Shown: piece by piece, positions 1-64,000 of the stretch | How the letters are laid out: each line of letters opens with the position of its first letter | How positions within the stretch are numbered: position 1 is the first letter of the stretch | Source of the DNA: an uncultured Bacteroidales bacterium | Lineage (GTDB): Bacteria > Bacteroidota > Bacteroidia > Bacteroidales > P3 | Length of the DNA: 64,000 nt | Assembly: GCA_944320265.1 (NCBI GenBank) | Contig: CALUGT010000015.1 | Span: 3,194 to 67,193 of the forward strand | Reading direction: 5' to 3' | Program-made: the position numbers and the translations under genes | Notes under the pieces: model-generated | Databases searched by the model: none | Told to the model about the DNA's origin: nothing | What the model saw: only the letters and a program-made list of their open reading frames with translations

Positions 1-449
1 GGCTCCAAGGTCTTAAGCAGTCCGCTTTCAAAAAGGGAATATGCTTTCTTGCGGCTTTGCCCATCAATGGTGTTGTCGCTATAAGTGAACCAATCCAAAA
101 AGCGATTAGCTCTATTATTGGGATAATGCTTTGCCAATGTTTCCACACACGAATTGTCGAGCGCATCAGCTGCCCGCCGCTTGCCATCGGGCGCTTCAAA
201 TTTGAACTCGTGAGTGACACTCACGAGTTGGACACCATCCGCATTCAATTTTCGTTTGAGCCAACGCCAGTAGTTTCCAGCCTTGACATAATCTGATTCG
301 TCATTGATAGCCCGTATTATATCAATGGCAGAAAACCACCATTTGGAATTGGCTTCATCCCAAACGGCCCGCACTTCATAATCTTGATAAAAACGGATGG
401 AGAACTTGTGCGAGCCTTTCAGTTCTTTATCATTACTCTTCAAGTCCAT
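1..449 (-). CDS. Bro-N/KilA-N-like DNA-binding domain protein (partial; C-terminus lies beyond the left window edge)
   Basis: Hand translation of the minus strand from ATG at 449-447 gives MDLKSNDKELKGSHKFSIRFYQDYEVRAVWDEANSKWWFSAIDIIRAINDESDYVKAGNYWRWLKRKLNADGVQLVSVTHEFKFEAPDGKRRAADALD..., open to position 1. The VR-x-V-WD-x5-WWFSA-x-DI pattern, followed by YW..LK.KL and DGK.R..D, is typical of Bro-N family proteins. The start overlaps the hsdM stop by 17 nt. Confidence 0.55.
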   Translation of the reverse strand, partial: MDLKSNDKELKGSHKFSIRFYQDYEVRAVWDEANSKWWFSAIDIIRAINDESDYVKAGNYWRWLKRKLNADGVQLVSVTHEFKFEAPDGKRRAADALDNSCVETLAKHYPNNRANRFLDWFTYSDNTIDGQSRKKAYSLFESGLLKTLE

Positions 450-2001
450 AACCCAACTCTTGAAACAGGTTCAACAACTCCTTTTTGCTTTCTGCCTCTT
501 CGCGAAGCAGTTCTTGCATCTCGCTTTGCAGTTGCGTCATCTTCGTATCGAAGTCGATGCCTTCATCCCGGTTCTTGAACTCGATGTATTTGCTGGGCAC
601 GAGCGACCAGCCTTTCGTCTCGATTTCTTCAAGCGTAGCGGAATAACAGTATTCGGGTACGTTGCGATAAGTCTGTTCATGACCTTCGCGTTGCCAGTTA
701 TGAAAGTTTTCGGCTATTTGCGCAATCTGTTCCCCAGAGAATTGGATGTATTTCTTCTCGAACGGTTCACCCCATTGACGCAAGTCGATAAACAAAACCT
801 CATTTTCCCGGTTGCGGTAGTTTACCAATTCGCCGTTCTGTTCTACTGTGCGGGCTTTGCGGTTACCCGCTAATATCCAGAGAGTAACGCTGATATCCGT
901 AGAGTAGAACATATTACGGGGAAGGATTACAATGGCTTCCACCAAATGGTTCTTCAATAGTTGGCGACGTATGTTCAATTCTGTACCGTCTCCACTCAAC
1001 GCACCGTTGGCAAGCAGAAAGCCCGCCATACCATTGGCAGACAGTTTGGAAACGATGTTCAGAATCCAGCCATAGTTGGCATTACTTGTAGGCGGAACTT
1101 CATACCCATGCCAACGTGGGTCGTTGGTCAGTTCGTTTTCTGCCCGCCATGCCTTCTGATTGAAAGGCGGATTTGCCATGATGAAGTCCGCTTTCAAGTC
1201 CTTGTGTTGGTCGTCATGGAACGTATCGGCAGCTTTTTCTCCTAAGTTACAGGCAATGCCACGGATGGCAAGATTCATCTTCGCCAACTTATACGTGGTA
1301 TTGGTGTATTCCTGTCCATATACGGATATATCCTTTTTATTACCATGGTGCGCTTCAATGAATTTCATGCTCTGCACGAACATGCCGCCGGAACCGCAAC
1401 AAGGGTCGTAAATCTTGCCCCGGTAAGGCTGTATCATTTCCGCTATCAGGTTGACTATCGTCTTGGGCGTATAATACTCTCCTTTGCCTTTTCCTTCGGC
1501 TATGGCAAACTTGCCCAAGAAATATTCGTAGACACGTCCAATTAAGTCGTGTTCCTTGTCTTTCTGTGTATCAATCTTGCCGATGACGTCCAGCAGGCTT
1601 GCCAATTTGGTGCGGTCAAGCCCCAAGCCGGAATAATAATTACTTGGTAAAGCCCCTTTCAGTGTCGGGTTGTCTTTCTCCACCTGAGCCAAAGCCGCAT
1701 CTATCTTGATGGCAATGTCGTTCTGTTTGGCATTTTCTATCAGATAGCCCCAGCGGCTTATTTCGTTTAAATAGAAAACATTCTTGGCGTTATAGAATAC
1801 AGCCTGTTCGACAAATGCTTCTTTGCCGTCTGCTATCAGTTCGTTGCGGCGTTCCACAAAGCGGTCGTAGGCATATTTCAGGAATATCAGACTCAATACC
1901 ACATGCTTGTATTCCGAAGGTTCAACCGACCCACGTAGTTTATTCGCCGAATCCCAAAGGGTTTCTTCTATGCTCTTTTCTTTCAGCTGTTTCTTTGCCA
2001 T
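433..2001 (-). CDS. hsdM: Type I restriction-modification system, N6-adenine DNA methyltransferase subunit M
   Basis: 522-aa ORF. It has an HsdM N-terminal region (LWDSANKLRG, EYKHVVLSLIFLKY), AdoMet motif I (IYDPCCGSGGMF) and catalytic motif IV (IMANPPFN). Confidence 0.93.
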   Translation of the reverse strand: MAKKQLKEKSIEETLWDSANKLRGSVEPSEYKHVVLSLIFLKYAYDRFVERRNELIADGKEAFVEQAVFYNAKNVFYLNEISRWGYLIENAKQNDIAIKIDAALAQVEKDNPTLKGALPSNYYSGLGLDRTKLASLLDVIGKIDTQKDKEHDLIGRVYEYFLGKFAIAEGKGKGEYYTPKTIVNLIAEMIQPYRGKIYDPCCGSGGMFVQSMKFIEAHHGNKKDISVYGQEYTNTTYKLAKMNLAIRGIACNLGEKAADTFHDDQHKDLKADFIMANPPFNQKAWRAENELTNDPRWHGYEVPPTSNANYGWILNIVSKLSANGMAGFLLANGALSGDGTELNIRRQLLKNHLVEAIVILPRNMFYSTDISVTLWILAGNRKARTVEQNGELVNYRNRENEVLFIDLRQWGEPFEKKYIQFSGEQIAQIAENFHNWQREGHEQTYRNVPEYCYSATLEEIETKGWSLVPSKYIEFKNRDEGIDFDTKMTQLQSEMQELLREEAESKKELLNLFQELGYGLEE

Positions 2002-2005
2002 GACC

Positions 2006-2224
2006 TTATTCTTCTATCCCGTTATTAATCAACCTTCTCGCATCCACATTCAATATGGAGGCTATCTTCATCAGCATCTCCAATGAGGGCTGACTTGTAT
2101 TGGAACACCAACGTGAAACAGTAGCTTCGTTTTTTCCTAACTGCCCGGCTAACCATTTCCCGGTTTTACCTTGTTCTACTAATACAATTTTTAGTCTGTT
2201 TATCTTTTCTGTTCCCATATTCAA
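2006..2224 (-). CDS. XRE-family helix-turn-helix transcriptional regulator
   Basis: 72-aa ORF with an HTH_3-like core (KWLAGQLGKNEATVSRWCSNTSQPSLEMLMKIASILNV). It lies 4 nt upstream of hsdM on the same strand. Confidence 0.85.
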   Translation of the reverse strand: MNMGTEKINRLKIVLVEQGKTGKWLAGQLGKNEATVSRWCSNTSQPSLEMLMKIASILNVDARRLINNGIEE

Positions 2225-2403
2225 TTCATATTACAAGTATGCGATAATAGATTGATGCTATTTGCAAAGGTAATGATTAATTCCAGGAAACTGTAAGAAG
2301 TGAGCCATAATCTTCTACAATTGCATTTTTGTCATTTTTTATGGAGGTCGTATTATTGAATTTGTCAGAACAAGTCTTGACTATTACATCTTCTTCAGGC
2401 ACT

Positions 2404-2979
2404 TCATGTAACGGATAATAGTGTTCTGCTGGCAGGACTTTCCGTTTTGAGGTAGAACTCAAAGGCACGAACCAACTCGTCGTTGACTTCTGTCAGCGGC
2501 AAATCCTCTTTCCCATACTTCTGTTTGATAAGTTCTGCGAGATAGCGTTTGCAGCTTTCATAACGGCGGACGGTAATCAGCGCATAGTCTTTCCCCACAA
2601 GGGCACGGCATTGGTCGTTATGTTCCTGTATGGTGTTGATGAATGTGCGGACTTCTTCCGGCTCTTTGTCCTGTCTGAAGAACTTTTCCTGCAACAGACG
2701 GGCGGTAACGGGCTGTTGCTGTTCCTCCAATTCATTAAAGATTTGGTGGAGCTTGATTTTCGCATTTTCGATATAGGCGTTCAGGTCGCACGCCTTGCGG
2801 CTTTTTCCACGGGCACATTCCTTCGCCTGATTCCACGATGCTGGGTCGATGCTCTTGCGGATGTTGGTTTCCACTCGCGCACTGTTCACGGTGATGCGCA
2901 TACATACGGAGGCTTCTCCGTTTTTCAGCAGTTTGGCTTTCTTGATGAAGAAAAGCACATTGAACGAGTTTCTTTTCAT
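2404..2979 (-). pseudogene. Truncated tyrosine recombinase/integrase (Arm DNA-binding and SAM-like N-terminal domains only)
   Basis: From the internal Met at 2979 the sequence reads MKRNSFNVLFFIKKAKLLKNGEASVCMRITVNSARVETNIRKSIDPASWN...VRRYESCKRYLAELI...ELVRAFEFYLKTE. This is the typical N-terminus of Bacteroides CTn/phage integrases. Homology stops near 2440 and the catalytic R-H-R-Y domain is absent. Confidence 0.75.
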
Positions 2980-3159
2980 TTTCCTACAATTTTTAGTTGG
3001 ACAAAAGTAGGAAACCATCCACGCTTTCTTGATAAGCAAGACATTGCAAATCAACAAAAAAAGAATCCAGTTCGGTAGAGATTTTCGCTCCACCTTTTCC
3101 GCTCCACCTTTTGGAACACCGGAAGCGGTCATATTCCGCACTTTTTTGCGTTCTGCGGG

Positions 3160-3199
3160 AAAACAAAAACTCCTGATTCCGTTTGAAAATCAGGAGTTT
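3160..3199 (-). terminator. Rho-independent terminator-like hairpin
   Basis: A perfect 12-bp stem pairs aaactcctgatt (3167-3178) with aatcaggagttt (3188-3199). On the minus strand a T-rich run follows it (plus-strand aaaacaaaa at about 3159-3167). Confidence 0.45.
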
Positions 3200-3217
3200 A
3201 CTACTAATTGCTTTTCT

Positions 3218-3375
3218 TCAAAGTGGTGCCACCAGGAATCGCGAGATATTGGCAAGCAGCGCATCTTTGAGAATATGCTCATTATAAGGTTGGGTTATTC
3301 CTGTAAAGGCAAAGTTATAAGGGTCTTTTGTCAGTTCTTGTGCAAGATCGCTTGTCGTTTCCGGCAATGCGCTGG
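3218..3375 (-). pseudogene. Fragment of a DUF1016/YhcG-type PD-(D/E)xK nuclease gene
   Basis: The C-terminal end of the minus-strand ORF reads ...SDLAQELTKDPYNFAFTGITQPYNEHILKDALLANISRFLV. This matches the conserved central segment of YhcG/DUF1016 proteins (KDPY.FdFLgl...E..LE.aLi..l..FLLE). Both flanks of the family are missing. Confidence 0.5.
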
Positions 3376-3379
3376 TGAA

Positions 3380-3832
3380 GGCACCCTTTTCTACGGATAC
3401 AAGCTGCACGCCGTCTGCGGGTTGAACGAGGGCATCCACTCTTCCGGCCTGACCAAGGCGAGCGTGCACGACCTCCATTACCTGAAGGATGTCAAGGCCG
3501 GCTACGCGCACTGCACCCTCCTCGGGGACAAGGGCCATATCAGCGCTCAGGCGCAGCTTGACCTTTTCGAATCGGCCCGTATCCGGCTGGAAGCACCCTG
3601 CCGGAAAAACCAACGAGACCGAAAACCGGCCTTCCAGCCCTTCGCCAAAGCGAGGAAAAGGATGGAAACCGTGTTCTCCCAGCTCTGCGACCAATCCATG
3701 ATTGTGCGCAATCACGCAAAAGACACCGAGAGGCTGTTCACCCGGATTATCGGGAAAATCAACGCGCTCACCATCCTGCAATACATTAACTACAAAACAA
3801 CAAGCCCATCGGCAGGGTCAAGCATGCACTGA
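3380..3832 (+). pseudogene. IS982-family transposase, C-terminal half only (IS remnant)
   Basis: The ORF tail reads FYGYKLHAVCGLNEGIHSSGLTKASVHDLHYLKDVK...CTLLGDKGHISAQAQLDLFESARIRLEAPCRKNQ...KARKRMETVFSQLCDQSMIVRNHAKD...ALTILQYIN. This is the recognisable DDE C-terminal region of IS982-family transposases. The N-terminal half is absent, and the upstream part of ORF 3029-3379 shows no similarity. Confidence 0.7.
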
Positions 3833-4529
3833 CTTAATTCCGCCAACGGGTAAAATCTTATGTAATTCCAATTTCCCTCTGCTCCAACGCCTTTTTTTCC
3901 TATGCTTCCCCATCCTGTCTTTTGATTCTGCCCGAAAGCAGCTCGACAAACCAAAGGCAAACAACCTTATCGCCCGAACCGAACCGATAAACCCGGATTC
4001 TTGCAGAAACAGCCTCGGCGCGTCTCAATGACCAACCGGTGTCAACAACGGCCTTGGCAAACCAATTGAAAATACCCATTTGTAAGTATTTCAACCTTCG
4101 CATATCCCCATTTGTAGGTATAGGGAAGGATTTCCATCGGATGTACTTTTGCCTCGTTTTCCACTACAAGGGCTGAAAGGCTCCGGAGGGTGTATCAAAA
4201 TAGGCATTTGAAATCACCCTCAGGCGGCGTGTCAGAGTGAGTAAGATGCAAGGCGCTGAGAGCGAGAACGAAAGAGCGTACTGAAGTATGTGACTGAGTT
4301 CGAGTCTCGAAAAACAGTGCAAACCGAGAGCAGAGCCAAAGCCCCGAGTAAGTCGAGCACCATGCCAAGCCATTCCCTCGCTTGGACATGGCCGAGACGG
4401 AGGGGCTTCGGCGTAGCCCACCTTGCTTGAACTCTGCCGAGGTGCAGCCAGTCTTCGGCGAAGCCAGATTGCTCATTATGACACACCGCCGCAGCGTTTA
4501 TCGGAAACGAAATTCAAAATAATAATGCC

Positions 4530-5129
4530 ATGATAATTCCAAGCAAATCTCTCTGCGTCCTGATGTCGGCCTTGACGCTGACATTGATGGTTTCCTGCGG
4601 CAACAAGACCGCCCAGCCCGGCACGACAGCCGCGACCGAACAAAAAGCGGCGACCCAAGCCGTGATGAACATCGACGAACTTCTGGCATCGGCAGAAAAG
4701 AACATTGGCAAGGAAGTGACCTTCAAAGGAATCTGCACCCATACCTGCAAGCACGGTGCAAAGAAGATGTTCATGATGGGCAGCGACGACACCAAGACCA
4801 TCCGCGTGGAAAGCGGTTCGTTGGGCAGCTTCGATACCCGCTGCATCAACAACTTAGTACAAGTGACCGGCATCGTGGAAGAACAGCGCATCGACGAAGC
4901 CTATCTCCAGCAATGGGAAGAATCGGCCAAGAACCAGACCATGGAACAGCATGGGGAAGGCGAAGCCGGCTGCGATTCCGAAAAGAAGGCCCGGGGCGAG
5001 ACCGGCAACACGGTAGAAGAGCGCATTGCCGATTTCCGCGCCCAGATAGCGGAACGCAAGGCCAAGGAAGGCAAGGACTACCTGTCGTTCTACTATGTGA
5101 CCGCCACAGCCTACCAAATTGAAGATTAA
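4530..5129 (+). CDS. Lipoprotein of unknown function (possible metal-binding CxHxCxH motif)
   Basis: 199 aa with a lipoprotein signal peptide and lipobox (LTLTLMVSCGNK). The mature part contains CTHTCKHG and a charged C-terminal half. It is the first gene of a co-directional cluster. Confidence 0.7.
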   Translation: MIIPSKSLCVLMSALTLTLMVSCGNKTAQPGTTAATEQKAATQAVMNIDELLASAEKNIGKEVTFKGICTHTCKHGAKKMFMMGSDDTKTIRVESGSLGSFDTRCINNLVQVTGIVEEQRIDEAYLQQWEESAKNQTMEQHGEGEAGCDSEKKARGETGNTVEERIADFRAQIAERKAKEGKDYLSFYYVTATAYQIED

Positions 5130-5298
5130 CGCCGACCTACACCTTGTTTTCGTCCGCCACGTACTCGCCACGTCCGAACAAGCTGAAGATTAACCCCTGC
5201 CGGCCATCAGACGCACCGAGGGCGTTTCCCATCCCGGGATGATTCTTTTTGAAATCAACCGCGGAAAGGGAACACGGCATTTTCTCCTCTTTGATAAA

Positions 5299-5868
5299 AT
5301 GAAACTCAATGCAGCGAAAATCAGGTCACGGTGCCGTACTTGGCATCGAGACCTCTCCTTTGTCTTTGCCGGGATGTTCATCGTCTATGCCCTTTCCGGC
5401 ATCGCCATGAACCATCGGGACAGCTTCAACCCCAATTATTCGGTGAAACGCAGCGAACTGCAAGTGGACAAAAGCCTGTTCAGCCAAGGCAAAGCGGACA
5501 AGGAACAAGTGCTCCGGATTTTGGAATCAATCGGCGAAAGCCGGAACTTCACCCAGTTCTATTATCCCGAACCGAACAGGCTGAAAATCTTCCTCAAAGG
5601 AGGCTCGTCGGTAGTCATCGACACGGAAAATGGCACCGGGGTCTATGAGAAACTGAGCCGTCGGCCCATCTTCAGCTTCGTGACCAAGCTGCATTACAAC
5701 CCCGGCCGTCTCTGGACGTATTTCGCCGACGCTTTCGGCATCGCCATGATCCTGATCACGATTACCGGCCTTGCCATGCTCAAAGGGAAGAACGGACTTT
5801 GGGGAAAGGGCGGCATCGAGTTCGGCATCGGCATCCTGGTACCGGTCATAATACTGTTAGTCATGTAA
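5299..5868 (+). CDS. PepSY-associated transmembrane helix protein
   Basis: From the internal Met at 5299 the sequence reads MKLNAAKIRSRCRTWHRDLSFVFAGMFIVYALSGIAMNHRDSFNP..., with a C-terminal TM segment (FGIAMILITITGLAMLKGKNGLW). This is the typical PepSY_TM architecture. Confidence 0.75.
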   Translation: MKLNAAKIRSRCRTWHRDLSFVFAGMFIVYALSGIAMNHRDSFNPNYSVKRSELQVDKSLFSQGKADKEQVLRILESIGESRNFTQFYYPEPNRLKIFLKGGSSVVIDTENGTGVYEKLSRRPIFSFVTKLHYNPGRLWTYFADAFGIAMILITITGLAMLKGKNGLWGKGGIEFGIGILVPVIILLVM

Positions 5869-5871
5869 CTT

Positions 5872-6783
5872 ATGGAAGCCATCATAGAATGCAGGAACCT
5901 GACCCATTTCTACGGGAAACGGCTCATTTACGAAAACCTGAATTTCAAAGTGCCCGAAGGCCGGATTCTGGGGCTTCTGGGCAAGAACGGGACAGGCAAG
6001 ACCACCACGATCAATATCCTGAGCGGCTATCTGGAGCCCCGCAAGGGCGAATGCCTGATTTTCGGCGAGAACATCCGGAGCATGAATCCGGCCACACGAG
6101 CCAGAATCGGGCTGCTGATAGAAGGCCATGTGCAATACCAGTTCATGACCATCCGCCAAATAGAACGTTTCTATTCGGCCTTTTATCCCCAATGGCGCAA
6201 GGATGCTTATTATGAACTGATGGCAAAACTCAAAGTTGCGCCTGGACAGCGTATCGCCAACATGTCCTGCGGGCAGCGTTCGCAAGTGGCCTTGGGTCTT
6301 ATCCTTGCCCAGAATCCCGACCTCTTGGTCTTGGACGATTTCTCCTTGGGTCTCGACCCTGGTTACCGCCGCCTGTTCGTGGATTACCTGCGGGAATATG
6401 CCAAGGCCGAGGGCAAGACCGTCTTCCTGACTTCCCATATCATCCAGGACATGGAACGTCTGGTGGACGACTGCATCATCATGGATTACGGCCGCATCCT
6501 GCTGCAATGCCCGGTAGCGCAAATCCTGAGCAATTTCAGGATTTACCGATGCCAGACAGACGAATACCGGAACGGGGAAGCGCTTTTGCAATCGCTGTCT
6601 CAGGCGGGCGGAGGCAAACTGTACCATCCTTCACTGATCCGGCAGAATCTGGAGTTCGGTTCTTTCCTGAGCGATGCCGAAGTGGGCCGAATCCTGCGGC
6701 AGGAGCAGATAGGGTACAGCCAGTTGAGGAGCGAGAGGGTAGGGCTGGAGGATGCATTCCTAAGTATGACCGGCAAATATTGA
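5872..6783 (+). CDS. ABC transporter ATP-binding protein
   Basis: Walker A is GKNGTGKTT, the ABC signature-like motif is MSCGQRSQV, and Walker B is LLVLDDFSLGLD. It starts 4 nt after the PepSY_TM gene stop. Confidence 0.9.
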   Translation: MEAIIECRNLTHFYGKRLIYENLNFKVPEGRILGLLGKNGTGKTTTINILSGYLEPRKGECLIFGENIRSMNPATRARIGLLIEGHVQYQFMTIRQIERFYSAFYPQWRKDAYYELMAKLKVAPGQRIANMSCGQRSQVALGLILAQNPDLLVLDDFSLGLDPGYRRLFVDYLREYAKAEGKTVFLTSHIIQDMERLVDDCIIMDYGRILLQCPVAQILSNFRIYRCQTDEYRNGEALLQSLSQAGGGKLYHPSLIRQNLEFGSFLSDAEVGRILRQEQIGYSQLRSERVGLEDAFLSMTGKY

Positions 6784-7100
6784 CGCGGCATGTGATAACG
6801 GGCGGACTGCGGCTCGACGCCCCGCATTCCACCCGCTCTGACGCACGGTCCAATAGATGCGATGATGGGCGCAGCCTTGCATCTCAGCCGTCCCGACACA
6901 CTGCCAAGGGGTACATGAAGGCAATTCAGACATTCCAAGCTCTTCGCTTTCATCCTCTTCCGACACCTGTCCAAAAAGACCACAAGCAAAATAAAAAGAC
7001 ACCCCTGCCAAAGAATGGAAAAACGGTGCGTCAAACGAACAGACTCTTACGTTTTCCATTTCTCAAAAAAAAATTCGACAGGGAAAAGAAAAACAAAACA

Positions 7101-7772
7101 ATGTTCAAAGCGGTATTTTTCAAAGAATGGCTCAAGACACGCTGGTGCCTGTCAGCCGCCTTCGTGTTATGTTCCGGATTTTCCATCTACATCGCGAGCC
7201 GGGTCATGAAAGCCATCGAACTGCAAGGAGCGGGCCACATCTGGGAAGTGACCGTAAGCCGGGATGCCCTTTTTGCCGAACCGATAACCTTTGTACCTCT
7301 ATTGATAGGCTTGGCACTGGGACTCTTCCAGTATTTCCCGGAAATGCAACGCAAATGCTTCAAGCTGACCCTGCATCTGCCCTACCCGGCCCTGCGGATG
7401 ACGCTCGTCATGCTGCTCTACGGCATGCTTGGGCTGAGCCTCTGCTTCGTCGCCTCCCTCATCCTGCTTTGGATTCCGTTAGCGCAAGTATTCCCCTCCG
7501 AACTATCAAGCCGCATTGTCCTGAGCAGCCTGCCTTGGTTCGCGGCCGGATACGCCGCGTACCTTTTTTCGGCATGGATCACGCTGGAACCCACTTGGAA
7601 ACGCCGGGCATTCAATATGATTGTCGCGGCATTCTGCCTCAAAATATTTTTCATGGCGCCAGCGCCTGAAGCCTACAACGCCTTCCTTCCCTGGCTCAGC
7701 CTTTGCGTGATTGCCTTGATTTCCTTAGTCTGGCTTTCCGTCCTGCGGTTCAAAGCCGGGAAACAGGACTGA
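7101..7772 (+). CDS. Multi-pass membrane protein (ABC-2-type permease-like partner)
   Basis: ATG at 7101 gives MFKAVFFKEWLKTRWCLSAAFVLCSGFSIYIA..., with about six hydrophobic segments. The long upstream extension of ORF 6507-7100 is Arg/Pro-rich and non-protein-like. Confidence 0.65.
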   Translation: MFKAVFFKEWLKTRWCLSAAFVLCSGFSIYIASRVMKAIELQGAGHIWEVTVSRDALFAEPITFVPLLIGLALGLFQYFPEMQRKCFKLTLHLPYPALRMTLVMLLYGMLGLSLCFVASLILLWIPLAQVFPSELSSRIVLSSLPWFAAGYAAYLFSAWITLEPTWKRRAFNMIVAAFCLKIFFMAPAPEAYNAFLPWLSLCVIALISLVWLSVLRFKAGKQD

Positions 7773-7886
7773 AAACCGCCGCCAAGACCCGAAACACTCA
7801 AAATTCCAGCGTAAGACCCGGCACGCCTTAATCCAACGCCAGCTTCCTCTCGGCAGCGACGGACCAACAACCCAAAACACAAGAAA

Positions 7887-8918
7887 ATGAAAACCTTCGG
7901 AAAAATATTCCTCGGATTCCTGACAGCCGTCATCATCCTTTGGCAACTGCCCTGGCTCGCCACTTTTGCCAGCTCCAAGCCTTCGCGCCATCCGTTCACC
8001 GTTTACAGCTGCATGATACAGGACTTCGCCATGATCGATGCCAGCGGCGACGAATTGGTCTATACCGATCGGCAAGGGAGGATCTATACCGAAGAACAGT
8101 TCGACTCCATCCTCCCCTTGCTCTATGCCCGCCAGCTGTTTTCCGAAGGCCGGTTCCCTACCGAAATCCACGGCAGGCCGGTCCGTTTCCAGGAAGCCAG
8201 GCGGCACGATTTCTTTTTCCGTTCCTCGCCCCGCGACATCAACAAAGTGAAACCGGGAATCTATTTCTTGCTAGAATCCATGTCGGGCCGGGTCGATTTG
8301 GAAATGCCCGACGACGCTTTCCGGGTCAATGCCCGAGGCATCGAGTTCATCGATATGGAAACCAACACCTTGAAACCTGAAAAAAGCCGCATTTTCACCG
8401 AAATGATGAAGTCGAAAGGCTTCGTGTTCCCGGCTCGGCAAATCTCCGGGAACCCCACCGCACAGAAAGAGTACGACGAAGGCTATCTGCTGAGCGATGC
8501 CGAAGGCCGCCTCTACCATCTGAAGATGATGCGCGGCACGCCCTATTTCCGGCAGATTCCGCTGCCCGAAGATGTCCGCCCCGAACACCTTTTCCTGACC
8601 GAAGTGGAAGCCCGCGATATGTTAGGGCTGTTCACCGATACGCAGAACCGCCTCTACGTCATCCGGATGCCGGGCTATTCAGTCCAAGCCGTCGACATTC
8701 CATCCTTCGACCCGGAACAGGAGAACCTCTCCATCTTAGGCAACCTCTTGGACTGGACCTTGACCATTTCCTCGCCCGACAGCGTCCGTTACTATGCCGT
8801 GGAGACCTCCGGCTTTTCTTCCTTGGGCCGGTATTCCTACGCCCGCGAAAGCAGCCGCATCCACGGCCTCTGCTTCACCTCCTCCGCGGACTCCTACGTG
8901 AAACCCCGGCTCTATTAA
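7887..8918 (+). CDS. DUF4857-like protein (N-terminal TM anchor)
   Basis: 343 aa with an N-terminal anchor (IFLGFLTAVIILWQLPWL). It then reads FTVYSCMIQDFAMIDASGDELVYTDRQGRIYTEEQFDSILPLLYARQL, which recalls DUF4857 proteins that accompany ABC/PepSY genes in Bacteroidales. Confidence 0.6.
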   Translation: MKTFGKIFLGFLTAVIILWQLPWLATFASSKPSRHPFTVYSCMIQDFAMIDASGDELVYTDRQGRIYTEEQFDSILPLLYARQLFSEGRFPTEIHGRPVRFQEARRHDFFFRSSPRDINKVKPGIYFLLESMSGRVDLEMPDDAFRVNARGIEFIDMETNTLKPEKSRIFTEMMKSKGFVFPARQISGNPTAQKEYDEGYLLSDAEGRLYHLKMMRGTPYFRQIPLPEDVRPEHLFLTEVEARDMLGLFTDTQNRLYVIRMPGYSVQAVDIPSFDPEQENLSILGNLLDWTLTISSPDSVRYYAVETSGFSSLGRYSYARESSRIHGLCFTSSADSYVKPRLY

Positions 8919-9097
8919 GCCACTGTCGGAAAAAAGGGAACACGCAAGAGTTCCAACACGTTTTGCAAGCATTCCGAACATTGCATCCGTAAACTGCAGG
9001 AGCGGGATTGACGCGATTGGAAAACATCCATTATCTTCGCGGCCTTAAACCCGAACCGGTCATTAGAATTTGGGGTAAAGCAAACAAGATTACTTTT

Positions 9098-9592
9098 ATG
9101 GAAACCGCAGAAGCCAGACGGCAGAAAGTATTGGACAAGCTCGAAGAATGGAACATCGGATACGTGATGCACGAGCATCCGCCCTTGCCCACCATCGAAG
9201 AAGCGATGAAATACTGGAAAGACTTCGATTCGACCCACTGCAAAAACCTCTTTTTCAGGAACCATAAAGGGAACCGGCACTATTTGGTGATTCTGGAATG
9301 CCACAAGCAGATGGATATCCACGGCTTGGAACACCAGCTGCACCAAGGAAAGCTCTCCTTTGCCTCCGAACAGCGGATGGAACGCTGCCTGGGGACCGTG
9401 CCGGGTTCGGTATCGCTCTTCGGCCTGATCAACGACCCCGGACACCAAGTCAAGCTCTACTTGGACAAAGACCTGCGGCAAGCCGAAAGGGTCACATTCC
9501 ATCCCAACGACAACACTGCCTCGCTCGAAATCAGCCGCGAGGACATGTACCGCTTCATCCAACTCTGGGGCGGGGAATGGGAAGAACTCTGA
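9098..9592 (+). CDS. YbaK/ProX-type aminoacyl-tRNA editing (deacylase) domain protein
   Basis: From the Met at 9098 the sequence reads METAEARRQKVLDKLEEWNIGYVMHEHPPLPTIEEA...HCKNLFFRNHKGNRHYLVIL...PGSVSLFGLINDP...VTFHPNDNTASL. This is the characteristic YbaK/prolyl-tRNA-synthetase-associated domain pattern. Confidence 0.8.
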   Translation: METAEARRQKVLDKLEEWNIGYVMHEHPPLPTIEEAMKYWKDFDSTHCKNLFFRNHKGNRHYLVILECHKQMDIHGLEHQLHQGKLSFASEQRMERCLGTVPGSVSLFGLINDPGHQVKLYLDKDLRQAERVTFHPNDNTASLEISREDMYRFIQLWGGEWEEL

Positions 9593-9792
9593 GCCTCCGT
9601 CCTTCTGGCCGGCAAGTACATCCGCCCGTCCTTTCCGGCCTCCATGCAAATGCAATGATTCCAGGAGCCGAATCCGGAAAAACGCCTACTTGCCAGGCAT
9701 CCACTCCAGGATTCCCTCCACCGGATGCTGATTCCTGTATGACTGGAATGCCGCATAGTCCCGGATTCCTTCTTGGATAACGGCCCGATAAT

Positions 9793-9985
9793 CCCAAATC
9801 GGTCATTAGACTTTGGGGAGATTGCCCGCTTGTGTCATGCAGCATGCTTCTCGCCTAGCCGAAGGCGTAGCGGGCTACGTCGAGGCGTAGCGAGAAACAG
9901 GATGCGGACAGAGGCGGGCAAGATGCCCGAAAGCCTCATTTTCCTAACCGAAAACAGCCCCGGCGTGTCTAATGACCGATTTGGG
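9793..9985 (+). mobile_element. MITE-1 copy a (193 bp)
   Basis: The termini are cccaaatcggtcattagac ... gtctaatgaccgatttggg (19-bp TIR). It is flanked by the direct repeat ATAAT (9788-9792 and 9986-9990). By eye it is identical to copy e. The strand label only encodes relative orientation. Confidence 0.85.
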
Positions 9986-10101
9986 ATAATACTCTATGCC
10001 GGGGATTTTCTCCGTTTCCGGCGTCTCGTGTTTCATGCGCAGGATGATTTCCCGTTGCAGCGGTGCCATGGCAGCGACAATCCGGTCGGCGACATGTTCA
10101 A

Positions 10102-10120
10102 CCCAAATCGGTCATTAGAC
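10102..10120. repeat. Solo MITE-1 terminal repeat inside a coding sequence
   Basis: An isolated cccaaatcggtcattagac with no partner end. Its gtc-taa-tga supplies the stop codon of ORF 10115-10525. Confidence 0.6.
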
Positions 10121-10525
10121 TTCGGGTTCAAAATAGCCATCATAGGCAGAACCTGTCTCAATGTGAATCATATCAATCTGCCAGACTCTTTCCGGGCTTT
10201 CCTCGTACCAAAGATGCCACTCCACGCAAGCTTCCTCGGTATCAAGCAAGTTCCGATATTCCACCTTCCTCACCTTCGGATTCGAAGCCAAGCAAGCCAC
10301 CACCTTGAAACTTTCCTCCACTTTGACGGGAGAAGAGTAGACGTGGAAATCTATGTCTAGATGCTTGCAAAGAAGCCCCATCCGAAGCGAACCCACCAAC
10401 CGGGCTTCCGCACCAATCTGCTGCCACGTCCTGACAATATCCAAATCCTCAACAATTTCCCGTGCTTTCTGCTGATTGTTCAAAGCCACACGTTCAAATT
10501 CTTCCATACCATCCTCCGTTGTCAC
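10115..10525 (-). CDS. Nucleotidyltransferase-fold protein of unknown function, C-terminally truncated by a MITE end
   Basis: 136 aa containing LVGSLRMGLLCKHLDIDFHVYS (NTase-like G[SG]...D.D). The ORF ends GYFEPEV-stop, with the stop inside the solo TIR. The same frame continues past the TIR as VEHVADRIVAAMAPLQREIILRMKHETPETEKIPGIE up to MITE copy a. Confidence 0.5.
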   Translation of the reverse strand: MTTEDGMEEFERVALNNQQKAREIVEDLDIVRTWQQIGAEARLVGSLRMGLLCKHLDIDFHVYSSPVKVEESFKVVACLASNPKVRKVEYRNLLDTEEACVEWHLWYEESPERVWQIDMIHIETGSAYDGYFEPEV

Positions 10526-11604
10526 TTGGCTTTCTTGTTAATGCCAAAAACTTCTTCGGGATGCGTGCCGAAAGGCTCCACATGGACTACGATGTCATAG
10601 ACCTCCGGAATCGTTTCCCGGATGCTCTGCTCCACCTGGGAAGCCAGCGCATGCGCCTGGTTCAAGGTCAGTTTGCCATCAGCCTCCACATCCAAGGTAA
10701 TCATATACTTGCCCCCGATGCTCCGGGAACGGACCCGATGCGGGTTACCGACCCCTTCCACCCCGTTGATGGCATCGAAAATCTTCTGGTAGACCGATTC
10801 GTCCTTGACCCCGTCCATCAGCTCCACATTCGAATCCATGAAGATCTTGATAGCCGATCGGATGATGAAGCAGCTCACAATCAAAGCCGTCACCGAGTCG
10901 AGAACCGGAAGGTCCAAACCTATCGAGAAAAACAGTCCCGCTAAAACGCTCAACGAAATCAGCACGTCGTTACGCATATTGACCCCGTTGGCCACCAGCA
11001 TCGACGAGCCGGCACGCTTGCCCACCACCGTCTGGTACCGCGCCAGCAGAAGCTTGCAGACAATCGAGAAAACCGTCACGTAGATGGCTATCGCCTGAGG
11101 CATCACCCGCGGGTCCTTGGAAAACAGGTGCTGCACCGCCGAAATCAGCATCTCCGCCCCGGCAAAGAAAATCAGCATCGAAAGCAGCTTGGTGGCAATG
11201 GATTCGGCCTTGGCGTAACCATACACGTACTTCTTGTTCGGCTTCCGCCCCATAATCTTGGCTGTCACGATCATCACGATGGAAATAGCCACGTCCGATG
11301 CCGAATCGATACCGTCGCTGACCACCGCGAAACTGCCGCTGATGAAACCCACCACGATCTTGGCCACCGACAAGACCGCGTTGCCGGCAATGCTCACGCA
11401 AGAAGCCCGCAGAACCTGCCGCTGCCTCTTTCCTGCTTCGGCATCACCCGCCCCATTCATGGAATCCTGCATCTCACCCGATTCAGCCCGGCGACCGCTC
11501 TCCTCAACGCCCAATCCGGCATCGCCCGGCCAAACATCGCCCGAACCGCCGGCCTGCACGCCGCACGCCGCAAACCGCTTACTTTTTTCGCTGTTCTCTG
11601 CCAT
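10522..11604 (-). CDS. Cation diffusion facilitator (CDF) family metal efflux transporter
   Basis: The TM core (AGNAVLSVAKIVVGFISGSFAVVSDGIDSASDV..., YGYAKAESIATKLLS) and C-terminal cytoplasmic domain are typical of CDF/cation-efflux proteins. The start is set at the Met at 11604 (MAENSEKS) because the longer ORF would overlap brxL. The start is uncertain. Confidence 0.8.
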   Translation of the reverse strand: MAENSEKSKRFAACGVQAGGSGDVWPGDAGLGVEESGRRAESGEMQDSMNGAGDAEAGKRQRQVLRASCVSIAGNAVLSVAKIVVGFISGSFAVVSDGIDSASDVAISIVMIVTAKIMGRKPNKKYVYGYAKAESIATKLLSMLIFFAGAEMLISAVQHLFSKDPRVMPQAIAIYVTVFSIVCKLLLARYQTVVGKRAGSSMLVANGVNMRNDVLISLSVLAGLFFSIGLDLPVLDSVTALIVSCFIIRSAIKIFMDSNVELMDGVKDESVYQKIFDAINGVEGVGNPHRVRSRSIGGKYMITLDVEADGKLTLNQAHALASQVEQSIRETIPEVYDIVVHVEPFGTHPEEVFGINKKAK

Positions 11605-11645
11605 AACCCCGCGAAGATACGGCAAAGCGGAGGAAACGGCAAAAC

Positions 11646-13721
11646 CTATTTCACCTCGTGCGCATTGATATCGCGCATGTAGGTCAGCTTGAAATCCCTG
11701 CACTTGCGCTTTTCCTGAAACATCCCCTCTATGGAATTATACTCATAGCGGTCAAAAATATCCAAACCTCGACCCAATGTAATAACCCAACCTGTGTCGG
11801 TTTTGATACACCTGTCGTGGAAATCGCGAAACTCGTAAGAAAAAACAATGCCATACTCACTCAGGTTCGTTTGCACTGTCTTCAACAGCGCAATCAAATC
11901 ATCCCGCTTCCCCGGCTCTTCAAAAGTCACTAATTTCAATTGCAACTCATCCACCGGACGAGTCTGGACCAACATCGCAGCAAACTCTATGAAATGCTTG
12001 ACCTGCCCCCGAGTACGGACATACGGGTCTTCCAGCACAATGGCATGCGCCGTTTCCAAATAAGGAGCAAACAGCTTGGCATAAGAAAGCCCCGTCTGTC
12101 CTTGGCGAATGGAAAGCGTCTGTTCCTTGAGCACAGGCGGTTTGGACAAGCCCCTGGATCCGACCGCTTTCCCATCCTGAATCCGGGAATCCCCTACCGT
12201 ATCCATGGGAATCGCATCCAGCGGAGAAGCCTCCTCAAAGGAATCCTCCGTAGCGTTATTGATGTTTTCCAATGTCTCTATTGCCACTTGTTTGCCCGTC
12301 CGCAAAGCATCGTAACGGAACACTGCCGGTTCGGCCTTGAAAGTCTCATCCACCCGGTAAAGCTGATCCTTCACCCTTTTGCGAGCCTCTGCGGCAAAGT
12401 CAATCAATTCATAAACTTCCTCATCCGTTGCTTCGCCATCGGGATACAACAACTTCATCATACCCGACACCGTCTTGCGGACAGCCAGATTATCCCTCTC
12501 CGAAAGCGAAGTATCGAATTGTGCATAACGTCCAAGAATATCGGTCCAATCCCTGTCGCGCAACTCATGGAACATCGCTGCAACATAATCCGAAATCAAG
12601 CCGAACCCCTTCGAGAAACTTTCCGTCTTCAAGACCGGCACCTCCCAACCCGGCGCGTAAAAATGAATCCGATCCAAGAAAGCCCCTTTCAAGAAGCCCT
12701 CCGGTATGCTTTCAAAAAGATGGGATTGACGCAACATATACGAAACCGTATGTTTGGTATTGCCCACAAAAACCATCGAAGCACTGGCTTCGTGCGTGGC
12801 CTTTCCTCGATTGAAAGACTTGTTTGCCAGATAATTCTGCATGATATCCACCAAAGCCGCATCCACGTTCCGCCCTTTTTGCTGCTCAAACTCGTCCATA
12901 GCCACCACATCCCAATACCCCACCAAACCCAGCAATTCCTTGTTGCCCGACATCTTGACAAACAGACGAGCCGGTGTCACATCCCCGCCGCTCACCAGCA
13001 CACTGTAAGGCGAAAGTTCCTGGAAAACATGCGTCTTTCCCGTCCCTTTGGGACCCAGTTCAATAAAATTGAAATTGTTCTCCACATGCGGCAGCAGACG
13101 AGCCAGTATGATGAGCTTTTCCCTACGGTTCAGCAAATCGGGATTCAAGCCGACCGTATGCATCAGGAAATCCAGCCATTCCTCAGTAGAGAAGTTCTTG
13201 CGCTGACTCACATATTCCTCCACATCCACCCCCGAAATCTGAATCGGCTTCAGATTCTGGATATCCCAACGAACCGTAAGGCTCTCTCCAGACAAATAGC
13301 CAATCTGCACAATGCACCACACTCCCGTACCCGACAGCAACTTGGGATTCTTCTTTACATATTCCGCCCCGATAGGCACTCCCGTCAATCCCAGATTGGA
13401 GAATACGGCATGGTAGGCATCAGCCTTCTCATTCAAGCTCACCGTAATCTTGTCAATCACCCGGTATTTGCCCCTCTCCCGGATTTTCCCTTTCACCGAC
13501 TCGGCATCGGCCCTATGGACATAATTTTCCCGAATCACCTCTTTCACTTGCTCTATGCCATCGGCAATAGCTGCCGGATCATCCGTGGCGCAATACTGCG
13601 CTAAAAGGTATTCCAAGACATAAGTAGGCACCGGCAAGCCGCCCTTGACCAAAAAAGCCAAATCCTTGCGGACCACCCGTCCCGGAAAGGATTCCAATAT
13701 TTTATCTTTCAATGTTTTCAT
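11646..13721 (-). CDS. brxL: BREX BrxL-like AAA+ protein with a C-terminal MIT_C (PLD-like) domain instead of a Lon-protease-like domain
   Basis: The N-terminus (KILESFPGRVVRKDLAFLVKGGLPVPTYVLEYLLAQYC) and Walker A (LGPKGTGKTHVF) match BrxL. It is the last gene of the BREX operon. The C-terminal 151 aa read TGLSYAKLFAPYLETAHAIVLEDPYVRTRGQVKHFIEF...FHDRCIKTDTGWVITLGRGLDIF. This closely parallels the MITD1 C-terminal domain (IEDPYIR...[22 protein letters not shown]). Confidence 0.85.
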   Translation of the reverse strand: MKTLKDKILESFPGRVVRKDLAFLVKGGLPVPTYVLEYLLAQYCATDDPAAIADGIEQVKEVIRENYVHRADAESVKGKIRERGKYRVIDKITVSLNEKADAYHAVFSNLGLTGVPIGAEYVKKNPKLLSGTGVWCIVQIGYLSGESLTVRWDIQNLKPIQISGVDVEEYVSQRKNFSTEEWLDFLMHTVGLNPDLLNRREKLIILARLLPHVENNFNFIELGPKGTGKTHVFQELSPYSVLVSGGDVTPARLFVKMSGNKELLGLVGYWDVVAMDEFEQQKGRNVDAALVDIMQNYLANKSFNRGKATHEASASMVFVGNTKHTVSYMLRQSHLFESIPEGFLKGAFLDRIHFYAPGWEVPVLKTESFSKGFGLISDYVAAMFHELRDRDWTDILGRYAQFDTSLSERDNLAVRKTVSGMMKLLYPDGEATDEEVYELIDFAAEARKRVKDQLYRVDETFKAEPAVFRYDALRTGKQVAIETLENINNATEDSFEEASPLDAIPMDTVGDSRIQDGKAVGSRGLSKPPVLKEQTLSIRQGQTGLSYAKLFAPYLETAHAIVLEDPYVRTRGQVKHFIEFAAMLVQTRPVDELQLKLVTFEEPGKRDDLIALLKTVQTNLSEYGIVFSYEFRDFHDRCIKTDTGWVITLGRGLDIFDRYEYNSIEGMFQEKRKCRDFKLTYMRDINAHEVK

Positions 13722-13778
13722 AATAAAAAACTTTCATCATGCAGCCATTGGCCCGATTGTCCATACGCAACTGCAAAA

Positions 13779-16394
13779 TTAAAAATCCCGTTCCACCAAG
13801 GTGTTGTTCCGCACATTTTCCTTGACAAGCGGGTTGAGCGGATCTTCCACATCGTACACCCTGAGCTGAAGCAAACCTCCACTGCAAGGCCGAACCAAAC
13901 GCAAGCTTACCTCATAGACCCGTTCCCGCAGACCTTCCGCCTCCGTATTGTCCATGACCACCTGCTGTTCGTTGCTCACCGGTTCGTCCCCTTGGTATAG
14001 ACAGCAAACCACCGTCCGACCCATCCGCTCCGAAGAGACAGCTTCCGACTGCACCAACTTGAAACGCAAAAGACTGGAAACCACGCTCAAGCCCGAATCC
14101 TTCAATACCAGGCCCACTTTTTCCGTCTTCTTCTCGTTCCGCCTGCTGCTATAAATGACCGGCACAAGCATTTCCTGCAAGCTGGCACCGCCATGGGCAA
14201 ACGCATAACCGCCCGGAGCCGCAAAACGATTTGTCCCGCAAGGCACCGCCACATAGACCGGTGATGCCGTTTTCACTCCCGACACCGTCTCCAAGGCAAA
14301 TTTAGCCACCCCTTCCACCGGTTCGGGATTTGCCGTAAGATAATAACGGGTCTTCAATTCCAAGCATTTCCCATCCTTTTCCAAGCCGTTATTCCCCGCA
14401 ACCGAAAGCTTGTCCTTTTCCTCAAAGGGAATGTCGTTATACAAGAATCCATGATCAGCCGTAATCAACACATTGGTAATGCTGTACGAATAGTGAAGCC
14501 GCTTGACCAAGACAGCCAGCTGCCGCACGGCCTCCCGGCAAGCCCGGATTACCTCGAACGGGCTTTGCGAATGGCTGGCCCGGTCTATGCTATCATGATA
14601 GATATAAACCAAAGTGTTCTTGAACAACTCCTTCAGAACCGCCGTGCCACTGTTCATCACATAGTCGAAACTTACACAGACCGATCTTTCCTTGAACATC
14701 TTCAATTGCGCCGACCTCTGATCCATCTCTTTCAGGACCTGCCCGTCCACCGCCATCTCCGTCCCCCTGAGTTCCAAGGCATGGTGGGGAAGCAGCGCGT
14801 TCTTGCAGAACTTGGTTTCCGTAGGCAACATGGCCCGCATAGCCGACAACTTGGCCACACTGGTCTCTTTCAGCAATTCCTGCCGCAATTCCGCCGCCAA
14901 TTCGTAACGCAAGGCATCGCTGACAATCACCACCTGCTTCACCGTCTTATCACACACTAAACTAAAGAAATCCTCCTGCTTGGGCAAAGAAAGGGAAGCA
15001 AATCCCTCCCCTTTTTCCTGCACGCAAGAAATCCACTCCCAATTCAATGTATGGCAAATACGGGCATAATCCTGATCCAGGCGAGCCTTGGCATCGGAAA
15101 AGCCCTCTCCTTCCGGGTTAAGGTGCTCCACCAGCGCATGAAACGCCTCCACGGAACGCCGGTAATAGAAATCCACAAGATAATATTCCGACAAGTACTT
15201 CCGGGCATATTCTTCCGGACTGTCCAGCTTCAGGCTCCCTATCTCATGCACCGTGGCATAATACAAGGATAACTGTTCCACAAAACGGAACGCGAACTGG
15301 ATAGGCGCTTCCGGCGGCATCTTCAAGGTAAGTTCCTTGACCTTGGAAGTGACCGATGCCGGGTCGGCAACCAGACCTGTCTCCAAGCTTTTCTGCAAAA
15401 TAGGCCAGCAAAGAGCTTCCGTGAGATAAAAATACGGGGCATCGACCCCATAACAGGCTATCAGTTTTTCTTCCTTGATGTCCGATGCCAATACCGACAC
15501 CGCTTCCTGGAATTTCCCGCCCAAGGCACGGTCATGAACGCCTGTCTCGTAAATCCGGACAAGCTGATCCAAAGCCGGCTCGCTGCTTACCTCATAGATC
15601 TTGTAATCATCGGACGGTACGGGAGCAAGCCCCCGGGTAATGATATTGTACTTGAGGCTTGCGGCCACCGCCTGCATCTTAAGCGGCGTATTTTCCTCGT
15701 ATGTCCGACCGAAAATACGCCGCAGCTTGTCATCGAGCGCCTTCCGCACATCCGGGCTCTTCCCTACCCGGTAAAAGAAATCCAGACGTTTCTTTTCCTC
15801 GCTTGCCAATCCCAATACCAGCAGCTTGACCACGATCATATCCCAGTCCAGCAGCTTCTTTTCTCCAAGATAAGAAGAAATCAAGGCCCGGCATACCACC
15901 TCCTCGTGAAAGGCTTCCGGCGTGTAATAAGGCTGCAACATGGCATGCAGCTTGGCCGACATCATCTCCCCGATATGCCGTTTCACAAAGGCGGCGTATT
16001 TCTGCGGAAGGCCATACTGTTGCAAGAAGGACGCATAATCCTCTTCCTGGTATTCCATATTGGCTTTCAGCAAATCGAGCAAGGGGAAGGATAACAGCTG
16101 CGCTTCCGTCTGCGGATAAGACTCCCCTCCAAACAGCAGGACCACCCGCTTGTCTCTCCACGTATGCTCTATGCTGTACTTGGCATTGAACCAAGCCCCG
16201 TCGAACACCTTATAGACATAGCCATCCTTCCACTCCGCCGCGTCCAGTTCCACCTTGATGATGTCCATCCGGTCGAACACGAAAAGCACATGAAGCGCCG
16301 GATTGTTCTCGAAATATCGGTATATCCTCTCTTGTACCATAGCTTTATTGTCTTTATACGCTCCTATCAAGAAAACAATGGCTTCTGAATGCAT
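13779..16394 (-). CDS. pglZ: BREX alkaline-phosphatase-superfamily protein PglZ
   Basis: 871 aa with PglZ-domain motifs (VVIVSDALRYELAAEL; VLITADHGF). It sits between pglX and brxL. An alternative start at 16340 would remove the 28-nt overlap with the upstream small ORF. Confidence 0.9.
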   Translation of the reverse strand: MHSEAIVFLIGAYKDNKAMVQERIYRYFENNPALHVLFVFDRMDIIKVELDAAEWKDGYVYKVFDGAWFNAKYSIEHTWRDKRVVLLFGGESYPQTEAQLLSFPLLDLLKANMEYQEEDYASFLQQYGLPQKYAAFVKRHIGEMMSAKLHAMLQPYYTPEAFHEEVVCRALISSYLGEKKLLDWDMIVVKLLVLGLASEEKKRLDFFYRVGKSPDVRKALDDKLRRIFGRTYEENTPLKMQAVAASLKYNIITRGLAPVPSDDYKIYEVSSEPALDQLVRIYETGVHDRALGGKFQEAVSVLASDIKEEKLIACYGVDAPYFYLTEALCWPILQKSLETGLVADPASVTSKVKELTLKMPPEAPIQFAFRFVEQLSLYYATVHEIGSLKLDSPEEYARKYLSEYYLVDFYYRRSVEAFHALVEHLNPEGEGFSDAKARLDQDYARICHTLNWEWISCVQEKGEGFASLSLPKQEDFFSLVCDKTVKQVVIVSDALRYELAAELRQELLKETSVAKLSAMRAMLPTETKFCKNALLPHHALELRGTEMAVDGQVLKEMDQRSAQLKMFKERSVCVSFDYVMNSGTAVLKELFKNTLVYIYHDSIDRASHSQSPFEVIRACREAVRQLAVLVKRLHYSYSITNVLITADHGFLYNDIPFEEKDKLSVAGNNGLEKDGKCLELKTRYYLTANPEPVEGVAKFALETVSGVKTASPVYVAVPCGTNRFAAPGGYAFAHGGASLQEMLVPVIYSSRRNEKKTEKVGLVLKDSGLSVVSSLLRFKLVQSEAVSSERMGRTVVCCLYQGDEPVSNEQQVVMDNTEAEGLRERVYEVSLRLVRPCSGGLLQLRVYDVEDPLNPLVKENVRNNTLVERDF

Positions 16395-16909
16395 TCACGG
16401 AATTGAGAAACATCGCAAACTTTGCATTTCGCCAATGCCTTTTCCACCCGGCTTTGCTGAGCGAACCAACGTTCAGCCCGGGCAGTCACATTCTTATTGA
16501 AAACGAACCAAGCAGATGAATCAATACGCAAACCGCCTTCTGAAAGCAAATCCCTCGTATGCGACATTTTCTCCCTCAATTCACTCAGAGACAAATTATT
16601 CGTATTCTTGTACTTCATTCTCAATTCTATCATCAACAACCGTCTCTCCCGCAATTGTCCGTCAGTTTGAGACGCAAGCCCGATTACCGCATCCATGGTA
16701 GGCTTTGGTTGAGCGGACTTGCAAATTTTACTCTCGTAAGTATCCATATCCAAGCATCGTATCTCCTTGTCAAAATAATCCGTTCCAGAGTAATCCCGAT
16801 TGGACACATCATTCAACAAAGCTCCGCATTTCGAGAACAAGAGATGACGCTCAAGATACGCATTATCATATACCAGGGCTTCCATATTCTTTGATTCTGT
16901 CCAAGGCAA
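16367..16909 (-). CDS. Hypothetical 180-aa protein, partner of the embedded ATPase (contains an Rx4H motif)
   Basis: The ORF overlaps the ATPase stop (16866) and the pglZ start (16394), so it is translationally packed into the BREX operon. The composition looks helical. It contains LSELREKMSHTRD (R112-x4-H117) and DAVIGL...LLMIELRMK. I recognise no family. Confidence 0.5.
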   Translation of the reverse strand: MPWTESKNMEALVYDNAYLERHLLFSKCGALLNDVSNRDYSGTDYFDKEIRCLDMDTYESKICKSAQPKPTMDAVIGLASQTDGQLRERRLLMIELRMKYKNTNNLSLSELREKMSHTRDLLSEGGLRIDSSAWFVFNKNVTARAERWFAQQSRVEKALAKCKVCDVSQFRECIQKPLFS

Positions 16910-18200
16910 TATTGAAAGACTTGAAAATCTCGGCTATCTCATGGCCAAGGTTCTTATAAACAAACTGATGGGGCGATGTTTGCGAAGGCTCTGCCACATA
17001 AAACCAAGTGGTATCCAGCATGCCTTCCTTCTCGGCTATGTCGTGGAGAGCGGCCACCATGTCGGGATTATGCGAAGCCAACAGCACTTTCAAGCCCAAT
17101 TTCTTGTTCAACAGCACCAGCAGCCGGGCAAACTCCACAATCCATTGCGGATGAAGATGCGCTTCCGGCTCATCAATCAGCAAAAGCGTATTCTTGTCCA
17201 AATGCCCATTTTCCAGCAAACGCTGCATATAGGCAAAAGTCTTGAAACCGGTAGCCACTTGCTTCAATTCTATATTCACCTGGCCATCCTTTGACACATA
17301 ACGAAGCTCCGGCCTCCCTATTGGGTTCTTTTCCATCAAGACCTTACCTTCTATCAAATGGCCAATCCCCTCCAGCATGGAAGAAGCCTCCGGCGACAAT
17401 GCATGCTTCTTATCCATAACCCTCCGCTGCAAATCCCTCCAAATCCTATTGGAAGAATCCTCCGTTGCCGCCATTGGCGTATCTATATAAATAGCATCCT
17501 TCAGATTCAGCAAACGGCCAACAGTATCCTGTTCCATAATCCCTACACTGTCTTCCTCCAACTGCAATTCTTCAGGCACACCTTCGTCCATAGGGAACCT
17601 TTGCTGCACGAACTCAAATAGAAGTTTCCTCGGCCTATTTCCAAGCTTTTGATGTAAGGCTTCGGTCTCCTTTTGCAGGTGTTCTCTTTCCTTCTGTGAA
17701 AATAGGGCAATAGACAAGGTCAAATCGCTTCCGATATGGATATCCAAAAATTTCAAAACCCTTTCCACCCGTTCTTTCGGCATCTCATCATCCAAGCCTG
17801 ACAAACATTCTTCCGTAAAGGCAAGGGCATCCAAATACAATTCCTGCATTTCTTCAATCATACTATCCAACTCTCCAGAAACAACTTGCATAAATTTCCC
17901 CTTGACTTGCTGTATCCTGTTTGCCGCACTATCCATCGGGTTATCAGAAACTCTTCCTCGTCCCAATTCCATGCAGGCAACACGCCAATCCTCCATCTTT
18001 TTCCACAACTTGCCACCGTAATCATCCACCACCAGATACCTTTCAAGATTCACAGCCCCATTGACAATATAATACAGCCAGCGAGAAAGGGTGCTTTTGC
18101 CGCATCCGTTGACTCCCGACAAGACCGTGATGCCGTCAAGCTCGATTTCCGCATTTTCAATAGCGTGATAGTCACGCATGATATATTTATATCGGCTCAT
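16866..18200 (-). CDS. ABC-like AAA family ATPase (AAA_15/AAA_21 type) embedded in the BREX operon
   Basis: Walker A is LSGVNGCGKSTL. A long helical insert is followed by Walker B/D-loop LLLIDEPEAHLHPQW and an H-loop-like LLASHNPDMV. No nuclease domain is visible in the 444 aa. Confidence 0.85.
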   Translation of the reverse strand: MSRYKYIMRDYHAIENAEIELDGITVLSGVNGCGKSTLSRWLYYIVNGAVNLERYLVVDDYGGKLWKKMEDWRVACMELGRGRVSDNPMDSAANRIQQVKGKFMQVVSGELDSMIEEMQELYLDALAFTEECLSGLDDEMPKERVERVLKFLDIHIGSDLTLSIALFSQKEREHLQKETEALHQKLGNRPRKLLFEFVQQRFPMDEGVPEELQLEEDSVGIMEQDTVGRLLNLKDAIYIDTPMAATEDSSNRIWRDLQRRVMDKKHALSPEASSMLEGIGHLIEGKVLMEKNPIGRPELRYVSKDGQVNIELKQVATGFKTFAYMQRLLENGHLDKNTLLLIDEPEAHLHPQWIVEFARLLVLLNKKLGLKVLLASHNPDMVAALHDIAEKEGMLDTTWFYVAEPSQTSPHQFVYKNLGHEIAEIFKSFNIALDRIKEYGSPGI

Positions 18201-18229
18201 AATCTCTAAAATTTCAAATGTTCAAAGCC

Positions 18230-19003
18230 TCATTTCAATTTGGCAAGGACATCGCCGAACTTGGCATGGTTCACAATAACCCCATCGTCCAAATCCAAAT
18301 CGATGGCCTGTTCCGCCACTACTTGCAAACGGTCGTGGTATTCCCGGCATTCATCCAATGTCTTTTCCAAAGCGCTCAACTTGCGCGTCTCCCCCGTGCT
18401 CAACTGGGCGGCCCGGGATTCCAAGTCCTTGGCCCGGTTTTGCAAAAAATCGATATAAGGCAGAAGGTATTTGACCCGGATGCGTTCCGCCGTGTAAGGA
18501 GCCATCCGGTGCAGATAGGTGATGCAGCGGAAAGCCCCCTTCCTGGAAGACCAAAGCCAGTAGATAGGGCGGTTCTGGTACATCCGCTTATGGTCTTTCC
18601 AGAACTCCTTGTCCACATAACGCTCTATGGTCATGCCCAAGCTCTTTTCCATGAAATTAAGGTTCTCGGTCAATTTTGCCGTGCCAAAGGCAATGCGGAC
18701 AAAGTCCACCACCCTCCGTTCCAGATTGTCCTCAAAAGGGCAATCGTGCGGCAGCAGGGGAATGATGCCGTCATCGTCTATCTGCAAGACTTGCCCCTTA
18801 TATTGGTAAGGAGCCAATTCCTCTGCCGTAGGCTTAGGATGGGCTATATGCAAACCCGGTTTATCCAAACGGTAACGCCCCATCCAGACACCCACCGCAT
18901 AACTGATCAATTGCTGCATGGCCACCTCCGGATGCCATACAATCCTTTCCGAACCTGCCACGTTTGTATTCATTGCTTTCATTTCTTCGCATTTCTTTTC
19001 CAT
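18230..19003 (-). CDS. pglX: BREX PglX, C-terminal fragment (separate ORF)
   Basis: It contains MQQLISYAVGVWMGRYRLDKPGLHIAH ... NRPIYWLWSSRKGAFRCITYLHRMAPYTAERIRVKYL, the conserved C-terminal region of BREX-1 PglX. The start is set at the first ATG (19003); the ORF track extends to a TTG at 19048. Confidence 0.8.
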   Translation of the reverse strand: MEKKCEEMKAMNTNVAGSERIVWHPEVAMQQLISYAVGVWMGRYRLDKPGLHIAHPKPTAEELAPYQYKGQVLQIDDDGIIPLLPHDCPFEDNLERRVVDFVRIAFGTAKLTENLNFMEKSLGMTIERYVDKEFWKDHKRMYQNRPIYWLWSSRKGAFRCITYLHRMAPYTAERIRVKYLLPYIDFLQNRAKDLESRAAQLSTGETRKLSALEKTLDECREYHDRLQVVAEQAIDLDLDDGVIVNHAKFGDVLAKLK

Positions 19004-19055
19004 ACACTCTTGCTTCAGACTTAAACGAACCAACTCCAAGAAAAGCAACCTATTT

Positions 19056-20735
19056 TCAGAAAAGAGTCCTTCCCTTTTCTGTAAGCCGGTAAGTCTGCTT
19101 CGCGCTGGTCGGCTTGTCCGGATACGTCATAGCGACATAACCCAGTCTGATAAGCGGAAGAATAATCTTTCGTTTCAGCTCTTTGGTTGAATCAAAAGAA
19201 AGATTATCGTTCAAGCTGTTGGCCGACATGGAACTCTTCCTTAAAAGGCATAGCAAATCAATCGTATCAGACATCAGTTCTTGAACACTATCCTTAGACC
19301 GCCCCTCCCACACTTGGACAAACATTTGTCCAAGTATCTGTCCAAGCTCTATCTTTTTCTTTATAACACACTGATTCACCATCAATTCAACTTGGACAGC
19401 CATTTGTCCAAGTCTGAGTCTAAGTCTGTCGTCAAGCACACATTCCTGCCCTTCAAAAACACGGTCAGCATCTTCGAACCCATGTCGACAAGGAATCGTA
19501 AGAAGAAAATAAGTTCTACCCTCATCCGTGTCAATAGTTGCTGGCGCAGATCCATTCTCTTTCAATGCCTTCTGAATTGTCGGTATCCCAGTCGCCCTGC
19601 CCTCCGTCAAATCCAATTCTTTCAAAAAATCGCCCAATCTACGGTTACGATACCTGCGAGCCTTCAATTTCTGCGCCATTTTTATAGCCTCCGCGCTAAT
19701 GGACCTATCAGGTCCGGCATAGCTCAATATATCGATATGGGTAGGTTCTACTGTGATTTCCACAGGTTCCCGTTCTTGATAATCACGGTGATACAAAGCA
19801 TTGACGACAGCTTCCTCTAAGGCTTGGTAAGGATAATTGAATATCCTATTCGATTTCTCGGTATCTGCCGGTTTGATAATCTTTGTCTTGACGACATTGG
19901 TACGAAGATACGACAAAGTTTCCTTGATAATCCGAGGTACAGGGCCGACTATCTTGGGAACCTCAATTAGTAAATCAGGATTGTCGATACTTCCGCCCGG
20001 AAACAACACGATATCAACTTGTGTAACAGGAAAGAACTTTTCTGGATATTCACAAAACATCATTATGGCACAATTTTTTATCTGCCTGCATTCTGTCGGT
20101 CCTGTCAGCAAATCCATCTCGTCAAGAATATCTATCAGCGGCCTCGCAACAAAACTTTCCGCCAGCTTGCTCCCTACTTTCTTGAGATGCTCATACACAA
20201 GTACGCCGGATATATCGTCTATTTTTGCAAAAGCATTGCCCCGTTCATCAAAGGGCACACGATTTACCAACTCACGTACCGCATCCAAAATCTCGCCTTT
20301 AGCCTCGATGGTGGAAGACTTGCTTCGTATATAAAATTTCGACACCGACTTTTTGGCAACTACGCTTTCAGCCACAGAATAAGGTCTGTTTATTCCAGCC
20401 GGAACCCATATGACAAGAATATTTTTCCCATCCACTTCTTCCACCGACACTTTAGAAAGGTAGGTTGGAGAAACCTTGGCATCATAGCCCACCATATCTT
20501 TCTGAATACGGTCTATCTCGTTTTCGGCCAAACCCTTTACCGGCCTCTTTGCAATCCCGTTTTCTTCTTCAACCCCCACCAGAATATATCCGCCTCCGAT
20601 ATTGTCAAAATCGGTGGCAAAGGCAGCAATAGTATGATAAATTTTATCCGGATTCCAACCCGCTTTAAATTCTATCCGGTTCGACTCGACCCTCCGTCTG
20701 TTAAGCAAATCTTCGATGTTTATAGGTAGTGCCAT
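19056..20735 (-). CDS. Schlafen/AlbA_2 domain plus HATPase_c_4 plus C-terminal wHTH protein, nested within pglX
   Basis: The N-terminus is VESNRIEFKAGWNPDKIYHTIAAFATDFDNIGGGYILVGVEEENG (AlbA_2). The middle is EEAVVNALYHRDYQEREPVEITV...GRATGIPTIQKAL (HATPase_c_4). The tail resembles winged-helix regulators. It is on the same strand as the two pglX pieces and is visibly more AT-rich than the flanks. Confidence 0.8.
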   Translation of the reverse strand: MALPINIEDLLNRRRVESNRIEFKAGWNPDKIYHTIAAFATDFDNIGGGYILVGVEEENGIAKRPVKGLAENEIDRIQKDMVGYDAKVSPTYLSKVSVEEVDGKNILVIWVPAGINRPYSVAESVVAKKSVSKFYIRSKSSTIEAKGEILDAVRELVNRVPFDERGNAFAKIDDISGVLVYEHLKKVGSKLAESFVARPLIDILDEMDLLTGPTECRQIKNCAIMMFCEYPEKFFPVTQVDIVLFPGGSIDNPDLLIEVPKIVGPVPRIIKETLSYLRTNVVKTKIIKPADTEKSNRIFNYPYQALEEAVVNALYHRDYQEREPVEITVEPTHIDILSYAGPDRSISAEAIKMAQKLKARRYRNRRLGDFLKELDLTEGRATGIPTIQKALKENGSAPATIDTDEGRTYFLLTIPCRHGFEDADRVFEGQECVLDDRLRLRLGQMAVQVELMVNQCVIKKKIELGQILGQMFVQVWEGRSKDSVQELMSDTIDLLCLLRKSSMSANSLNDNLSFDSTKELKRKIILPLIRLGYVAMTYPDKPTSAKQTYRLTEKGRTLF

Positions 20736-20751
20736 GGTATGTTCTCTATTT

Positions 20752-23721
20752 TTATTCGGTGGGGGATTTCTCGATGGAGATTTCGCCTTGCTGGAGGATG
20801 GTCACCTCTTCCAAGGGCACATCGGGGGTAAGCTCGTCGGCGAGGTCGTAGATTTCGATGAACTGCCGGTTGAGTTCCTCCTCGTTCCGGTGCAATTGCA
20901 GGAACTTGGTCTCCCATTTGGTCTTATAGACCTCATAGCGCCATTCCAAACTGTCTAAATCGAGTGCCGGCAGATTCACACAAGGCACTCCCCGGAAATC
21001 GGCATCTTCAGCCATAATATCTCTATAGGCATTCTCATCTATCGCCACCAACTCGTTCTGTTGGAAATCCCAAGAAGTCTCATGCGCGTCCCAGTCCTGC
21101 TTGGAGATGGAGATGTTTTGAAAAACTAATAAATCTATCTTATCTGAATCCTCAATAACAATAAAGGGAATCTTTCCCATAGGTCCCTCATGATAATCCA
21201 AAGTTGGAGATAATGTCTGTAAAAACACATATGATAAAGCCGAATTAAGGTATCCCATAATGCAATACAAATCATTATCAGCATAAGGGAAACAAACCGA
21301 ACCCTTGGTTTCAAAAAGCCAACTCCTATCAAAATAACGAAAAGACGGTTTCCCAGAGGATATTGTAGACCACGTAGCACCTATCTTTCCAAAATAGAAG
21401 CCTTCATTCTGAGGACGAGACTTCAACTTTCCATCTATGTCTTTAAAATTTTTTATTTCAACTCCGTTATGTTCCCAATTCACCACATATTCCATATTGC
21501 CATACCATCGTCTAAAAGTACCACCTTTGGTAATAGGAAACCATTTTTTTCCTGATTCTTTTGCTTCTTCAGCAGAACCCATTCCAAATCCAATCCGTGC
21601 CAGAGTGACTTCATGCCAATATCGAATAAACCTGGCGTTGTCCGCTGTTTGCAAGCCTACACAAGGCTTAGCAACAGCGGACAACGCCAGGTTTCCCGCG
21701 AAGCGGGAAAAAATTTTTTGAGAAACCCAGTACCCTATCGGGCTTCCGGGGATTTTTTTGAAATTTTGCTGAAGAACATGGGGGTAATAAATCCGATTTC
21801 CAACCTCCGAATAAGGCAATGTCTCAACTTCTTTGGTATATTCCTTGAAATTATACTTAAAATCATGGTCTGCTAAAGTCTGTTCAAACAACATCCGCAA
21901 ATGCTTTTGGTCAAACTCTTGGAATGTACGCTCCACCAAACGGAAATAGGTCCCGCAAGCAGCCGGATTCTGCGACTTGGCAATCACAGCCGACGACGAG
22001 CCAAAGTCTGCGCCAAACACCCCTCTACTAAGATGCAAAATAGAATCGATAGATTGACTATCGAGTATTCCTTTCCGCAAATTTTCAAAAGTACTTAGAA
22101 ACATCCAAGATGGAGGGATAATAAACCCATATCGTCCATGCGTTTCTAATCTTTGGGGCATCATTTCAACAAAAACCGTAGCCAAGTCCCCCTTCCCAGC
22201 CTCGTAATGCTTCTTCACATAAGCCGACAAGACCGGATTCATATTGCCGCCGCCCATATAAGGTGGATTCATCACCAAAACCGCATATTTCTCCGTCAGT
22301 ACCTTAATCAGGTCCAAGGCCGGTAGCAAAGCCGTGACGGATTCCGGCAACAGGGGCTGCGCCTTCCAGTAATCCATCGCCTGGGATATGGCCGATAGCG
22401 TAGTTTCGGACAAGTCGAACTTCATAATGGAACCCAAGGATTCGGCATCGGATAGCAAAGAAAAGGCCTTTTGCATCTCTGCCAGCATCTTGTCATTCTC
22501 CAGACCATTAAAGAAGGCTTTCAACGCCTTATCCAACGAGCCATAAGCCCCCTCATTCCAAGGCTGAGGCATATCCAAGACCTGCGGCAAAACCTTGGCA
22601 TCGACAAAGGAGGCATCTTTCTGGCAGGCTTTGAGCAGAAGCGCAAACAAGGCAAGCTGCTTGGCCCGGGTATCTATGTCCACGCCCCTCAGGTTGCAAC
22701 GGAAGATATTCTCCACCGCTTCCTTGCGCCCATAGCCCTCGGAGATATAAAGCTCGTACAAAAGGTCGAAGCATTCGTTGAGGATATGGCCAGATCCGCA
22801 AGCCAGATCCGCCACCTTCAAATCGGTCAGTTCGGCATAGCGGTAACGGCATTCCTCCGGTGTCGGTTCTCCCTCCACCCAATAAGCCCACTTCCGCTTC
22901 GCCTCCTCGGCATAAGGATTGTTATCCCAATAAATCCTCCCCAAGGTATTCTGCACCATATATTTCACAATCCAATTGGGCGTGAAAATCTGGGTTGCCG
23001 CTGGAATCTCGTCCGCCTCGAACTTGCCTTTCTTGGCAAACACCTCATCCTTGCGTTCCGAGATATAGAACTGGTAGAGCCAGCCTATCAGTTCCGGGGA
23101 ACGGTAGTCCTCCTCGGCAATAAAGTCGGTATGGTTGAGCATGTCCACAAAACCGCCCTCGCTCAGGATGTTGATCGGCAGCATCAGTTCCGTGTAGTCC
23201 TGCATGCGCCCGAAACAAGCCTGCATCAAAGGGTTCTGATGGCACCAGGCCACCATCAGAAGCGCGAACTGCTCGGTGGTCTTGGTATCGTCTTCCAACA
23301 ATTCCAGCAAACGCGTCCTTTCCGCCTCCGGCATACGGGGCAAGCGTCCCCGCCTGGCATCGTCCACGATACGGGGGGTGCGCACCTCGTCCACGAACTC
23401 GATTACCGGCTCGCACAGGCCGTTTTTCTGAAGAATCCGAATCGCCACCAGACGGTTGAACCAGGTGTAAGCCGCCTCCTCGCAGGTCTCCTGCATCCCT
23501 TTCCGGGCGATTCTCTCGTAGAGCGCCATCCAGCTATGGTAAAAGCGTTCCGTATAGAAACCGCCCTGCCAGAGGGTTCCGCCCTGCATCAGCTTGGGCA
23601 TGGCTTCTTCCGGGATATGGCCGTTCTTGTCAAAGCCCAAAGAACGTATCTTGGCTTCCACGCCGCTCTTGAGGCGGGTCCGGGCTTCGTTGGCGAATTT
23701 CTTCAGCTTGTTGGTTTCCAT
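20752..23721 (-). CDS. pglX: BREX adenine methyltransferase PglX, N-terminal fragment (989 aa, methyltransferase core)
   Basis: The N-terminus (FANEARTRLKSGVEAKI..., YTWFNRLVAIRILQKNG) is typical of PglX. Motif I is VADLACGSGHIL and motif IV is VLVMNPPYMGG. It ends ...TILQQGEISIEKSPTE-stop, about 240 aa short of a full-length PglX. Confidence 0.9.
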   Translation of the reverse strand: METNKLKKFANEARTRLKSGVEAKIRSLGFDKNGHIPEEAMPKLMQGGTLWQGGFYTERFYHSWMALYERIARKGMQETCEEAAYTWFNRLVAIRILQKNGLCEPVIEFVDEVRTPRIVDDARRGRLPRMPEAERTRLLELLEDDTKTTEQFALLMVAWCHQNPLMQACFGRMQDYTELMLPINILSEGGFVDMLNHTDFIAEEDYRSPELIGWLYQFYISERKDEVFAKKGKFEADEIPAATQIFTPNWIVKYMVQNTLGRIYWDNNPYAEEAKRKWAYWVEGEPTPEECRYRYAELTDLKVADLACGSGHILNECFDLLYELYISEGYGRKEAVENIFRCNLRGVDIDTRAKQLALFALLLKACQKDASFVDAKVLPQVLDMPQPWNEGAYGSLDKALKAFFNGLENDKMLAEMQKAFSLLSDAESLGSIMKFDLSETTLSAISQAMDYWKAQPLLPESVTALLPALDLIKVLTEKYAVLVMNPPYMGGGNMNPVLSAYVKKHYEAGKGDLATVFVEMMPQRLETHGRYGFIIPPSWMFLSTFENLRKGILDSQSIDSILHLSRGVFGADFGSSSAVIAKSQNPAACGTYFRLVERTFQEFDQKHLRMLFEQTLADHDFKYNFKEYTKEVETLPYSEVGNRIYYPHVLQQNFKKIPGSPIGYWVSQKIFSRFAGNLALSAVAKPCVGLQTADNARFIRYWHEVTLARIGFGMGSAEEAKESGKKWFPITKGGTFRRWYGNMEYVVNWEHNGVEIKNFKDIDGKLKSRPQNEGFYFGKIGATWSTISSGKPSFRYFDRSWLFETKGSVCFPYADNDLYCIMGYLNSALSYVFLQTLSPTLDYHEGPMGKIPFIVIEDSDKIDLLVFQNISISKQDWDAHETSWDFQQNELVAIDENAYRDIMAEDADFRGVPCVNLPALDLDSLEWRYEVYKTKWETKFLQLHRNEEELNRQFIEIYDLADELTPDVPLEEVTILQQGEISIEKSPTE

Positions 23722-23779
23722 TTTGCTTTTCTTTTCAATAATGCCGTTTTGTCGCAGACAAGGGTTTCCGTATCCGGTT

Positions 23780-26700
23780 TTACTTTATCACCGTCACTTC
23801 GTAGCCGTCATTGATTTTGTCCATCAGCTGCTGCTTGATCTTCTTCAAATAGTCATCCACTTCCTTTTCCGTGCGCATGGGCACGAAAGTCCGGGTGGAC
23901 AACTCTATACTGCAAGGCTTCCGGGTCTTGCCTAGTTTCCCTGCCGACTGCCCGTCTTGGTCCATGCCTGGATCATGGGCCGTACCGGGAAGGCCGGGCT
24001 GGGGATAATCCTGCGGTTTCTTCCGAGCCAGTTCCGCTTGAATCAAATCCAATTGCTGGCTTGCAAAACTTTGCGTATCCAGATTGTTCTTCAGCATCAG
24101 GATATTGCTCGAGGCGGTCTTTTCCTGAAGGATGCGCTTGCGGTCGGCCAATACGGACTTGTCCACGCCCTGCTGCTCGGCACTCTGTTCCAAAGCATCG
24201 AAAAGGGCATTATATTCCTTTTCTATCTGCTGCCGCAATTCCTGGCGCTGCTTGTCGAGGGCTGCCGAAACAGCATTTTTCAACTTGATATAGTCCCGGA
24301 TGGAGATAGGCCAGGCTTGGGTCTCTATGCCCTTGAGTTCTTCCGCCTGCGCTTGGAGTTCGGCCGGTACAAAGGCAAAATTGTCGCGGTTTTCCCGTAC
24401 AAAAGCCAGCAAGGAACGGTAATTGTCAAACTGATCCTGCACAAAAGCCAGAACTTCCTTGCAGGTGTCCGCCAGCTTGGCCGCTTCTTCCTGACTGTCT
24501 ATGATACTCTGGAAGAATTTCTGGTTGTCCCGGATTTCTATCCACTGATCCAGCATCGCAATAAATTCCCGCAGCGGCTTCACAAACGGGTATTCCGCGT
24601 AACGGCTTTCCTCCTCCCGGTATGTCTTTTTGCAGGCGGGCAGGCTGTTCTCGTTCTTGGCATCCTTGCATTGGCGGAAAATCTGGGTGCTGTCGGACGA
24701 GGCGAAGGCATCCTTGCCGAAAATCCGTTTCCATGCATCCACAAAACGGTTCACCAAATCCTGCGGAATGGCTTCCGCCCGGCGAAGCGTGAATTTCTTG
24801 GTCTCGGTCAGGATGCGGCTCGCCACGACAGAGGCTTCCACTTCCGGACTATTGAGGTAAAGGTAGTCCCGCCGATGACGGCGCACCAGCTCGTTAATCA
24901 CGTACAAAGTGCAGACATCGTCCCAACCGTAGGGGGCTTTGGCGAACTTGGCCAATACATCCGCCACATTCACTTCGGCAAACTGCTTGTCAAGATAGAT
25001 TTCCACTTCCTGCTCGGCCTGCGTCAAGCTGGAGTTCAGCTCGCCATAGTCGTAAGACTGCACGGGACGCAGGATGGACTGGCGCAACTGTTCGGAAGTA
25101 TGAGGGTATTCGGCCCGGTTCACCAAGCCCGCCTTGGTATAGATATTGCCTAAATGCTTCTGCAAGGCTTTGCGGTAACGTTCCTCGCCCTTGCTGTTCA
25201 ATATTTCCGGATCTTCCACCACCGACACGCCCGACACGATGGGGCATGTGTCCAAAATAGAGGCAAAGCTCTTGGCAATGACGGTATCCATCAATTCCCT
25301 GGCTCTCTTCTCGAACTCGCCCCTGATTTTGGCGTTCTCTTCGGTAAGCGCCGGGGATGCCATGTAACGGCTCACTTGGCAATACCAATAGAAGGCGTTC
25401 CGCAAGCGGTTGTCTTTCTTGTACTGGGAGGCCACGTAATAGACAAGCCTGTTAGCCGGATTGCCCACCGTGATGGCGGCAGCGCTGTCGTATTCCTCGT
25501 CCATCTGGAAATCGACCACCACATCGGCGTTGTTGCTCAGGAAGGTACGTTGCTTGATAGTCGCCCCCACTGCAAAGGAACGGGTCATATACGTCTCCTT
25601 GTTCTTGGGGTTGCCGAAATGCCGGAAAAAGATATCCTTCAATACTTCGGCTTGGGTATTGTTGTCAGGGACCTGGCCTTTGATCTGCGAGGCCACTTTC
25701 ATTTCCTCTTCCGAATAGAAGCTATAGGTTTCGGGAAGCCCTTTCCTGGCCTGCTCCCGACGGATGATATTGTTATCGCAGAAATAGTCCAGCACCTTTT
25801 CCACTTCCTGCTTGATGGTGAGCCAAGGCGTCCTGAGATCGTTGACCAACAAAGTCGTCACATTGTCCAAGCTGGCCGGGAACACCATCTTGTCCCGATC
25901 ATCGATATTGCAAATCATGAACAGGACATTGGCTACCCGCCGAGCCAGTTCCGGCTTGGAATAGGTCCGGGCCATATCCATCGCGTTGCTGATGGCTTTC
26001 TGCCCTTTTGCCTGCAAGCCTTCCTCGAACATATTGTTGTACAGCTCGTCGAAAGAGACGAAATGCCCCAACTCCTGGTCCTTGTCATTCTTAGCCGTGG
26101 AATGAATCACTTTGATAATGCTGCGTTCATTGCCCTTCACCTCCTTGGCCACATAGCCCAACAGCAGGAAATTATTGAATACCTGCATGATTAGCTTGAA
26201 CTGGTAGGGCACGAAGGGATAATAGGCAACAAAATCTTCCTGGCTGCGATAGGACTCATAGCTATTGGGCAACTTGAAATGAAGGTCAAAGGAAGGGCTT
26301 TCCTTGGCATACCATTCCCCTAAAACCGGTTTCACTTCCGCTTTCTTTTCCAGGATACGTTTCTGGGTAATCACTTCGGGCTTGGTGCCTTTGAGGGATA
26401 CCGTCACCTCGAAGCGCCCCTTGATTTTCCCTTCCTTGTCCTTTCCTTCCATAATGTTGCAGTCGTCCATCACTTCCGAAAGGTCCTGCTGCGCGGTGCA
26501 GGCCACCCAAACCTGGTTCTGACAAGACTCGGACAGCTTGGTGACAATCTCCTGCAAGTTCAGGTAACGGTCTTTTTCCTTGTTGATGAATTGGGAAACC
26601 TCATCGGCCAACAGGACCAAACGGTAATCCTTGCCTTTGTCCTTGAGCCACGATGCCACCTCGCCGGCAAAACGCTCTATGCTGACCGTGGTATCGCGCT

Positions 26701-27427
26701 TGATGATACGCTCCCGTATGCTTTCCTTGTCGAGCGAAGGGGCCAATTCCGCCGCAATGTCCAAGACCATGCCCAGCTCGTTGTCCACCAAATCGGCAGC
26801 CTCGCCGGGATCATCCCAATCAGCCCCTATCTCCCGGATACGTTGCTTGAACTGGTCAAAGACCCCTTTCTCGGCCAAAGGCTTTTCCAGATGCTGCGCC
26901 AAGGTAAGGTTGAACTTGTTGAAGCCCCGTTTGGCATTGAACTCGTTCCAGAATACATGCAGGAAGGCCTTCTTCTTGTCGGTGGAATTGTCGTAAGAAG
27001 TCTCCAGATTGAATATGCAGGTGTCTATCGTGGCTTTCTTGAGCCAATTGGCAATGCCAAGCAGGTCGGCATAATCAAAATCGAGGTTATGTTCGGTATC
27101 CCGCATGTCTATCGCCTTGACGGCTTGCAGGAAGCGTTCCATCGCCTCCTCCTGGGTATCAGGCGAGATGCAATAGTCGAGGTATTTCAGAAAATGGGAT
27201 TTTCCCGAACCGTAATAACCGTCTATCCAAATCCCCACATGCTCGAAAGGCAGGTTGTCTTTCAAGGCCGCTAGTATCCGGTACAAACCCGACATGGTCT
27301 CATCGGTAAAGACATATTCCGAGATTTCAATCTGCTTGGTAGCCTTGTCCAGCTTGGTAGCGCTGACCGCCGGATTGACGGGACGTTCAATGGGCTTCTC
27401 GTATAATTCTTTCAGTTTCATAATCAT
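23780..27427 (-). CDS. brxC: BREX ATPase BrxC/PglY
   Basis: 1215 aa with a P-loop (DGYYGSGKSHFLKYL). Size and position between brxB and pglX fit BrxC. Confidence 0.9.
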   Translation of the reverse strand: MIMKLKELYEKPIERPVNPAVSATKLDKATKQIEISEYVFTDETMSGLYRILAALKDNLPFEHVGIWIDGYYGSGKSHFLKYLDYCISPDTQEEAMERFLQAVKAIDMRDTEHNLDFDYADLLGIANWLKKATIDTCIFNLETSYDNSTDKKKAFLHVFWNEFNAKRGFNKFNLTLAQHLEKPLAEKGVFDQFKQRIREIGADWDDPGEAADLVDNELGMVLDIAAELAPSLDKESIRERIIKRDTTVSIERFAGEVASWLKDKGKDYRLVLLADEVSQFINKEKDRYLNLQEIVTKLSESCQNQVWVACTAQQDLSEVMDDCNIMEGKDKEGKIKGRFEVTVSLKGTKPEVITQKRILEKKAEVKPVLGEWYAKESPSFDLHFKLPNSYESYRSQEDFVAYYPFVPYQFKLIMQVFNNFLLLGYVAKEVKGNERSIIKVIHSTAKNDKDQELGHFVSFDELYNNMFEEGLQAKGQKAISNAMDMARTYSKPELARRVANVLFMICNIDDRDKMVFPASLDNVTTLLVNDLRTPWLTIKQEVEKVLDYFCDNNIIRREQARKGLPETYSFYSEEEMKVASQIKGQVPDNNTQAEVLKDIFFRHFGNPKNKETYMTRSFAVGATIKQRTFLSNNADVVVDFQMDEEYDSAAAITVGNPANRLVYYVASQYKKDNRLRNAFYWYCQVSRYMASPALTEENAKIRGEFEKRARELMDTVIAKSFASILDTCPIVSGVSVVEDPEILNSKGEERYRKALQKHLGNIYTKAGLVNRAEYPHTSEQLRQSILRPVQSYDYGELNSSLTQAEQEVEIYLDKQFAEVNVADVLAKFAKAPYGWDDVCTLYVINELVRRHRRDYLYLNSPEVEASVVASRILTETKKFTLRRAEAIPQDLVNRFVDAWKRIFGKDAFASSDSTQIFRQCKDAKNENSLPACKKTYREEESRYAEYPFVKPLREFIAMLDQWIEIRDNQKFFQSIIDSQEEAAKLADTCKEVLAFVQDQFDNYRSLLAFVRENRDNFAFVPAELQAQAEELKGIETQAWPISIRDYIKLKNAVSAALDKQRQELRQQIEKEYNALFDALEQSAEQQGVDKSVLADRKRILQEKTASSNILMLKNNLDTQSFASQQLDLIQAELARKKPQDYPQPGLPGTAHDPGMDQDGQSAGKLGKTRKPCSIELSTRTFVPMRTEKEVDDYLKKIKQQLMDKINDGYEVTVIK

Positions 27428-28035
27428 TCATTAATCAGAAGCGTGGCACGATAAGTATGATTGTCGGGAAGGAGGCCGAAAAGCCGGAAGGAATTGCCTT
27501 CCCGCTTGCCGGGATAAAAGACAATAATCTTGTATTTGTCGGTCTGGTTGTAGTCTTCGTAAAGAGCCAGGAATTCGTTGACCCGGAGATAGGGAAACAT
27601 GGATCCGATGCCGTGCAAGAAGACATAGGGCCGCTTGTATTGGTCTTTTTGGGAAATATGATGCTGGATCCGATGGTCGATGTATTTCAGGAAATCCTCA
27701 TGATGGGCGTTGCGCGTCAAGGTATCCTGAACGTTGGAAGCCTGAGCCGGGTCGTTTTCTTCCTTTTTCAAAAGGTAGCCGAGCATGGAAGGATTGTTCA
27801 AGAACTTCTTTTGGTCCAAGAAGGCGCAAAATTCCTCAAAAAGATTCAACACCAGCACATCCACGTAATTGAGCGGGCGTATCAGGTTGGCCTTGAATTC
27901 CTGTATCTCCTTCCGGATACCGTATTCGTTCTCGGCAGGGTACTGGAAAAGATAAAAGTTGTAGAACAAATCCCCGTTTTCCGCATCCTGGAAACCGGGA
28001 CTGCTCAGCTTCTCATAGAGTTCCTTTACGGTCAT
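27424..28035 (-). CDS. brxB: BREX protein BrxB (DUF1788)
   Basis: From the Met at 28035 the sequence reads MTVKELYEKLSSPGFQD...FYNFYLFQYPAENEYGIRKEIQEF...VFLHGIGSMFPYLRVNEFL...IVFYPG. This is a DUF1788-like pattern. It has ATGA-type overlaps with brxA and brxC. Confidence 0.85.
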   Translation of the reverse strand: MTVKELYEKLSSPGFQDAENGDLFYNFYLFQYPAENEYGIRKEIQEFKANLIRPLNYVDVLVLNLFEEFCAFLDQKKFLNNPSMLGYLLKKEENDPAQASNVQDTLTRNAHHEDFLKYIDHRIQHHISQKDQYKRPYVFLHGIGSMFPYLRVNEFLALYEDYNQTDKYKIIVFYPGKREGNSFRLFGLLPDNHTYRATLLINE

Positions 28036-28661
28036 GCCAATGATGTTTTCAATTTCTCTATCTGGTAAGGCTGCAGCAAACAAGCTTCCAGGAACCAGGC
28101 TTCGCCATGCAAAAGGTAATAAGCCTGGTTGCCGCACAGCAACGGATGCAGACCGTTGTCCTCATCCAACATGCCTACTTTGCGAAGCAGGGTCAGATAG
28201 GTGCTTGCCAGTTTCTTCTTGGTAGCTTCCGTCCAAGAGTCCACAAAATCGTCCTTGGCCGAAAGTTCGTTGAGTTCCATATAAATGTCGTCCAGGGTTA
28301 CGCTCTTGGAAATGGAGTTCCACTTTTTCATGGCCACATTGACATGGAAGTCGAACAGAATCCGGTAAGTCTTGAGCAAGACAAAAAACAAGGCAGCTTT
28401 CCGGTCTTCTTCCGGCATCTGAACATAATCCTGCCAGAAAGAAACCGGCATGGCATCGTAACGCCTTTCCACCTCGGCCATGATCCGCTTCCGGGACGTC
28501 TCGGCATTGATATGCAGAAGCCGGTTCTCGGAAGCTTCCTGTTGCAGGAATTCTTGCCGATTTCCGGACATAAGCAGCGGCAAGAGGATATTGGTCTCCT
28601 CGTACAGGAAACCGCCTCCTGAAACCGCTGCGGAATAAGGGCTATTGTATTTCTTTTTCAT
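28032..28661 (-). CDS. brxA: BREX protein BrxA (DUF1819)
   Basis: From the Met at 28661 the sequence reads MKKKYNSPYSAAVSGGGFLYEETNILLPLL...RKRIMAEVERRYDAMP...AALFFVLLKTYRILFDFHVNV. This is a DUF1819-like pattern. It is the first gene of the operon. Confidence 0.85.
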   Translation of the reverse strand: MKKKYNSPYSAAVSGGGFLYEETNILLPLLMSGNRQEFLQQEASENRLLHINAETSRKRIMAEVERRYDAMPVSFWQDYVQMPEEDRKAALFFVLLKTYRILFDFHVNVAMKKWNSISKSVTLDDIYMELNELSAKDDFVDSWTEATKKKLASTYLTLLRKVGMLDEDNGLHPLLCGNQAYYLLHGEAWFLEACLLQPYQIEKLKTSLA

Positions 28662-28913
28662 AATTGCGCAAATATGCAAATTTAAGAAATTCTTATGTAC
28701 CGAATGGATTCCTGTCAAAATTCATACATATTACAAACAACATTTCCCTATAAGAAGGTATTTCCATAAAGAAAAATACCTATTTATAGCGATAACAAAA
28801 CCCGTGAGACCCTTGTACTTTCGCAAACGAAAACAGAGACAGCAAACATCCAATCCAAAAATTTGATTTTATTTAAAATAACACCATAAAAAAACAAAAT
28901 AAATTCAAATAAC

Positions 28914-31900
28914 ATGAGACTAAAACAAAACTTTCTCAACAGTTGCTGGCTATTAGCTTTCTGCGCCCTGCCAGCAACGAGTCTGGCAGGCAGCGAACGC
29001 CAACCAAAAGGAGCAAGCCTTCCGCGAATCCAGCTCCAGGAAATCAAGCAAGACACGAACTTGGCAGACCATGCCTTGGTAATTCTCAAAGTAAACGAAA
29101 GCTGGAGCAAAGGCACTGGTTTCCAGTTGCTCATCGACAAAGACTGGACGGATAACGAAAGCGGGACCATGGGCGACGCGACATTGGAAAACTTCCTGTT
29201 CGACACCTATTCCTGGAATGCCTTGGAAGAAACATACCTGATCTACCAAGGCTGCGACTACTTCATCCCTGAAAATGCTACTGGGCAAGAGAACTCCCCG
29301 GTAGTCCATGCCGGAGAGCAAGATTCCGTTTACATTGAATGCAATGGTAGCTATTACCAGTACGCCATCTTTGAAATGACAGATGAAGCCATGGGATACA
29401 ACGCACCCGAATGCCCTCCCGGGTACTATGACTTATACGACTATACCAACTCATACGGCGGTGCCAGCTACGACGGATTCGAATTTAACAATGGTTTCAT
29501 CTATGTCTTCACCGTACTGCCTGGAAACGTGACCCGGACCGCCACCAGCGTGATGGGCGCGCCGGATTTAACGGTCGAACGGGTGCACCTGCCATCTTCT
29601 TCCTGCGCGTTGGGCATGGAAACCATCGCTGCCACCCTCCGCAATACCGGCAAAGGCGATATCTACGGTTTCAAGGCCTCCTATTCCGTAGACAAGGAAC
29701 CAGCTGTGGAACAATCCTTCTCTGACACGCTGCTCATCGGCGAAGAAATCCGGATCACCTTCGATTCCTTGGCCGATTTCTCGCTCCCCGGCCACGAATA
29801 CAGGGTAACCGTCACTGCTTCGCTCTTAGAAACGGCTGCTGTTCCCGAAGTGGATACAGGAAACAATGGGAATTATGCGCATGCGACCAATTCCGAACCT
29901 CTTTACCTCCCCTACATCAGCGATTTCACCAATGAAATGTACGGCGACCACTACTGGTCTTCCTGGATTGCCGATTCCTACGAAGACGAATGGATGCTGA
30001 GCCAAGGCGAATGGTCTGCCCAACAGGATCATGTCCCCTTGGTATCGCCTTGCTTCTACATTGAAAAAGGCATCTACCGTTTCACCTACACCTATCAGGC
30101 TGGCCTTGACGTTGGCGTGTACCAGCAAGGATGCAGCTATGGAATCCAAATGGGCAAAGCCGAAGACAACCCCTTTGATTTTGACACTCTCTATTACGCG
30201 GAAGAAGAATTCACGCAAAGCCGTTATGTAAACAATAGCTTTGTCTTTGAGGTGGAAGAAGACGACCACTATGCCTTTGCCATACAGACATTCTACTTGC
30301 CAACTTTCTATTTGCAGGACATCCAGATTGAAAAAGTAGACAGTTACGACTTGGCCGTCAACAGGCTGAGCCTCGCCACCCCGCACCGCTTGCCTTTGCG
30401 CCAATTGCCGGAATCCATTCCAGCCGCAGTGGAATTGGAAAACCTTGGTTCCAAAGATATCACCTATACCCTGCAGTTCTCCGCCAATGGACAAGTACTG
30501 GCGCAAAACGTGCAAGACTCGCTGCCTGCGCTCAGCAATGGCACAGCCGAAATTTCCTTGAGCGGGTTTCCCTGCATTGACATCGGCGACACGATGAACC
30601 TTTATGTCAAGGGCAGCATCAAAGACTCTCTCGATGCCAACATCCACAATGACACGGCTTGCAGCTTGTTTATCCTCAGCGATACCGTAATGGCCTACGA
30701 CCGTCTCGACTTTGACCGAAGCATCGTATCGGCCGGTGCTGTAGGAGGAGATGCACCTGTATGGGCCGGAACGGTATTCAACTTAGCCCGCCGCGACACC
30801 TTGAGTTCCATTTCGCTCGGCCTAAGCTACAGCACGCAGAAATTCAATATCGGACTAGCAGTCTACCACTGGGATGCCGAGAAGGAAGTCGTTGGCGAAT
30901 CCTTGTTCGACATAGAAGTGGAACGGGAAAGAGAATCCGGGCTTTATACCTTCCCTGTCCCTGCCCGGAGCTTGGACAGCGGCAGCTACCTCTTTGCCTT
31001 CAAGCAATTAGGGACCCAAAGCGCGAATGTCTTGTGCGACAACATGCCGGGGGGTGCTTTTTATACCTTCAATTCCGATACTTCCGTCATCCAGACCCAA
31101 GCTGGATTCCTTTGCCTGCGAGCCAATTTCGGTTCAGCCGAAATAGTAGCACAACGGGATGCGATGCTCTCGGGCATGGAAAAACCCGCCTCCCGGGGTA
31201 TTTTCACCAAGACCGAAGAAATCGTGGCCAATGTCACTAATAACGGACCTCAGCCCTTGCATGATTTCCAAGTTCTCTGCATTGCCGACAAAGACTCCCT
31301 GTACGCTGTCATCGACACATTGGCTCCGTATGCGGCCACTACGGTTTCTTTCATAGCAGACCTTTCGGCCATCGGGACTCACCGTCTTTTCTTCCAGACC
31401 ATGCTTGCAGAAGACGAGAACCCGGCCAACGACACCCTGACGCGAACCGTGGAATGCATCGAAATGCCCGATCCGTATTTCATGGACTTTGAAGCCTGCC
31501 AAGACTTCAGCCAGGAAAATTTCCAATCAGGATGGGCCAGCATCGACCGTGACAACACGGGGGTTTGCGTCATCGACGAGTTCATGTACCCGGGCTGGGC
31601 TGAACCATGCGGTTTCATGGCTTTCAACCCGTACCTGACCGAACCAGCCATGGAGGCCGAAGGCGCGCTGCCGTATGATGGCCAACGCTACGGTGCCAGC
31701 TTCAGTGCCAGAGGCAACGTGCGGAACAACGACTGGCTGGTTTCGCCCAAGCTGCAAATGCCGGAAAGCGGTTCCTACATCGAGTTCTACGCCAAGTCAC
31801 TCAACGGCAACTACGGGTTAGAAGTGTTCAACGTCCTGGTTTCGACCACAGACCTTGACCCTGACAGTTTTGCTCCTGTTTTAGAAGAAGTGGAAGCCCC

Positions 31901-32294
31901 GGCCGATGATTGGACTCATTTCACGGCCGACCTTTCCGCTTACGATAAACAGGAAGTCTATATTGCTATCCAATGCGTTTCCCTCAATGCGTTCGTCTTC
32001 ATGATTGACAACATCAAAGTGGGCAAACCTGGCGAAACCGGCACGGAAAACCATAGGGGGCAAGCAGATTTCAGGCTGTACCCGAACCCGGCACGCGACC
32101 GGATATATTTCCGCAGCGAGGAAAACATCCTGAGCGTGGACATCTACGCCTTGGATGGAAGACTGGTCTACGCGGACAAACTGCTTGACCAGCCACAAGG
32201 GGCAATCTCGGTAGAGAACCTGCCCCAAGGCCTTTACCTCCTGCAAGCCAGGACTTCCGATGGGTACGTCATCCAGAAGTTCGTGAAACAGTAA
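28914..32294 (+). CDS. Large secreted T9SS cargo protein (choice-of-anchor-J/cleaved-adhesin-like domain plus C-terminal sorting domain)
   Basis: It has a signal peptide (LLAFCALPATSLAGS). The segment NDWLVSPKLQMP...YIEFYAKS...FNVLVS is typical of choice-of-anchor J/DUF2436. The C-terminus (LYPNPARDRIYF...VDIYALDGRLV...LPQGLYLLQARTSDGYVIQKFVKQ) is a T9SS CTD. Confidence 0.8.
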   Translation: MRLKQNFLNSCWLLAFCALPATSLAGSERQPKGASLPRIQLQEIKQDTNLADHALVILKVNESWSKGTGFQLLIDKDWTDNESGTMGDATLENFLFDTYSWNALEETYLIYQGCDYFIPENATGQENSPVVHAGEQDSVYIECNGSYYQYAIFEMTDEAMGYNAPECPPGYYDLYDYTNSYGGASYDGFEFNNGFIYVFTVLPGNVTRTATSVMGAPDLTVERVHLPSSSCALGMETIAATLRNTGKGDIYGFKASYSVDKEPAVEQSFSDTLLIGEEIRITFDSLADFSLPGHEYRVTVTASLLETAAVPEVDTGNNGNYAHATNSEPLYLPYISDFTNEMYGDHYWSSWIADSYEDEWMLSQGEWSAQQDHVPLVSPCFYIEKGIYRFTYTYQAGLDVGVYQQGCSYGIQMGKAEDNPFDFDTLYYAEEEFTQSRYVNNSFVFEVEEDDHYAFAIQTFYLPTFYLQDIQIEKVDSYDLAVNRLSLATPHRLPLRQLPESIPAAVELENLGSKDITYTLQFSANGQVLAQNVQDSLPALSNGTAEISLSGFPCIDIGDTMNLYVKGSIKDSLDANIHNDTACSLFILSDTVMAYDRLDFDRSIVSAGAVGGDAPVWAGTVFNLARRDTLSSISLGLSYSTQKFNIGLAVYHWDAEKEVVGESLFDIEVERERESGLYTFPVPARSLDSGSYLFAFKQLGTQSANVLCDNMPGGAFYTFNSDTSVIQTQAGFLCLRANFGSAEIVAQRDAMLSGMEKPASRGIFTKTEEIVANVTNNGPQPLHDFQVLCIADKDSLYAVIDTLAPYAATTVSFIADLSAIGTHRLFFQTMLAEDENPANDTLTRTVECIEMPDPYFMDFEACQDFSQENFQSGWASIDRDNTGVCVIDEFMYPGWAEPCGFMAFNPYLTEPAMEAEGALPYDGQRYGASFSARGNVRNNDWLVSPKLQMPESGSYIEFYAKSLNGNYGLEVFNVLVSTTDLDPDSFAPVLEEVEAPADDWTHFTADLSAYDKQEVYIAIQCVSLNAFVFMIDNIKVGKPGETGTENHRGQADFRLYPNPARDRIYFRSEENILSVDIYALDGRLVYADKLLDQPQGAISVENLPQGLYLLQARTSDGYVIQKFVKQ

Positions 32295-32376
32295 CAAAAA
32301 CGTACCCGCCCCGCTGTGCGTGCATAATCGGCCAATCGCTTATCTTTGCACCCTGGTTATATCAGGATTGCAGCTC

Positions 32377-34299
32377 ATGAAACGTGTCTACCTTTGGTTA
32401 ATCAGCATGCTCAGCGGGGTACTGCTGGCCCTGTCGTGGCCTGCCCACGGCTTCACCCCCTTGGTCTTCATCGCCCTCTTCCCGCTCTTCTGGGTCGAAG
32501 ACTACGTTCTGGAACGCCAGCAAGAATACGACCGGCACCAGGCAGCGAAGAAAGCGCTCCGGGTATCGCCCAAGCTCAAAGCCTACATAGGCCACATTCT
32601 CCAGAAATTGCCGGTCAGCAAGAAAACCGGCACAGGAAAGGACCTTCCCGTCCTCAACGGCATTCCCCAGAGTGGCCGCACCGCAGGATCCTCCCTGCCA
32701 GAACGCACCAGATACCACATCTTCTTCTATTCCTTCTCCGCATTCCTTGTCTGGAACATCCTCACCACGTGGTGGATATGGAATTCGACCCCTGCCGCCG
32801 CGCTGGCTTTCGCACTCAACGCATTATTGATGGCCCTCGTTTTCACGATGTTCCATTATTCATGCCGGCATTCCTTCAAAAAAGGGATGCGCTGGATCAT
32901 CCTCTTCATCTACTGGCTAGGATTCGAACACTTCCACCACAACTGGGATGTGTCCTGGCCCTGGCTCACCCTCGGCAACGCCTTCGCACCCCGGCCTCAA
33001 TGGGTACAATGGTACGAACTCACGGGAACCTTGGGCGGAAGCCTCTGGATATTAGGGTGCAACGTGGCCCTGCTGCATTGGTTCAAAGCCTGGAGAGCCC
33101 AGAAGCGAGGAAAACCCGTCTTCAGCGAGAACCGCCTCAGCCTGAGCGTGCGCGGCAAGCTGCTCCTCTTCTGCGGCCTGGTCATCGTGCCTGCCGGGCT
33201 TTCGATAATCCGTTTTGCCACCTACCAGGAAAAAGGCCGCCCGGTAGAAGTGGTGGCCGTCCAGCCCAACATCGACCCCTACGTGGAACAATACACACTG
33301 ACACCTTTCCAGGCTACAGACCGGATGCTCCGCCTTGCGCAAAGCCAGATGACTCCTCATACCCGCTTCATCGTCACCCCGGAAAGCATGATCCAGGAAA
33401 ACATCTGGGAAAACCAGCTGCCGTCCAGCCCTTCGGTCAGGCAAATCCAGGATTTCCTGCAAGAATGGCCTAACGCTCAATTGATTGCCGGCATTTCCTC
33501 CTACTCCCGTGTCCGTCCTGAAGATTCCGCGATGCAAGGTGTCCGCAAGCTTCGCCGCGCCACAGACCCTGCCCGGCGGTTCTACCGCGCCCACAACACC
33601 GTCATCGTCCTCGGCGCCAATCCCGGCATGCCGATTCCGATGCACCACAAATGCAAACTGGTCCCCGGCGTGGAAATCATGCCTTACGTCAACAGACTCG
33701 GATTCCTGGAAAACCTGGCCATCGACCTGGGCGGCACAGTGGGCACCCTGGGCATCGACCCGGGACCGACCGTCTTTGCCAGCGAAAGCCCGGAATCATG
33801 CCGCGTGATTGGCGGAAGCTACGCCGGACCCTACTACGGAGAACTGTCCAAAGACGCTCCGGTAGCAGGCAAGCCTCTCCAGGAGGGGGAATTCCGCTTT
33901 GCCGACCTGATCTGCTACGAGTCGGTCTATGGCGACTATGTGGCCTCCTGCGTGCGGGAAGGTGCCGAACTGCTGTTCGTCTCCACAAATGACGGCTGGT
34001 GGAAAGACACGCCCGGACATCGCCAGCACGCCTCCTACGCCCGGCTGAGAGCCATCGAGAACCGCCGCGACGTGGCCCGGGCCGCCAACACCGGCATTTC
34101 CTGCTTCATAGACCAGAAAGGCCGCGTTTACCAAGCCACAGCGTACTGGGAGCCGGCCTGCATCCGGCAAACGCTCCATGCCAACGACAAGCTCAGCATC
34201 TACGCCCAGTACGGGGACATTCTGGGACGATGCAGCCTTCCTCTTTCTTTATTCTTCATTTTGCTTACTTTTGTCATTGTTCTCAGACAACGTAAGTAG
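32377..34299 (+). CDS. lnt: Apolipoprotein N-acyltransferase
   Basis: From the Met at 32377 there are multiple N-terminal TM helices (LISMLSGVLLALSWP..FTPLVFIALFPLF), then a CN-hydrolase domain with the catalytic Cys context FADLICYESVY and NDGWW. Confidence 0.85.
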   Translation: MKRVYLWLISMLSGVLLALSWPAHGFTPLVFIALFPLFWVEDYVLERQQEYDRHQAAKKALRVSPKLKAYIGHILQKLPVSKKTGTGKDLPVLNGIPQSGRTAGSSLPERTRYHIFFYSFSAFLVWNILTTWWIWNSTPAAALAFALNALLMALVFTMFHYSCRHSFKKGMRWIILFIYWLGFEHFHHNWDVSWPWLTLGNAFAPRPQWVQWYELTGTLGGSLWILGCNVALLHWFKAWRAQKRGKPVFSENRLSLSVRGKLLLFCGLVIVPAGLSIIRFATYQEKGRPVEVVAVQPNIDPYVEQYTLTPFQATDRMLRLAQSQMTPHTRFIVTPESMIQENIWENQLPSSPSVRQIQDFLQEWPNAQLIAGISSYSRVRPEDSAMQGVRKLRRATDPARRFYRAHNTVIVLGANPGMPIPMHHKCKLVPGVEIMPYVNRLGFLENLAIDLGGTVGTLGIDPGPTVFASESPESCRVIGGSYAGPYYGELSKDAPVAGKPLQEGEFRFADLICYESVYGDYVASCVREGAELLFVSTNDGWWKDTPGHRQHASYARLRAIENRRDVARAANTGISCFIDQKGRVYQATAYWEPACIRQTLHANDKLSIYAQYGDILGRCSLPLSLFFILLTFVIVLRQRK

Positions 34300-34337
34300 C
34301 AATTGCATCAAGGAAATTTCCCCGGAGAGGAAAAGCC

Positions 34338-35819
34338 ATGGACGAACCCATTCTGATTGTAGACGATGACGTGAACTTGAATCGCCTGCTGGCCAAGTTC
34401 TTAGAGAGGAACGGATTCCCCTCGGCGACCGCGTATTCGGCCGAAGAAGCCATCAAGATACTTTCCTCGCAGAAATTCCGGATAGTCCTGACCGACCTGC
34501 GGCTTCCCCACAAGGACGGGCTGGAACTCCTGCAATGGATCAGCGGCCACGATTCCGGATGCCGGACAGTATTGATGACGAACTACGCCGATGTGCAGAC
34601 AGCCGTCAAAGCCATGAAGCTGGGCGCAGCCGACTACATCGCCAAACCTATCATTCCCGACGATCTTCTCAAGAAAATCCAAGACCTTGCCGACAACGCC
34701 GGCAGGCACGGGCAAAGCCTTGGCGCAGAGACCGGCCCCGAACCGGCGCCGCCCGCCTCCCCTGGAAAAAAGATGCTTGGCCAAGCCTTCGTCGACAAAG
34801 GCTTCATCCGAGGCACCTCCCAAGCCGCAGTGCAATTGGAGCAACATATACGGCTGGTCGCGCCCACACCGATCACCGTCCTCATCAGCGGCGAAAGCGG
34901 CACAGGCAAGGAATACATCGCCAGACTGATCCACAATAGCAGCAAGCAGTCCCAAGGGCCTTTCGTGGCCGTGGACTGCGGATCGATTCCCCAGGATCTG
35001 GCCGGCAGCGAGCTTTTCGGGCACAAGAAAGGCTCGTTCACCGGAGCCGTAGCCGACAAGAACGGTTTCTTCCAGCAAGCCGAAGGCGGCACGCTCTTCT
35101 TCGACGAGATCGAGAACCTGCCCTATTCGGTGCAAATCCACTTGCTGCGAGCCTTGCAGGAAAAGCGCATACGCCCCGTGGGAGCCGAAAAGGACATCGA
35201 GACGCATGTGCGGATCATTGCCGCCACCAACGAGGACATCCCCTCGCTTTGCGCGAAAGGAAGCTTCCGCGCAGACCTTTACCACCGGCTCAACGAATTT
35301 TTGATCCAAGCGGTACCTTTGCGCGAACGCAAAGAAGACATTCCCTTGTTTTCCAGGAAATTCCTGGAAAATGCGAACGAGGAACTGGAAAAAGAAATCC
35401 CGGTTCTCGGCCTGGAACCAGAAGTCCTGGCAATTTTCATGCAGTACGACTGGCCGGGCAACATCCGTGAACTTCTTTATACGGTAAAACGAGCCTGCCT
35501 GCTCTGCCAAGGGCAATACGTGAAGCTCGAAGACCTTCCGCCCGAACTCCAGCGGTCCGCAGCAGGGACAGGAACGCGGCAAGCCTCCACCGGCATGGGA
35601 ACGCCGGCCACGCTCCATGCCGCCGCGACGGATGCAGAGTCCGGACCGACCGTCTCCCTCCCGAACCTCCAGGCCAGGATCTCGCTGGCAGAAGAAGAGA
35701 AGAACCGGATACTGGCATGCCTGCGGCAATGCAACTACAACAAGACAAAAGCGGCCAGACTGCTCGACATTGACCGGAAAACCCTCTACAACAAGCTCCG
35801 TTCCTACGGTATCGAATGA
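34338..35819 (+). CDS. Sigma-54-dependent Fis-family response regulator (NtrC-like)
   Basis: Receiver domain (ILIVDDD...VLTDLRLPHKDG). AAA+ sigma-54 interaction domain (ISGESGTGKEYIA, GSFTGAV, ELFGH). C-terminal Fis-type HTH (NKTKAARLLDIDRKTLYNKL). Confidence 0.9.
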   Translation: MDEPILIVDDDVNLNRLLAKFLERNGFPSATAYSAEEAIKILSSQKFRIVLTDLRLPHKDGLELLQWISGHDSGCRTVLMTNYADVQTAVKAMKLGAADYIAKPIIPDDLLKKIQDLADNAGRHGQSLGAETGPEPAPPASPGKKMLGQAFVDKGFIRGTSQAAVQLEQHIRLVAPTPITVLISGESGTGKEYIARLIHNSSKQSQGPFVAVDCGSIPQDLAGSELFGHKKGSFTGAVADKNGFFQQAEGGTLFFDEIENLPYSVQIHLLRALQEKRIRPVGAEKDIETHVRIIAATNEDIPSLCAKGSFRADLYHRLNEFLIQAVPLRERKEDIPLFSRKFLENANEELEKEIPVLGLEPEVLAIFMQYDWPGNIRELLYTVKRACLLCQGQYVKLEDLPPELQRSAAGTGTRQASTGMGTPATLHAAATDAESGPTVSLPNLQARISLAEEEKNRILACLRQCNYNKTKAARLLDIDRKTLYNKLRSYGIE

Positions 35820-36125
35820 AGGCGTGCCAGTGAATCGGTCCGGAATGCTCCGGAAACGCATAGCGGGCCATGCAAGCGCGCGGACATTCCTGAAATGCAC
35901 CGCCCGGCGGAAGAACAGCCTCGGCATGCACCATAGAACCCGCTGCTTGGGGCAACCGCAAAACACAATAGGCTGACTATCAATCTCATTTTACAGCCCG
36001 CAGGTATTCTCTTGTGCAAGATTCATTATGGATCGATTAGTTGGTTGTTTCCGGCAATCTTGAGGCGGCCGCCCCGGCCTGTCCCCCCGGCCTGTCTGTA
36101 ACTCTTTTGCAAGAAGCTGTTTAAA

Positions 36126-36316
36126 CCCAAATCGGTCATTAGACTCGCCGGGGCGTTTCCGGTGGCGGAATGGTGCTTTCGGGTATCTTGCCCGCTTCTG
36201 TCCGCATCCTGTTTCTCGCTACGCCTCGACGTAGCCCGCTATGCCTTCGGCTAGGCGAGAAGCATGCTGCATGACACAAGCGGGCAATCTCCCCAGAGTC
36301 TAATGACCGATTTGGG
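36126..36316 (-). mobile_element. MITE-1 copy b (191 bp)
   Basis: Same TIRs and conserved core (cgctacgcctcgacgtagcccgcta.gccttcggctaggcgagaagcatgctgcatgaca) as the other copies. It is flanked by TTAAA on both sides (36121-36125 and 36317-36321). Orientation is opposite to copy a. Confidence 0.85.
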
Positions 36317-36577
36317 TTAAAATTTCTTGCAATCTTGAAAAGGCTGGATTTTCAGGGACCGGGGTCAGGATTTTGTTTGCCCGTCGGGGGCTGTTCCGGG
36401 TCTTGGTCGAGCGATGCTCGATGATAGCTTGGTCTCGGAGAAATCAACGCAAGCTTTGATTCCCCGCTCGACTTTCGCTATCGTTTGCGTTTTTCACGTC
36501 AGATAGCTGGGCTATCCTCCTTTGGAAAACGCGGAGCCATCCCGCCAAATCCCCTCCCGATGAGCTAAACAAATAAA

Positions 36578-36772
36578 CCCAAATCGGTCATTAGACTCGC
36601 CGAGTGTGTTTCCTGTTTTCGAAGAGGGGTGCTTTTGTGCATCTTGTTCGCTTCTGTCCGCATCTTGCTCCTCGCTACGCCTCGACGTAGCCCGCTACGC
36701 CTTCGGCTAGGCGAGAAGCATGCTGCATGACATAAGCGGACAATCTACCCAAAGTCTAATGACCGATTTGGG
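36578..36772 (-). mobile_element. MITE-1 copy c (195 bp, subfamily B)
   Basis: TIRs as above, flanked by ATAAA (36573-36577 and 36773-36777). It differs from copy f at a single position by eye. Confidence 0.85.
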
Positions 36773-36912
36773 ATAAATTTAAACAGCTTCTAATTCTTCC
36801 AAAGAAATTTTGTAAATTTGCTGAATTTACGGCCGTCATGGAATCCGCACTGGAAAAGCATCCCTCCGATGCAAAAGGGGCAGGACGGCAACGAACCCAA
36901 AAACAAAACTAA

Positions 36913-38466
36913 ATGGCAACAGCAAGAGTCCTCTGGATCGACGACGAGATCGACCTCCTCAAACCCCATGTGATGTTCCTGCAAGCAAAAGGCTACGAGG
37001 TAATCACGCTCAACAACGGGGTGGATGCGGTGGAAACCCTCCGCAACCAAGCCGTCGATATCGTTTTCCTGGACGAACAGATGCCCGGCCTGTCCGGCAT
37101 GGAGACCCTATCCAAAATCAAAGAGAGCTTCCCGACCCTGCCCGTGGTCATGGTCACGAAAAGCGAGGAGGAACGGATCATGGACGAAGCCATCGGCTCC
37201 AAAATTTCCGACTACCTCCTCAAGCCCGTCAATCCGGGGCAGATCTTGCTAGCCATCAAGAAGCAACTGGAAGCCAAACGCCTGGAGAGCGAGAAATCGA
37301 CCGCTTCCTACCAACAGGAATTCCGGGAAATCGGGGCTTCCCTTTCACCCAACCTCAGCTACAAGGAATGGGAAGACCTCTACAAAAAGCTCGTATTCTG
37401 GGATCTCGAACTGAGCAAGACTGACGACAGCGGCATGCGCGGAATCCTCCGCAACCAGAAAGACGAAGCCAACCTGCTCTTTGCCCGCTATATCGAGAAG
37501 AACTACGTGGACTTTCTCAAAAAAGGTTCGGACAACGAATTCGACATGTCCCATACCGTGCTCAGGAAACGGCTTTTCCCGATCCTGAACAACGACTTCC
37601 CCGTTTTCTTCATCCTGATTGACAATCTCCGCTACGACCATTGGAAGGTGCTGCAGCAACGAATGCAGCCTTACCTGAAGACCATCAGCGAAGACACCTA
37701 CATGAGCATCCTGCCTTCAGTGACCCACTACGCCCGCAACAGCATGTTCGCCGGGCTGCTTCCCTCGGAAATCGAAAAGAAATACCCCGACTACTGGGTG
37801 GCTGAAGACTCCGGGCAATACAAGAACCAGAACGAAAAGCTCCTGCTCGAAGAATGCCTCAAACGCTTCGGCAAGGAACCCAATTTCACATACAACAAGG
37901 TACTGAACCAATCCTATGGTTTCAAAATCATAGATTATCTGCCTAAGATGATGGCCACTCCGCTCAACATCATCATCTACAACTTCATCGACATGCTTTC
38001 GCACGCCAGCACCGAAATCGAGCTGCTGCGCGAGATGGCCAACGACGATGATTCGTACCGTTCACTGGTAGGATCCTGGTTCGATCATTCTCCTTTGCTG
38101 GAACTGCTCAAGAACCTGGTCGACCGCAAGGCTATCATCATCATCACCAGCGACCATGGTTCAATCCGGATTACCAACCCGGTCCGCATCAAAGGAGACC
38201 GCGAAACCAGCGTGAACCTCCGGTACAAGGTCGGGCGGAACCTTGAATTCAACCCGAAGGAAGTGTTCAGCGTCCGTAATCCGGGCGAAATTTTCCTGCC
38301 GAAGGTCAATATCACTTCTTCCTTTGTATTCTGCCGCCAGAATGACTTTTTTGTCTATCCCAACAATTTCAACCAATACGTAGCGTACTACAGGAACACA
38401 ATCCAGCATGGCGGCATTTCCTTGGAGGAAATGATGGTTCCTTACGCGGTACTCCAACCCAGATGA
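36913..38466 (+). CDS. porX: T9SS response regulator PorX (receiver plus PglZ/alkaline-phosphatase-like domain)
   Basis: 517 aa. RVLWIDDEIDLLKPHVMFLQAKGYEV...VFLDEQMPGLSGMETL...YLLKPVNPGQILL, then FFILIDNLRYDHW...ITSDHGSIRITNPVRIKGDRETSVNLRYKVGRNL...QHGGISLEEMMVP. From memory it is collinear with Porphyromonas gingivalis PorX. Confidence 0.9.
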   Translation: MATARVLWIDDEIDLLKPHVMFLQAKGYEVITLNNGVDAVETLRNQAVDIVFLDEQMPGLSGMETLSKIKESFPTLPVVMVTKSEEERIMDEAIGSKISDYLLKPVNPGQILLAIKKQLEAKRLESEKSTASYQQEFREIGASLSPNLSYKEWEDLYKKLVFWDLELSKTDDSGMRGILRNQKDEANLLFARYIEKNYVDFLKKGSDNEFDMSHTVLRKRLFPILNNDFPVFFILIDNLRYDHWKVLQQRMQPYLKTISEDTYMSILPSVTHYARNSMFAGLLPSEIEKKYPDYWVAEDSGQYKNQNEKLLLEECLKRFGKEPNFTYNKVLNQSYGFKIIDYLPKMMATPLNIIIYNFIDMLSHASTEIELLREMANDDDSYRSLVGSWFDHSPLLELLKNLVDRKAIIIITSDHGSIRITNPVRIKGDRETSVNLRYKVGRNLEFNPKEVFSVRNPGEIFLPKVNITSSFVFCRQNDFFVYPNNFNQYVAYYRNTIQHGGISLEEMMVPYAVLQPR

Positions 38467-38467
38467 C

Positions 38468-39004
38468 ATGGAAGACGGCATTTGCAATATGACGGCATCC
38501 ACGCCCGAGGACTTGCCTCCGGCGGCACGGCTCCTCCTGGACCGGTTCCAGGAGGAGCGGGTGTTTGCCTTTTTCGCCCCGATGGGTGCCGGGAAAACCA
38601 CTTTCATCCAGTCGCTCTGCGCGTGCTTAGGCGTGGAAGACCAGGTTGTCAGCCCCACATTTTCCTTAGTCAACGAATATTCTTCCCCCCAAGGGCCGGT
38701 CTACCACTTCGACTTCTACCGGCTCAAGAACGCGGAAGAGGCCTTGGACATCGGTACGGACGAGTACCTTGCCTCCGGGCATTACTGCTTCCTGGAGTGG
38801 TCCGAGATAGCCGAGCCCATCCTGCCTCCTTCCTATGTCAGAGTGGAAATCCACGTAGACGAAACCGATGGCAGCCGGCATATCCGCGCTGAACGGCGCA
38901 AGGCGGCCCGAAACACAAGCCCGGCTGCGGCCGAAGCCGTTCCAAGCAATCCCGAAAATCCCGAAACCGACCAAAAAGACACACCCTATGGAATGCGTGC
39001 ATGA
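38468..39004 (+). CDS. tsaE: tRNA t6A37 biosynthesis ATPase TsaE, with a low-complexity C-terminal tail
   Basis: P-loop APMGAGKTTF, SPTFSLVNEY, HFDFYRL and EW motifs. The last roughly 40 aa are Ala/Pro/Glu-rich and overlap the aroB start by 17 nt. Confidence 0.85.
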   Translation: MEDGICNMTASTPEDLPPAARLLLDRFQEERVFAFFAPMGAGKTTFIQSLCACLGVEDQVVSPTFSLVNEYSSPQGPVYHFDFYRLKNAEEALDIGTDEYLASGHYCFLEWSEIAEPILPPSYVRVEIHVDETDGSRHIRAERRKAARNTSPAAAEAVPSNPENPETDQKDTPYGMRA

Positions 39005-40052
39005 CCAGAACTGCTCCATCCATATCGGGGAGGGAGCCGTATCGTTGGCTGACGATATCCCGTTGCGCCAGGAGGACCGCAACTGCATCATCTTATGCGA
39101 AGAAAATGCCGCCGACCTTATTCTTCCCATTTTAGGCGACCGTTGCCCCAATCTCCGCAAGCAGCCCCTTTACTATCTGAACGCCCGGGAGCAGGACAAG
39201 CAGGTTTCCTCCTTGATTCCATTATGGAAAGCTTGGGAAACTGATGGCATCGACCGGCGCACGCTGGTAATCAACATCGGCGGCGGGGTTCTCTGCGACA
39301 TGGGCGGTTTCGCGGCCTCGGTCTTCAAACGCGGCATCCCCTTTGTCAATATCCCGACCACGCTCCTATCCATGGCCGATGCCTCGGTAGGCGGCAAGAC
39401 AGCCGTCAATCTGGACGAGACCAAGAACGTGATAGGCACTTTCAGCCGGCCCGAAGCAGTCTTGATCGACCCGGTTTTCCTCGAGACCCTGCCTGAAAAG
39501 GAATTCCTGTCGGGGATGGCAGAGCTGATCAAGATGCAATGGATCGCCAATCCCGATTTCAGCATAGACAGAACGGAAGAATGCTTCTCTTCCCGCGCCA
39601 TGCTCTCGGACCTCCTGCTTTCCGCCATAGAACAGAAAGCCAGAATCACCGCCATGGATTTCAAGGAAGGGAATATCCGCAAAATCCTTAACTTCGGCCA
39701 CACATTCGGCCATGCATTCGAAGCCCTTGCCCTGAAACGCAAGCAGAAAATCACCCATGGCGAAGCCATCGCCCACGGCATGACCTGCGAACTCTACCTG
39801 TCCTGGCTCATGACCGGCTTCGATCGCGGGAAATTCGAGACATGCAGTGCCTGGATCCGGAAACATTATGGAATCTTCCAATTCTCACGCCATGAAATCC
39901 CGGATCTGATCGCGTACATGAAAACGGACAAGAAGAGCATCGAAGGCAAGGTGTACCCCATCCTGCTGCCGGCTTTCGGGCAATGCCGCTTCACCCAGGC
40001 CGTCCCGGAAAGCCTGCTCGAAAAAACCCTTTCCGCTTATCCATTCTTTTAG
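38988..40052 (+). CDS. aroB: 3-dehydroquinate synthase
   Basis: From the Met at 38988. Motifs are VINIGGGVLCDMGGFAASVFKRGIPFVNIPTTLLSMADASVGGKTAVN and NFGHTFGHA. Confidence 0.9.
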   Translation: MECVHDQNCSIHIGEGAVSLADDIPLRQEDRNCIILCEENAADLILPILGDRCPNLRKQPLYYLNAREQDKQVSSLIPLWKAWETDGIDRRTLVINIGGGVLCDMGGFAASVFKRGIPFVNIPTTLLSMADASVGGKTAVNLDETKNVIGTFSRPEAVLIDPVFLETLPEKEFLSGMAELIKMQWIANPDFSIDRTEECFSSRAMLSDLLLSAIEQKARITAMDFKEGNIRKILNFGHTFGHAFEALALKRKQKITHGEAIAHGMTCELYLSWLMTGFDRGKFETCSAWIRKHYGIFQFSRHEIPDLIAYMKTDKKSIEGKVYPILLPAFGQCRFTQAVPESLLEKTLSAYPFF

Positions 40053-40058
40053 ACCATT

Positions 40059-41342
40059 ATGAACACAATAAGCATACAATTCAAGAACAAGACACTCAAA
40101 GGCGAAGTCAAGCTGCCCAGTTCCAAAAGCATCAGCAACCGATACCTTATCCTCCAATTCCTGGCCGAGGAAGATTTTGAACTGGAGAACCTTTCCGAAT
40201 CGGAGGACACCAGACTGATGCAAAAACTGCTGGACAAGATTGCCGACCATGACGAAGACGATGAGGACGAAGTGGTCTTGGATTGCCTCAACGCCGGAGC
40301 CGTAATCCGGTTCCTGACCGCACAGCTGGCCTTCCGCCAAGGCAACTGGATTCTCACGTCTTCCAACCCGAGGATGCAAGCACGGCCTATCGGTCCCTTG
40401 GTAGATTCGCTGAGGGCCTTGGGTATCAAGATATCCTATCTTGGCGAAGAAGGTTACCCGCCTATCCGGGTCATTGGAAAACCCGAAGCACTGCTCGACA
40501 ATACCGACCTTATCAGCGTGGATGCCAGCCAGAGCAGCCAGTTCGTCTCGGCCTTGATGATGGCCGCGCCATTGTTCCCGCATGGGCTGCATATAGAAAT
40601 GCTTGGCGAGACCAAGGTGTCGCTGCCTTATATCCAGATGACGGCCCAGCTGATGCGCAACTGCGGAGCCGAAGTGGTATTCATCGATGGCAGCAATATG
40701 TTCATCGACGGGCCTCTGCATGCGCCGAGCCAAGCATTGATCGAAGCTGACTGGACTTCGGCATCCTACCTGTACGGACTGCTGGCCTTGGCTGAAAGCG
40801 GACGTATAGAGCTCCCGCTGCTGTTCGAGGACAGCGTGCAAGGAGACTGGATCATTTCCGACTGGTTCGAGGATTTCGGCATCGAGACCGAATTCCTGGA
40901 AGACCGGATCGTGCTGGCAAAAGCGGCCGGCGCGGAAATAAACCGGGAACCCAAGGAATACGATTTCGTGCATCATCCCGACCTGGCGCAGACAATGGCC
41001 GTCTGCTGCGCCGCCTTGGGCATCGAGGCCCGCTTGACGGGAATCTTCGGGCTCCGGTACAAGGAAACCGACCGTATCGTGGCTCTCCGAGACGAACTTG
41101 AACGGATGGGGGCAAAAGTGGAATGCACTGAGTCGGAATTCGACAACGAGCTGCATATCTTCCCGTCCGGACTGCACCCGGAAAAGAACGTGATCCATAC
41201 TTACGGAGACCACCGCATGGCACTGTCTTTCTCGCTTCTGGCCATGAAATACGGTAAAATCACACTCGACGACAAGGAGGTGGTGAACAAGTCCTTCCCT
41301 GGATTCTGGCAAGTGCTCAAACGGCTCGGGGCGAAACTGTGA
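40059..41342 (+). CDS. aroA: 3-phosphoshikimate 1-carboxyvinyltransferase (EPSP synthase)
   Basis: 427 aa with LPSSKSISNRYLIL, DASQSSQFVSALMM and ETDRIVALRDEL...GDHRMA motifs. Confidence 0.9.
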   Translation: MNTISIQFKNKTLKGEVKLPSSKSISNRYLILQFLAEEDFELENLSESEDTRLMQKLLDKIADHDEDDEDEVVLDCLNAGAVIRFLTAQLAFRQGNWILTSSNPRMQARPIGPLVDSLRALGIKISYLGEEGYPPIRVIGKPEALLDNTDLISVDASQSSQFVSALMMAAPLFPHGLHIEMLGETKVSLPYIQMTAQLMRNCGAEVVFIDGSNMFIDGPLHAPSQALIEADWTSASYLYGLLALAESGRIELPLLFEDSVQGDWIISDWFEDFGIETEFLEDRIVLAKAAGAEINREPKEYDFVHHPDLAQTMAVCCAALGIEARLTGIFGLRYKETDRIVALRDELERMGAKVECTESEFDNELHIFPSGLHPEKNVIHTYGDHRMALSFSLLAMKYGKITLDDKEVVNKSFPGFWQVLKRLGAKL

Positions 41343-41481
41343 CAATGCCTGCCGCGCCGCATCATCCCCTAAAAGCAGAGTACGCAATCGCAGATGCCGC
41401 CCTGTCCCAGCCGGACACTCCGATCCAGGCCGCCGGCCGGGAAAAGCCACGCAATGAAGAGGAACTGCCGGAATTCTTCAG

Positions 41482-41556
41482 CCCGGATCGGTCATTGACA
41501 CGCCGGAGCCGTTTCCGATTGGAAAATGAGGCTTCCGGCATCCTGCCCGATCCGGG
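41482..41556. repeat. Degenerate mini-derivative of MITE-1 (about 75 bp)
   Basis: It starts cccggatcggtcattgacacgcc..., follows the left arm of copy d (gtttc.gattgg.aaaatgaggcttccgg.catc.tgccc), then closes with ccgatccggg, an inverted match to its own start. Confidence 0.5.
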
Positions 41557-41587
41557 TTCAACGACAGAGGGCATATAAAAATGACAT

Positions 41588-41626
41588 ATAAAGAAAAGCG
41601 GCAGCTTCCTGATAGAAACTGCCGCT
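41588..41626 (-). terminator. Hairpin terminator candidate between convergent aroA and the 41681-42115 gene
   Basis: An 8-bp stem pairs agcggcag (41597-41604) with ctgccgct (41619-41626). On the minus strand it is followed by TTTTCTTTATAT. A second hairpin, ggttccc/gggaacc, lies at 41641-41661. Confidence 0.4.
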
Positions 41627-41680
41627 CCATGGTGCGTCACGGTTCCCTAGAGGCGGGAACCTAATAAGAAGAGAGGTTTC

Positions 41681-42115
41681 CTATTTGTCCGACAAGATTT
41701 CACCATTTTCTTTAACTACGAGTGTCTTCTTGACACTGTCCTTGGTATTGATAATCAAGGCATATTCTTGTTGGTCATTCCGGCCGGAATTGACCAGGGA
41801 GTATTCAGGGTAACGGGCTGCCACCGCATCGAGCACCACCTGTGGAATCTTGTCCACTCCCACCGCGGCGAACTTCTTCACATTCTTCTTCACGACCGTA
41901 TCAGGCTTTGCCGGAGCATCGAAGAACGCCAGGTCCGCAGGGGCCACTTGCGCAGATTCAATCCTCGACAGGTCTTCCATCTGCATGGAAGGAAAACCGC
42001 CGGCCATGGCCAGATCGCCGGCCAACGAATCGACTGCCGGCACCGATGCTGCCCGCGATGCAGAAATCCCCGTCAACGCCAAAAGCGCGAATCCCGTCAA
42101 TATAGTCCGTTTCAT
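41681..42115 (-). CDS. Small secreted protein (PepSY-like/BLIP-like C-terminal region)
   Basis: From the Met at 42115 the sequence reads MKRTILTGFALLALTGISASRAAS (signal peptide). The C-terminus (VVLDAVAARYPEYSLVNSGRNDQQEYALIINTKDSVKKTLVVKENGEIL) resembles PepSY-like repeats. The upstream part of the ORF is only read-through of MITE copy d. Confidence 0.6.
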   Translation of the reverse strand: MKRTILTGFALLALTGISASRAASVPAVDSLAGDLAMAGGFPSMQMEDLSRIESAQVAPADLAFFDAPAKPDTVVKKNVKKFAAVGVDKIPQVVLDAVAARYPEYSLVNSGRNDQQEYALIINTKDSVKKTLVVKENGEILSDK

Positions 42116-42145
42116 TTTCTTTTCCTTTTGCAATTTCCCGTTAAA

Positions 42146-42338
42146 CCCAAATCGGTCATCAGACACGCCGTGTCCGTTTCTGATTGGGAAAATGAGGCTT
42201 CCGGGCATCTTGCCCGCTTCTGTCCGCATCCTGTTTCCCGCTACGCCTCGACGTAGCCCGCTACGCTTTCGGCTAGGCCAGAAGCATGCTGCATGACACA
42301 AGCGGGCAATCTCCCCAATGTCTGATGACCGATTTGGA
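42146..42338 (-). mobile_element. MITE-1 copy d (193 bp)
   Basis: Slightly diverged TIRs (cccaaatcggtcatcagac / gtctgatgaccgatttgga). It is flanked by TTAAA (42141-42145 and 42339-42343) and sits 31 nt upstream of the 42115 start codon. Confidence 0.85.
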
Positions 42339-42554
42339 TTAAAGAAAAAAGCGTACCAAAAGCAAGAAAAAAAAGCAAGGAAACAGCATCAACCAAATAA
42401 AACAATCATAAACAACAAAATAAAACAAAAAAAAGAATTCAAGCCCGCCACTCGCCCGACCTCCATGGCCGGGGAATTCCGAGGAAGAATGTGGAAAAAC
42501 GGGGAATTCCGGGGAAACCCGGAAGGCAAAGAAAAGGATATCCCTCGCTTGGCA

Positions 42555-45311
42555 TCACTCACTGTCAAGCAAGCCATCCCGCCCCATCCGGCATCGCAGG
42601 CTCTGCAAACGGGCCTCCAGATCCAGGATATCCTGCATGGCCGGCATCGTTCCTCCTTTCTCCCAACGGCGCAGCAAGTCTTGCAATTCCAGAAGGCCCA
42701 ATTGCCCGCACATCGAAGCCATCTTATGCGCCAGAGCCGACAACCGCAGTCCATCCCTTTCTTCGGCATGAATCTTCAAATCCTCGATCTGGTCGAAAAC
42801 CGTATCGAAAAAATCCTGCAGGAAAGCTGACATCTGGCTTTTCCCATCGCCTATGAAAGCACGGATACTGCTCAGATCGTATGTATCGCCGCCCCCGGCA
42901 TCAGCCGGGACACCGGCTCTGCCATCCGCAGGCGCATTCCCGCAAGCATCAATGGCGTTGGAAACCCCGTCTTCGACCGGACACACCCCTCCCTTGTTTC
43001 CCAGCAGACATTTCTCGATAGCCTCCAACAATGTCCTGAACTCCACCGGCTTCTGCAGTACCATAGAAAAAAGAGCCTTTGCCGCCGAGGCCGGTCCCGC
43101 ACCGGCTTCGGGAACCAGGCCGGAGACCGCCGGCATATCCACAAAATGCTTGCCTGTCAACAGAATCACCGGCAACCCGGCATCCACCGCCTTGACCCGC
43201 TCCAAGACTTCGTAGCCTGACACCCGAGGCATCTGCAAATCGGTAACGACCAACTGAGGCCAAGCCTCTGCCACCCAAGCCATCAATTCATCCGGATTGG
43301 AAGTAGCCCGGACTTCCATGCCCATCCGCTCCAGATAAGCGCAAAGAATCTTCTGCAGCATCCTATCATCATCAATCACCGCCACGCGGGCATGGCGCAA
43401 GGAATCGCTGGCCCACTCCTCCTGCCGCTCCTTGTTGCCCAAAGCCTTCTGCTCCACCTCCGAACCATCCACCTCCTGCACAGGCAATGCCACATGGAAC
43501 TCGGAACCTTTTTCCAAGGCGCTCTCCAGCCTCAGCTTGCCCCCAAGCAGCTCCACCCATTTCAGAGTCACCGAAAGCCCTAGCCCTGTACCTTCCACGC
43601 CAGCCTTCTCCTTCCCTACCCTGACAAACTCTTCGAATATCCGTTTCTGGTCTTCCTCTGCGATTCCCTGTCCTGAATCCTTGACACGCAAACGCAATTC
43701 ATTCTCCGCCCAGTCTACCCGGAAGTCCACAAAACCGGAATCCGTGTATTTAATGGCGTTCGATAACAAATTCCCGCAAATCTGCCGAATCCTCAAGGCA
43801 TCGCCTTTGAACCACGATGCACGCATCGACCCTGCCGGTTCTTCCACCGGGCAAGAACTCTCCGCCGGGGGCAAAGAGGCCGGCGACCCCGAGGACTCTG
43901 CCGTTCCCGGAAATTCCTGTGGAACCGCCCCGATTTCCTCGCCTTGCACGAAAAAACGGAACAGCAGCCCTTTCTCCTCCGCCTGCAAACGATACACTGC
44001 CTGCACCTCGGCAAACAACGTATACGGATTGAACAGTGTCTGCTCCGATTTCAACTCCCCGCTCTGCCACTTCACATAATCCAGCAGATTGTTGACCAGT
44101 TCCAAGAGATACGACGAAGCCGCCTTGGTGCATGACAGATAGTGTTTGCTTTCAGCAGGAAGATCCGAACGGTCCAGCAAATCCGTGCTCCCGATAATCG
44201 TGCTCAAAGGAGACTTGATATCGTGCGCGATGCTCTTCATCAGATGTTCCCTATTGGAAAGAAGAGCCGCCTTTTCCGCTTCCGAGACCGCCAAAGCCCG
44301 CTCCCTTTTCTGAGAGCGCAAAGCCGACCGGAGCAAGAAAAACAGAGCCAGGAATGTCACAAGGAACGACAAGACCCCAATCCAAGCAATCGTCTGGGAC
44401 ATCCGCCGCAAATCCTCCGCACGCTGCCTCAGCACCTGCAACGAAGCCTCCACTTCGGTCTGCTGCCAAGCATCCAGAACCTCCATGATCTGCTCATTCA
44501 GAGACAAGTCCAATAAAAGAACACGGTCTATCTGGCGAGAAAGGCGGGCATCGGCCACCCGGCGCATATCCTCATATTCCATGACAGTCCGAGCAATAGC
44601 TTGACGCAGACTGTCATGCAAGCCTTCCAAAGGCTGCATGGTCTCTTCTATGATCCGGTTTTCCTGATGCACATAGTACACCGTGTCTACCTGCTCTTTC
44701 TTGAAAGCCTTAGACAAACGCCTGAAAAAGCCGTCCGTGTTCTCCGTCCGGCGTTCTACCTTGACCACCGTGTCCGCATACTCCCCTATCTCGATACGAG
44801 GAGGCAGCCAAGGGGTCTCTATCTGCAAAGAATCGATAATCCGCCGCGAAGCCTCCTCCAGGTTCTGCTGCCTCAAAGTGTTCATATAAGCGAACAGCCT
44901 CTCCATGTTCTGGGTCTTCTTGCGCAGAATCCGCCCGATGGTATCCACTTTCTCCGTCAAAGAAGCATCCTCCACAATCTGCCTGGACCTCATTGACCAG
45001 AGACGTTCCACTGCTGAATCCAAGCAGGCATGGTAGCCATAGTAATAAGCAGGCTCGAAAGTCTGCATGTATGAACGCGCATACGCCTCGCTCTGGTAAA
45101 GCTCGTTCAGAATCTGGCTCACATCGTAGATATTTTCCCGAGCCATCTCCATCTGAAGAGGCCGGAAAGCAAGGCTCGCCCGCAACTGGCGGTAAATGAG
45201 AATGCCGCCCGTCAAGGAAATGAGGAACACCAAGATAAAACTCAGCACCAAGCCCTGGCTGAATCCATTCCCCGATTTGGACTTTTTACCAAAATGATTT
45301 TCCACAGACAC
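42555..45311 (-). CDS. Hybrid sensor histidine kinase/response regulator with C-terminal HPt domain
   Basis: N-terminal TM segments. H-box MKSIAHDIKSPLSTI. HATPase region (NLLSNAIKYT, DSGQGI, GTGLGLS). Receiver domain (VAVIDDD...VVTDLQMPRVSG). HPt-like C-terminus (ALAHKMASMCGQLG). Confidence 0.9.
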   Translation of the reverse strand: MSVENHFGKKSKSGNGFSQGLVLSFILVFLISLTGGILIYRQLRASLAFRPLQMEMARENIYDVSQILNELYQSEAYARSYMQTFEPAYYYGYHACLDSAVERLWSMRSRQIVEDASLTEKVDTIGRILRKKTQNMERLFAYMNTLRQQNLEEASRRIIDSLQIETPWLPPRIEIGEYADTVVKVERRTENTDGFFRRLSKAFKKEQVDTVYYVHQENRIIEETMQPLEGLHDSLRQAIARTVMEYEDMRRVADARLSRQIDRVLLLDLSLNEQIMEVLDAWQQTEVEASLQVLRQRAEDLRRMSQTIAWIGVLSFLVTFLALFFLLRSALRSQKRERALAVSEAEKAALLSNREHLMKSIAHDIKSPLSTIIGSTDLLDRSDLPAESKHYLSCTKAASSYLLELVNNLLDYVKWQSGELKSEQTLFNPYTLFAEVQAVYRLQAEEKGLLFRFFVQGEEIGAVPQEFPGTAESSGSPASLPPAESSCPVEEPAGSMRASWFKGDALRIRQICGNLLSNAIKYTDSGFVDFRVDWAENELRLRVKDSGQGIAEEDQKRIFEEFVRVGKEKAGVEGTGLGLSVTLKWVELLGGKLRLESALEKGSEFHVALPVQEVDGSEVEQKALGNKERQEEWASDSLRHARVAVIDDDRMLQKILCAYLERMGMEVRATSNPDELMAWVAEAWPQLVVTDLQMPRVSGYEVLERVKAVDAGLPVILLTGKHFVDMPAVSGLVPEAGAGPASAAKALFSMVLQKPVEFRTLLEAIEKCLLGNKGGVCPVEDGVSNAIDACGNAPADGRAGVPADAGGGDTYDLSSIRAFIGDGKSQMSAFLQDFFDTVFDQIEDLKIHAEERDGLRLSALAHKMASMCGQLGLLELQDLLRRWEKGGTMPAMQDILDLEARLQSLRCRMGRDGLLDSE

Positions 45312-45335
45312 TCTTTTTCTTTGAAGAGTTTCAAG

Positions 45336-45353
45336 CCCAACCGGTCGTCAGAC
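45336..45353. repeat. Possible solo MITE-1-like end
   Basis: cccaaccggtcgtcagac followed by tttg resembles the TIR cccaaatcggtcattagac-tttg of copies a and e, with 3 mismatches. It lies 25 nt upstream of the sensor kinase start. Confidence 0.3.
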
Positions 45354-45694
45354 TTTGAGTTTAGGCTTTTTGAACCAAAACGGCGGCGCAAGGAAGCGCG
45401 CCGCCTTAGATTAACACACCGCAGGCAAACGCTCCGGCTCCCATCGCAGGAACCTGCAGACATACCACACGCACAACATTTTCCGTCACATACGATGTCG
45501 GCATGTCAGAACGGACAGAATGCAAGTTGTCCATCCGACACCGATGATGATTGCCCTCGCGTCCAACACCAAGAACAGACGAGATGCAAAGAGCCTATCC
45601 AGCGGTCAAGGAGAGCTGAACGCCCGCACATGCCGACTTGCCAAAGCTCGCAAGGAAGCAAAAGCCGGGCAAACCGGAAACAGAGTCGAACCGC

Positions 45695-46102
45695 TTACAA
45701 CCAGTTGAACTCCAGCGTCATCTCCACCACATCCTTCAAGGTGTTGTGCACCGGGCAAGTCTTTGCCGCACGCTCGATTTTCTTCTTGTCATCTTCGCTG
45801 TAGCCCTTGGGCGGCATGGTCATGGTCACCGTCATTTTGGCAATGCGCCGAGGATTGGCCGCCATTTCCTTGACCACTTCCGCCTGCGCTCCCTGAATAT
45901 CCAGACCGATATTTTCGGCATAGATTCCCATGATAGTCAACATGCAAGCCGGCAATGCCACCGTAGCCAGATCGGTAGGTGAAAAGGAACGTCCCTGTCC
46001 GTGGTTATCCAACGGAGCATCCGTGATGATTTTCGCGCCGCTGTCCTCGTGCTCGCATTCCACACGCAGACCGCCCATGTAAGTAGCTTTCATTGTTGTC
46101 AT
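45695..46102 (-). CDS. OsmC/Ohr-family peroxiredoxin-like protein
   Basis: From the Met at 46102 the sequence reads MTTMKATYMGGLRVECEHEDSGAKIITDAP...GQGRSFSPTDLATVALPACMLTIMG...AAKTCPVHNTL. It shows the two conserved Cys contexts of OsmC-like proteins. Confidence 0.8.
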   Translation of the reverse strand: MTTMKATYMGGLRVECEHEDSGAKIITDAPLDNHGQGRSFSPTDLATVALPACMLTIMGIYAENIGLDIQGAQAEVVKEMAANPRRIAKMTVTMTMPPKGYSEDDKKKIERAAKTCPVHNTLKDVVEMTLEFNWL

Positions 46103-46290
46103 TGTCAAACAAATTAATGGTTTATCAAAACCCGGCTCAAACTCCCTTTTTGAAACCGAACCGGAAACATTTCCTATCAAGGGAAAGAACTTTCCCTGCC
46201 AGCCACGCCTCCCTCCGCCTCCGGACGACACAGGCTGTCTTGGCACGGTTGCCCTGCCTCCGCTCCAAACCGCCCGGCGAACATCCTGGC

Positions 46291-48339
46291 TTAATACTCC
46301 TCCGGCAGCAAGGCAAACACCTGCGCCGCCCGGTTCATATTGTAAATGCTAAGACCGTCCCCCTGCGTAAAGAAGAACGCCCCTCCCTCCGGCTTCGCCT
46401 GACGGCCGAAACCGCCAAATCCCGCACTGTCCGAATCCAACACCAAACGGTATTTTCCCCGGCGGCGCACCGGCACCACGTAATCCGGCACGCTCCGCGA
46501 AGGATGCCAGTTGAACACGAACACATACCGCCCGCCCACATCGAAAGCCAGCGTCTTGTTCTCTTCATCCAGCAGCAGACAGCAGGCAAACCCCTGCTGC
46601 CGCAAATCCACCTCCTTGGCCAGTTCCAGCATCGCCCGGTCAAAATCGGACAGATAGTGGTACTTCAGCATCGGGTCGTCCCGCAAATGCCACTGGCGGC
46701 GGGCATAACGGTACGACCACCCGTTCTCCTGCCGCGGGAAATCTATCCATTCCGGATGCCCGAACTCATTGCCCATGAAGTTCAGGTACCCGCCTCCTTC
46801 CGCCCCCACGAACAACGTGAACAATCGTATCATCTTGTGCAAGGCCATCCCACGGTCCACCACCGCGCTCGGGCAAAGCACCGACATATTCGTGTACATC
46901 TCCGCCCCCATCAGGCGGAAAGCCAGCGTCTGGTCCCCCACCAAAGCCTGGTCGTGGCTCTCCGCATAAGCAATCTGCGGCACGGCAGCCAAACGGTCGT
47001 TCACCGTGGACCAAAGCTCGGCCATCACCCAATCCTCATCCTTGCGCTCCTTGAGCAGCTTGATCCAATAATCCGGAATGCCCATCGCCAGACGGTAATC
47101 GAAACCGATGCCGCCCGAAGCCGTCGAAGCCGTCATCCCCGGCATCCCGCTCACCTCCTCGGCAATGCTCAGATGCACACCCGGCCGCACCGCCGCCACC
47201 AAATCATTAGCCAAAGACAGATATATCAGCGCATTGCAGTCAACCTTATCCCCAAAGTAATTCTGGTAGGAACCGAAATAGTCCACATAACCCCGATGGA
47301 AATAAATCATGGCCGTCACCCCGTCGAAACGGAAACCATCAAAATGGAATTCCTCCATCCAGTAACGCAGGTTCGACAACAGGAAACGCCGCACCTCGTC
47401 GCGCGAGAAATTGAACATCCGCGACCCCCAGCAAGGATGAGTCCCCGCCTCGCCCCCGTAACTGTACAAGTCATCGCTCCCGTCCAGACGGTTCAAGCCC
47501 TCGTTCTCGTTCTCCACAAAATGCGCATGCACCACGTCCATCACCACGCTGATGCCCATCCGGTGCGCCTCCCGTATCAAAGCCTTCAAGTCGTCGGGCG
47601 TGCCGAAGCGGGACGAAGGCGCAAAGAAATTCGACACATGGTAGCCGAAACTGCCGTAATACGGATGCTCGGCAATCCCCATCAGCTGCAATACATCATA
47701 CCCTGCTTTCTTAATCCGGGGCAAGACATTGGCGGTAAATTCAGCATACGTCCCCACACCTTCCTTTTCCTGCGCCATCCCCACATGCGCCTCGTAAATC
47801 AAAGGAGTCTGCTTGGAAAAATCCGGAGCCTTGAACGCCGCTTCGGCATCGCCCCAACAGAAAGCCTCCTCCGGTCCCGGCATCCAGACCTCAGCCTGGA
47901 AATCCTTGCTCTCCGGATCCTGCACTGCATAAAAAGTATAAGCCGGCATCCGCATGGCCCATCTGCCGTTGCAATCGTGAACATACATCTTGTACCTTGC
48001 GCGATGCCCAAGCCCCGGCACGTCCTTGGCCTTCATCCGGATTTCCCAGACCCCGTCCTCTATCCGATGCAAGGCATGGGAAGTCAGATCCCAAGCGTTG
48101 AAATCCCCAATCAGGAACACATGGCGGGCATGAGGCAGCCATTCGCGGAACACCCATTCGTCCGTGCCCGCTTCATAATGCAGGCCAAAGTATTGGTAGG
48201 CGGAAGCAAAATCATAGAGACTACCCCACCCCTGCTCGATCCAGGAACGGGTACGGAGATAATCCTCGTGGCGGCGTTCAATTTTCTCAGCCACCGGCCA
48301 TAACCAGGAATCGTTTTCCACCAATGGCAGCATAAACAA
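46291..48339 (-). CDS. glgB: 1,4-alpha-glucan branching enzyme (GH13)
   Basis: 682 aa with the N-terminal CBM48-like region FREWLPHARHVFLIGDFNAWD and GH13 regions DVVHAHF, GFRFDGVTAM, IAEEVSG and YAESHDQALVGD. Confidence 0.85.
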   Translation of the reverse strand: MFMLPLVENDSWLWPVAEKIERRHEDYLRTRSWIEQGWGSLYDFASAYQYFGLHYEAGTDEWVFREWLPHARHVFLIGDFNAWDLTSHALHRIEDGVWEIRMKAKDVPGLGHRARYKMYVHDCNGRWAMRMPAYTFYAVQDPESKDFQAEVWMPGPEEAFCWGDAEAAFKAPDFSKQTPLIYEAHVGMAQEKEGVGTYAEFTANVLPRIKKAGYDVLQLMGIAEHPYYGSFGYHVSNFFAPSSRFGTPDDLKALIREAHRMGISVVMDVVHAHFVENENEGLNRLDGSDDLYSYGGEAGTHPCWGSRMFNFSRDEVRRFLLSNLRYWMEEFHFDGFRFDGVTAMIYFHRGYVDYFGSYQNYFGDKVDCNALIYLSLANDLVAAVRPGVHLSIAEEVSGMPGMTASTASGGIGFDYRLAMGIPDYWIKLLKERKDEDWVMAELWSTVNDRLAAVPQIAYAESHDQALVGDQTLAFRLMGAEMYTNMSVLCPSAVVDRGMALHKMIRLFTLFVGAEGGGYLNFMGNEFGHPEWIDFPRQENGWSYRYARRQWHLRDDPMLKYHYLSDFDRAMLELAKEVDLRQQGFACCLLLDEENKTLAFDVGGRYVFVFNWHPSRSVPDYVVPVRRRGKYRLVLDSDSAGFGGFGRQAKPEGGAFFFTQGDGLSIYNMNRAAQVFALLPEEY

Positions 48340-48346
48340 ACTATTT

Positions 48347-48562
48347 AGAAGCTGTTTAAGAAGCTGTTTAAAATTTTTTACAATCCTGAAAAGAATGGAT
48401 TTTCAAGGGGCGGTTTCAGGATTTTGTTTGCCCATCGGGGGCTATTTCGGGGCTTGGTTGAGCAATGCTCGATGATAGCTCGGCTATCCTCCTTTGAAAA
48501 ACGCCGCGCCATCCCTCCAAATCCCCTCCCGATGACCCAAAAAATAAATTTAAACAGCTTCT
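48347..48562. mobile_element. R2 MITE-like repeat, copy 2 (uninterrupted)
   Basis: The left end agaagctgtttaa is duplicated in tandem (48347-48372). The right end is tttaaacagcttct (48549-48562). The interior (ggattttca.gg..cgg..tcaggattttgtttgccc.tcgggggct...ctcgatgatagct...ggctatcctcctttg...aaatcccctcccgatga) matches copy 1. Confidence 0.6.
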
Positions 48563-48803
48563 TATTCAGCGCGTATCCTATGAATCACATCCGGGAATCT
48601 TCCTCAAGGCAAAATATTTCTTCGCCCGTCCCCTGCCAAAGTCCGCCCGCTTTCAAAGCATATCCCTCCCCAAGACGGGAAACGAGGGAGCATCGGGCAA
48701 AAGGCAAGGCCAGCAAAGGCAAGAGAAACCGAGCGCACCAAACGCGCACCCAGGCACTTTCAATCCCCTTGAGCGACCGCATACTGCCCGATCCGACATC
48801 CGG

Positions 48804-50591
48804 TCAATCCAACTTCAGAACCGCCAGGAACGCCGACTGCGGCACCTGCACGCTCCCCACCTGCCGCATCCGCTTCTTCCCCTCCTTCTGCTTCTCCAAC
48901 AGCTTCCGCTTACGGGTGATATCCCCGCCGTAGCACTTGGCCGTCACATCCTTGCGCACTGCCTTTATCGTCTCGCGGGCGATAATCTTGGACCCGATGG
49001 CAGCCTGGATAGCTATATCAAACTGCTGGCGCGGAATCAATTCCTTGAGCTTCTCGCACATGCGCCGCCCGAAAGCATAAGCGTTGTCCTGGTAAATCAG
49101 CGTGGAAAGCGCATCCACCGTGTCCCCGTTCAACAGGATTTCCAACTTGACCAGCTTGGACACCTGGTAGCCGCAAGGATAATAGTCAAAGGAAGCATAA
49201 CCCTTTGATATGCTTTTCAATCTATCGTAAAAATCGAACACGATTTCCGAGAGCGGCATCTCGAACGTGAGTTCGGTACGGTCGGTAGTGATATAAATCT
49301 GGTTCTTCAAAATGCCCCGCTTGTCGATGCAGAGCTTCATGATCGGACCCACGAAATCAGCCTTGGTGATAATCTGCGCCCGGATATAAGGCTCGTCGAT
49401 ATGATCCACGTAATTAGGTGCCGGAAGTCCTGAAGGATTGTGAATCTCCAGCACCTCTCCCTTGGTGGTGGTCACTTTGTAGGAAACATTAGGGACGGTG
49501 GTAATCACATCCATATTGAACTCCCGTTCCAAGCGTTCCTGGATGATTTCCATATGGAGCAATCCCAAGAAGCCGCAACGGAAGCCGAAGCCCAAAGCTA
49601 TCGAAGATTCCGGCTCGTAGGTCAGCGAAGCATCGTTGAGCTGGAGTTTCTCGATCGAAGCCCTCAAGTCCTCGTAATCGTCGGGCGTTACCGGATAGAC
49701 CCCGGCGAACACCATAGGCTTCACGTTCTCGAAACCCTCTATCGCCTTGTCACACGGCTCGTTCACATGGGTAATCGTATCGCCCACCTTCACCTCCACC
49801 GAAGTCTTGATGCCCGAAATGATATAGCCCACATTCCCTGCCGAAAGTTCCGGGCAAGGTTCCTGCTTGTAGCCCAGCACGCCGATCTCCTCGGCATCGT
49901 ACTCCTTGCCAGTATGGAAGAACTTCACCTTGTCGCCCTTGCGCAGCGTCCCGTTGACGATCCGGAAATAGGAGATGATGCCCCGGAAGGAATTGAAAAC
50001 CGAGTCGAAAATCAAGGCTTGCAAAGGAGCATCCGGGTCGCCTTCAGGTGCGGGAATCCTCTCCACGATGGCATGGAGCAGTTCCGGCACGCCCGCCCCG
50101 GTCTTGCCGCTGACGGCCAGGATTTCCTCGCGCTTGCAGCCCAGAAGATCCACAATCTGATCCTTGACCTCCTCCGGCATCGCATTGGCCAGATCCATCT
50201 TGTTCAGCACCGGGATAATCGTCAGGTCGTGTTCCATGGCCAGGTACATGTTCGAAATGGTCTGCGCCTGGATACCTTGCGTGGCATCCACCACCAGAAT
50301 CGCGCCCTCGCAGGCGGCAATGGAGCGGGAGACCTCGTAGGAAAAGTCCACGTGGCCCGGGGTATCGATAAGGTTGAGGATGTATTCCTGCCCTTGCTCC
50401 TTGTATTTCATCTGGATGGCGTGGCTTTTGATCGTGATGCCGCGCTCGCGTTCCAGATCCATATCGTCCAAGACCTGCGCCTGCAGCTCCCGCTGGGGAA
50501 CGGTATTGGTGATTTCCAACAGGCGGTCCGCCAAGGTACTCTTCCCATGGTCGATATGGGCAATAATGCAAAAATTCCGTATATTCTTCAT
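48804..50591 (-). CDS. lepA: Translation elongation factor 4 (LepA)
   Basis: From the Met at 50591 the sequence reads [25 protein letters not shown], followed by [11 protein letters not shown] and [11 protein letters not shown]. The LepA-specific C-terminus is [15 protein letters not shown]. Confidence 0.95.
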
Positions 50592-50760
50592 TGTCTGTAT
50601 TTCATCAAGCCTTCCAAACCATTTGCCAAGAAGTTGGAACTCACCATCGAAACGGGGGAATACCTGCCGGAAAAGCCATGCAATCCGAGGCAAAACGGCT
50701 TAAACTGGCAAAGATAGTGAAAGGTTCGGTAATGGCAACAAACTTGTTTGATTGCCATTA

Positions 50761-50951
50761 CCGAGGCGCATCCTATCTTCGGCGATAGCCAAAGATAGCG
50801 AAAGCCGAGCGCAGAAGCAAAGCTGGCTTTGATTATGCCGAGGCGCATCCTATCTTCGGCGACAGCCAAAGATAGCGAAAGCCGAGCGCAGAAGCAAAGC
50901 TGGCTTTGATTATGCCGAGGCGCATCCTATCTTCGGCGATAGCCAAAGATA
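50761..50951. repeat. 77-bp tandem repeat, about 2.5 copies
   Basis: The unit ccgaggcgcatcctatcttcggcga.agccaaagatagcgaaagccgagcgcagaagcaaagctggctttgattatg starts at 50761, 50838 and 50915. Copies differ at one position by eye. Each unit holds an inverted repeat ctatcttcgg/ccaaagatag and a palindrome caaagctggctttg. Confidence 0.85.
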
Positions 50952-51271
50952 CAACAATTACCCCACACCTCGCAGTTCCGGCCATTTAGAGAAAGTAACA
51001 TTTTTGTTACTTGCCTTTGCAGGCACGGGCAAACAAAGTCCCGTGCGTCAGAACCGCAAATCCGCCCCGGCATCGCCGCCGATTCGACGCAAGCAAAACA
51101 CCCCGTGCATCATGGCAACAAGAGACAAACGCCCACCACCGAAACTCCTTTCAGCTTCGGGAAAACAGCCCAGGAAATTCTTTCTAACCCAAGAAAATGT
51201 GTATATTCGCAGACATAATAATCTTGAATACGTGAAATATTAATTAGACAATAAAGGTGAATAGGTGAATT

Positions 51272-52642
51272 ATGAAAAGAAAGATATATGATAAACTGTT
51301 GGAATGGAAGAAGAACCATAAGGGTGATACTGCCCTTTTGATAGAAGGAGCCAGGCGTATAGGGAAAAGTTATATCGTGGAAGAATTTGCACGCAAAGAA
51401 TACGAGTCTTACATTCTGGTGGACTTCAGCAAGGTAAATCCTCAGGTAATGGAGTTTTTCAACCTTTATCTGGATGACCTCGATATGCTTTTCATGAATC
51501 TGGAACTTTACTTCAGGCGGAAACTTACTCCACGCCAGACGAAAGGCGAGGAAGCCCGTTCCTTGGTCATATTCGACGAAGTACAGTTCTGCCCCCGTGC
51601 CCGTGCAGCCATCAAGCACTTGGTTGCAGACAGGCGTTATGACTATATTGAGACTGGCTCGCTTATTTCCATTAAGAAGAATGTCAAGGACATCATGTTG
51701 CCATCCGAAGAACATGCCATTGAAATGTTTCCGATGGACTTTGAGGAATTCCTGTGGGCAATGGGCGATGAAATGCTGATGCCTTACATCCGGATGCGGT
51801 TTGACAAACGTCTTCCGATGGAGGCTTTCCACCGCCGGGCAATGGACTATTTCCGGCAATATCTGATTGTCGGAGGAATGCCACAGGCTGTACAGAAATA
51901 TGTGGAAACGCGGGATTTTGAAAAGGTGGATGAGGTGAAGCGCGATATATTGGCTCTTTACCGCAATGACATTCACAAATATGCGGACAATCAGGAAACG
52001 AAAGTTGCCGCTATCTTTGAGGAGATTCCGGGGCAATTGCAGAAACACGAAAAGAAGTTTGTCTTATCCGCATTGCAGAGTGAAGCCCGTATGCGTGATT
52101 ATTCGCAGGCTTTCTTTTGGCTGAGTGACGCTAAAATAATTAACTGTTGTTATAATTCGACCGAACCGAGTATCGGCCTGAAACTGAATGAAGAACGTAC
52201 AACGCTGAAATGTTATATGGGTGATACCGGGCTGCTCATCAGCCACGCCTTTGACGAACGTGGAATCGTAAGTGCGGACCTTTATCGTAAACTGATATTT
52301 GACAAGCTGGAAGTAAACGAAGGTATGTTGGTGGAGAACATCGTGGCGCAAATGCTTCGGGCGGCAGGACACAAACTCTACTTTTTCAGCAACAGTTCCC
52401 GGACATCAGCCGAAGACCGTATGGAAATTGATTTCCTGATAGCCAAACCTATAACGACCAGCAGGCATAACATTTCACCTATTAAGGTAAAATCCGGACA
52501 GCGCTACACACTGAACTCGTTGAGGAAGTGTATCGCCAAATACGGCTCCCAGTTATCCACGCCCTACGTGCTTCACGATAAGGATATGAAAATAGAAGAT
52601 GGGATTGTGTATATGCCTTTATATATGACACCATTGCTTTGA
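51272..52642 (+). CDS. AAA+ ATPase with DUF4143-type C-terminal domain
   Basis: 456 aa. MKRKIYDKLLEWKK...ALLIEGARRIGKSYIV (P-loop-like), VIFDEVQ (Walker B) and a C-terminal region IDFLI..., typical of the AAA_14/DUF4143 family. Confidence 0.8.
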   Translation: MKRKIYDKLLEWKKNHKGDTALLIEGARRIGKSYIVEEFARKEYESYILVDFSKVNPQVMEFFNLYLDDLDMLFMNLELYFRRKLTPRQTKGEEARSLVIFDEVQFCPRARAAIKHLVADRRYDYIETGSLISIKKNVKDIMLPSEEHAIEMFPMDFEEFLWAMGDEMLMPYIRMRFDKRLPMEAFHRRAMDYFRQYLIVGGMPQAVQKYVETRDFEKVDEVKRDILALYRNDIHKYADNQETKVAAIFEEIPGQLQKHEKKFVLSALQSEARMRDYSQAFFWLSDAKIINCCYNSTEPSIGLKLNEERTTLKCYMGDTGLLISHAFDERGIVSADLYRKLIFDKLEVNEGMLVENIVAQMLRAAGHKLYFFSNSSRTSAEDRMEIDFLIAKPITTSRHNISPIKVKSGQRYTLNSLRKCIAKYGSQLSTPYVLHDKDMKIEDGIVYMPLYMTPLL

Positions 52643-52647
52643 ATGAT

Positions 52648-53049
52648 ATGGGAAAGCAGACTACATACCAAGAACTGTTGGCTGCATACAACAGGCTTCT
52701 TATGGAGAATGGGTTTCTTCATAAGGAGGTAGATAGGCTACAGGCATTACTAAATAGCAAGGATATTCATATGACACAGCCCATCACGAAGCAACATTTG
52801 TCTTTGGAAGAAAAAGTAAGTGTATTCCGTAATCTGTTCAAGGGACGCGAGGATGTGTTTGCACGGAGATGGTACAGTAGGACAAGCGGAAAATCAGGTT
52901 ACCAGCCAGTGTGCCGGTTGTGTGCCATCGCACCATCCGGCATGCACATAGAATCCTACAAGGGGGCATATGACATCCTCCCTAAAAATGAGGCCTCTGC
53001 AAACCGCCTCCACAGTCCGAGCAGGAGAATCCTGCTCACTGATGATTAA
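52648..53049 (+). pseudogene. N-terminal remnant of a large primase(AEP)-helicase type conflict-system gene
   Basis: A coiled-coil leader is followed by LSLEEKVSVFRNLFKGREDVFARRWYSRTSGKSGYQPVC. This matches the N-terminal signature I recall for roughly 1000-aa Bacteroidales proteins annotated as DEAD/DEAH helicase or TOTE conflict system AEP-domain proteins. The ORF stops about 45 aa later with no primase or helicase body. Confidence 0.45.
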
Positions 53050-53234
53050 TATTATTTGTCTTACCTTTAGCCGAGATGCTGACTTTTGCAGAGGTCTCAA
53101 AATATGAGTATCACTAAAATGAAAGAGAGATGAAAACGAAACCGTGGTGCAAATTCATGCTTGCCTGCTTGCTTTTTTCCACCATGTCTGAAAGCATGGC
53201 GCAAGGCCTCTTGTCGGGAGGGAACAGCCTTAAA

Positions 53235-53427
53235 CCCAAATCGGTCATTAGACTTTGGGGAGATTGCCCGCTTGTGTCATGCAGCATGCTTCTCGCCTAG
53301 CCGAAGGCGTAGCGGGCTACGTCGAGGCGTAGCGAGAAACAGGATGCGGACAGAGGCGGGCAAGATGCCCGAAAGCCTCATTTTCCTAACCGAAAACAGC
53401 CCCGGCGTGTCTAATGACCGATTTGGG
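53235..53427 (+). mobile_element. MITE-1 copy e (193 bp)
   Basis: By eye it is identical to copy a. The left flank is TTAAA (53230-53234) and the right flank is TTTAC (imperfect duplication). It lies inside the C25-family gene. Confidence 0.85.
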
Positions 53428-54375
53428 TTTACCCGGCCATTGGAAAAACACCGAGGCCAAGCCCTGTTTTTCCGCTCTCCCGAAGCCATCGGGAAAAACA
53501 GCCGCTTTGAAATAAGCGGGAACACAGACAACCTCCGGGTCTGGGACATCAGCCAAGCCGAACAAGTGACCAACCAAACAATAAAAGAAGAAAACGGACT
53601 TGCCGCTTTTGCCATCCCGGCTTCGGGCAGCCTGCGGCAATTCGTGGCCTTTGCCCCGGAAGATGCCCGACGCCCGCTGTTCACCGGCTTGCAGAAGCCT
53701 CAGGACTTAGCATCTGTCAAGGATGCGGAATACCTCGTCGTGACCCATCCTCTCTTCAAGGCGCAGGCCGAAGCCTTGGCCGCCTGGCATCGGCAGCAGG
53801 ACGGCTATTCCGCCTACGTGGCCACCACCACGGAGGTTTACAACGAGTTTTCTTCCGGCGTGCAAGACCCCTCGGCCATCCGGCTCTTTGCCAAAAGCGT
53901 TTACGACCAATCCGCTTCAAAAAAGCCCCGTTACCTACTGCTGTTCGGCGCAGTCTCCTACGATTACAAGGATATTTACGGCCTTCGCAGCTGCTTCGTC
54001 CCTACCTTTTCGCCCGATGAAGACGCGGCAGAAAGGGAATACCTGCAGTTGTACGAAGATGCCTTCGGCTACCTGGAAAACGGGGAAGGGCTGCTTCCTG
54101 GGACATACGCCCCGTCATACCAAGGAGATATGGACATGGCGGTGGGGCGGATTCCGGTACATACCACAGAAGAAGCCGATGCCATGGTGCGGAAAATACA
54201 AAGGTATTCTGCCCGGCAATATGTGCCAGACGACCCGGCATGGCGGCGGCAAGGGAACTTCGGCCCGTGGAAGAACGATGTGGTCTTCGTAGGCGGGCAG
54301 GAATTCATCAGAGACATGGAAAGATGGATTTCCCAAACCATGGAAGAAGCCGATACCCTGCTGAATATCCATAAA

Positions 54376-54570
54376 CCCAAATCGGTCATTAGACTCGCCG
54401 AGTGTGTTTCCTGTTTTCGAAGAGGGATGCTTTTGTGCATCTTGTTCGCTTCTGTCCGCATCTTGCTCCTCGCTACGCCTCGACGTAGCCCGCTACGCCT
54501 TCGGCTAGGCGAGAAGCATGCTGCATGACATAAGCGGACAATCTACCCAAAGTCTAATGACCGATTTGGG
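54376..54570 (-). mobile_element. MITE-1 copy f (195 bp, subfamily B)
   Basis: It differs from copy c by one base and is flanked by ATAAA (54371-54375 and 54571-54575). It lies inside the C25-family gene. Confidence 0.85.
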
Positions 54571-56603
54571 ATAAAATCTATTCGGGCTTCGACACCCTGC
54601 GGCAGGCCGAGGCTCGGCAGAAAATCACCGCTACCCTGGCAAACGGCTCCTTCTACATCGGCTATATGGGGCATGGCGGCCCGGAGGCCTGGGGCAACAA
54701 CCGCCTTCTGCAAGTGGAAAACATCCTGAATTGGGAGGCCTCCTATGCATACCCTATCCTCTTTTCTTTTGCCTGCAGCTTTGCCACGATGGATAACCCC
54801 TTCCAAATCAGCGGCACGGAAGCAGCGGTATTGCATCCTGACGGGGGCTGCATCGCGGCCGCAGGCGCGACAGGGGAATTTTACATAAAATCCGGAGTAG
54901 AAGGCATGCACAGCCGTTTCTTGCAGCATTTGCTGCAAGCCGGAAGCGGCAATCCCGTCACCATAGGCGATGCATGGCTTGAAGCCAAGCAGGGCAGCAA
55001 AGGCCCCGGTGTCCCTACCTTCGCGCTGATAGGCGACCCCGGCCTGAAAGTACTCCTTCCGGCAAGCCGCATCCGGACATTGGAAGTCAACGGGAAGCCG
55101 GTACAGTCCGAAAGCAGCAGTTACCCGGCTTTCGACACGCTCCGCGCCTTGACCCCGGTCTCCATCCAAGGGAAAATAGACGGCATCCTATCCGACGGCA
55201 TGGCAGACCCGGCTTTCAACGGCACGCTTTTCTACCGCCTTTACGACAAGCTGGACACGCTCTCCGTAGTGGACGGGAAAGCCTACCTCCGCCAAAACGG
55301 AACCTATGTCTGTGACCCCGGTTCCAGGGATACCGTAACCTATGCATCGCAGGAACGGCTTCTGCTATCGGGCAAGACTGAAGTCAAGGACGGGACGTTC
55401 ACGCTCGCTTTCCAAATGCCCCGGCACATCGCCCCGGGCATAGCGTCCGGCAAGCTGAGCTATTACGCCTACGACCCGACGCAAGGCGTGGACGCTTCGG
55501 GCTGCTTCACCAGCTTCATGGTGGGCGGCATTGACACCGATGCCCCGGTGGATTCTTCCGCGCCGCTCATCTATCCCGAAATCGTGTACCGGGACATTTA
55601 TGCGGACGGGGGATATGCCTCCGTCCCGTACCTGCGGGCGGAAATTTCAGACCGCAACGGGCTGAACCTCTCCGGCATCGCCCCCGGAAAAGACTTGAGA
55701 TTGACTATCAACGGGAATGAAAACGAGGCAATAGTCCTCAATGATTATTTCTGTTTTGATGCCGGCACCTCCAGAAGCGGGGTACTGGAGTATCCGCTGC
55801 TTCTGCCAGAAGGCGATTACTGCCTGCGCTTGCAAGTCTGGAACATCTTCGATATGGCAGGCCATGCCCGGACAGACTTCCATAGCAATTTGGGCAACGA
55901 GCCGGGACTCTTGGCCGGAGAAAGAAGCGGGGCAAGCCTGCTGGCGATGCCGAACCCGGCCAAAGACCAAGGCTTCACGGATTTCCTGCTCCGTGGCGTT
56001 TCCCCATGGGACAGAGCCGAACTCCAAGTCTACGACATGACAGGCCGCCTGCTCTGCACCCATGCTTTCTCCCATGCGGAAACCGCACCAGGAAATCAAG
56101 GCTTTGAAAACCTGCGCTGGAACTGGCCATCCTCCGGCTTCCGTTCCGGACTTTATGTCTGCCGCCTCGTGCTGCATCATCCCGAAGGCCAAACCACTAC
56201 AAACCTTACTACCAAACTGCTGAAAATATGAAGCACAATGCTGCTTCTGTACGCGTCCTTCGTTTCCACATCAAAACCGGCACCTATGTCCATCCGGTAC
56301 GGCTGCTGCTTCCAAAAGTCCTGTGTTTTCCACGAACCCGTCCTCGCCGATGCTGTATCCCGTAAAGAAGCCTGCATGGCAGCCGACTCCTATGAAAGTT
56401 GCATTTACTACTTGAACTTGTCATGGCCTATACGATTATCGCCCCGAAGCCCGAATGCACTTACATGAACTTGCAAGGCATTTTCGACTCCGGGGCGACA
56501 TTAATACGAACCCAAAAGCCCCTTTCCGCATGAACCGCACCGACAGGTCATACCCTAACGGCAACGATTTAGCATATCAGAAACTTCTCAACCATATCAG
56601 ATC

Positions 56604-58286
56604 CTATTCCATCAGCTTCTTGTACTTGAACCGCTTCGGTTCCACATTCCCCAGACGTTTCTTCTTGTTCTCCTCGTACTCGGTATAGCCGCCTTCAAAG
56701 AAATACACCTGCCCGTCGCCTTCAAAGGCTAAAATATGGGTCGCGATGCGGTCCAGGAACCAGCGGTCGTGGGAAATGACCACCGCGCAGCCCGCAAAAG
56801 CTTCCAGACCTTCTTCCAAGGCGCGCAAGGTATTGACGTCAATATCGTTGGTCGGCTCGTCCAAGAGCAGCACATTGCCCTCGCTTTTCAACGCCAGAGC
56901 CAGGTGCATGCGGTTGCGTTCCCCGCCGGAAAGCACCCCGGCCTTCTTTCCCTGTTCAGTCCCGCTGAAATTGAAACGCGACACGTAGGCGCGGGAATTG
57001 ACCAGACGGCCGCCCAAATTAATTTGCTCGTTGCCCTCCGAAATCACTTCCCATACGGTCTTTTCCGGGTCGATAGTGGAATGCTGTTGGTCCACATAGC
57101 CCAACTTCACGGTCGGCCCTACTTCGAAAGTACCGTCATCGGGCTTCTCCAAGCCCATGATCATCCTGAAAAGCGTGGTCTTGCCAGCCCCGTTCGGCCC
57201 GATAACACCCACGATGCCTGCCGGAGGCAACTTGAAATTGAGGTCGTCGAACAGCACCTTGTCGCCATAAGCCTTGCGGACATGCACCGCCTCTATCACA
57301 TTGGTTCCCAAACGAGGCCCGTTGGGAATATAGATTTCCAAACGTTCCTCTTTCTGCTTGGTATCCTCGTTGAGCATCTTCTCGTAAGCGTTCAAACGGG
57401 CTTTCCCCTTGGCCTGACGCGCCTTGGGTGCCATATGAACCCATTCCAATTCGCGTTCCAAAGTCTTGCGGCGACGGGATTCCGCTTTTTCTTCTTGTTC
57501 CAGGCGCTTTGTCTTCTGTTCCAGCCACGAACTGTAATTGCCTTTCCAAGGGATGCCTTCGCCCCGGTCGAGTTCCAGAATCCACCCGGCAACGTTATCC
57601 AGGAAGTAACGGTCGTGGGTAACGGCAATCACCGTTCCCTTGTACTGCTGCAGATGGGCTTCCAGCCACTGGATGGACTCGGCATCCAAATGGTTGGTCG
57701 GCTCGTCAAGCAAAAGGATGTCCGGTTCCTGCAAAAGCAGGCGGCACAAGGCCACCCGGCGGCGTTCCCCTCCCGAAAGCGTGGCCACCGAAGCATCCGG
57801 TTCCGGGCAGTTGAGCGCGTCCATGGCACGTTCCAGCTTGGCATCGAGTTCCCAAGCATCGTGCTGGTCGAGCAATTCCGTCAATTCGCCTTGGCGTTCA
57901 ATGAGCTTGTTCATTTCCTCGTCGCTCATCGGCTCGGCAAACTTGTTGTTCACCTCTTCGTATTCCTTCATCAGGTCCACTACCTCCTGCACGCCTTCCT
58001 GGACTACTTCCTTGACGGTCTTGCTGTTGTCAAGTTCCGGCTCCTGAGCCAAATACCCCACGCTGTAACCCGGCGAGAAAGCCACGTCGCCTTGGTAGTT
58101 CTTGTCGATGCCGGCAATAATCTTGAGCAAGGTGGATTTCCCCGAACCGTTCAAACCGATAATCCCGATTTTGGCTCCATAGAAAAAAGAAAGCCAGATA
58201 TCTTTCAAAACCTGTTTGTTGGGCGGGTAAATCTTGCTCACCCGGTTCATCGAAAAAATAATTTTCGGTTGTTCTTCTGCTGCCAT
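56604..58286 (-). CDS. ettA: Energy-dependent translational throttle protein EttA (ABC-F)
   Basis: 560 aa with two ABC cassettes (GLNGSGKSTL / LSGGERRRVAL / LLLDEPTNHLD, and GPNGAGKTTL / LSGGERNRMHL / LLLDEPTNDID). The N-terminus IIFSMNRVSKIYPPNKQVLKDI is typical of EttA. Confidence 0.9.
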   Translation of the reverse strand: MAAEEQPKIIFSMNRVSKIYPPNKQVLKDIWLSFFYGAKIGIIGLNGSGKSTLLKIIAGIDKNYQGDVAFSPGYSVGYLAQEPELDNSKTVKEVVQEGVQEVVDLMKEYEEVNNKFAEPMSDEEMNKLIERQGELTELLDQHDAWELDAKLERAMDALNCPEPDASVATLSGGERRRVALCRLLLQEPDILLLDEPTNHLDAESIQWLEAHLQQYKGTVIAVTHDRYFLDNVAGWILELDRGEGIPWKGNYSSWLEQKTKRLEQEEKAESRRRKTLERELEWVHMAPKARQAKGKARLNAYEKMLNEDTKQKEERLEIYIPNGPRLGTNVIEAVHVRKAYGDKVLFDDLNFKLPPAGIVGVIGPNGAGKTTLFRMIMGLEKPDDGTFEVGPTVKLGYVDQQHSTIDPEKTVWEVISEGNEQINLGGRLVNSRAYVSRFNFSGTEQGKKAGVLSGGERNRMHLALALKSEGNVLLLDEPTNDIDVNTLRALEEGLEAFAGCAVVISHDRWFLDRIATHILAFEGDGQVYFFEGGYTEYEENKKKRLGNVEPKRFKYKKLME

Positions 58287-58575
58287 ATAGTTTTTCAGAT
58301 TTATCGTTGGATGCCCATTTTGTTGATGCCCATTTATCGAGGGAAGCCCAGCCGATGCCCATCCCTTGAAACTTCCATCCCGGAGCGATGTGTCATGAAA
58401 ATCTTATTTTGACACAGCTCCCCGCAGGCCGTGCAAAAGTACACTTTTTCCCTTTCTTCCCCCTTGCCGGCCCTCCCTGAAAGGAACAAAGGATTCCAGG
58501 ACAAAGACAAAGGAAGCCTGTCCTTTTGCAAACCCGCAAGTTCAAGCCTGCCGGAACTCCCGGGGAAAAGCCGTC

Positions 58576-59604
58576 TCATTCCTCCCTGCGGGCATACGCC
58601 TCCAGACGCTGGCGGATGTTCTCTTGCAGGTTCAAGAAATAAAGGTTTATTTCCTGCACATGGTAATTGCCCAAGGGGAAAAGCGAGGAAATGGAGGGTA
58701 TAAAATAGTCTTCATCCACCAAGCCGTCAATCAGAAGCGTATGCAAATCGGGGCGAACCTTCACGCCAAGCGCATGGAACAAGGTATCCGCCCTGCCCTG
58801 GGCATCGAAGAACACAGCCCCCGCATGCCGGGAAGACGGCGCGTAAACCGAATCCGTCCTCCAGTTCACCGGATTGATGCAAACCACATTGTCTTTGAAC
58901 AATTCCGAACAGGCCTCGGGGCGCGAAACCGAGTTGTAGCAAATCACCACGCCGCAGTCATCGGCAGCTTGCGCCGGTTCCAGTGCCGGGAATTCCGCCA
59001 GTTCGGCTTCGCTGACGGAATAGCCGAAAACGTATGCCGCCACCAGACGTTCCCGCTCGGCATCGGTAAGCGTATGCTTCAGCAACTCTATCACGGCCTT
59101 GCCGCCCTGGCTATGCCCGGCCAGGAAGAACGGCTTTCCCCCGTTGAAATGTTCCATGTAGTAACGGAACGCAGCCACCACATCCTGGTGCGCCAAAGCG
59201 TAACGCCGGTTTATCTCTTCTTCCGGCTCGAACCAGGAATCCATGGTAATCTGCCGGTAATAAGGGGAATAGAAATTGCAAAAAGGACTGAACAAGGCCG
59301 AAGCCAGAAGGTTCGAGCCTTCGACCAAGGCTCTTTGCGCGGAGTCGTGCACATCCATGTAGAAGCATTCCTGCCCGTCGGATGTCTTCCACGACCACAC
59401 GCAGGTAGGCAGCACATAAAACACGTCCGCCGGCTTCGAATCCGAAGAGGCGGAATCCGCAGGCCGGTACCACATGGAAGCAGAAGCGTAATCCGGCGCA
59501 TCCGGACAATATTCCGGAACATGATGGCTCGCGCAAGCTGCAAAGGCAAGGCAGAGAACCGGGACAAGAAACCGCCGGAAAGACATGATTCCACTCATAT
59601 TCAA
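58576..59604 (-). CDS. DUF3089-like alpha/beta hydrolase lipoprotein
   Basis: Lipoprotein signal (LCLAFAACASH) and nucleophile elbow FFLAGHSQGG. The segment YSPYYRQITM resembles DUF3089 family members. Confidence 0.65.
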   Translation of the reverse strand: MNMSGIMSFRRFLVPVLCLAFAACASHHVPEYCPDAPDYASASMWYRPADSASSDSKPADVFYVLPTCVWSWKTSDGQECFYMDVHDSAQRALVEGSNLLASALFSPFCNFYSPYYRQITMDSWFEPEEEINRRYALAHQDVVAAFRYYMEHFNGGKPFFLAGHSQGGKAVIELLKHTLTDAERERLVAAYVFGYSVSEAELAEFPALEPAQAADDCGVVICYNSVSRPEACSELFKDNVVCINPVNWRTDSVYAPSSRHAGAVFFDAQGRADTLFHALGVKVRPDLHTLLIDGLVDEDYFIPSISSLFPLGNYHVQEINLYFLNLQENIRQRLEAYARREE

Positions 59605-59980
59605 AGATATTCAACAAATTCAAAGATATTCCGCAAACACGCCGGGAAACCGGGAGCAAAGCTACGCTTTTTCCACCAGTACCCGGTATGCACGGGCAAA
59701 AAACAAAGGGTATCCCGGAATATTGTCCCAACCGTTTTTGTGAAAAAAGAAAAAGGAAGCAGATTGTCAAGATAAACCTTACCTAATCGCAGATACTCGA
59801 CCCGCACAAGCTGAGGTGCATCGGTTATTCGATCATTTGGAGAATCGGCATCGACAAACCATCCATTGCAATATCTTCCAAGGGATGTGCCCTTTAGTCA
59901 TAGATATAGGATTGTCCCTTTATCCTATCTTCAAACTTTCCCCAAACTCGCATTATACTTTTGCCGGAAAAGAGCTGAAC

Positions 59981-61272
59981 ATGAAACGTATAGCATTACT
60001 TCTGACATTTTCCGTTTGGGGCGTCATTGCATACGGACAAGGGCAAGAGCATTCTCTCTCTTATTACATGGAGGCTGCTAAACGGAACAGTCCGCTGCTG
60101 AATGATTACCGCAACCAGATGCAAATGGAACAGGATGAGTTGCAGCGGCTGAAAGCAATGTACCGTCATTCCCGGCTGGAGGTGAACGGGGATTATCTAT
60201 TTGTACCGATTGTATCCAAAGACGGAGGAAGGACTTCTTTCCAATGGAACGCACATAACGCCACGGATTATTATGGATATGACCTTGGCGAAAGCAGCGG
60301 ATTCCTACACGCAGGGGTAACCTGGACACAGCCTTTGCTGGGCAAGTCTTCCTACAAGGTGGCGCAGGAGCAGTCGCGGATAAACACAGAAATTATCCGC
60401 AATCACATCCGCTTGGAGGAGCATCAGCTGGAACGTACTGTTACGGAACAATACCTTCTTTGCCTTCTCGACCAGACTCAAGCGGCATTTGCGGATTCCG
60501 TAGGTGCGGTGCTCATGCGGCAAGAAGAAATAGTCGGGTGTCTGGTGAAAAACGGATTGACAAAGGAATCAGACCTGCAGCTGCTTGCCATTGAGCGGGA
60601 GGCCAACGAGGAATTGCGCCTTTCGTCCCTGCAATCTTACCATACACACCTGATGGACCTGAACCTGCTGTGCGCATTGAGGATACGGCAAACGTGGCTT
60701 TAGCAAATATCGGCGTGAAACAGCGCACACCTGATTTATATGACAGTAGTCTTTTCACTGAACAATATCGGTTGGACAGCCTGAACACTGTGGCATCGCT
60801 GCGTTCGTTCAATCTGCAATACAAGCCCCGACTGGACTTGTTTGTAAATGGCGGTATGCAAGTGAGCGACTATGCCGGATGGTACAGGCATTTCGGCATG
60901 AGCGCAGGGCTGACCTTCCGTTGGACGATATTCGATGGCAGACAGAAGCGGTGGAAGGAGCATCAGGCCGAGAGGCAGCAACAAAGCATACGGGCATATA
61001 AGGAAAATGCCGAATACCAAAGACAAATGCGTATCCGGCAATGCCTCTCCGAACTGGACAAGTATGACCAACGGGCAGTCGCCTTGGAGCGGCAGCTTGC
61101 CAGATATGACGAGGTTTTGTCAGCCTACGCCAAAGAAGTGGAAGCCGGGCAAATGTCCGTACTGGATTACATCACTGTCCTGCGCAACAAGATACAGGCA
61201 GAAAGGGATTGCCTTCTGCTCAACACAAACAGACAGCTTGTCGTGGCTACTTATAATTATTGGAATTATTAA
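59981..61272 (+). pseudogene. TolC-family outer membrane efflux protein, frameshifted
   Basis: The N-terminal ORF (MKRIALLLTFSVWGVIAYGQ..., 59981-60703) and the C-terminal ORF (60670-61272, ending YITVLRNKIQAERDCLLLNTNRQLVVATYNYWNY) are collinear halves of one OEP/TolC protein. They are in frames offset by one base near 60670-60680. Confidence 0.7.
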
Positions 61273-61283
61273 ACTGAAACGAT

Positions 61284-62165
61284 ATGAAGACGATACTCAT
61301 TTTATGGTTGGCATATCTTTGCCTGACCGCTTGTAGCGACGGGCAGACAGAACAGGCATCTGGAACCGAACCTGCCACGGAAGTAACCTTGACGCACCCT
61401 GTCCGTGGATGTATTCCACAAGAAACCGTCCTCATGGCTACCACATCCTATCAATGTAAAACGACCGTTACGTCCCCGATAGCGTCATTCGTCACGGATG
61501 TACAGGTGAAGCCCGGCACAAGGGTTCAGGCGGGGCAAATTCTTTACCGATTGGAGAGCAAGGAGCAACACGCATTGGGGATCAATGAAAACCTCATTGA
61601 CATAACAGCCGAAAGGGACGGTATTGTACTCGATGTGCAGGCCCAGCCAGGAAGCTACGCAGCGGAAGGCACAACGCTTTGCACCCTCGTTGACACGGCA
61701 AGCCTTGTGTTTGAAATAAACGTACCCTATGAGCAACGGGCGTATGCCAGGGCTGGAAGCCGTTGTACATTGGAACTTCCCGACGGCGCACACCTCACGG
61801 CCACCGTCCAATCCCCGTTGGCGGTGATGAACACCGCATCCCAATCGGAGCGGGTCGTAGCCATCGCCGAAGCGCCATTCCTTCCCGAAGGGATGAACGT
61901 GAAAGCCATCTTCACCTCCCGAAACATCTCAGCGGGAATAACCATATTGCCCAAGTCAGCCGTGCAGAGCGACGAAACGCTGGCGGAACATTGGGTGATG
62001 CGGCTCGCCAAGGATAGCACCGCCGCGAAAGTTCCGGTAAGCATCGGAAACAGCACAACAGACAGCATCGAAATCCTTTCGCCGATACTCTCGCCCAGAG
62101 AACTTATCGTTGCCACGGGAAGTTACGGGCTCACGGATGGAGCAAGGGTAACCATCATTCAATAA
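61284..62165 (+). CDS. Efflux transporter periplasmic adaptor subunit (HlyD/MFP family) lipoprotein
   Basis: Lipobox LCLTACSDG. Lipoyl/barrel-sandwich type segments (VKPGTRVQAGQILYRLES...ITAERDGIVLDVQAQPGSY). It lies immediately downstream of the TolC-like gene. Confidence 0.75.
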   Translation: MKTILILWLAYLCLTACSDGQTEQASGTEPATEVTLTHPVRGCIPQETVLMATTSYQCKTTVTSPIASFVTDVQVKPGTRVQAGQILYRLESKEQHALGINENLIDITAERDGIVLDVQAQPGSYAAEGTTLCTLVDTASLVFEINVPYEQRAYARAGSRCTLELPDGAHLTATVQSPLAVMNTASQSERVVAIAEAPFLPEGMNVKAIFTSRNISAGITILPKSAVQSDETLAEHWVMRLAKDSTAAKVPVSIGNSTTDSIEILSPILSPRELIVATGSYGLTDGARVTIIQ

Positions 62166-62451
62166 AGTACGACTATGGACAAGATGCAGCGACAAAGTTT
62201 CCACCAGCTTTACGCCAAACTGACTTATCATCGTAACTTCAATGAACATCTGAAACTGGATATCGGTTATGAACTGGATGCCTTACAGACCGATTGAATT
62301 TCCATGATTTCATTTTAGACGGAAATGAGTTTCTGTAAGGCCTGTTACAAACATAAAGCACAATCCCTCTTTTGTTTCATGTCACAGTACATTAGAATAG
62401 CGAGTTTGAATTACAAATTTCAGGTGTCTGGTGTTTATTTGCCGCGGCAAT

Positions 62452-63051
62452 TCATAATGCTCCCGAGAATGTTTTCACGGGGTCCCCACGCAAGAGTGTA
62501 GTATGCTTGCCCCATTTGGATGAGCGAAACAATGCTGCGGCAGAATCTTTTGCTTGCTGTAATTTCAGGAGAAGCAGATTGCGTGCCATTTCTTTGTTCT
62601 GCGACTGTGAGCGTTGGGTGCAGCACTTGACAGAAATCCCGGTTGGCAGATGAGTGGCACGGACTGCCGTCTCCACTTTGTTGACGTTCTGCCCACCGTG
62701 TCCGCCAGAACGCATCGTCTCGTAAACAATATCCTTGCCGGATACTTCCGGCAGTGCAATGGGCTCAATAAACTCCACACCGACAAACCAGTTCTTACGG
62801 GGATGACCGGGGCGGTAAGAATTCGAAGTCGCACGCCAGAGAACAGTACCGTTCCACTCTTGTTCCTTGGCAGGACTCGATTCTGCAAGAAACAGCATGG
62901 ACATATAGCAACCCGATTCAGTGTTGTGTGGTTCGCTTTCCACCAGTTCTGCATCCGGAAAATCCTTCAACAGTTCGCGGGCGACGAGCGCAACAGCACG
63001 GGCACACTCCACAGGTCCCCGTCCGGCTGTGAGTTGTATATACTTTTTCAT
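62452..63051 (-). CDS. prfH: Peptide chain release factor H
   Basis: 199 aa. [20 protein letters not shown]... and the GGQ motif context [25 protein letters not shown]. It lacks the codon-recognition domains of RF1/RF2. It has a 4-nt overlap with the upstream rtcB-like gene. Confidence 0.9.
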
Positions 63052-64000
63052 TGGGGAATATCTTTGATATTCAAGTGGGGTTTGACCATCGTGATGACTT
63101 CGGCTGTCGGCTCGATCAGACGCAATATTTCTTCCGTCGGCTTGTATGCCTGTGGCGATTCGTCAAGCGTACCGGAACATACCGACGTGGAGAATATGCC
63201 GTTCATTGACTTTTCAAACTCTTCCATCCCGATATTCTTCTTGGCGGCATTTCTTGACATGGCACGTCCTGCGCCATGCGGCGCGGAACAGTTCCATTCG
63301 GCATTTCCCTTACCCACACAGACGGCTATGCCATCGCGCATATTGAAAGGAAGACAAAACCGCTCACCCTCTCCAGCTTCAACTGCCCCCTTGCGCAGCA
63401 TGGGATATTCTTCGCAAACGGATATATAATTGTGCGTGGTGAATATGGATTCCGTGCATTTAGCCTTGCAGAGTTTTTTCAAGATTGCGAAGATACGGTC
63501 GCGGATAATATGGTGATTGTAGAGGGCATAGGCCTGAGCCACAACCATATCGGAGAGATAACCGTTAAGCGTATCGCCCCACAGATAGCCTATGAATCGC
63601 GCTCTTTTCGGATTCTGTGCGATGTTGTGCCAATGATTGGCCACTTTAACCCCCACGTTCCGTGAACCGCAATGTATGGTGAGCCATCCCTCATGTGCCT
63701 TATCATCCTCACCGTATTCGATGAAATGATTTCCTCCGCCAAGCGTGCCGAGACTTTTATAAAAGATGCTTTCCTGTAGCTTTATCCTGCGGCAAAAGTC
63801 CGAAACAAAGCGGGCGTCTATGCGTGGTGCTTCGTTAATCAGGTCGGGAACTGCTGAACGCGCTTTTTGATATTGTGAGTTTAGGAAGCGGAACAGCTCC
63901 TTTTCGTTCAGACTGTTTTTCTTGCAGATTTCCATACCGGTAGGGATAGCCTCACGTATTTTGTGGTCGAGCAAGGCGAAGTCTTCCGGTGCGACTGCGG
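63048..64000 (-). CDS. rtcB: RtcB-family RNA ligase, release-factor-H-coupled type (partial; N-terminus beyond the right edge)
   Basis: It contains [20 protein letters not shown] and [12 protein letters not shown], which are the metal/GTP-binding and catalytic His contexts of RtcB. The frame stays open to position 64000. Confidence 0.85.

Follow-up and report, generated by a model that had tools for sequence, protein, structure and literature searches.

The BREX operon and its core genes

The window, the whole stretch of 64,000 nt of DNA from an uncultured Bacteroidales bacterium that was analysed, carries a type 1 BREX locus of about 17 kb with 11 co-directional, tightly packed genes, which either overlap or are separated by intergenic gaps of 16–58 nt. 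The ORF list and the family HMMs place the six core families in canonical order on one (minus) strand, as the preliminary description had proposed. All six pass the curated HMM cut-offs, and the PADLOC models for BrxA, BrxB, BrxC, PglX, PglZ and BrxL concur. A motif search found the catalytic motifs of the locus (NPPY, HRD, Ex4ExK and Walker A/B) to be intact. Judging from its sequence, the locus is apparently a working, intact chromosomal Bacteroidales type 1 BREX operon of the BrxL-HKD subtype. The core genes other than pglX, preceded by a candidate promoter element, are:

28677..28684, minus strand: candidate Bacteroidetes −7 promoter box TAAATTTG, from a pattern search and a reading of the sequence
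28032..28661, minus strand: brxA, 209 aa from the ATG at 28661; Pfam BrxA, E = 1.5e-29; matched by 12 PADLOC BrxA models
27424..28035, minus strand: brxB, 203 aa; Pfam BrxB, E = 7.7e-25; PADLOC BrxB, E = 1.8e-39
23780..27427, minus strand: brxC, 1215 aa; NCBIfam BREX_BrxC (NF033441); PADLOC BrxC, E = 2.6e-154
13779..16343, minus strand: pglZ, about 854 aa from the ATG at 16343 (longest ORF from 16394)
11646..13721, minus strand: brxL, 691 aa; BrxL_N, BrxL_ATPase and a PLD/HKD-type C-terminal domain

The family scores are 103 bits for BrxA (Pfam cut-off 23), 87.8 for BrxB (Pfam cut-off 26.8), 793 for BrxC (an end-to-end match to NF033441, cut-off 400), 274.1 for PglZ (TIGR02687, cut-off 270.35) and 529 for BrxL (TIGR02688, cut-off 329); PglZ also matches the Pfam (1.3e-37) and PADLOC (3.7e-101) PglZ models. 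An ATG is indeed read at 28661, the position given earlier for the brxA start, and so are the two ATGA overlaps described at the ends of brxB, one formed by the brxA stop and the brxB start (28035–28032) and the other at 27427–27424. The start at 28035 is the best candidate for brxB, in preference to an upstream GTG, and pglZ probably starts at 16343, which would fit the 853-aa product called in the closely similar locus L001. The candidate box lies 16 nt upstream of brxA and is only tentatively placed there; the −7 box motif occurs 37 times in the window against 28.6 expected, not above chance. The pattern search found no exact TAnnTTTG box preceding the additional (cargo) genes embedded in the locus, which would most likely be co-transcribed with BREX.

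Three departures from the canonical layout had been noted, namely the C-terminus of BrxL, a split pglX and an ATPase gene with a small ORF, and all three exist. The Pfam E-values for the three BrxL domains are 4.1e-46, 5.1e-120 and 4.6e-35, the last being that of MIT_C at residues 544–683, which include an HRD motif (HDRCIKTD) at residue 635. In the PDB, this C-terminus matches human MITD1, and the alignment to the Lon-type BrxL structure 8emc is confined to residues 5–457, i.e., the N-terminal and ATPase domains. The protein matches PADLOC PDLC02508 from end to end (E = 2.5e-250), and the same three-domain architecture is found in all of its best 120 relatives. BrxL_N, an MCM-like ATPase and a PLD/HKD domain with HRD that replaces the inactive LonP together define the BrxL-HKD variant, which was found in 1030 of 2913 BREX-1 taxa (Rakesh & Krishnan, NAR 2026, PMC12839542). 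The PLD/HKD end is a common, already published variant.

A pglX gene in two parts

The methyltransferase gene is encoded by two separate reading frames:

20752..23721, minus strand: pglX-N, 989 aa; N-terminal helical bundle, N6-adenine methyltransferase, TRD and spacer helices
18230..19003, minus strand: pglX-C, 257 aa with its own ATG; C-terminal wHTH and coiled-coil module of PglX

PglX-N, which has the NPPY catalytic motif at residue 485 and ends in ILQQGEISIEKSPTE before its stop codon, matches PglX/BrxX entries in the PDB with E = 1e-127. It scores 812 bits against NF033452 (cut-off 500) over model positions 1–960 of 1210, and PglX-C scores 236 bits over positions 955–1209. Likewise, the PADLOC PglX model of 1174 positions is covered from 1 to 931 by pglX-N and from 936 to 1170 by pglX-C, with no sequence lost. 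PglX-C aligns with residues 947–1195 of E. coli BrxX and 972–1215 of Salmonella PglX, and the two parts jointly span the full length of the solved BrxX/PglX structures. The AF2 model of PglX-C has a pLDDT above 90 over most of residues ~20–235 and matches six BrxX/PglX chains with a TMq of 0.73–0.77 (best RMSD 2.5 Å, E = 2e-16). Its last 21 residues are nearly invariant, yet are predicted with low confidence when PglX-C is modelled alone.

The cut lies in a linker, short and variable, that joins the spacer helices to the conserved wHTH/coiled-coil module at the C-terminus; Went et al. placed a domain boundary at this point, at residue 961 in the Salmonella protein. The literature still assigns no function to the C-terminal region (Salmonella residues 961–1225). 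Went et al. found that their C-terminal domain of PglX, which is larger, could not be expressed on its own. The Ocr contacts of Salmonella PglX (K1070, K1097, K1110, K1201 and D1213) lie in the C-terminal module. A PglX in two pieces is a case that the definition of the BREX type 1 family does not foresee. Type 1 BREX is further defined by methylation of a non-palindromic 6-bp motif and by exclusion of phage that lack this mark.

The preliminary description was right that pglX is split by a nested gene, but this is not a local oddity; rather, it is a recurrent cargo slot at a fixed position in Bacteroidales BREX. When BREX-1 loci of Bacteroidales species representatives were compared, pglX was found to be split at the same point (PglX-N query end at 982–989, PglX-C query start at 1–20) in 16 of 74 assessable copies, about a fifth of the related gut-Bacteroidales loci. 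Of the best 120 relatives of PglX-C, about half are separate proteins of ~245 aa. In the PglX-C tree, the split loci are intermingled with unsplit ones, and where one genome of Segatella copri has a 45-nt linker, another has an insert of 1576 nt. The gaps of the 16 split copies hold DUF1016/YhcG nucleases (5), AlbA_2-HK-wHTH genes (4), Fic genes (4), DUF6078 (1) and unknown cargo (2). In the locus L006, the stop of the Fic gene overlaps the start of pglX-C, so that the two are translationally coupled. PglX-C is under strong purifying selection, with a dN/dS of 0.03–0.14 between split loci, even distantly related ones.

It appears that PglX, the methyltransferase and specificity subunit, is made here as two polypeptides that would assemble non-covalently, probably making contact through the invariant C-terminal tail of PglX-C. 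That the split protein is active may be inferred only from its conservation.

Cargo genes and their exchange between strains

The embedded genes and the strain-variable segments of the locus are:

21118..22182, minus strand: strain-variable segment of pglX-N, about aa 513–868, covering the C-terminal part of the methyltransferase and the TRD; GC 0.40
19056..20735, minus strand: nested cargo gene between pglX-N and pglX-C, 559 aa, GC 0.44; AlbA_2, HATPase_c_4 and a C-terminal wHTH
16866..18200, minus strand: OLD/AriA-like ABC ATPase, 444 aa; Pfam AAA_15 (2.5e-18) and AAA_21 (1.5e-16)
17257..18051, minus strand: strain-variable middle domain of the ATPase, about aa 51–315; no DNA similarity to L001 and L010 over precisely this stretch
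16367..16885, minus strand: small partner ORF, 172 aa, overlapping the ATPase gene by 20 nt

The nested gene has Pfam matches to AlbA_2 (4.7e-13), HATPase_c_4 (1.4e-06) and, at the wHTH, Fic-like_C (1.3e-10), and its Ex4ExK motif is intact (ESNRIEFK, residues 17–24). An AlbA_2/Slfn domain with an Ex4(E/D)xK motif, a HATPase-like domain and an HTH make up the prokaryotic Schlafen HisKinase-HTH architecture of Taboada et al. 2025, and all are present in the product, which is predicted to be a Schlafen-type tRNase with a histidine-kinase-like domain and a wHTH attached. For other fusion classes, DUF262-Slfn and Ig-like-Slfn, Taboada et al. showed that phage triggers the cleavage of tRNA and defence.

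The ATPase between pglX and pglZ has a Walker A motif (GVNGCGKS) and a DEPEAHLHP motif. PADLOC gives partial matches of similar score to HEC-02A, AriA, NsnB, Old, GajA and PtuA; that to AriA covers only the C-terminal half of the model (positions 201–373 of 373, E = 1.6e-20). The small partner is a short form of a family (285 representatives by phmmer) whose members are mostly ~262 aa long, and most of them have a ~90-aa C-terminal domain that is missing here. D31, D48, D65, G69, E87 and K106 are invariant in this family and E51 nearly so, and D65, E87, K106 and E51 sit on a beta-beta-alpha core in the high-confidence AF2 model (pLDDT 93.9). Foldseek matches include Nt.BspD6I, Mus81 and EcoT38I, all non-significant (E ≥ 0.14, probability ≤ 0.72), and many of the non-significant matches are PD-(D/E)xK-type nucleases. 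The partner is possibly a divergent PD-(D/E)xK-like nuclease, a fold assignment without statistical support. The genes of its full-length homologues likewise share 20 nt with the AAA_15/21 ATPase gene upstream of them, and a pair with the same overlap follows the type I R-M genes hsdS-hsdR in two other loci (L092 and L093); one copy, 56% identical, is a lone gene with no ATPase. An identity with PARIS was considered and rejected: the partner has no TOPRIM (AriB) match in Pfam, PADLOC or NCBIfam, and the pair is not filed as PARIS because neither the small ORF nor its full-length homologues match any family in these collections.

The window and the loci L001 and L010 are 97–99.9% identical save for three cassettes that assort independently, namely the PglX TRD, the nested gene and the middle domain of the ATPase. 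The GC content is 0.40–0.46 in the cassettes versus 0.49–0.54 in the core. Over the variable segment of pglX-N, the window and L010 are dissimilar except for a 57-nt island, with 98% identity on either side. In L001, an AlbA_2 gene only 24% identical replaces the nested gene between flanks that are 97–99.9% identical; this allele reads ESERVERT, without the K of Ex4ExK, and not every cargo copy need be catalytically active. L001 and L010 share the other allele of the ATPase middle domain (95% identity); compared with that allele, the ends of the ATPase protein in the window are about 97% identical and the whole 54%.

Cargo is not confined to pglX. In 46 of 66 loci, cargo is present at the pglX–pglZ junction, always co-oriented and including AlbA_2 (15 proteins), SIR2/ThsA-like (13), OLD-ABC including Gabija-like (12) and GmrSD (6), and the brxC–pglX junction, which is used less often, draws on the same pool. 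The pglX linker would be one of three permissive slots, together with these two junctions, in which accessory defence genes from a shared pool are swapped. The swaps would most likely proceed by homologous recombination between the conserved BREX sequences on either side, a mechanism that we infer, since the cargo borders revealed neither recombination sites nor target-site duplications. The strain-variable middle of the ATPase may be a sensor domain. The cargo most likely consists of self-contained second-layer modules of the abortive-infection type, to which the operon would supply expression and linkage, and it is probably not made up of obligatory BREX subunits. An intact BREX system with a two-part PglX and slots for such self-contained modules is a rather probable explanation of the locus as a whole.

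Alternative explanations and relation to known systems

A gene inserted within another is usually disruptive, and the locus could be seen as decayed, with pglX inactivated by a foreign insertion, its halves persisting as pseudogene remnants and BREX methylation and defence lost. The cargo GC looks foreign (0.44 versus about 0.52), and PADLOC includes several short PglX fragment models, which implies that fragments are common in databases. However, both halves are complete ORFs that cover the model without loss, pglX-C has its own ATG and a low dN/dS that extends to distantly related split loci, the identical split is present in 16 species representatives, complete genomes included, and the other BREX genes and motifs are all intact. 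Decay is already disfavoured and seems very improbable. There is similarly little to recommend the view that the nested protein is not an effector but a transcriptional regulator of the BREX operon, analogous to BrxR. It does have a C-terminal wHTH, the window has no BrxR/WYL gene upstream of brxA, where other loci have a WYL gene, and two TTGGACA-N-TGTCCAA palindromes lie 78 nt apart within the nested gene itself. However, its Schlafen catalytic motif is intact, bacterial Schlafens with other fusions have proved to be phage-activated tRNases, and such cargo is also present in loci that have a WYL gene. The Fic enzymes or DUF1016 nucleases in the same slot elsewhere fit better with effector cargo.

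Alternatively, the cargo might be wired to BREX as a guard that keeps watch over the entire complex or over its PglX C-terminal module. If BREX were blocked by a phage inhibitor, for example an Ocr-like DNA mimic, the guard would fire, with the Schlafen domain cleaving tRNA and the partner of the ATPase acting as a nuclease. Comparable arrangements are PrrC, which goes with EcoprrI, and PARIS, an OLD-ABC and TOPRIM pair found inside Salmonella BREX that detects Ocr. The module separated off by the split is precisely the one with which Salmonella PglX contacts Ocr, and hypervariability between strains, as seen in the middle domain of the ATPase, would be expected if this domain sensed phage proteins. 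Some cargo is translationally coupled to pglX-C (the Fic gene of L006), and Rakesh & Krishnan (PMC12839542) propose backup effectors that counter anti-BREX factors. However, members of these cargo families are found in the pglX–pglZ and brxC–pglX slots as well, so their function does not require a place inside pglX. Furthermore, the ATPase pair is known from a position after a type I R-M system too, and the pglX slot accepts three unrelated families with no obvious common interface with PglX-C. Such a guard is on the whole unlikely. It is quite improbable that the split is itself adaptive, and not merely tolerated, with the free PglX C-terminal module and a co-translated nested effector forming a built-in sensor-effector pair. 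If this were true, a phage inhibitor on the free module, with its surface for binding Ocr-type mimics, would release or activate the neighbouring toxin (Schlafen tRNase, Fic enzyme or DUF1016 nuclease), and the slot inside pglX would be an exchangeable “guard socket” for BREX.

Under the preferred reading of an intact BREX with exchangeable, self-contained cargo, the split loci represent a natural experiment on the PglX C-terminal region and a ready construct design for biochemistry. Their conservation indicates that this region tolerates separate encoding, and the invariant tail of PglX-C suggests a docking element. An interdomain linker of a gene can serve as a defence-gene hotspot, beside the pglX–pglZ junction, and in gut Bacteroidales (Segatella copri, Bacteroides and Parabacteroides) the locus offers a compact, trackable site of phage-resistance diversity. 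Annotation pipelines that expect a PglX of ~1200 aa may label split loci incomplete or pseudogenised.

The canonical BREX-1 systems, represented by E. coli HS (BrxX), Salmonella D23580 (PglX) and Acinetobacter (BrxL), share with this locus all six families and their order, as well as the translational coupling of BrxA/B/C. However, canonical PglX is one protein of ~1200 aa instead of two, canonical BrxL has an inactive Lon protease end instead of a PLD/HKD-type domain, and the three extra genes within the operon are absent. Embedded accessory genes are also carried by type I R-M operons, including PrrC/RloC and Fic, AlbA_2 and DUF1016 genes between the hsd genes. The cargo families are the same (Fic, AlbA_2, DUF1016, ABC ATPase pairs and 23S_rRNA_IVP), but there they lie between genes, whereas here one slot is inside a coding sequence, and pglX therefore needed a new stop codon and a new start.

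The preliminary description correctly saw a complete BREX-1 core with integrated accessory modules but proposed the whole as the window's best candidate for an undescribed configuration, which does not hold, as BrxL-PLD/HKD and embedded Schlafen and OLD-ABC modules are already published. Rakesh & Krishnan (PMC12839542) treat Schlafen-HK-wHTH genes and OLD-ABC+nuclease pairs in BREX loci as backup effectors, and both embedded modules here fall within these classes. The likeness includes BrxL-HKD with HRD, a Schlafen-minimal-histidine-kinase-wHTH gene and an OLD-ABC gene with a small nuclease-like gene inside the core locus. However, the ATPase partner here belongs to no named nuclease family, unlike their OLD-ABC+PD-(D/E)xK dyad, and their text makes no mention of a split BrxX/PglX or of cargo nested therein. 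PARIS in Salmonella BREX is likewise an OLD-family ABC ATPase with a small partner gene inside the operon, but its partner is TOPRIM/AriB (DUF4435), which the present pair lacks.

A split pglX was found described only once in the literature, without nested cargo, in the BREX-1 system of Brevibacterium casei (Milman et al., NAR 2023, PMC9881135), which belongs to a different phylum. There, too, PglX is in two parts: a first CDS covers the N-terminal and middle regions and a second one, downstream, the C-terminal region, a layout that keeps the constant C-terminus apart from the variable region. However, the B. casei arrangement is tied to programmed inversions of the first CDS, with no nested gene reported, whereas the ORF list and a repeat search revealed no invertase or inverted pglX copy here. 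What is known already is the BrxL variant and the embedded modules; less known is the recurrent split of pglX with cargo nested inside it.

The BREX core and its surroundings

The BREX locus comprises 11 co-directional ORFs on the minus strand (11646–28718), in which the six BREX-1 genes follow the canonical order, as the preliminary description had proposed. They were identified by family HMMs, and every gene is also matched by PADLOC.

BrxA, minus strand: Pfam, 103 bits
BrxB, minus strand: Pfam, 87.8 bits
BrxC, minus strand: NF033441, 793 bits (cutoff 400)
PglX, minus strand: NF033452
PglZ, minus strand: TIGR02687, 274.1 bits (cutoff 270.35)
BrxL, minus strand: TIGR02688, 529 bits (cutoff 329)

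The BREX-1 gene set is intact in the window. An ATG is present at 28661, where brxA had been said to start, and the proposed ATGA overlaps are read at 28035–28032 and 27427–27424; the other intergenic spacings are overlaps or 16–58 nt. Functions throughout are assigned on the basis of sequence conservation and homology. Both flanks of the locus are made up of chromosomal Bacteroidota genes, and a tRNA search of the window found none.

10522–11703: cation-efflux gene
28914–32294: gene for a T9SS-sorted protein; lnt and a sigma-54 regulator come next

An hsdM gene of a type I R-M system (433–2001, minus strand; N6_Mtase, E 1.4e-96, with HsdM_N) lies about 10 kb from the BREX locus and adds another methylation-based system to the window. 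Past the 3' end of the cation-efflux gene, a stretch that seems to be non-coding (9045–10131) holds several ~35-nt elements with the core CCCAAATCGGTCATTAGAC in both orientations, which resemble REP or MITE-type repeats. A 77-nt tandem unit is found in 2.5 copies of 98% identity at 50761–50951, each with a minus-strand TATCTTTG box.

Three departures from the canonical layout had been described, in the C-terminus of BrxL, in pglX and upstream of pglZ, and all are present. Residues 544–683 of BrxL match the PLD-like Pfam family MIT_C (E 4.6e-35) and contain the sequence HDRCIKTD. This C-terminus also matches human MITD1, and the solved Lon-type BrxL (8emc) can be aligned to residues 5–457 only. 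PADLOC model PDLC02508, however, spans the protein end to end, and its three-domain Pfam make-up is common to all of the 120 best among at least 8000 relatives. An HKD-type BrxL C-terminus with an HRD motif occurs in 1030 of 2913 BREX-1 taxa according to Rakesh and Krishnan (NAR 2026, PMC12839542), who credit an earlier report for it. The BrxL-HKD variant is thus already known.

A pglX gene in two parts

The second departure is a PglX encoded by two genes that enclose a third.

20752–23721, minus strand: pglX-N, 989 aa
19056–20735, minus strand: nested AlbA_2 gene
18230–19003, minus strand: pglX-C, with its own ATG at 19003

The split had been read correctly, and the PglX model is covered in two separate ORFs. 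By PADLOC, pglX-N, which ends in ...ILQQGEISIEKSPTE at its stop codon, takes up positions 1–931 of the 1174 in the model and pglX-C positions 936–1170, so that no sequence is missing. The split falls at a domain boundary, since pglX-C aligns with residues 947–1195 of E. coli BrxX and 972–1215 of Salmonella PglX, the last region of Salmonella PglX carries five of the six salt-bridge partners of Ocr (Went et al.), and the region matching pglX-C is described as a wHTH with a coiled-coil extension (Rakesh and Krishnan, PMC12839542). Modelled alone, PglX-C has a pLDDT above 90 across most of residues ~20–235 and superposes on six BrxX/PglX chains with a TMq of 0.73–0.77 (best RMSD 2.5 Å over 242 columns, E 2e-16). 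Model confidence is low at both ends, in a leader of 19 residues and a tail of 21. The tail hardly varies across the family (D237, L238, D239, D240, G241, V242, N245, K248, G250 and D251), and we infer that it is a docking element onto PglX-N, with which PglX-C would join in trans.

Stand-alone proteins of ~245 aa make up about half of the best 120 PglX-C relatives. A census with one genome per species, limited to the 80 best-matching Bacteroidales loci, yielded 79 loci from taxa that include Prevotella, Segatella, Bacteroides, Parabacteroides and Muribaculaceae. When their pglX copies were traced by tblastn and by ORF, 16 of the 74 that could be assessed proved to be split, all of them at one linker (PglX-N query end 982–989, PglX-C query start 1–20). 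With the related metagenome loci L001 and L006 included, there are 18 non-redundant split loci, and 17 of them carry one co-oriented gene in the gap, as called by a simple longest-ORF rule.

Cargo in the pglX gap, by locus
AlbA_2–HATPase_c_4–wHTH: window/L010, L001, L027, L065, L066
Fic with wHTH or Bro-N: L006, L024, L025, L033, L036
DUF1016_N with YhcG_C nuclease: L011, L014, L021, L040, L044
DUF6078: L069
No known family: L076, L084

In a neighbour-joining sketch of PglX-C, split loci are dispersed among unsplit ones, and the cargo differs between close relatives. The sole difference between two Segatella copri loci is a linker of 45 nt in strain G8 (L029), in place of which strain F3-48 (L027) has 1576 nt. 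Between split loci, pglX-C has a dN/dS of 0.03–0.14; the detached module is therefore kept by selection, and pseudogenisation, the other reading of a broken gene, is strongly disfavored by the same values. The split is thus fixed in position and under purifying selection.

Phase variation was also considered, and the BREX locus of the window has neither a second pglX copy nor a long inverted repeat pair. Tandem pglX pairs do occur in four Prevotella-group loci (L023, L039, L059 and L065), and L065 pairs a fused first copy with a second one that is split around AlbA_2 cargo. These tandem copies may be related to the phase-variable pglX systems described by others. A second class of PglX C-terminal fragment, 363–420 aa long (proteins P0189, P0226, P0210 and P0167), starts ~120–170 aa before the linker, in the TRD or shortly past it. 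Several of these are on contigs longer than 20 kb and are thus not contig-end truncations, which suggests a second recurrent break point. In L009 (7441–11092), pglX is called as 821 aa and 363 aa with 95 nt between them and no cargo.

Exchangeable cargo

Accessory genes are also found at the junctions between BREX genes. The pglX–pglZ junction is a cargo hotspot, occupied in 46 of 66 loci by 0.4–8 kb that is always co-oriented: AlbA_2-type (15), SIR2/ThsA-like (13), OLD-ABC (12, including strong Gabija GajA matches with UvrD helicases), GmrSD (6) and Fic (3). The brxC–pglX junction holds cargo in 11 of 52 loci, drawn from a pool common to pglX–pglZ (ABC ATPase with DUF4435, AlbA_2, 23S_rRNA_IVP and T5orf172). 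In the loci examined, pglZ and brxL are adjacent with no cargo between them. Compared with related Bacteroidales, the slots of the extra genes recur, but the cargo family in each varies: cargo is exchangeable in three slots.

At the borders of the cargo, a repeat search and comparison of the window, L024/L009 and L027/L029 revealed no shared target-site duplication or terminal inverted repeat, and no integrase or tRNA was found there. A 7-nt AAAATAG follows both stop codons in the window; it was unseen in other loci and is taken as chance. Because transposon-like ends were not found, cargo would be swapped by homologous recombination, with conserved flanks such as ILQQGE and KQLISYAVG as the shared sequence.

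Close strains are mosaics at this locus. L010, a MAG contig ("uncultured Bacteroidales bacterium BRZ_QB bin6") with 98% DNA identity to the window, and the Logan contigs L001 and L002 have BrxL 99–100% identical to that of the window and DNA 97–99.9% identical outside three blocks. The PglX TRD (22182–21118, PglX-N residues ~513–868) differs in L010. In L001, an AlbA_2 gene with only 24% identity takes the place of the entire nested gene, between the stop of pglX-N and the ATG of pglX-C. The middle of the ATPase gene (18051–17257) has another allele, common to L001 and L010 (95% identity). The blocks assort independently and have a GC content of 0.40–0.46, versus 0.49–0.54 in the core genes.

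At the Schlafen Ex4ExK motif, the L001 AlbA_2 allele (920–2506) has ESERVERT in place of the window's ESNRIEFK; with the lysine gone, it may be catalytically different or inactive. A near-perfect inverted repeat with 31-nt arms and a 5-nt spacer lies in pglX-N at 21628–21694 (hairpin to ~21710), where the TRD begins (peptide ...NLALSAVAKPCVGLQTADNARF...) and within the strain-variable segment. As RNA it would fold with −63 kcal/mol (z = −11.7). Both L001 and L002 terminate at this hairpin, perhaps because so long an inverted repeat breaks assembly; recombination and attenuation are possibilities for its role.

The third departure, an ATPase and small-ORF pair, occupies the pglX–pglZ slot of the window.

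16866–18200, minus strand: ATPase
16367–16885, minus strand: small ORF

The ATPase is an OLD/AriA-like ABC ATPase (AAA_15/AAA_21) with the Walker A motif GVNGCGKS and the sequence DEPEAHLHP. PADLOC gives partial matches to HEC-02A, AriA, NsnB, Old, GajA and PtuA, but assignment to PARIS or HEC-02 was dropped because the partner gene does not match. The small ORF has no family match in Pfam, PADLOC or NCBIfam, nor do ten full-length homologues in Pfam. A word-indexed search gave only two close clusters, whereas exhaustive phmmer recovered 285 representatives, mostly of ~262 aa, of which the window protein is a short form. D31, D48, D65, G69, E87 and K106 are invariant. Its AF2 model (pLDDT 93.9) has no significant Foldseek match in the PDB; among the non-significant ones, the nicking endonuclease Nt.BspD6I superposes best (probability 0.72, RMSD 4.1 Å), and the nucleases Mus81, EcoT38I and BsmI rank lower. 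The small ORF could plausibly encode a divergent nuclease. Full-length homologues lie directly 3' of a 449–455-aa AAA_15/21 ATPase with the 20-nt overlap seen in the window, and L092 and L093 have the pair right after hsdS–hsdR; the two genes are therefore a portable module tied to methylation-based defence. A lone gene in a related Bacteroidales genome (L089, 10001–10486), flanked by lnt and the gene for a T9SS-sorted protein and without an adjacent ATPase, encodes a 161-aa protein with 56% identity to the small ORF.

Cargo function and relation to known systems

A TAAATTTG box is present upstream of brxA (28684–28677), and no exact TAnnTTTG box was found upstream of the cargo genes, which would be co-transcribed from the brxA promoter. 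In the window, scans for sigma-70 promoters (21 versus 18.4 expected), intrinsic terminators (20 versus 20.4) and TAnnTTTG (37 versus 28.6) are at chance level, so the locus is described as a putative operon. Between the HATPase_c_4 and wHTH regions of the AlbA_2 gene (19309–19424), ~300–400 nt upstream of pglX-C, are two palindromes of 24–27 nt, 78 nt apart (ACTTGGACA-N6-TGTCCAAGT), which encode a repeated LGQM(A/F)VQV peptide and look like operators at which a dimeric HTH protein could bind.

The nested gene has an intact Ex4ExK motif in its Schlafen domain; bacterial Schlafens of other architectures include phage-activated tRNases (bacterial Schlafen literature), and OLD-ABC pairs are known sensor–effector systems (PMC12839542). 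The cargo genes would act as self-contained second-layer modules. They may instead be guards that sense inhibition of BREX, a less probable reading. The same families are found outside pglX and beside a type I R-M system, which makes an obligatory tie of cargo to the pglX split less likely.

The configuration as a whole, which the preliminary description had put forward as undescribed, is largely familiar: like BrxL-HKD, embedded Schlafen and OLD-ABC modules in BREX were already published by Rakesh and Krishnan (PMC12839542). That survey describes no cargo inside a split BrxX and its supplements do not mention split or fragmented BrxX, a bacterial Schlafen preprint includes neither BREX nor R-M, and literature searches on BREX pglX in Bacteroides and on BREX with Schlafen, Fic or DUF1016 turned up no account of nested cargo. 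Since literature coverage is incomplete, the conclusion that neither cargo nested in split pglX nor the repeated occurrence of this layout in Bacteroidales has been described is provisional. A two-part PglX has been noted once, in Brevibacterium casei (Milman et al., PMC9881135), in a case linked to programmed inversions for which a nested gene was not described. BrxL-HKD and the embedded modules were thus known before; what appears to be new here is the cargo nested in a split pglX, a layout that recurs in Bacteroidales.

What the first reader, a model, noticed from the sequence alone, without database searches (positions are those of the whole stretch)
11646..12101. BrxL whose Lon-protease-like C-terminal domain is replaced by a MITD1-type MIT_C (phospholipase-D-fold) domain
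The N-terminal and AAA+ parts match BrxL. The last 151 aa read TGLSYAKLFAPYLETAHAIVLEDPYVRTRGQVKHFIEFAAMLV...SEYGIVFSYEFRDFHDRCIKTDTGWVITLGRGLDIFDRYE. As I recall it, the C-terminal domain of human MITD1 reads TGFSYESLFREYL...[25 protein letters not shown]...[34 protein letters not shown], and the two are collinear nearly motif for motif. In MITD1 this PLD-like fold mediates dimerisation and membrane binding rather than catalysis. Canonical BrxL is described as a Lon-like AAA+ protein with a Lon-protease-type C-terminal domain. A MIT_C swap would imply a different output for the terminal BREX component, such as membrane tethering or a PLD-type nuclease-like role.
Basis: partly seen in the sequence, partly recalled or inferred. 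Interest (0 to 1): 0.7.

Follow-up and report, generated by a model that had tools for sequence, protein, structure and literature searches.

The report
BrxL with PLD-like MIT_C tail
The last gene of this phage-defence (BREX) operon does carry a MITD1-type phospholipase-D-fold domain in place of the usual Lon-like tail. However, this variant is common (about a third of BrxL proteins) and was described in print in 2025-2026, so it is a correct observation and not a discovery.

Summary
Window 11646-13721 (-) encodes a 691-aa BrxL with BrxL_N, a BrxL AAA+ ATPase, a variable ~50-aa linker, and a full-length MIT_C domain (PF16565, E 4.6e-35). No Lon_C signal appears even at E<=10. An AlphaFold model of the tail (pLDDT 96) superposes on human MITD1 at TM 0.86 and 1.7-2.0 A. 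Canonical PLD enzymes and nucleases follow far behind (TM 0.35-0.47).

The novelty claim fails. PADLOC's 2023 BrxL model PDLC02508 matches end to end. All 120 best database homologues and the 80 best of 156 species-level genome hits share the architecture. Li et al. 2025 (PMC12065111) reported MIT_C on many BrxL proteins. A 2026 BREX survey (PMC12839542) counted it in 1030 of 2913 BrxL-bearing type-1 BREX taxa and called it an HKD-endoDNase with an H-R-D motif.

The window protein keeps that site: D565, Q573, H635-D-R637, D642, R651-G-L-D654. H635 and R637 are invariant in 134 of 134 diverse MIT_C domains.

The most likely role is a DNA-directed phosphodiesterase or pairing module tethered to the DNA-loaded BrxL ring. 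No experiment exists, and Lys-to-Arg inactivates classical PLD1. Membrane tethering is unsupported.

In passing, PglX in this operon is split in two by an inserted Schlafen-type gene.

The parts
11646..13721 (-). brxL gene, 691 aa plus stop; last gene of a type-1 BREX operon
   Evidence: ORF list. PADLOC PDLC02508 BrxL matches residues 1-685, 830 bits. TIGR02688 BrxL equivalog scores 529 bits against a cut-off of 329. The identical protein occurs on at least 23 metagenome contigs.
13296..13691 (-). BrxL_N domain (residues 11-142; HTH-like plus OB-fold DNA-binding region)
   Evidence: Pfam PF20442, E 4.1e-46. Aligns to Acinetobacter BrxL 8emc. Domain reading from PMC12839542.
12333..13265 (-). 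MCM/Lon-like AAA+ ATPase domain (residues 153-463). Walker A GPKGTGKTH lies at 13029-13055 and Walker B WDVVAMDE at 12891-12914.
   Evidence: Pfam PF13337, E 5.1e-120. Alignment to 8emc/8emh. Motif coordinates verified.
12117..12332 (-). Post-ATPase beta-hairpin (residues 464-487, still shared with Lon-tailed BrxL) followed by a variable, acidic, probably disordered linker (residues 488-535). The domain-swap junction lies here.
   Evidence: The profile match to 8emc extends to about residue 494 of the chain. Identity to homologues is 49% in the hairpin and 16% in the linker, against 78% in the ATPase. pLDDT is below 50 over 481-545.
11670..12116 (-). MIT_C domain (residues 536-684), phospholipase-D-superfamily fold
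   Evidence: Pfam PF16565, E 1.8e-36 when scanned alone. AF2 pLDDT 96.3, pTM 0.90. Foldseek against MITD1 gives TM 0.85-0.87, rmsd 1.7-2.0 A, E about 3e-15. PLD2, F13, Zucchini and Nuc follow at E 4.5e-4 to 1.7e-2.
11796..11819 (-). H635-D-R637-C-I-K-T-D642: an HxR(x)4D motif in the same register as the PLD HxK(x)4D motif
   Evidence: Translation. H635 and R637 are present in 134/134 diverse MIT_C domains and D642 in 117/134. Called the HDR/HRD motif.
11994..12029 (-). D565-P566 just after strand beta2, then Q573 and H576 on the following helix. These are the second set of conserved putative site residues. Position 576 is Asn in 121/134 family members and His here.
   Evidence: Conservation table. 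Secondary structure of the model. Coordinates.
11760..11771 (-). R651-G-L-D654, a near-invariant loop after the HxR strand. It is positionally comparable to the GSxN part of the PLD motif, shifted by one residue.
   Evidence: R651 127/134, G652 134/134, L653 131/134, D654 132/134. Coordinates.
13779..16394 (-). pglZ, immediately upstream of brxL
   Evidence: Pfam PglZ, E 1.3e-37. PADLOC PglZ PDLC02553, E 3.7e-101.
18230..23721 (-). pglX methyltransferase split into PglX-N (20752-23721, 989 aa) and PglX-C (18230-19048, 272 aa) by a Schlafen/AlbA_2-HATPase_c_4 gene (19056-20735, 559 aa)
   Evidence: PADLOC PDLC02521 positions 1-931 and 936-1170. The pieces align to residues 10-988 and 992-1232 of an intact 1232-aa PglX.
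23780..28718 (-). brxC (23780-27427), brxB (27424-28137) and brxA (28032-28718): the head of the type-1 BREX operon
   Evidence: Pfam and PADLOC hits to BrxC, BrxB and BrxA.
16367..18200 (-). Embedded accessory pair: an OLD/ABC-type AAA_15/AAA_21 ATPase (16866-18200, 444 aa) plus a 180-aa ORF with no family (16367-16909)
   Evidence: Pfam. PADLOC hits to HEC-02A, AriA, Old and others.

Best explanation
This is an ordinary member of the known 'BrxL-MIT_C' (also called 'BrxL-HKD') class of type-1 BREX BrxL proteins, from a Bacteroidales-like genome.

Shown:
- An N-terminal DNA-binding region and an MCM/Lon-like AAA+ ATPase, homologous to the Acinetobacter BrxL that forms ATP-dependent rings around dsDNA.
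- A variable linker of about 50 residues.
- A complete MIT_C domain whose model superposes on human MITD1 and which belongs to the phospholipase-D fold superfamily.
- Retention of the family's near-invariant polar residues: D565, Q573, H635, R637, D642, R651, D654, R672.

Inferred:
- The ring loads on unmodified phage DNA, as in Lon-tailed BrxL.
- The tethered MIT_C domains pair, as single-HKD PLD nucleases and MITD1 do. This replaces the ring-to-ring pairing role of the Lon-like tail.
- The pairing presents a two-histidine, phosphate-binding site to the DNA.
- That site most likely acts as a phosphodiesterase (nuclease) that adds a cleavage activity beside PglZ.

I rate the identity as near certain. 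I rate catalytic DNA cleavage at roughly 0.45-0.5.
For: Identity:
- Pfam and PADLOC/NCBIfam domain calls.
- PDB sequence matches to BrxL 8emc and MITD1 4a5z.
- CTD model with pLDDT 96.3, matching MITD1 at TM 0.86; next come PLD2, F13, PLD1, Zucchini and Nuc.
- Operon context brxA-brxB-brxC-pglX-pglZ-brxL.

Commonness:
- 120/120 best homologues share the architecture.
- 156 species genomes hold relatives, and the 80 best match through the tail.

A functional site, as opposed to a scaffold:
- H635, R637, Q573 and G652 are 134/134. D565 is 131, D654 132 and D642 117 of 134 domains drawn from 50%-identity clusters.
- The motif register HxR(x)4D equals the PLD HxK(x)4D register.

Nucleic-acid direction:
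- Other MIT_C proteins carry S1, PC4, IF2_N, Helicase_C, GIY-YIG, Schlafen, BrxA or PglZ domains.

Pairing role:
- The Lon-like tail of Acinetobacter BrxL mediates tail-to-tail ring dimerisation.
Against: - No biochemical or genetic test of any MIT_C-tailed BrxL was found.
- MITD1 itself is known for membrane binding, not catalysis (title of Hadders et al. 2012, cited).
- The motif lysine is arginine throughout the family, and the equivalent K898R change is the standard catalytically inactive PLD1 mutant. 'Conservative substitution, hence active' is therefore not safe.
- Similarity to proven PLD nucleases is remote: Nuc at E 1.7e-2 and TM 0.35. No sequence-profile hit to any PLD appears in the PDB at E<=10 or in Pfam.
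- This particular protein has His at position 576, where 121/134 relatives have Asn.
- Dimer geometry could not be modelled with the tools at hand.
Confidence: 0.85

Rival explanations
1. The MIT_C tail is non-catalytic. It serves as a dimerisation or assembly module that stacks or bridges BrxL rings, functionally replacing the inactive Lon-like tail. Its conserved His/Arg pocket merely binds a backbone phosphate or a small phospho-ligand.
For: - The Lon-like tail of canonical BrxL is itself catalytically dead and works in ring-ring dimerisation.
- MITD1's MIT_C has no reported enzymatic activity (describes activity only as a hypothesis).
- K-to-R in the HKD motif kills classical PLD1.
- There is only remote similarity to proven nucleases.
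Against: - Absolute conservation of His and Arg, and near-absolute conservation of Asp, Gln and Arg residues, across 134 diverse domains from bacteria and eukaryotes. This is more than a pure interface usually shows.
- Pseudo-PLD domains such as FAM83 are described as lacking PLD activity (abstract listed), whereas MIT_C keeps its motif histidine.
- Fusion partners include catalytic and nucleic-acid-binding modules.
Confidence: 0.33
2. Membrane tethering (one of the first reader's two proposed outputs). The MIT_C tail binds acidic phospholipids as in MITD1 and anchors the BrxL ring at the inner membrane, for example at the site of phage DNA entry.
For: The closest solved relative, MITD1, was published as a PLD fold 'that binds membranes' (reference 87). 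The model superposes on it at TM 0.86.
Against: - Only 28-29% identity to MITD1.
- In the wider family, only 1 of 150 representatives has a MIT domain and only 8 of 150 have any hydrophobic segment. Recognisable partners are nucleic-acid-binding or nuclease modules and BREX proteins.
- BrxL is a DNA-encircling ring.
- The residues used by MITD1 for lipid binding could not be checked, because that paper is not held.
Confidence: 0.08
3. Artefact or decaying gene: the tail is a chance ORF extension, a fusion created by mis-assembly, or a pseudogenised remnant.
For: None beyond the general caution that the window is of unknown origin. The N576H change departs from the family consensus.
Against: - An uninterrupted 691-aa ORF.
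- The identical protein occurs on at least 23 independent metagenome contigs.
- The same architecture is seen in hundreds of clusters and in complete genomes such as Segatella copri.
- The tail is 58% identical to homologues, against 16% for the linker.
- The model has pLDDT 96.
Confidence: 0.01

Closest known systems
BrxL with C-terminal MIT_C / 'HKD-endoDNase' (PADLOC PDLC02508; Li et al. 2025, PMC12065111; BREX survey, NAR 2026, PMC12839542)
   Same: - Identical domain order: BrxL_N, AAA+ ATPase, linker, MIT_C.
- End-to-end match to the PADLOC model.
- The same H-(D)-R...D motif and the acidic residue after beta2.
- The same position as the last gene of a type-1 BREX operon next to an apparently intact PglZ.
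   Different: Nothing of substance.
- The protein is only 59-69% identical to its nearest genome and metagenome relatives.
- It has His instead of the usual Asn at position 576.
- It sits in an operon whose pglX is split.
Acinetobacter BrxL (PDB 8EMC/8EMH; Shen et al. 2023, PMC10164562)
   Same: The N-terminal region and AAA+ ATPase are clearly homologous (E 7.5e-133 over residues 5-457), including the Walker A and B motifs and the post-ATPase hairpin. The same operon role is expected: an ATP-dependent ring on dsDNA.
   Different: The Acinetobacter C-terminal domain (residues 498-679) is a Lon/RadA-like fold with no protease site, and it dimerises rings. Here that domain is absent and is replaced by the unrelated PLD-fold MIT_C domain on a longer, variable linker.
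Human MITD1 C-terminal domain (PDB 4A5Z, 2YMB; Pfam PF16565)
   Same: Same fold (TM 0.85-0.87, rmsd 1.7-2.0 A over about 153 columns). Collinear motifs are shared: SY..LF, DPYIR, Q..N, T, HDR, GW, GRGLD, R.C.
   Different: - 28-29% identity.
- MITD1 has an N-terminal MIT domain that binds ESCRT-III, where this protein has a DNA-loading ATPase.
- MITD1 has Asn where BrxL has D642.
- MITD1's known activity is membrane binding in cytokinesis.
Single-HKD PLD-superfamily nucleases (Nuc 1BYR, Zucchini/PLD6 4GGJ, BfiI, NgoAVII R protein)
   Same: Same superfamily fold by Foldseek (E 7e-3 to 1.7e-2). A histidine lies in an HxK-like motif with an Asp seven residues on. The domain size is similar, and these enzymes act as homodimers with a composite active site (established knowledge).
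   Different: - Arg replaces the motif Lys.
- The GSxN element is replaced by GRGLD, shifted by one residue.
- TM is only 0.35-0.37.
- No sequence-level match.
- Activity is unproven.

Membership tests
BrxL (type-1 BREX terminal component) | BrxL_N domain plus BrxL-type AAA+ ATPase, scoring above curated cut-offs | tested here: met
   PF20442 E 4.1e-46 and PF13337 E 5.1e-120. TIGR02688 scores 529 bits against a cut-off of 329. 8emc matches at E 7.5e-133.
BrxL (type-1 BREX terminal component) | Intact Walker A and Walker B motifs | tested here: met
   GPKGTGKTH (residues 223-231) and WDVVAMDE (residues 270-277) align with the Acinetobacter motifs, including the E280 equivalent.
BrxL (type-1 BREX terminal component) | Encoded in a brxA-brxB-brxC-pglX-pglZ-brxL operon | tested here: met
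   All six components lie on the - strand between 11646 and 28718. pglX is split.
Lon-tailed BrxL (TIGR02653 / PDLC02506 type) | C-terminal Lon/RadA-like domain | tested here: not met
   TIGR02653 scores 540 bits, below its 628 cut-off, and aligns only to residues 4-457. PDLC02506 aligns only to 2-460. No Lon_C hit on the tail even at E<=10.
MIT_C domain family (Pfam PF16565) | Full-length match above the gathering score | tested here: met
   121-126 bits against a cut-off of 25, covering profile positions 1-142 of 142.
MIT_C domain family (Pfam PF16565) | MITD1-like three-dimensional fold | tested here: met
   Model pLDDT 96.3. TM 0.85-0.87 and rmsd 1.7-2.0 A to 2ymb/4a5z.
MIT_C domain family (Pfam PF16565) | Family-invariant residues (Asp after beta2; Gln; His-x-Arg before beta5; GRGLD; Arg-x-Cys) | tested here: met
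   D565, Q573, H635, R637, R651-G-L-D654, R672 and C674 are all present. The only departure is N576 to H.
PLD superfamily HKD nucleases | HxK(x)4D(x)6GSxN motif | tested here: not met
   The sequence is H635-D-R637-(x)4-D642-(x)7-G-R-G-L-D. His and Asp are in register, Lys is replaced by Arg, and GSxN is replaced by GRGLD.
PLD superfamily HKD nucleases | PLD fold | tested here: met
   Foldseek probabilities are 0.95-1.00 to PLD2, F13, PLD1, Zucchini, PSS and Nuc at E 4.5e-4 to 1.7e-2, but TM is only 0.35-0.47. There is no sequence-profile match.
PLD superfamily HKD nucleases | Homodimer with a composite two-His active site and phosphodiesterase activity | not testable with these tools
   No multimer prediction and no access to model coordinates. 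No published assay was found.

The most novel reading that the evidence does not exclude
The MIT_C tail of BrxL may not be a DNase at all. Its invariant His/Arg pocket would bind a phosphate ester (a lipid head group or a nucleotide), and the domain would pair or tether BrxL rings, possibly at the membrane where phage DNA enters. This would mirror MITD1's membrane role in cytokinesis. On this reading the published 'HKD-endoDNase' label for a third of all BrxL proteins would be wrong.
Probability: 0.12. Interest if true: 0.5.

Novelty: already known. Interest (0 to 1): 0.15.

Why it matters
For this window it matters little. The gene should simply be annotated as a MIT_C/HKD-type BrxL in a complete type-1 BREX locus.

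The class as a whole is still worth attention. How BREX stops phage DNA is unresolved. About a third of BrxL proteins carry this domain, and nobody has tested whether it cuts DNA.

A positive result would give those BREX systems a second nuclease beside PglZ. It would also suggest that human MITD1, which keeps the same His/Arg site, might be an enzyme. That hypothesis is already in print, so this window adds one more example and no new idea.

Tried and rejected
- A full-length AlphaFold run on 45 close homologues gave a poor model (mean pLDDT 47). It was used only to confirm BrxL and MITD1 matches. The tail was re-run alone with a diverse alignment.
- A profile search of the PDB with the diverse MIT_C alignment at E<=10 found no PLD enzyme. 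The link to PLD nucleases therefore rests on fold comparison only.
- The MITD1 structure paper (PMC3491508) is not held. Its lipid-binding residues and dimer geometry could not be compared.
- The genome-contig scan used narrow peptide patterns and returned only MIT_C-type close relatives. It could not give an independent Lon-versus-MIT_C ratio, which is taken from PMC12839542.
- I considered and rejected a chance match, a mis-assembly fusion and a pseudogene.
- I considered that N576H marks an inactivated site. Four of 134 diverse relatives also have His there, and the rest of the site is intact, so nothing can be concluded.
- Model coordinates are not exposed to scripts. Spatial clustering of the conserved residues could not be computed.
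Full report
**What is there.** The finding's coordinates fall at the 3' end of a 691-aa ORF on the minus strand, window 11646-13721. Pfam places three domains:
- BrxL_N at 11-142 (E 4.1e-46).
- BrxL_ATPase at 153-463 (E 5.1e-120).
- MIT_C (PF16565) at 544-683, covering the whole 142-position profile (E 4.6e-35, 121 bits against a cut-off of 25).

The tail scanned alone hits nothing but MIT_C even at E<=10, so there is neither Lon_C nor a classical PLDc domain. Against PDB sequences, residues 5-457 match the Acinetobacter BrxL of 8EMC/8EMH (E 7.5e-133). The Lon-tailed BrxL models stop aligning at residue 457-460. TIGR02653 falls below its cut-off, whereas the 449-position BrxL equivalog TIGR02688 passes.

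**Anatomy.** Walker A (GPKGTGKTH, residues 223-231) and Walker B (WDVVAMDE, residues 270-277) are intact. After the ATPase comes a short hairpin (residues 464-487) that is still homologous to the Lon-tailed protein. Next is an acidic linker (residues 488-535) that is only 16% identical to close homologues and variable in length. By comparison, the ATPase is 78% identical and the MIT_C domain 58%. The domain swap junction therefore lies in this linker.

A full-length AlphaFold run was poor (pLDDT 47). The tail alone, run with a diverse 102-sequence alignment, gave pLDDT 96.3 and pTM 0.90. Foldseek against the PDB puts MITD1 first (TM 0.85-0.87, rmsd 1.7-2.0 A, 28-29% identity, E about 3e-15). 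The next hits are PLD2, vaccinia F13, PLD1, Zucchini, phosphatidylserine synthase and Nuc, at E 4.5e-4 to 1.7e-2 with TM 0.35-0.47. Membership of the MIT_C family is thus firm. Membership of the PLD superfamily holds at fold level. The relation to proven HKD nucleases is remote, and a profile search of PDB sequences finds none.

**Context.** The gene closes a type-1 BREX operon on the minus strand:
- brxA, 28718-28032
- brxB, 28137-27424
- brxC, 27427-23780
- pglX, 23721-18230
- pglZ, 16394-13779
- brxL, 13721-11646

The flanks encode a type IX secretion substrate, a cation-efflux protein, DUF4857 and PepSY-like proteins. Together with the taxonomy of the BrxL relatives, these point to a Bacteroidales host.

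**How common it is.** A search of 5.8 billion proteins saturated at 8000 candidates. All 120 listed hits (66-69% identity, plus one at 99%) carry BrxL_N + BrxL_ATPase + MIT_C. A scan of one genome per GTDB species found 156 genomes with relatives. The 80 best matched through residue 675-691 in all but one case, which sits on a 4.7-kb contig and matches to residue 584. They are mostly Prevotella, Segatella, Bacteroides, Phocaeicola, Parabacteroides, Muribaculaceae and Alistipes, with a few Firmicutes and an Elusimicrobia MAG. PADLOC's 2023 model PDLC02508, named simply 'BrxL', matches residues 1-685 end to end, and its positions 541-696 are the MIT_C domain.

**What is already published.** Li et al. 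[quoted passage not shown] A BREX survey (NAR 2026, PMC12839542) reports that in 1030 of 2913 type-1 BREX taxa with BrxL the Lon-like domain is substituted by this 'HKD-endoDNase'. It notes the Lys-to-Arg change (the 'HRD motif'), shows an AF3 model, and proposes that the domain degrades invading DNA alongside PglZ. No paper with an experimental test was found. The architecture is not the majority form, but it is a major and documented one.

**Is the site likely functional?** I searched the tail against 1.84 billion cluster representatives. This gave 855 clusters at E<=1e-3 and 378 at E<=1e-10. I then aligned 134 domains that cover it fully. Conservation was as follows:

| Residue | Present in (of 134) |
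|---|---|
| H635, R637, Q573, G652 | 134 |
| D654 | 132 |
| D565, T599, W645 | 131 |
| R672 | 129 |
| R651 | 127 |
| D642 | 117 (Asn in 15, as in MITD1) |

The window protein has all of these. H635-D-R-C-I-K-T-D642 is in exactly the register of the PLD HxK(x)4D motif. Its one departure is His at position 576, where 121 of 134 have Asn and 4 others also have His.

Among 150 representatives, 20 are BrxL fusions. The other recognisable partners are S1, PC4, IF2_N, Helicase_C, GIY-YIG, Schlafen, BrxA and PglZ. Only one representative carries a MIT domain, and only 8 have a hydrophobic segment. This favours a nucleic-acid-directed, phosphate-handling site over membrane tethering.

Several points argue against assuming activity:
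- The equivalent Lys-to-Arg change (K898R) is the standard catalytically dead PLD1 mutant.
- MITD1 has no known enzymatic activity.
- The similarity to Nuc-type nucleases is weak.

**Most likely mechanism.** The shown elements are a BrxL ring ATPase with a tethered MIT_C/PLD-fold domain and a conserved His/Arg/Asp site. The rest is inferred by analogy. The Acinetobacter BrxL forms hexameric rings on dsDNA, and its Lon-like tail dimerises rings tail to tail. Single-HKD PLD nucleases act as dimers with a composite site (established knowledge). By analogy, the ring would load on unmodified DNA. The MIT_C tails would then pair, within or between rings, and present a two-histidine site to the DNA, most probably for cleavage. 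I put catalytic cleavage at about 0.45-0.5, a non-catalytic pairing or phosphate-binding role at about 0.33, and membrane tethering at about 0.08.

**Verdict.** The novelty is not there: the class is already known, and no experiment on it was found. Interest is low for this window. The class remains an attractive experimental target, because no MIT_C-tailed BrxL has been tested.

**Seen in passing.**
- pglX is cleanly split. A 989-aa N-terminal piece aligns to residues 10-988 of an intact 1232-aa PglX from a related locus. A 272-aa C-terminal piece aligns to residues 992-1232 of the same protein.
- A 559-aa Schlafen/AlbA_2-HATPase_c_4-Fic-like_C gene lies between the two pieces.
- The same split occurs on all four displayed contigs (of 23 read) that carry the identical BrxL.
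- The junction is continuous and in frame in 11 related loci where it could be examined.
- An OLD/ABC-type ATPase with a 180-aa partner that has no Pfam family is also embedded, between the PglX-C piece and pglZ.

Noticed in passing
window 18230-23721 (- strand): The BREX methyltransferase gene pglX is split into two ORFs at an inter-domain linker just after the TILQQGE motif. PglX-N (989 aa) corresponds to residues 10-988 and PglX-C (272 aa) to residues 992-1232 of an intact relative, with no coding sequence lost. A complete 559-aa Schlafen/AlbA_2-HATPase_c_4-Fic-like_C gene lies between them. The split is present on all four displayed contigs (of 23 read) that carry the identical BrxL. The junction is continuous in 11 related loci. 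Whether the two-piece PglX is functional is unknown. The 2026 BREX survey does not mention split PglX.
   Followed up: partly
window 16367-18200 (- strand): An OLD/ABC-type ATPase (AAA_15/AAA_21, 444 aa; PADLOC hits to HEC-02A, AriA, Old, PtuA, GajA) lies between PglX-C and pglZ, inside the BREX operon. It overlaps a 180-aa ORF with no Pfam family. No homologue of either was found in the 80 related genome loci. It is probably an embedded 'backup effector' pair of the kind catalogued in PMC12839542, with an unidentified effector.
   Followed up: partly
window 11994-11996 (residue H576 of BrxL): This BrxL has His at a position that is Asn in 121/134 diverse MIT_C domains and in all 44 aligned close homologues. 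The position lies on the helix next to invariant Q573. It could tune or weaken the putative site.
   Followed up: partly
window 433-3832: The left flank looks like a defence and mobile-element patch. It holds a type I HsdM methylase (433-2001, -), a short integrase-like ORF with only Arm-DNA-binding and SAM-like N-terminal domains (2404-3141, -), an overlapping DDE transposase ORF (3029-3832, +), and a YhcG/PDDEXK fragment (3218-3781, -). In sister contigs this region differs (DUF1016 fragments against HsdM), which suggests local rearrangement.
   Followed up: no
L005 12122-13836 (related locus): In a related Bacteroidales contig, the MIT_C-type brxL is followed by two small ORFs with no Pfam family and a SIR2-domain gene, and then by plasmid-like relaxase and Rep3 genes. 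There the BREX locus may therefore sit on a mobile element with a further defence module.
   Followed up: no

Follow-up and report, generated by a model that had tools for sequence, protein, structure and literature searches.

What are two overlapping genes doing between pglX and pglZ in a BREX operon? Within the window (the whole 64,000-nucleotide stretch of DNA analysed here), the pair shares the strand of BREX (minus) and stands between pglZ and the final piece of pglX. Position and strand agree with the placement in the initial annotation, with the added detail that pglX is split by a 559-aa Schlafen-type gene and the pair comes after its C-terminal fragment. The first gene (16866-18200; all features given here are on the minus strand) encodes a 444-aa ABC-type (OLD/AAA_15/AAA_21) ATPase, assigned from the ORF and its translation, Pfam and PADLOC. 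The second (16367-16885) encodes a 172-aa partner, predicted from homologues, ATPase adjacency, an AF2 model and dN/dS to be a PD-(D/E)xK-like nuclease. By ORF coordinates, 29 nt (18201-18229) separate the pglX C-terminal fragment from the ATPase start, and the sequence leaves 26 nt (16341-16366) between the partner and pglZ. The pglZ start is most likely ATG 16340, giving 853 aa, because 853 aa is the length called on related contigs and the long ORF starts to match the PADLOC PglZ profile at its residue 20. Given that start, the 28-nt partner/pglZ overlap described earlier is replaced by a spacer. Neither the 26-nt nor the 29-nt spacer contains a terminator-like site, and the shared strand and short spacing make co-transcription of the pair with BREX likely.

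All the ABC ATPase motifs are present in the 444-aa protein, and an effector domain is absent; ORF, translation and Pfam agree on this and on the Walker A and Walker B/D-loop noted originally. Pfam recognises AAA_15 (67.3 bits against a cutoff of 32.1) and AAA_21 (61.8 bits against 27) in it and no other domain. Its PADLOC matches are partial (HEC-02A, AriA, NsnB, PD-T4-4_A, Old, PtuA and GajA), and scoring of candidate sequences gave 1781 homologues at E<=1e-5. Motif conservation was read from an alignment of 35 ATPase sequences. Invariant residues comprise G29, N31, G32, G34, K35, S36 and T37 of Walker A (GVNGCGKST, aa 29-37, 18090-18116); I342, D343, E344, P345, E346, L349, H350, P351, Q352 and W353 of the Walker B and D-loop (LLLIDEPEAHLHPQW, aa 339-353, 17142-17186); and all of A375, S376, H377, N378, P379, D380 and M381 in the H-loop region (ASHNPDM, aa 375-381, 17058-17078). 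A316, T317, G318 and K320 are likewise invariant within ATGFKT (aa 316-321, 17238-17255), which the ABC ATPase architecture suggests is the ABC signature motif.

Allele comparison defines a variable central insert in the ATPase (aa 51-315, 17256-18050), the proposed sensor or arm. Between the window and a second BREX locus (L011), protein identity is 98% over aa 1-50, 25.9% over aa 51-315 and 100% over aa 316-444. At the nucleotide level, window positions 18052-17255 have no match in L011, while the flanks are 98% identical. The same stretch is the least conserved part of the ATPase across the family, and BREX loci that are otherwise 98% identical have exchanged it, which suggests a diversifying sensor. 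The C-terminal extension (aa ~390-444, 16869-17033) is conserved, with F400, Y401, A403, L418, I425, F426, S428, F429, N430, A432, I436, Y439 and G440 invariant in the 35-sequence alignment, and is 100% identical in two alleles with the same partner. By analogy with the structures of Septu and PARIS and with models of Menshen and WonAB (PMC12065111, PMC12137116), this putative docking surface may hold the partner.

The longest partner ORF, 180 aa (16909-16367), reaches TTG 16909. The most likely start is ATG 16885, since close homologues all begin ME... and the same start is called on related contigs. The reported overlap with the ATPase gene is real and measures 20 nt (16866-16885, from the partner ATG at 16885-16883 to the ATPase stop TGA at 16868-16866), not 44; the same arrangement, usually about 20 nt, occurs in L007, L016-L023, L082 and L083. 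That this ORF is coding, as first proposed, is indicated by homologues in 323 representative clusters and by dN/dS, which is 0.14-0.31 in the three comparisons that had sufficient differences; the window compared with L011 gave 0.66, from 7 differences only. No Pfam, NCBIfam, PADLOC or PHROGs model names the partner family. A partner homologue directly follows a related ATPase in 53 of the 55 loci that had room for one (50 by partner HMM, downstream on the same strand, and 3 by motif), and the two genes form a genuine conserved unit, which bears out the two-gene module of the initial annotation. One 56%-identical partner homologue occurs without any ATPase.

The partner had been described as helical; its high-confidence AF2 model (pLDDT 95.7) is instead alpha/beta, with about seven strands plus helices. 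The strand order near the motif departs from the textbook alpha-beta-beta-beta-alpha-beta. Conservation was assessed in an alignment of 114 partner sequences and in a second of 58 sequences from loci. Two acidic residues are present in 114/114 sequences and conserved in the locus alignment: D48 (of CLDMD, 16742-16744) and D65 (TMDAVIG, 16691-16693), the proposed 'D' of PD-(D/E)xK. D65 stands at the start of a beta-hairpin (model strand from residue 66), and E87-L-R89 (MIELRM, 16619-16627), the proposed (D/E)xK, at its end. E87 is also found in 114/114 sequences, and position 89 is R in 104 and K in 10. In the close clade this position is mostly R, not K. Distant partners read VELKF, VEAKL, ADAKY, TEMKM or TEYKF at the E87-x-R89 site, and the classical D...ExK is present in distant family members. 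K106 (16568-16570), in helix 100-117 of the model, is again found in 114/114. Because D48, D65, E87-x-R/K89 and K106 are invariant, the partner is probably a PD-(D/E)xK-type metal-dependent nuclease. The Foldseek search gave no significant match (best E 0.018 in BFVD and 0.14 in PDB); its weak matches were mostly PD-(D/E)xK nucleases and included Nt.BspD6I (prob 0.75), EcoT38I, MUS81, CinB, Can2, UL24, VRR-NUC and DUF2726.

No PADLOC system model covers the ATPase and partner as a pair. 'OLD-ABC ATPase + Novel REase' operons were reportedly first described by Krishnan et al. in 2020. WonAB is a validated abortive-infection system of an OLD-ABC ATPase and a variant PD-(D/E)xK nuclease (Adams et al. 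2025, PMC12137116). Like the window pair, it is a two-gene operon in which an OLD-type ABC ATPase that lacks an effector domain and bears variable inserts and a C-terminal extension accompanies a variant PD-(D/E)xK protein of ~140-190 aa, and the motif order of the partners is identical (hxhD ... D ... ExK). However, the similarity of the window ATPase to WonA is local, confined to the ABC motifs (blastp 1e-5 to 1e-6). An hhalign comparison of the partner with WonB/Novel REase aligned D65 and the ExK (P=0.0086; reversed control 0.57) at a non-significant probability of 4.7%. Position 89 is usually R in the window partner family, and most close relatives of the partner have an additional C-terminal domain. 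By sequence comparison, neither cassette protein is a member of the WonAB or 'OLD-ABC + novel REase' families.

The analogy to ATPase-plus-nuclease systems such as PARIS, drawn in the initial annotation, holds for architecture. In PARIS, too, the ABC ATPase sensor and the nuclease effector are two proteins; PADLOC and PDB sequence searches place AriA among the top matches to the window ATPase, and the link to restriction loci is similar in concept. However, the AriA match is partial and the partner is not a TOPRIM/DUF4435 protein (no Pfam or PADLOC match). PD-T4-4 is similar in that its AAA_15-type ATPase goes with a small protein resembling a nuclease, but the PD-T4-4_A match (E 3.6e-14) is partial, covering aa 256-382 only, and PD-T4-4_B matched 0/114 partner sequences. 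Pairs of an OLD-ABC ATPase and a nuclease have been described in BREX loci as 'backup effectors' (NAR 2026, PMC12839542; 594 taxa). These dyads resemble the window pair in placing an OLD-type ABC ATPase and a non-TOPRIM nuclease in a core BREX-1 operon, whereas the family of the window cassette is mainly stand-alone. Two further features described in that survey recur in the window BREX locus: a BrxL with an HKD tail and a gene combining Schlafen + minimal histidine kinase + wHTH.

On our preferred reading, to which we assign a probability of about 0.7, the two genes make up an independent anti-phage cassette, an OLD-type ABC ATPase with its nuclease, that rides as a passenger within a type 1 BREX operon. 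A defence role is suggested by the exchange of the ATPase insert and by where relatives are found: type I R-M operons, in which they stand between hsdS and hsdR in two distinct architectures, BREX loci and a gut phage. A different assignment, in which the pair would be a working subunit of BREX or type I R-M, an ATP-driven nuclease cutting unmodified DNA directly, appears unlikely. It draws on the tight placement between pglX and pglZ (26-29-nt spacers), on auxiliary endoDNases recorded within BREX loci (PMC12839542), and on L079, in which the partner stop overlaps the hsdR start. However, canonical BREX-1 works without the pair (PMC12839542 and other BREX papers), and most relatives stand alone: either the surrounding 10 kb contain neither a BREX nor a type I R-M gene, or the neighbours are housekeeping (murF/alr) or capsule genes. 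The pair therefore appears to function without BREX or type I R-M partners. Since most family members lie in such surroundings, the defence role itself rests on context and analogy. A monitoring role towards BREX, suggested in the initial annotation, would be a putative one at most, as the majority of the family lies outside BREX or R-M loci.

We consider it improbable that the pair is a toxin-antitoxin-like addiction module stabilising an island without phage sensing. The two genes are tightly coupled, the second is a likely nuclease, and the cassette is mobile with varied settings, but an antitoxin would not typically be an ABC ATPase of 444 aa whose hypervariable insert recombines. In WonAB, the closest validated analogue, simple sequestration was excluded and WonB was toxic only with active WonA (PMC12137116).

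There is still less to suggest that the window copy is a decaying, non-functional remnant that has lost the partner C-terminal domain. The family is mostly ~262 aa, and most close relatives (255-278 aa, against 172 aa here) carry an extra ~95-aa helical C-terminal domain, so the window partner is the N-domain-only form; a solo 161-aa homologue exists elsewhere, and the copy in L031 is clearly degraded. Nonetheless, the window partner keeps every invariant residue, retains the predicted catalytic domain and ends cleanly at the domain linker. The same short form recurs at 95-97% identity in several metagenomes with a dN/dS of about 0.2, and short forms accompany intact ATPases in 34 of 53 loci in the wider family and also in the close clade.

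PrrC, the EcoprrI-linked anticodon nuclease, is one protein chain that includes a HEPN-like nuclease domain and is encoded inside a restriction operon. The cassette resembles it as an NTPase-controlled nuclease whose relatives can lie between hsdS and hsdR, and differs in comprising two proteins and lacking the HEPN signature. The proposal of a HEPN RNase (Rx4-6H) partner in a split PrrC-like anticodon nuclease is rejected as scarcely credible: LREKMSH is present at 16576-16559 as annotated, its H109 is fairly conserved (93/114, 82%) and PrrC shares the operon setting, but R104 (172-aa numbering) is a minority residue in a column where E (26), K (17) and L (13 of 114) are commonest, the nearest relatives either space the motif as Rx3H (homologues in L001 and L012) or have lost it (L007), the alpha/beta model contrasts with the all-helical HEPN fold, the invariant residues are acidic plus lysine, and HEPN Pfam models at E<=10 gave no consistent match (1/114 members matches one HEPN family, E=0.029).

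For the anti-phage cassette, Septu, PARIS, the Menshen models and especially WonAB suggest how the two proteins might act together. An ATPase dimer or oligomer would hold the nuclease through the conserved C-terminal extension, and the variable central insert (aa 51-315) would sense a phage-derived cue. ATP binding or hydrolysis would then license the nuclease to cut nucleic acid, RNA or DNA, with aborted infection as the most likely outcome by analogy. For the most part the cassette occurs on its own and only at times inside BREX, and by the same analogy it is an unnamed relative of the known ATPase-plus-nuclease abortive-infection systems.

The window carries the full type 1 BREX gene set, brxA, brxB, brxC, pglX, pglZ and brxL, in order and on one strand (minus), as identified with Pfam, PADLOC and NCBIfam models. 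The genes brxA (28718–28032), brxB (28137–27424) and brxC (27427–23780) precede pglX (18230–23721), which is divided into two ORFs, an N-terminal part of 989 aa (23721–20752; positions 1–960 of the 1210-position profile NF033452) and a C-terminal part of ~250–272 aa (19048/18982–18230; positions 955–1209), with zero profile positions missing. Between them lies a 559-aa gene (20735–19056) with Schlafen_AlbA_2, HATPase_c_4 and Fic-like_C (wHTH) domains, the counterpart of the Schlafen, minimal histidine kinase and wHTH genes described in a 2026 NAR survey of BREX loci (PMC12839542). By comparison with E. coli BrxX, whose C-terminal domain spans 838–1205 (PMC11842806), the break falls inside the C-terminal domain and ahead of the metal-binding site. 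Both the split and the window-like BREX arrangement recur in four related loci (L004, L005, L006 and L011). A 444-aa ABC-type ATPase gene (18200–16866) and a small ORF (16909/16885–16367) come next, with pglZ (16394/16340–13779) and brxL (13721–11646) after them. The BrxL protein has a C-terminal MIT_C/phospholipase-D-like domain (aa 544–683, E 4.6e-35), equivalent to the HKD nuclease tail described for some type 1 BrxL proteins (PMC12839542).

The initial annotation gave the small ORF 180 codons, a 44-nt overlap with the ATPase gene and a 28-nt overlap with pglZ. The ORF itself stands. Its start is almost certainly ATG 16885, because every close homologue opens with ME and the gene predictions for related contigs use this codon; the encoded protein, hereafter the partner, is then 172 aa long (the numbering used below) and the ATPase overlap is 20 nt. 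For pglZ the start is most likely ATG 16340, which replaces the second overlap with a 26-nt spacer. No terminator-like site was found in the spacers bordering the cassette genes by a scan whose overall promoter and terminator counts matched chance expectation and whose model does not cover Bacteroidota promoters.

The partner family is visible through exhaustive HMM searching, for which a word-indexed search is no substitute: the latter returned two clusters only, the former 323 representative clusters at E ≤ 1e-3 (208 of those at E ≤ 1e-10), mostly 255–275 aa long with some of 160–190 aa. ATPase relatives are numerous at 43–55% identity, and with an ATPase alignment as query we collected 59 genome loci, mostly from Bacteroidota, with a few from Lachnospiraceae, Oscillospiraceae, Lactobacillales and Moraxella and one from a Melainabacteria MAG. 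In 50/59 loci the gene immediately after the ATPase gene, on the same strand, matches the partner profile, and three more loci have a divergent partner identifiable by its motifs. Four loci stop at a contig edge; two have room and lack a partner, one of them with a broken ATPase gene followed by an integrase. The small ORF would have been suspect had it proved unconserved beside homologous ATPases, a concern that falls away since the partner is directly downstream in nearly all loci (53). The overlap between ATPase stop and partner start, usually about 20 nt, is likewise repeated widely. Three comparisons of the window partner gene with its relatives gave dN/dS values of 0.14–0.31, and a fourth, with L011, gave 0.66 on 7 differences only. 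The small ORF is thus a genuine gene that forms a unit with the ATPase gene. A 161-aa partner homologue also occurs alone, without an ATPase, in two related loci (L001 10001–10486 and L002 5498–5983). It has 56% identity and every invariant residue but is missing the first ~12 positions, and it is flanked by lnt and a T9SS-cargo gene, as is the BREX island of the window (flanks at 28914–34299).

No family model in Pfam (to E ≤ 10), PADLOC, NCBIfam or PHROGs matched the window partner or the 114 aligned members of its family. A profile search of PDB sequences returned no match to the partner domain either, only insignificant TetR-like matches in a C-terminal domain that is absent from the window protein. 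An AlphaFold2 model built on the 114-sequence alignment has a pLDDT of 95.7 and a pTM of 0.91; an earlier model from a 3-sequence alignment (pLDDT 59.6) was discarded. The predicted fold is compact and alpha/beta, with strands at 3–6, 21–23, 43–46, 66–74, 77–89, 121–129 and 155–158. Residues D48, D65, E87 and K106 are invariant, and D31, Y32, D46, E51, T63, G69, R/K89 and Y92 nearly so. In the model D65 sits just ahead of strand 66–74 while E87-x-R89 closes strand 77–89 of the same hairpin, which would place the two side by side. Position 89 is R in 104 and K in 10 of the 114 members, and lysine is common there in distant partners (VELKF, VEAKL, ADAKY, TEMKM, TEYKF), giving ExK or DxK; a phage-borne relative reads VEFK. 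A D…(D/E)xK arrangement is conserved across the family, and judged from the alignment this is the signature of restriction-endonuclease-like nucleases. Foldseek returned no match to the model at E ≤ 1e-3 (best E 0.018 in BFVD and 0.14 in the PDB), and the weak matches are mostly PD-(D/E)xK proteins: Nt.BspD6I (probability 0.75, TM 0.37), EcoT38I, MUS81 and CinB, with BsmI, Can2, UL24, VRR-NUC and DUF2726 as further matches of that type. The partner is probably a divergent PD-(D/E)xK-type protein with putative nuclease activity.

Two other nuclease classes were considered for the partner. The initial annotation had proposed a HEPN RNase, on the strength of an Rx4H motif in LREKMSH. The motif is where it was placed (16576–16559), and its histidine, H109, is kept in 93/114 members (82%). 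The arginine is not: the R104 column is led by E (26 of 114), K (17) and L (13), and near relatives either show Rx3H spacing or have no such motif. The all-helical HEPN fold is excluded because the predicted structure is alpha/beta with strands. A TOPRIM reading of D46-x-D48 was rejected, there being no conserved first-strand glutamate, the wrong motif order and no TOPRIM match in Pfam or PADLOC.

The ATPase has the Walker A motif GVNGCGKST and the Walker B/D-loop LLLIDEPEAHLHPQW, and the reported absence of an effector domain was borne out: its only domains are AAA_15, at 67.3 bits against a Pfam cutoff of 32.1, and AAA_21, at 61.8 bits against one of 27. Walker A, a signature-like motif, Walker B, the D-loop and the H-loop are invariant in an alignment of 35 ATPase sequences. 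The protein appears to be an OLD-type ABC ATPase, a clade placement taken from Pfam and PADLOC neighbours rather than from phylogeny; its closest solved relatives, by weak matches, are AriA and an OLD nuclease. The window and L011 share 98% nucleotide identity along the locus save for window 18052–17255, which has no match. The two ATPase alleles are 98% identical over aa 1–50, 25.9% over aa 51–315 and 100% over aa 316–444, and their partners are 97% identical. Family-wide, aa 51–315 is the least conserved region of the ATPase, and conservation is strong over the C-terminal ~55 residues. Such cassette-like swapping of the segment that separates Walker A from the signature motif would be expected of a surface under phage-driven diversification, and the central insert (aa 51–315) may be what senses the trigger. 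The conserved C-terminal extension would dock the partner, a role suggested by Septu and PARIS structures and by Menshen and WonAB models (PMC12065111, PMC12137116).

The closest ATPases mostly have partners of ~262 aa, comprising the catalytic domain and a ~95-aa helical C-terminal domain, and the window partner ends exactly at the linker preceding the latter. This short partner is not a one-off truncation, because the same form is kept at 95–97% identity in several metagenomic contigs. Close-clade short forms elsewhere sit with intact ATPases, and in the wider family the short form is the majority (34/53 loci). A further short-form cassette, a 448-aa ATPase and a 168-aa partner with a 20-nt overlap, lies amid capsular-polysaccharide glycosyltransferases in L082 (5756–7589).

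The cassette occurs in varied surroundings. Relatives at ~47% ATPase identity lie between hsdS and hsdR in type I R-M operons of two architectures, and in one of these (L079) the partner stop overlaps the hsdR start. Other copies stand alone beside murF/alr or inside a capsule-synthesis cluster, a distant version is carried by one gut phage, and plasmids have essentially none. BREX or type I R-M neighbours were found within 10 kb in 3/59 loci, a count based on phmmer seeds for those two systems, which distant or other R-M types may escape. Given these contexts (BREX, type I R-M, stand-alone, capsule and phage), the cassette is an autonomous, mobile unit that has repeatedly moved into methylation-dependent restriction operons and is independent of them. 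A related ATPase that has no partner, in L033, is likewise followed by a glycosyltransferase. In L007–L010 (2360–5467) the type I R-M operon around a cassette relative also has a Menshen-like trio between hsdM and hsdS, consisting of a DUF262/GmrSD_N protein, an AAA_15+DUF3696 ATPase and a 279-aa protein (compare PMC12065111).

The 1-kb bins of window 16001–22000 have 41–50% G+C, against 50–56% in the remaining operon, which fits a later arrival of the cassette, of the Schlafen-type gene and of the recognition region within pglX. The lowest value, 41%, belongs to the kilobase around pglX 21120–21725. This stretch of ~600 nt (aa ~665–867) has no nucleotide match in L004, which is otherwise 98% identical along the locus, and since it corresponds to the BrxX target-recognition domain, closely related strains probably differ in BREX specificity. 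An ORF at 433–2001 (minus strand) is similar to HsdM, the type I methyltransferase (phmmer E 2e-129 against that of L007), so there may be a second restriction system ~10 kb from the BREX operon.

Pairs of an ATPase and a nuclease are already known among defence systems. The best comparison is with WonAB of Vibrio cholerae, an experimentally validated OLD-ABC ATPase and variant PD-(D/E)xK nuclease, in which both genes and the catalytic lysine are needed, WonB toxicity requires active WonA, and activation stops translation without degradation of the chromosome (PMC12137116). Its authors see a relationship to PD-T4-4 and to the operons that Krishnan et al. (2020) described as "OLD-ABC ATPase + Novel REase" (PMC12137116). 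The cassette shares with such operons an ABC ATPase gene adjoining a small variant PD-(D/E)xK gene. Against a profile of 18 WonB/Novel REase sequences from the supplement of PMC12137116, D65 and E87-x-K89 of the partner profile align with the CD and ELK of WonB at P 0.0086 (0.57 for a reversed control) and a probability of only 4.7%, and the cassette ATPase matches WonA locally, at ABC motifs only; by these two comparisons, the cassette proteins fall outside the WonA and WonB/Novel REase families. A search of viral contigs with V. cholerae wonB primers returned no match. In L031 (3815–7066) a degraded cassette, with a 118-aa partner carrying an internal deletion, has a WonAB-like pair directly after it, whose ATPase is 374 aa long and whose second protein, of 142 aa, carries a CD…FVELKG motif, so two ATPase–nuclease dyads are stacked there.

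The AriB-type TOPRIM (DUF4435) effector of PARIS is absent, with no Pfam or PADLOC match in the window partner or the 114 members. PD-T4-4_B matches 0/114 partner sequences at E ≤ 0.01, and the PtuB model of Septu matches 1/114 (E = 0.0018), with no HNH match in Pfam; the remaining PADLOC partner models do not match the cassette partner. PrrC is a single polypeptide, in which an anticodon nuclease follows the N-terminal NTPase. The cassette, unlike PrrC, consists of two separate ORFs in different frames with a 20-nt overlap, and the proposed split PrrC-like HEPN reading is supported by neither the motif nor the predicted fold of the partner. By analogy the cassette would work like WonAB or PARIS, yet it lies outside those families by the sequence tests used. 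The partner-versus-WonB profile score, the local-only WonA match and the lack of a PADLOC partner-model match argue that it is a further family within the ATPase-plus-nuclease systems.

The initial annotation had also cast the pair as a guard that monitors BREX. This proposal is reasonable, and in general form it is already in the literature: the NAR 2026 survey documents OLD-type ABC ATPases with TOPRIM, HNH, PD-(D/E)xK or PIN nucleases in BREX loci and reads such pairs as back-up effectors (PMC12839542). Stand-alone copies predominate, so the cassette does not need BREX, and a guard specific to BREX seems unlikely. The broader reading, to which we give roughly a one-in-five chance, is that the cassette is a PARIS equivalent in Bacteroidota whose effector is of the PD-(D/E)xK type and whose hypervariable ATPase insert senses phage anti-restriction factors or disabled methylation-dependent restriction. 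If true, this PARIS-counterpart reading would explain repeated capture into BREX (pglX/pglZ) and type I R-M (hsdS/hsdR) operons, and the short partner, which has no C-terminal domain, might then be adapted to residing in an operon. Considered along with the pglX split and the Schlafen-type gene, it would also make the middle of the BREX operon a slot for swappable second-line effectors.

The conceptual picture is unchanged, as publications already cover dyads of an ATPase and a nuclease, those with a PD-(D/E)xK variant, and the occurrence of such dyads in BREX loci. What these analyses define is a real, well-delimited and previously unannotated partner family of 323 clusters, mostly from Bacteroidota with some from Firmicutes, Moraxella and a gut phage, that current tools miss. 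It comes with predicted catalytic residues that can be tested and with a proposed sensor region, and it offers a concrete example for the question of whether BREX- and R-M-embedded nuclease cassettes act as back-ups against anti-restriction. Better annotation of the defence islands of gut Bacteroidales would follow.

Follow-up and report, generated by a model that had tools for sequence, protein, structure and literature searches.

The window, a 64,000-nt stretch of DNA from a Bacteroidales of the chicken gut, carries a complete type 1 BREX operon with pglX in two pieces. Pfam places the six core genes brxA, brxB, brxC, pglX, pglZ and brxL co-oriented on the minus strand at 11646–28718, and the reading frames of BrxA, BrxB, BrxC, PglZ and BrxL are all intact (Table 1). 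The operon is a GC mosaic, with 0.51–0.54 in resident parts versus 0.40–0.46 in cassettes. Scans for sigma-70 promoters, terminators and the Bacteroidetes −33/−7 pattern inside the operon gave hits at chance level only, plus-strand shadow ORFs over the region had no family matches, and no similar DNA was found in searches of E. coli genomes and a plasmid collection. The AAA_15/AAA_21 ATPase gene is a second accessory gene embedded in the operon, and in strain L013 its central part is replaced.

Table 1 Features of the BREX operon in window coordinates
Feature	Position	Strand	Basis
brxA	28032..28718	-	Pfam BrxA, E=1.5e-29
brxB	27424..28137	-	Pfam BrxB, E=7.7e-25
brxC, 1215 aa	23780..27427	-	Pfam BREX_BrxC_helical and BrxC wHTH
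pglX-N, 989 aa, ATG start	20752..23721	-	Pfam Eco57I, N6_Mtase; PADLOC PglX profile
Specificity module within pglX-N, residues ~513-867	21120..22183	-	strain divergence, contig joints
Quasi-palindrome, 31-nt arms	21628..21694	.	codons for NLALSAVAKP-CV-GLQTADNARF
Cargo slot, pglX-N stop codon to ~6 nt before pglX-C start	18989..20751	-	sister-strain contigs
Passenger Schlafen gene, 559 aa, ATG start	19056..20735	-	Pfam SLFN_AlbA_2, HATPase_c_4, Fic-like_C
pglX-C, most likely 250 aa (ATG 18982) or 247 aa (ATG 18973)	18230..18982	-	structure alignment, PADLOC profile
AAA_15/AAA_21 ATPase, 444 aa	16866..18200	-	nearest PADLOC models HEC-02A, AriA
Partner ORF of the ATPase, 180 aa	16367..16909	-	without family match
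pglZ, 871 aa	13779..16394	-	Pfam PglZ, E=1.3e-37
brxL, 691 aa	11646..13721	-	Pfam BrxL_N, BrxL_ATPase, MIT_C

The original prediction, made from the letters of this region, described pglX as two ORFs with a third gene between them, and the three ORFs (the last of 272 aa from a TTG at 19048) and the 16 nt that separate the passenger ATG from the stop codon of PglX-N are as it gave them. The two motifs that it named are also present, motif I, DLACGSGHIL, at PglX-N residues 305–314 (nt 22809–22780), and motif IV, NPPY, at residues 485–488 (nt 22269–22258). The start of PglX-C, which had been put at 19048 or 19003, most likely lies ~20–25 codons later, at ATG 18982 or ATG 18973, because conservation with a sister strain begins only at 18988 and homologous stand-alone C pieces have 9–17 residues before a conserved WH motif; in the window PglX-C ~12 residues precede it.

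PglX-N comprises an N-terminal helical bundle, the methyltransferase domain, the TRD and the spacer helices, and PglX-C is the final C-terminal region, a beta-sheet/wHTH part with a metal site followed by a two-helix bundle. As predicted, the pieces follow one another collinearly and without overlap: on the PADLOC profile PDLC02521 (1174 positions) PglX-N covers 1–931 and PglX-C 936–1170, so that together they span its full length including the BREX-specific C-terminal region. PglX-N aligns with residues 1–886 of Salmonella PglX (8c45, E=1e-127) and PglX-C with residues 945–1195 of E. coli BrxX (9ewz, E=8e-48). Instead of the single polypeptide of ~1200 aa typical of PglX/BrxX, however, the window has two ORFs, kept apart by a stop codon, the 559-aa passenger gene and a second start codon. 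The placement of the break at a domain junction also held up. It falls where a short linker joins the spacer helices to the final C-terminal region, at ~960/961 of Salmonella PglX, and coincides with the boundary published for that protein (spacer helices 850–960, final C-terminal region 961–1225; PMC11341690) and with the one that PMC12839542 places before a wHTH and coiled-coil extension. Single-chain relatives read ...TILQQGEISIE-NGQ-IVWH... through a linker of varying length; PglX-N ends 9 codons past ILQQGE, with 5 extra residues after ...ISIE, and the position of the break in the linker is identical in every split locus examined.

Modelled alone, PglX-C reaches an AlphaFold2 pLDDT of 93.1, and in Foldseek the model matched only BrxX/PglX, on the C-terminal part of those chains (TMq 0.84–0.86), indicating an autonomous fold; a larger C-terminal domain of Salmonella PglX could not be expressed alone (Went et al., PMC11341690). 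The residues corresponding to the E. coli BrxX metal site (D997, D999, D1012 and Y1113; PMC11842806) are D66, D68, D82 and Y169 of PglX-C and are invariant in 54 split C pieces. K1076/K1077 of E. coli BrxX, required for defence there, are Q and N in the window.

The passenger is, as originally read, a co-oriented Schlafen/AlbA_2-HATPase_c_4-wHTH gene, with Pfam matches to SLFN_AlbA_2 (4.7e-13), HATPase_c_4 (1.4e-6, residues 324–407) and the Fic-like_C wHTH (1.3e-10, residues 493–552) and a GC content of 0.44. ESNRIEFK (Ex4ExK) at residues 17–24 (nt 20687–20664) fits the pSlfn active-site motif Ex4(E/D)xK (PMC13056530), and by these sequence features the passenger is a prokaryotic Schlafen of the Slfn-HisKinase-like-wHTH class. 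It shares the motif, the HisKinase-like ATPase and the C-terminal HTH with the HisKinase-HTH class of PMC13056530, in whose text the characterised example is RorSlfn5 and none of exactly the passenger's architecture is shown acting. The activity expected of this class is Mn-dependent cleavage of tRNA that phage infection triggers and that confers defence, and the passenger is most likely an independent, phage-triggered backup effector that would cleave tRNA. Its position implies that BREX and passenger are inherited as one, and they probably share transcription.

Several observations suggest that this gene is probably not the cause of the split: at least six different passenger sets occupy the same slot across loci, one slot is empty (55 nt), and in a sister strain the passenger is replaced. 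That strain is represented by a contig from run X27, which follows the window as far as 18988 and resumes at 20751; the 1762 nt that the window has in between are replaced by 1609 unrelated nt. A contig from run X29 also breaks at 18988. The 30-nt end of the alternative 1609-nt passenger had no match in the fetched loci. Passengers elsewhere are Fic-wHTH, Bro-N-Fic, DUF1016/YhcG, DUF3791/DUF3990/DUF6078, ORF6N (accompanied by a remnant of an earlier Fic wHTH) and AlbA_2. Those of the last type, in loci L020 and L030, are only ~25% identical to the window passenger, and L020, which apart from the window is the sole intact locus to carry an AlbA_2 passenger, contains another pglX as well, in contiguous form. 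Passenger types are intermixed inside clades of closely related C pieces and turn over while the PglX-N stop and PglX-C start codons are preserved. The nesting of a co-oriented gene between the halves of pglX stands as originally described. The slot carries co-oriented accessory defence or toxin genes, and strains exchange this cargo, probably through homologous recombination across the flanking coding sequence, which is strongly conserved.

A search of other genomes for the same architecture, which the original prediction had suggested, found the break in 9 of 18 species-representative genomes and in 28 of 80 metagenome loci, so that the split architecture is present in dozens of related gut bacteria. 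These frequencies were counted solely on loci with readable DNA, because the homologue listings are biased to short proteins, with none longer than ~1.75 times the query returned; the same limit applies to the 110 of 120 listed N-tail homologues that end within 25 residues of ILQQGE. The shortness of all of the best 120 PglX-C homologues was likewise rejected as biology, a 111-aa query having missed the window's own 989-aa protein. Representatives at 50% identity were uninformative on architecture, as longer proteins share clusters with split pieces at that level, and two candidates that were looked up lay at contig ends. Intact stand-alone C pieces sharing the same start place fall into more than 50 clusters at 90% identity. 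Close relatives may differ in having a single-chain or a split form, with nine changes on a tree using locus-verified states (a tree built on the length-biased matches had given 28 split/contiguous switches), and locus L046 is an apparent re-fusion of the pieces. The split C pieces are under purifying selection, with dN/dS of 0.09–0.28, and recent pairs give 0.087 (window–L013) and 0.128 (L026–L027). Judged from these comparisons of sequence, a lineage of Bacteroidales BREX has the split as a lasting trait.

The PglX-N specificity module is diversifying between near-identical strains. Strains L013 and L122 are 98–99% identical to the window in the flanks and diverge exactly at 21120–22183, variant contigs from the short-read runs X2, X6 and X28 end or are joined at positions 22183, 21781 and 21120, and the module has a GC content of 0.40 versus 0.54 in the 5′ part of pglX-N. 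Such differences are expected if the system is selected for new specificities. The central part of the quasi-palindrome within the module occurs in both orientations among the loci, with contig breaks and indels there. Contigs over the passenger and PglX-C, spanning their junction, were found in two faecal metatranscriptomes; these contigs are shallow and could include DNA. Chicken-gut runs labelled RNA-Seq are effectively DNA, given their flat depth and contigs of 25–79 kb.

The original prediction had left a choice between a two-piece enzyme and an inactivated methyltransferase. Comparative evidence favours the former: the arrangement recurs, neither half is broken, purifying selection acts on the C pieces and the specificity region diversifies. 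We consider it likely, from the sequences compared, that PglX is made naturally as two polypeptides and works, with an exchangeable cargo slot between them. PglX-N and PglX-C would come together again, without a covalent link, as the normal ‘lower jaw’ of PglX. The operon would then do what is usual for type 1 BREX, methylating adenine at N6 in a non-palindromic 6-bp motif and excluding unmethylated phage, with passenger and BREX co-transcribed. Inactivation would mean that the current or an earlier passenger broke pglX, leaving a dead methyltransferase and a BREX locus that is a decaying carrier of accessory genes. The C-terminal region of E. coli BrxX has residues needed for DNA binding and defence, so separation could be fatal without re-association, and some split relatives have indeed decayed: C pieces are truncated or internally deleted in L029 and L030, PglX-N has frameshifts or nonsense codons in L093, L094, L106/L107 and L111, and in L122 it is spread over two frames. 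Disruption affects ~6 of 21 split loci versus ~3 of 42 contiguous loci. The second pglX of L020, the failed expression of the Salmonella domain and the altered lysine pair also weigh against a working two-piece enzyme. However, PglX-N is intact (≥940 aa) in 15 of the 21 split loci readable in full, and in the window both PglX pieces and all other BREX genes are intact. The constraint on the C pieces and their metal site, their number and shared start place, the stop and start codons kept through passenger turnover, and the changing specificity module all argue against a broken gene, which we regard as unlikely.

It is also conceivable, but to us improbable, that the split uncouples functions, with PglX-N a sufficient methyltransferase and PglX-C a separate regulatory or licensing subunit that, for example, controls restriction versus modification or decoys Ocr-like inhibitors, its dosage set independently and possibly via the passenger. 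Streptomyces PglX, which lacks the flanking subdomains, methylates in vitro, the Ocr contacts are located in the PglX C-terminal domain, a review reports that mutations in the Salmonella PglX C-terminus unlink restriction from modification (PMC12707154), and the predicted autonomous fold of PglX-C would suit such a role. The evidence in this analysis, however, equally fits simple re-association, and the nine tree changes together with the apparent re-fusion argue that the split and single-chain forms are functionally equivalent. The halves might instead be rejoined after transcription, after translation or by excision of DNA, with a split intein or ‘fractured gene’, an intron, an excisable element and an inversion shufflon of the Brevibacterium casei kind as candidates. 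Such rejoining has precedents in split inteins with an intervening free-standing gene (PMC2677866) and in PglX being often a target of programmed inversions (PMC9881135), but here it is very improbable. A scan of 17800–21300 for introns and other RNA families was negative, and peptide tails of 5 and ~12 residues are far too short for intein halves of ~100 and ~35 aa. As for excision, the best direct repeat or target-site duplication flanking the passenger is a 7-mer, AAAATAG, after both stops, with ~1.5 expected by chance. Against inversion, the window and 28 other split loci are without a recombinase gene or long inverted repeat, and none longer than 31 nt was found in 10000–32000.

Compared with single-chain PglX/BrxX of E. 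coli HS (9EWZ/8ZEK) and Salmonella D23580 (8C45/8Q56), the window protein has the same domain order and motifs but comes from two genes with another gene between them, is cut at ~940–945 in E. coli numbering, and lacks the E. coli lysine pair in PglX-C. The novelty is narrower than first implied, given that both a split PglX and a Schlafen–BREX linkage are already published. In B. casei, one CDS supplies the ‘N-terminus and middle’ of PglX and a second its ‘C-terminus’, the protein being interrupted at the end of the variable region, and joint working of the pieces was proposed by the authors (Milman et al. 2023, PMC9881135). There the split goes with programmed inversions that affect the first CDS at its 3′ end, whereas the window has neither inverted repeats nor an invertase; as far as the two can be compared by description, a cargo slot with exchangeable passengers belongs to the window lineage and is not described for B. 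casei. Accessory genes embedded in BREX include BrxU and, in Salmonella BREX, PARIS; Schlafen-HisKinase-wHTH ‘backup effectors’ are widely linked to BREX loci (PMC12839542), and DUF1016, RhuM and Fic/DOC occur between hsdR/M/S in Type I R-M operons (PMC9881135). Such genes belong to the same families as the window-type passengers (Schlafen-HK-wHTH, Fic, DUF1016) and are likewise co-oriented, but they sit between complete core genes, whereas the slot described here lies inside the coding sequence of one.

The idea of embedded accessory defence genes in R-M and BREX operons is hereby extended to a slot within a core gene, and the population data add that cargo and specificity module are both exchanged between near-identical strains. 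Annotation pipelines will label a locus of this kind ‘truncated PglX plus hypothetical protein’ and may score its BREX system as incomplete. A bolder proposal, which we hold only tentatively and think rather doubtful, is that the pglX linker serves as an intragenic slot dedicated to cargo, or ‘defence islet inside a gene’, bounded exactly from stop to start, in which unrelated effectors (Fic, Schlafen, YhcG nucleases, DUF3990 sets) are swapped by flank recombination, and that production of PglX-C, hence the switch from modification to restriction, depends on transcription or translation through the passenger. If so, backup effector and BREX would be dosage-coupled and inseparable by horizontal transfer. 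The conserved last ~250 residues of PglX are required for binding DNA and Ocr, with a role in BREX that is poorly understood. That this region is repeatedly detached in nature and kept under selection indicates a module that is autonomous and can be provided in trans, and the natural break would offer a ready-made cut site for two-piece reconstitution, for partner pull-downs and for the question of whether the module licenses restriction.

A complete type 1 BREX operon lies on the minus strand of the stretch (11646-28718; brxA, brxB, brxC, pglX, pglZ and brxL); its methyltransferase PglX is encoded in two pieces, PglX-N and PglX-C, separated by a passenger gene. The passenger starts 16 nt past the TAA of PglX-N, and the ORF that lies 3' of it and ends at 18230 is homologous to the end of PglX. 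The operon neighbours are ordinary Bacteroidota chromosomal genes, including a CDF transporter and a type IX secretion sorting-domain protein, and the sequence is present in chicken-gut metagenomes. One sequencing run (X6) also has an operon-less form, a contig in which a 17-nt filler connects 11646 and 28727; some strains of the same community are thus precisely without the whole BREX operon (11646-28727). Between pglX-C and pglZ an ATPase gene and a 180-aa ORF make up a second embedded pair (16367-18200), with pglZ and then brxL downstream. The nearest PADLOC models of this ATPase are HEC-02A and AriA, and in the strain of the homologous locus L013 the middle of its gene is replaced. A promoter and terminator scan gave no signal that stood out inside the operon. 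On the minus strand at 50709-50898, the Bacteroidetes promoter pattern TTTG-N19-21-TAnnTTTG is matched three times in tandem within 190 nt, and two of these matches are identical 32-mers.

Features of the split pglX region, and contents of the interval between the pglX-N stop codon and the pglX-C start region (cargo slot) in homologous loci from other genomes and metagenomes
Feature	Position or loci	Strand	Remarks
PglX-N	23721-20752	minus	989 aa; motif I DLACGSGHIL, residues 305-314; NPPY, residues 485-488
Passenger gene	20735-19056	minus	559 aa; SLFN_AlbA_2, HATPase_c_4, Fic-like_C winged helix
AAA_15/AAA_21 ATPase	18200-16866	minus	Within operon, downstream of pglX-C
180-aa ORF	In 16367-18200, with the ATPase	minus	No family match
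DUF1016/YhcG nuclease passenger	L001-L003		
Fic-wHTH passenger	L010-L012, L036-L041		
ORF6N plus 56-aa remnant	L034		Remnant shares 55% identity with a Fic-passenger wHTH
DUF3791/DUF3990/DUF6078 passenger set	L024, L027		
AlbA_2-type passengers	L013, L020, L030		
Empty slot	L023		55 nt
Fic with HTH	13 metagenome split loci		
Bro-N-Fic	5 metagenome split loci		
DUF1016	6 metagenome split loci		
DUF3990 set	1 metagenome split locus		

The original prediction took the two pieces for a single PglX interrupted at a domain junction, and they do align collinearly to one protein: of the 1174 positions in the PADLOC PglX profile, 1-931 are covered by the N piece and 936-1170, without overlap, by the C piece. 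Against solved structures, the N piece aligns to Salmonella PglX residues 1-886 and further, and the C piece to E. coli BrxX 945-1195 and Salmonella PglX 972-1215, which maps the breakpoint to residue ~960 in Salmonella numbering. The junction in five single-chain relatives reads ...TILQQGEISIE-NGQ-IVWHxDVxxKQLISY...; in the window, the N piece terminates ...ILQQGEISIEKSPTE* and the C piece picks up ...ERIVWHPEVAMQQLISY. The region of PglX beyond the breakpoint has been described in a comparative study as a wHTH with a coiled-coil-like extension (PMC12839542), and the metal site of E. coli BrxX consists of D997, D999, D1012 and Y1113 (PMC11842806). All of these metal-site residues fall in the C piece, are conserved in the window and are invariant among 54 stand-alone C pieces. 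Modelled by itself (pLDDT 93.1, pTM 0.87), the C piece superposes on BrxX/PglX chains only, with TMq 0.84-0.86. Its start had been placed at 19048 (TTG) or 19003 (ATG), which is unlikely, as similarity to a sister-strain contig begins only at 18988 and runs downward from there. Given this limit and the 9-17 residues that precede the WH motif in homologous C pieces, PglX-C most likely starts at ATG 18982 (250 aa) or ATG 18973 (247 aa).

Several mechanisms that could in principle rejoin the halves were rejected. For an intron, no intron-like RNA was found; for an intein, the tails of PglX-N and PglX-C are too short; and for excision or a shufflon, there are no meaningful flanking repeats, recombinase or shufflon-type inverted repeats. 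PglX as two CDSs has been noted once, in Brevibacterium casei, where the arrangement was interpreted as letting inversions alter how the first protein ends (PMC9881135). In contrast to that split, which is tied to inversions, the one in the window comes with neither such inverted repeats nor a recombinase. In the literature searched, a limited collection whose silence is not proof of absence, neither a cargo slot inside pglX nor the turnover of passengers in one is described.

The most direct evidence for passenger exchange is a contig from run X27, which matches the window as far as 18988 and again beyond 20751 and has 1609 unrelated letters in place of the window's 1762. From these match limits, the edges of the cassette are the N stop codon and the C start region. 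The 30-nt end of this 1609-nt sister-strain passenger (window 18988-20751; runs X27 and X29) has no match among the loci compared. The passenger families of the split loci also occur in Type I R-M systems, where they sit between core genes (PMC9881135). The passenger of the window belongs to the Slfn-HisKinase-HTH class and has the catalytic Ex4(E/D)xK motif as ESNRIEFK. This class makes up 19% of prokaryotic Schlafens. For one bacterial Schlafen, phage-triggered and Mn-dependent tRNase activity has been demonstrated (PMC13056530), and at least 1017 taxa are reported to have Schlafen-HisKinase-wHTH genes linked to BREX or related loci (PMC12839542). The passenger is probably an independent backup effector. 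Its gene also holds an internal ACTTGGACAAACATTTGTCCAAGT-like repeat (19309-19424), both direct and inverted, which codes for a recurring peptide LGQM(A/F)VQV directly ahead of the wHTH.

A further variable segment lies within pglX-N. In L013 and L122, whose flanks are 98-99% identical to the window, PglX-N residues ~513-867 (22183-21120) are wholly different, with the same boundaries in both loci, and contigs of runs X2, X6 and X28 end or are joined at these positions too. In the constant parts of pglX the GC content amounts to 0.54, 0.51 and 0.52, against 0.40 in this specificity module and 0.44 in the passenger. At 21120-22183, the portion of PglX-N that reads the BREX motif seems to have been exchanged as a cassette. 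At the start of the target-recognition domain lies a quasi-palindrome (21628-21694; 31-nt arms, 5-7 nt loop) over the codons for NLALSAVAKP-CV-GLQTADNARF, conserved also in L027, L034, L036, L093, L096, L104, L105, L106, L114, L115, L117, L119 and L121. Its central ~27 nt occur in both orientations among loci (loop acaca/tgtgt; GLATADNARF/GLQTADNARF); this is precisely where strain X2 departs from the window and where assemblies break. Neither E. coli nor Salmonella PglX conserves the left-arm peptide, which suggests a constraint on the DNA or RNA.

The split C pieces have pairwise dN/dS values of 0.09-0.28, a range that takes in young pairs (dS 0.08 and 0.15), and we infer that split PglX works as an enzyme. 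Transcript evidence is confined to shallow metatranscriptome contigs, which include both the passenger and PglX-C and run across the junction between them. Decay is also seen: L029 and L030 are split loci with damaged C pieces, L122 has PglX-N in two frames, and PglX-N frameshifts or nonsense codons occur in L093, L094, L106/L107 and L111, all with DUF1016 passengers. These last are every DUF1016/YhcG-passenger split locus of a human-gut clade (L093, L094, L106, L107 and L111), each with an independently inactivated PglX-N (two frameshifts, GAG>TAG and TAY>TAA) and an intact C piece; in L093 the passenger is frameshifted too.

The split architecture, which the original prediction proposed to seek in other genomes, recurs there with other genes in the gap. 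With each species represented by a single genome, the 18 related loci comprised 9 split, 2 decayed and 7 contiguous ones; among 80 metagenome loci, 28 were split, 51 contiguous (one with a nonsense codon) and one of unclear state. The homologue search, whose length distributions are biased toward fragments, gave no protein longer than ~1.75 times the query. Individual loci show further arrangements. L020 has two tandem pglX copies (1-3597 and 5532-10717), one contiguous and one split with an AlbA_2 passenger, with a SIR2 gene between them and 88% DNA identity between their C regions. L009 (7432-11092) has pglX in two overlapping frames (825 and 404 aa), indicating a frameshift, and the PglX-N of L027 (4850-8356) has, ahead of its conserved tail, an in-frame match to Pfam Y1_Tnp (IS200-like; residues 981-1055).

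Linkers in contiguous forms comprise 10-35 residues, and the PglX linker is evidently a permissive site. L009, L095, L105 and L119 have contiguous PglX with a 35-residue D/G/S/T-rich linker at the split position. The linker of L046, also contiguous, includes a stretch similar to a split relative's N tail, which points to re-fusion. On a tree built from 94 locus-verified C domains, 9 changes of the split state are needed; for 84 of the 94 loci the nearest neighbour shares the state, and passenger types are intermixed within split clades. The split state therefore persists through passenger turnover; the state itself has arisen or disappeared more than a few times or has been transferred by recombination.
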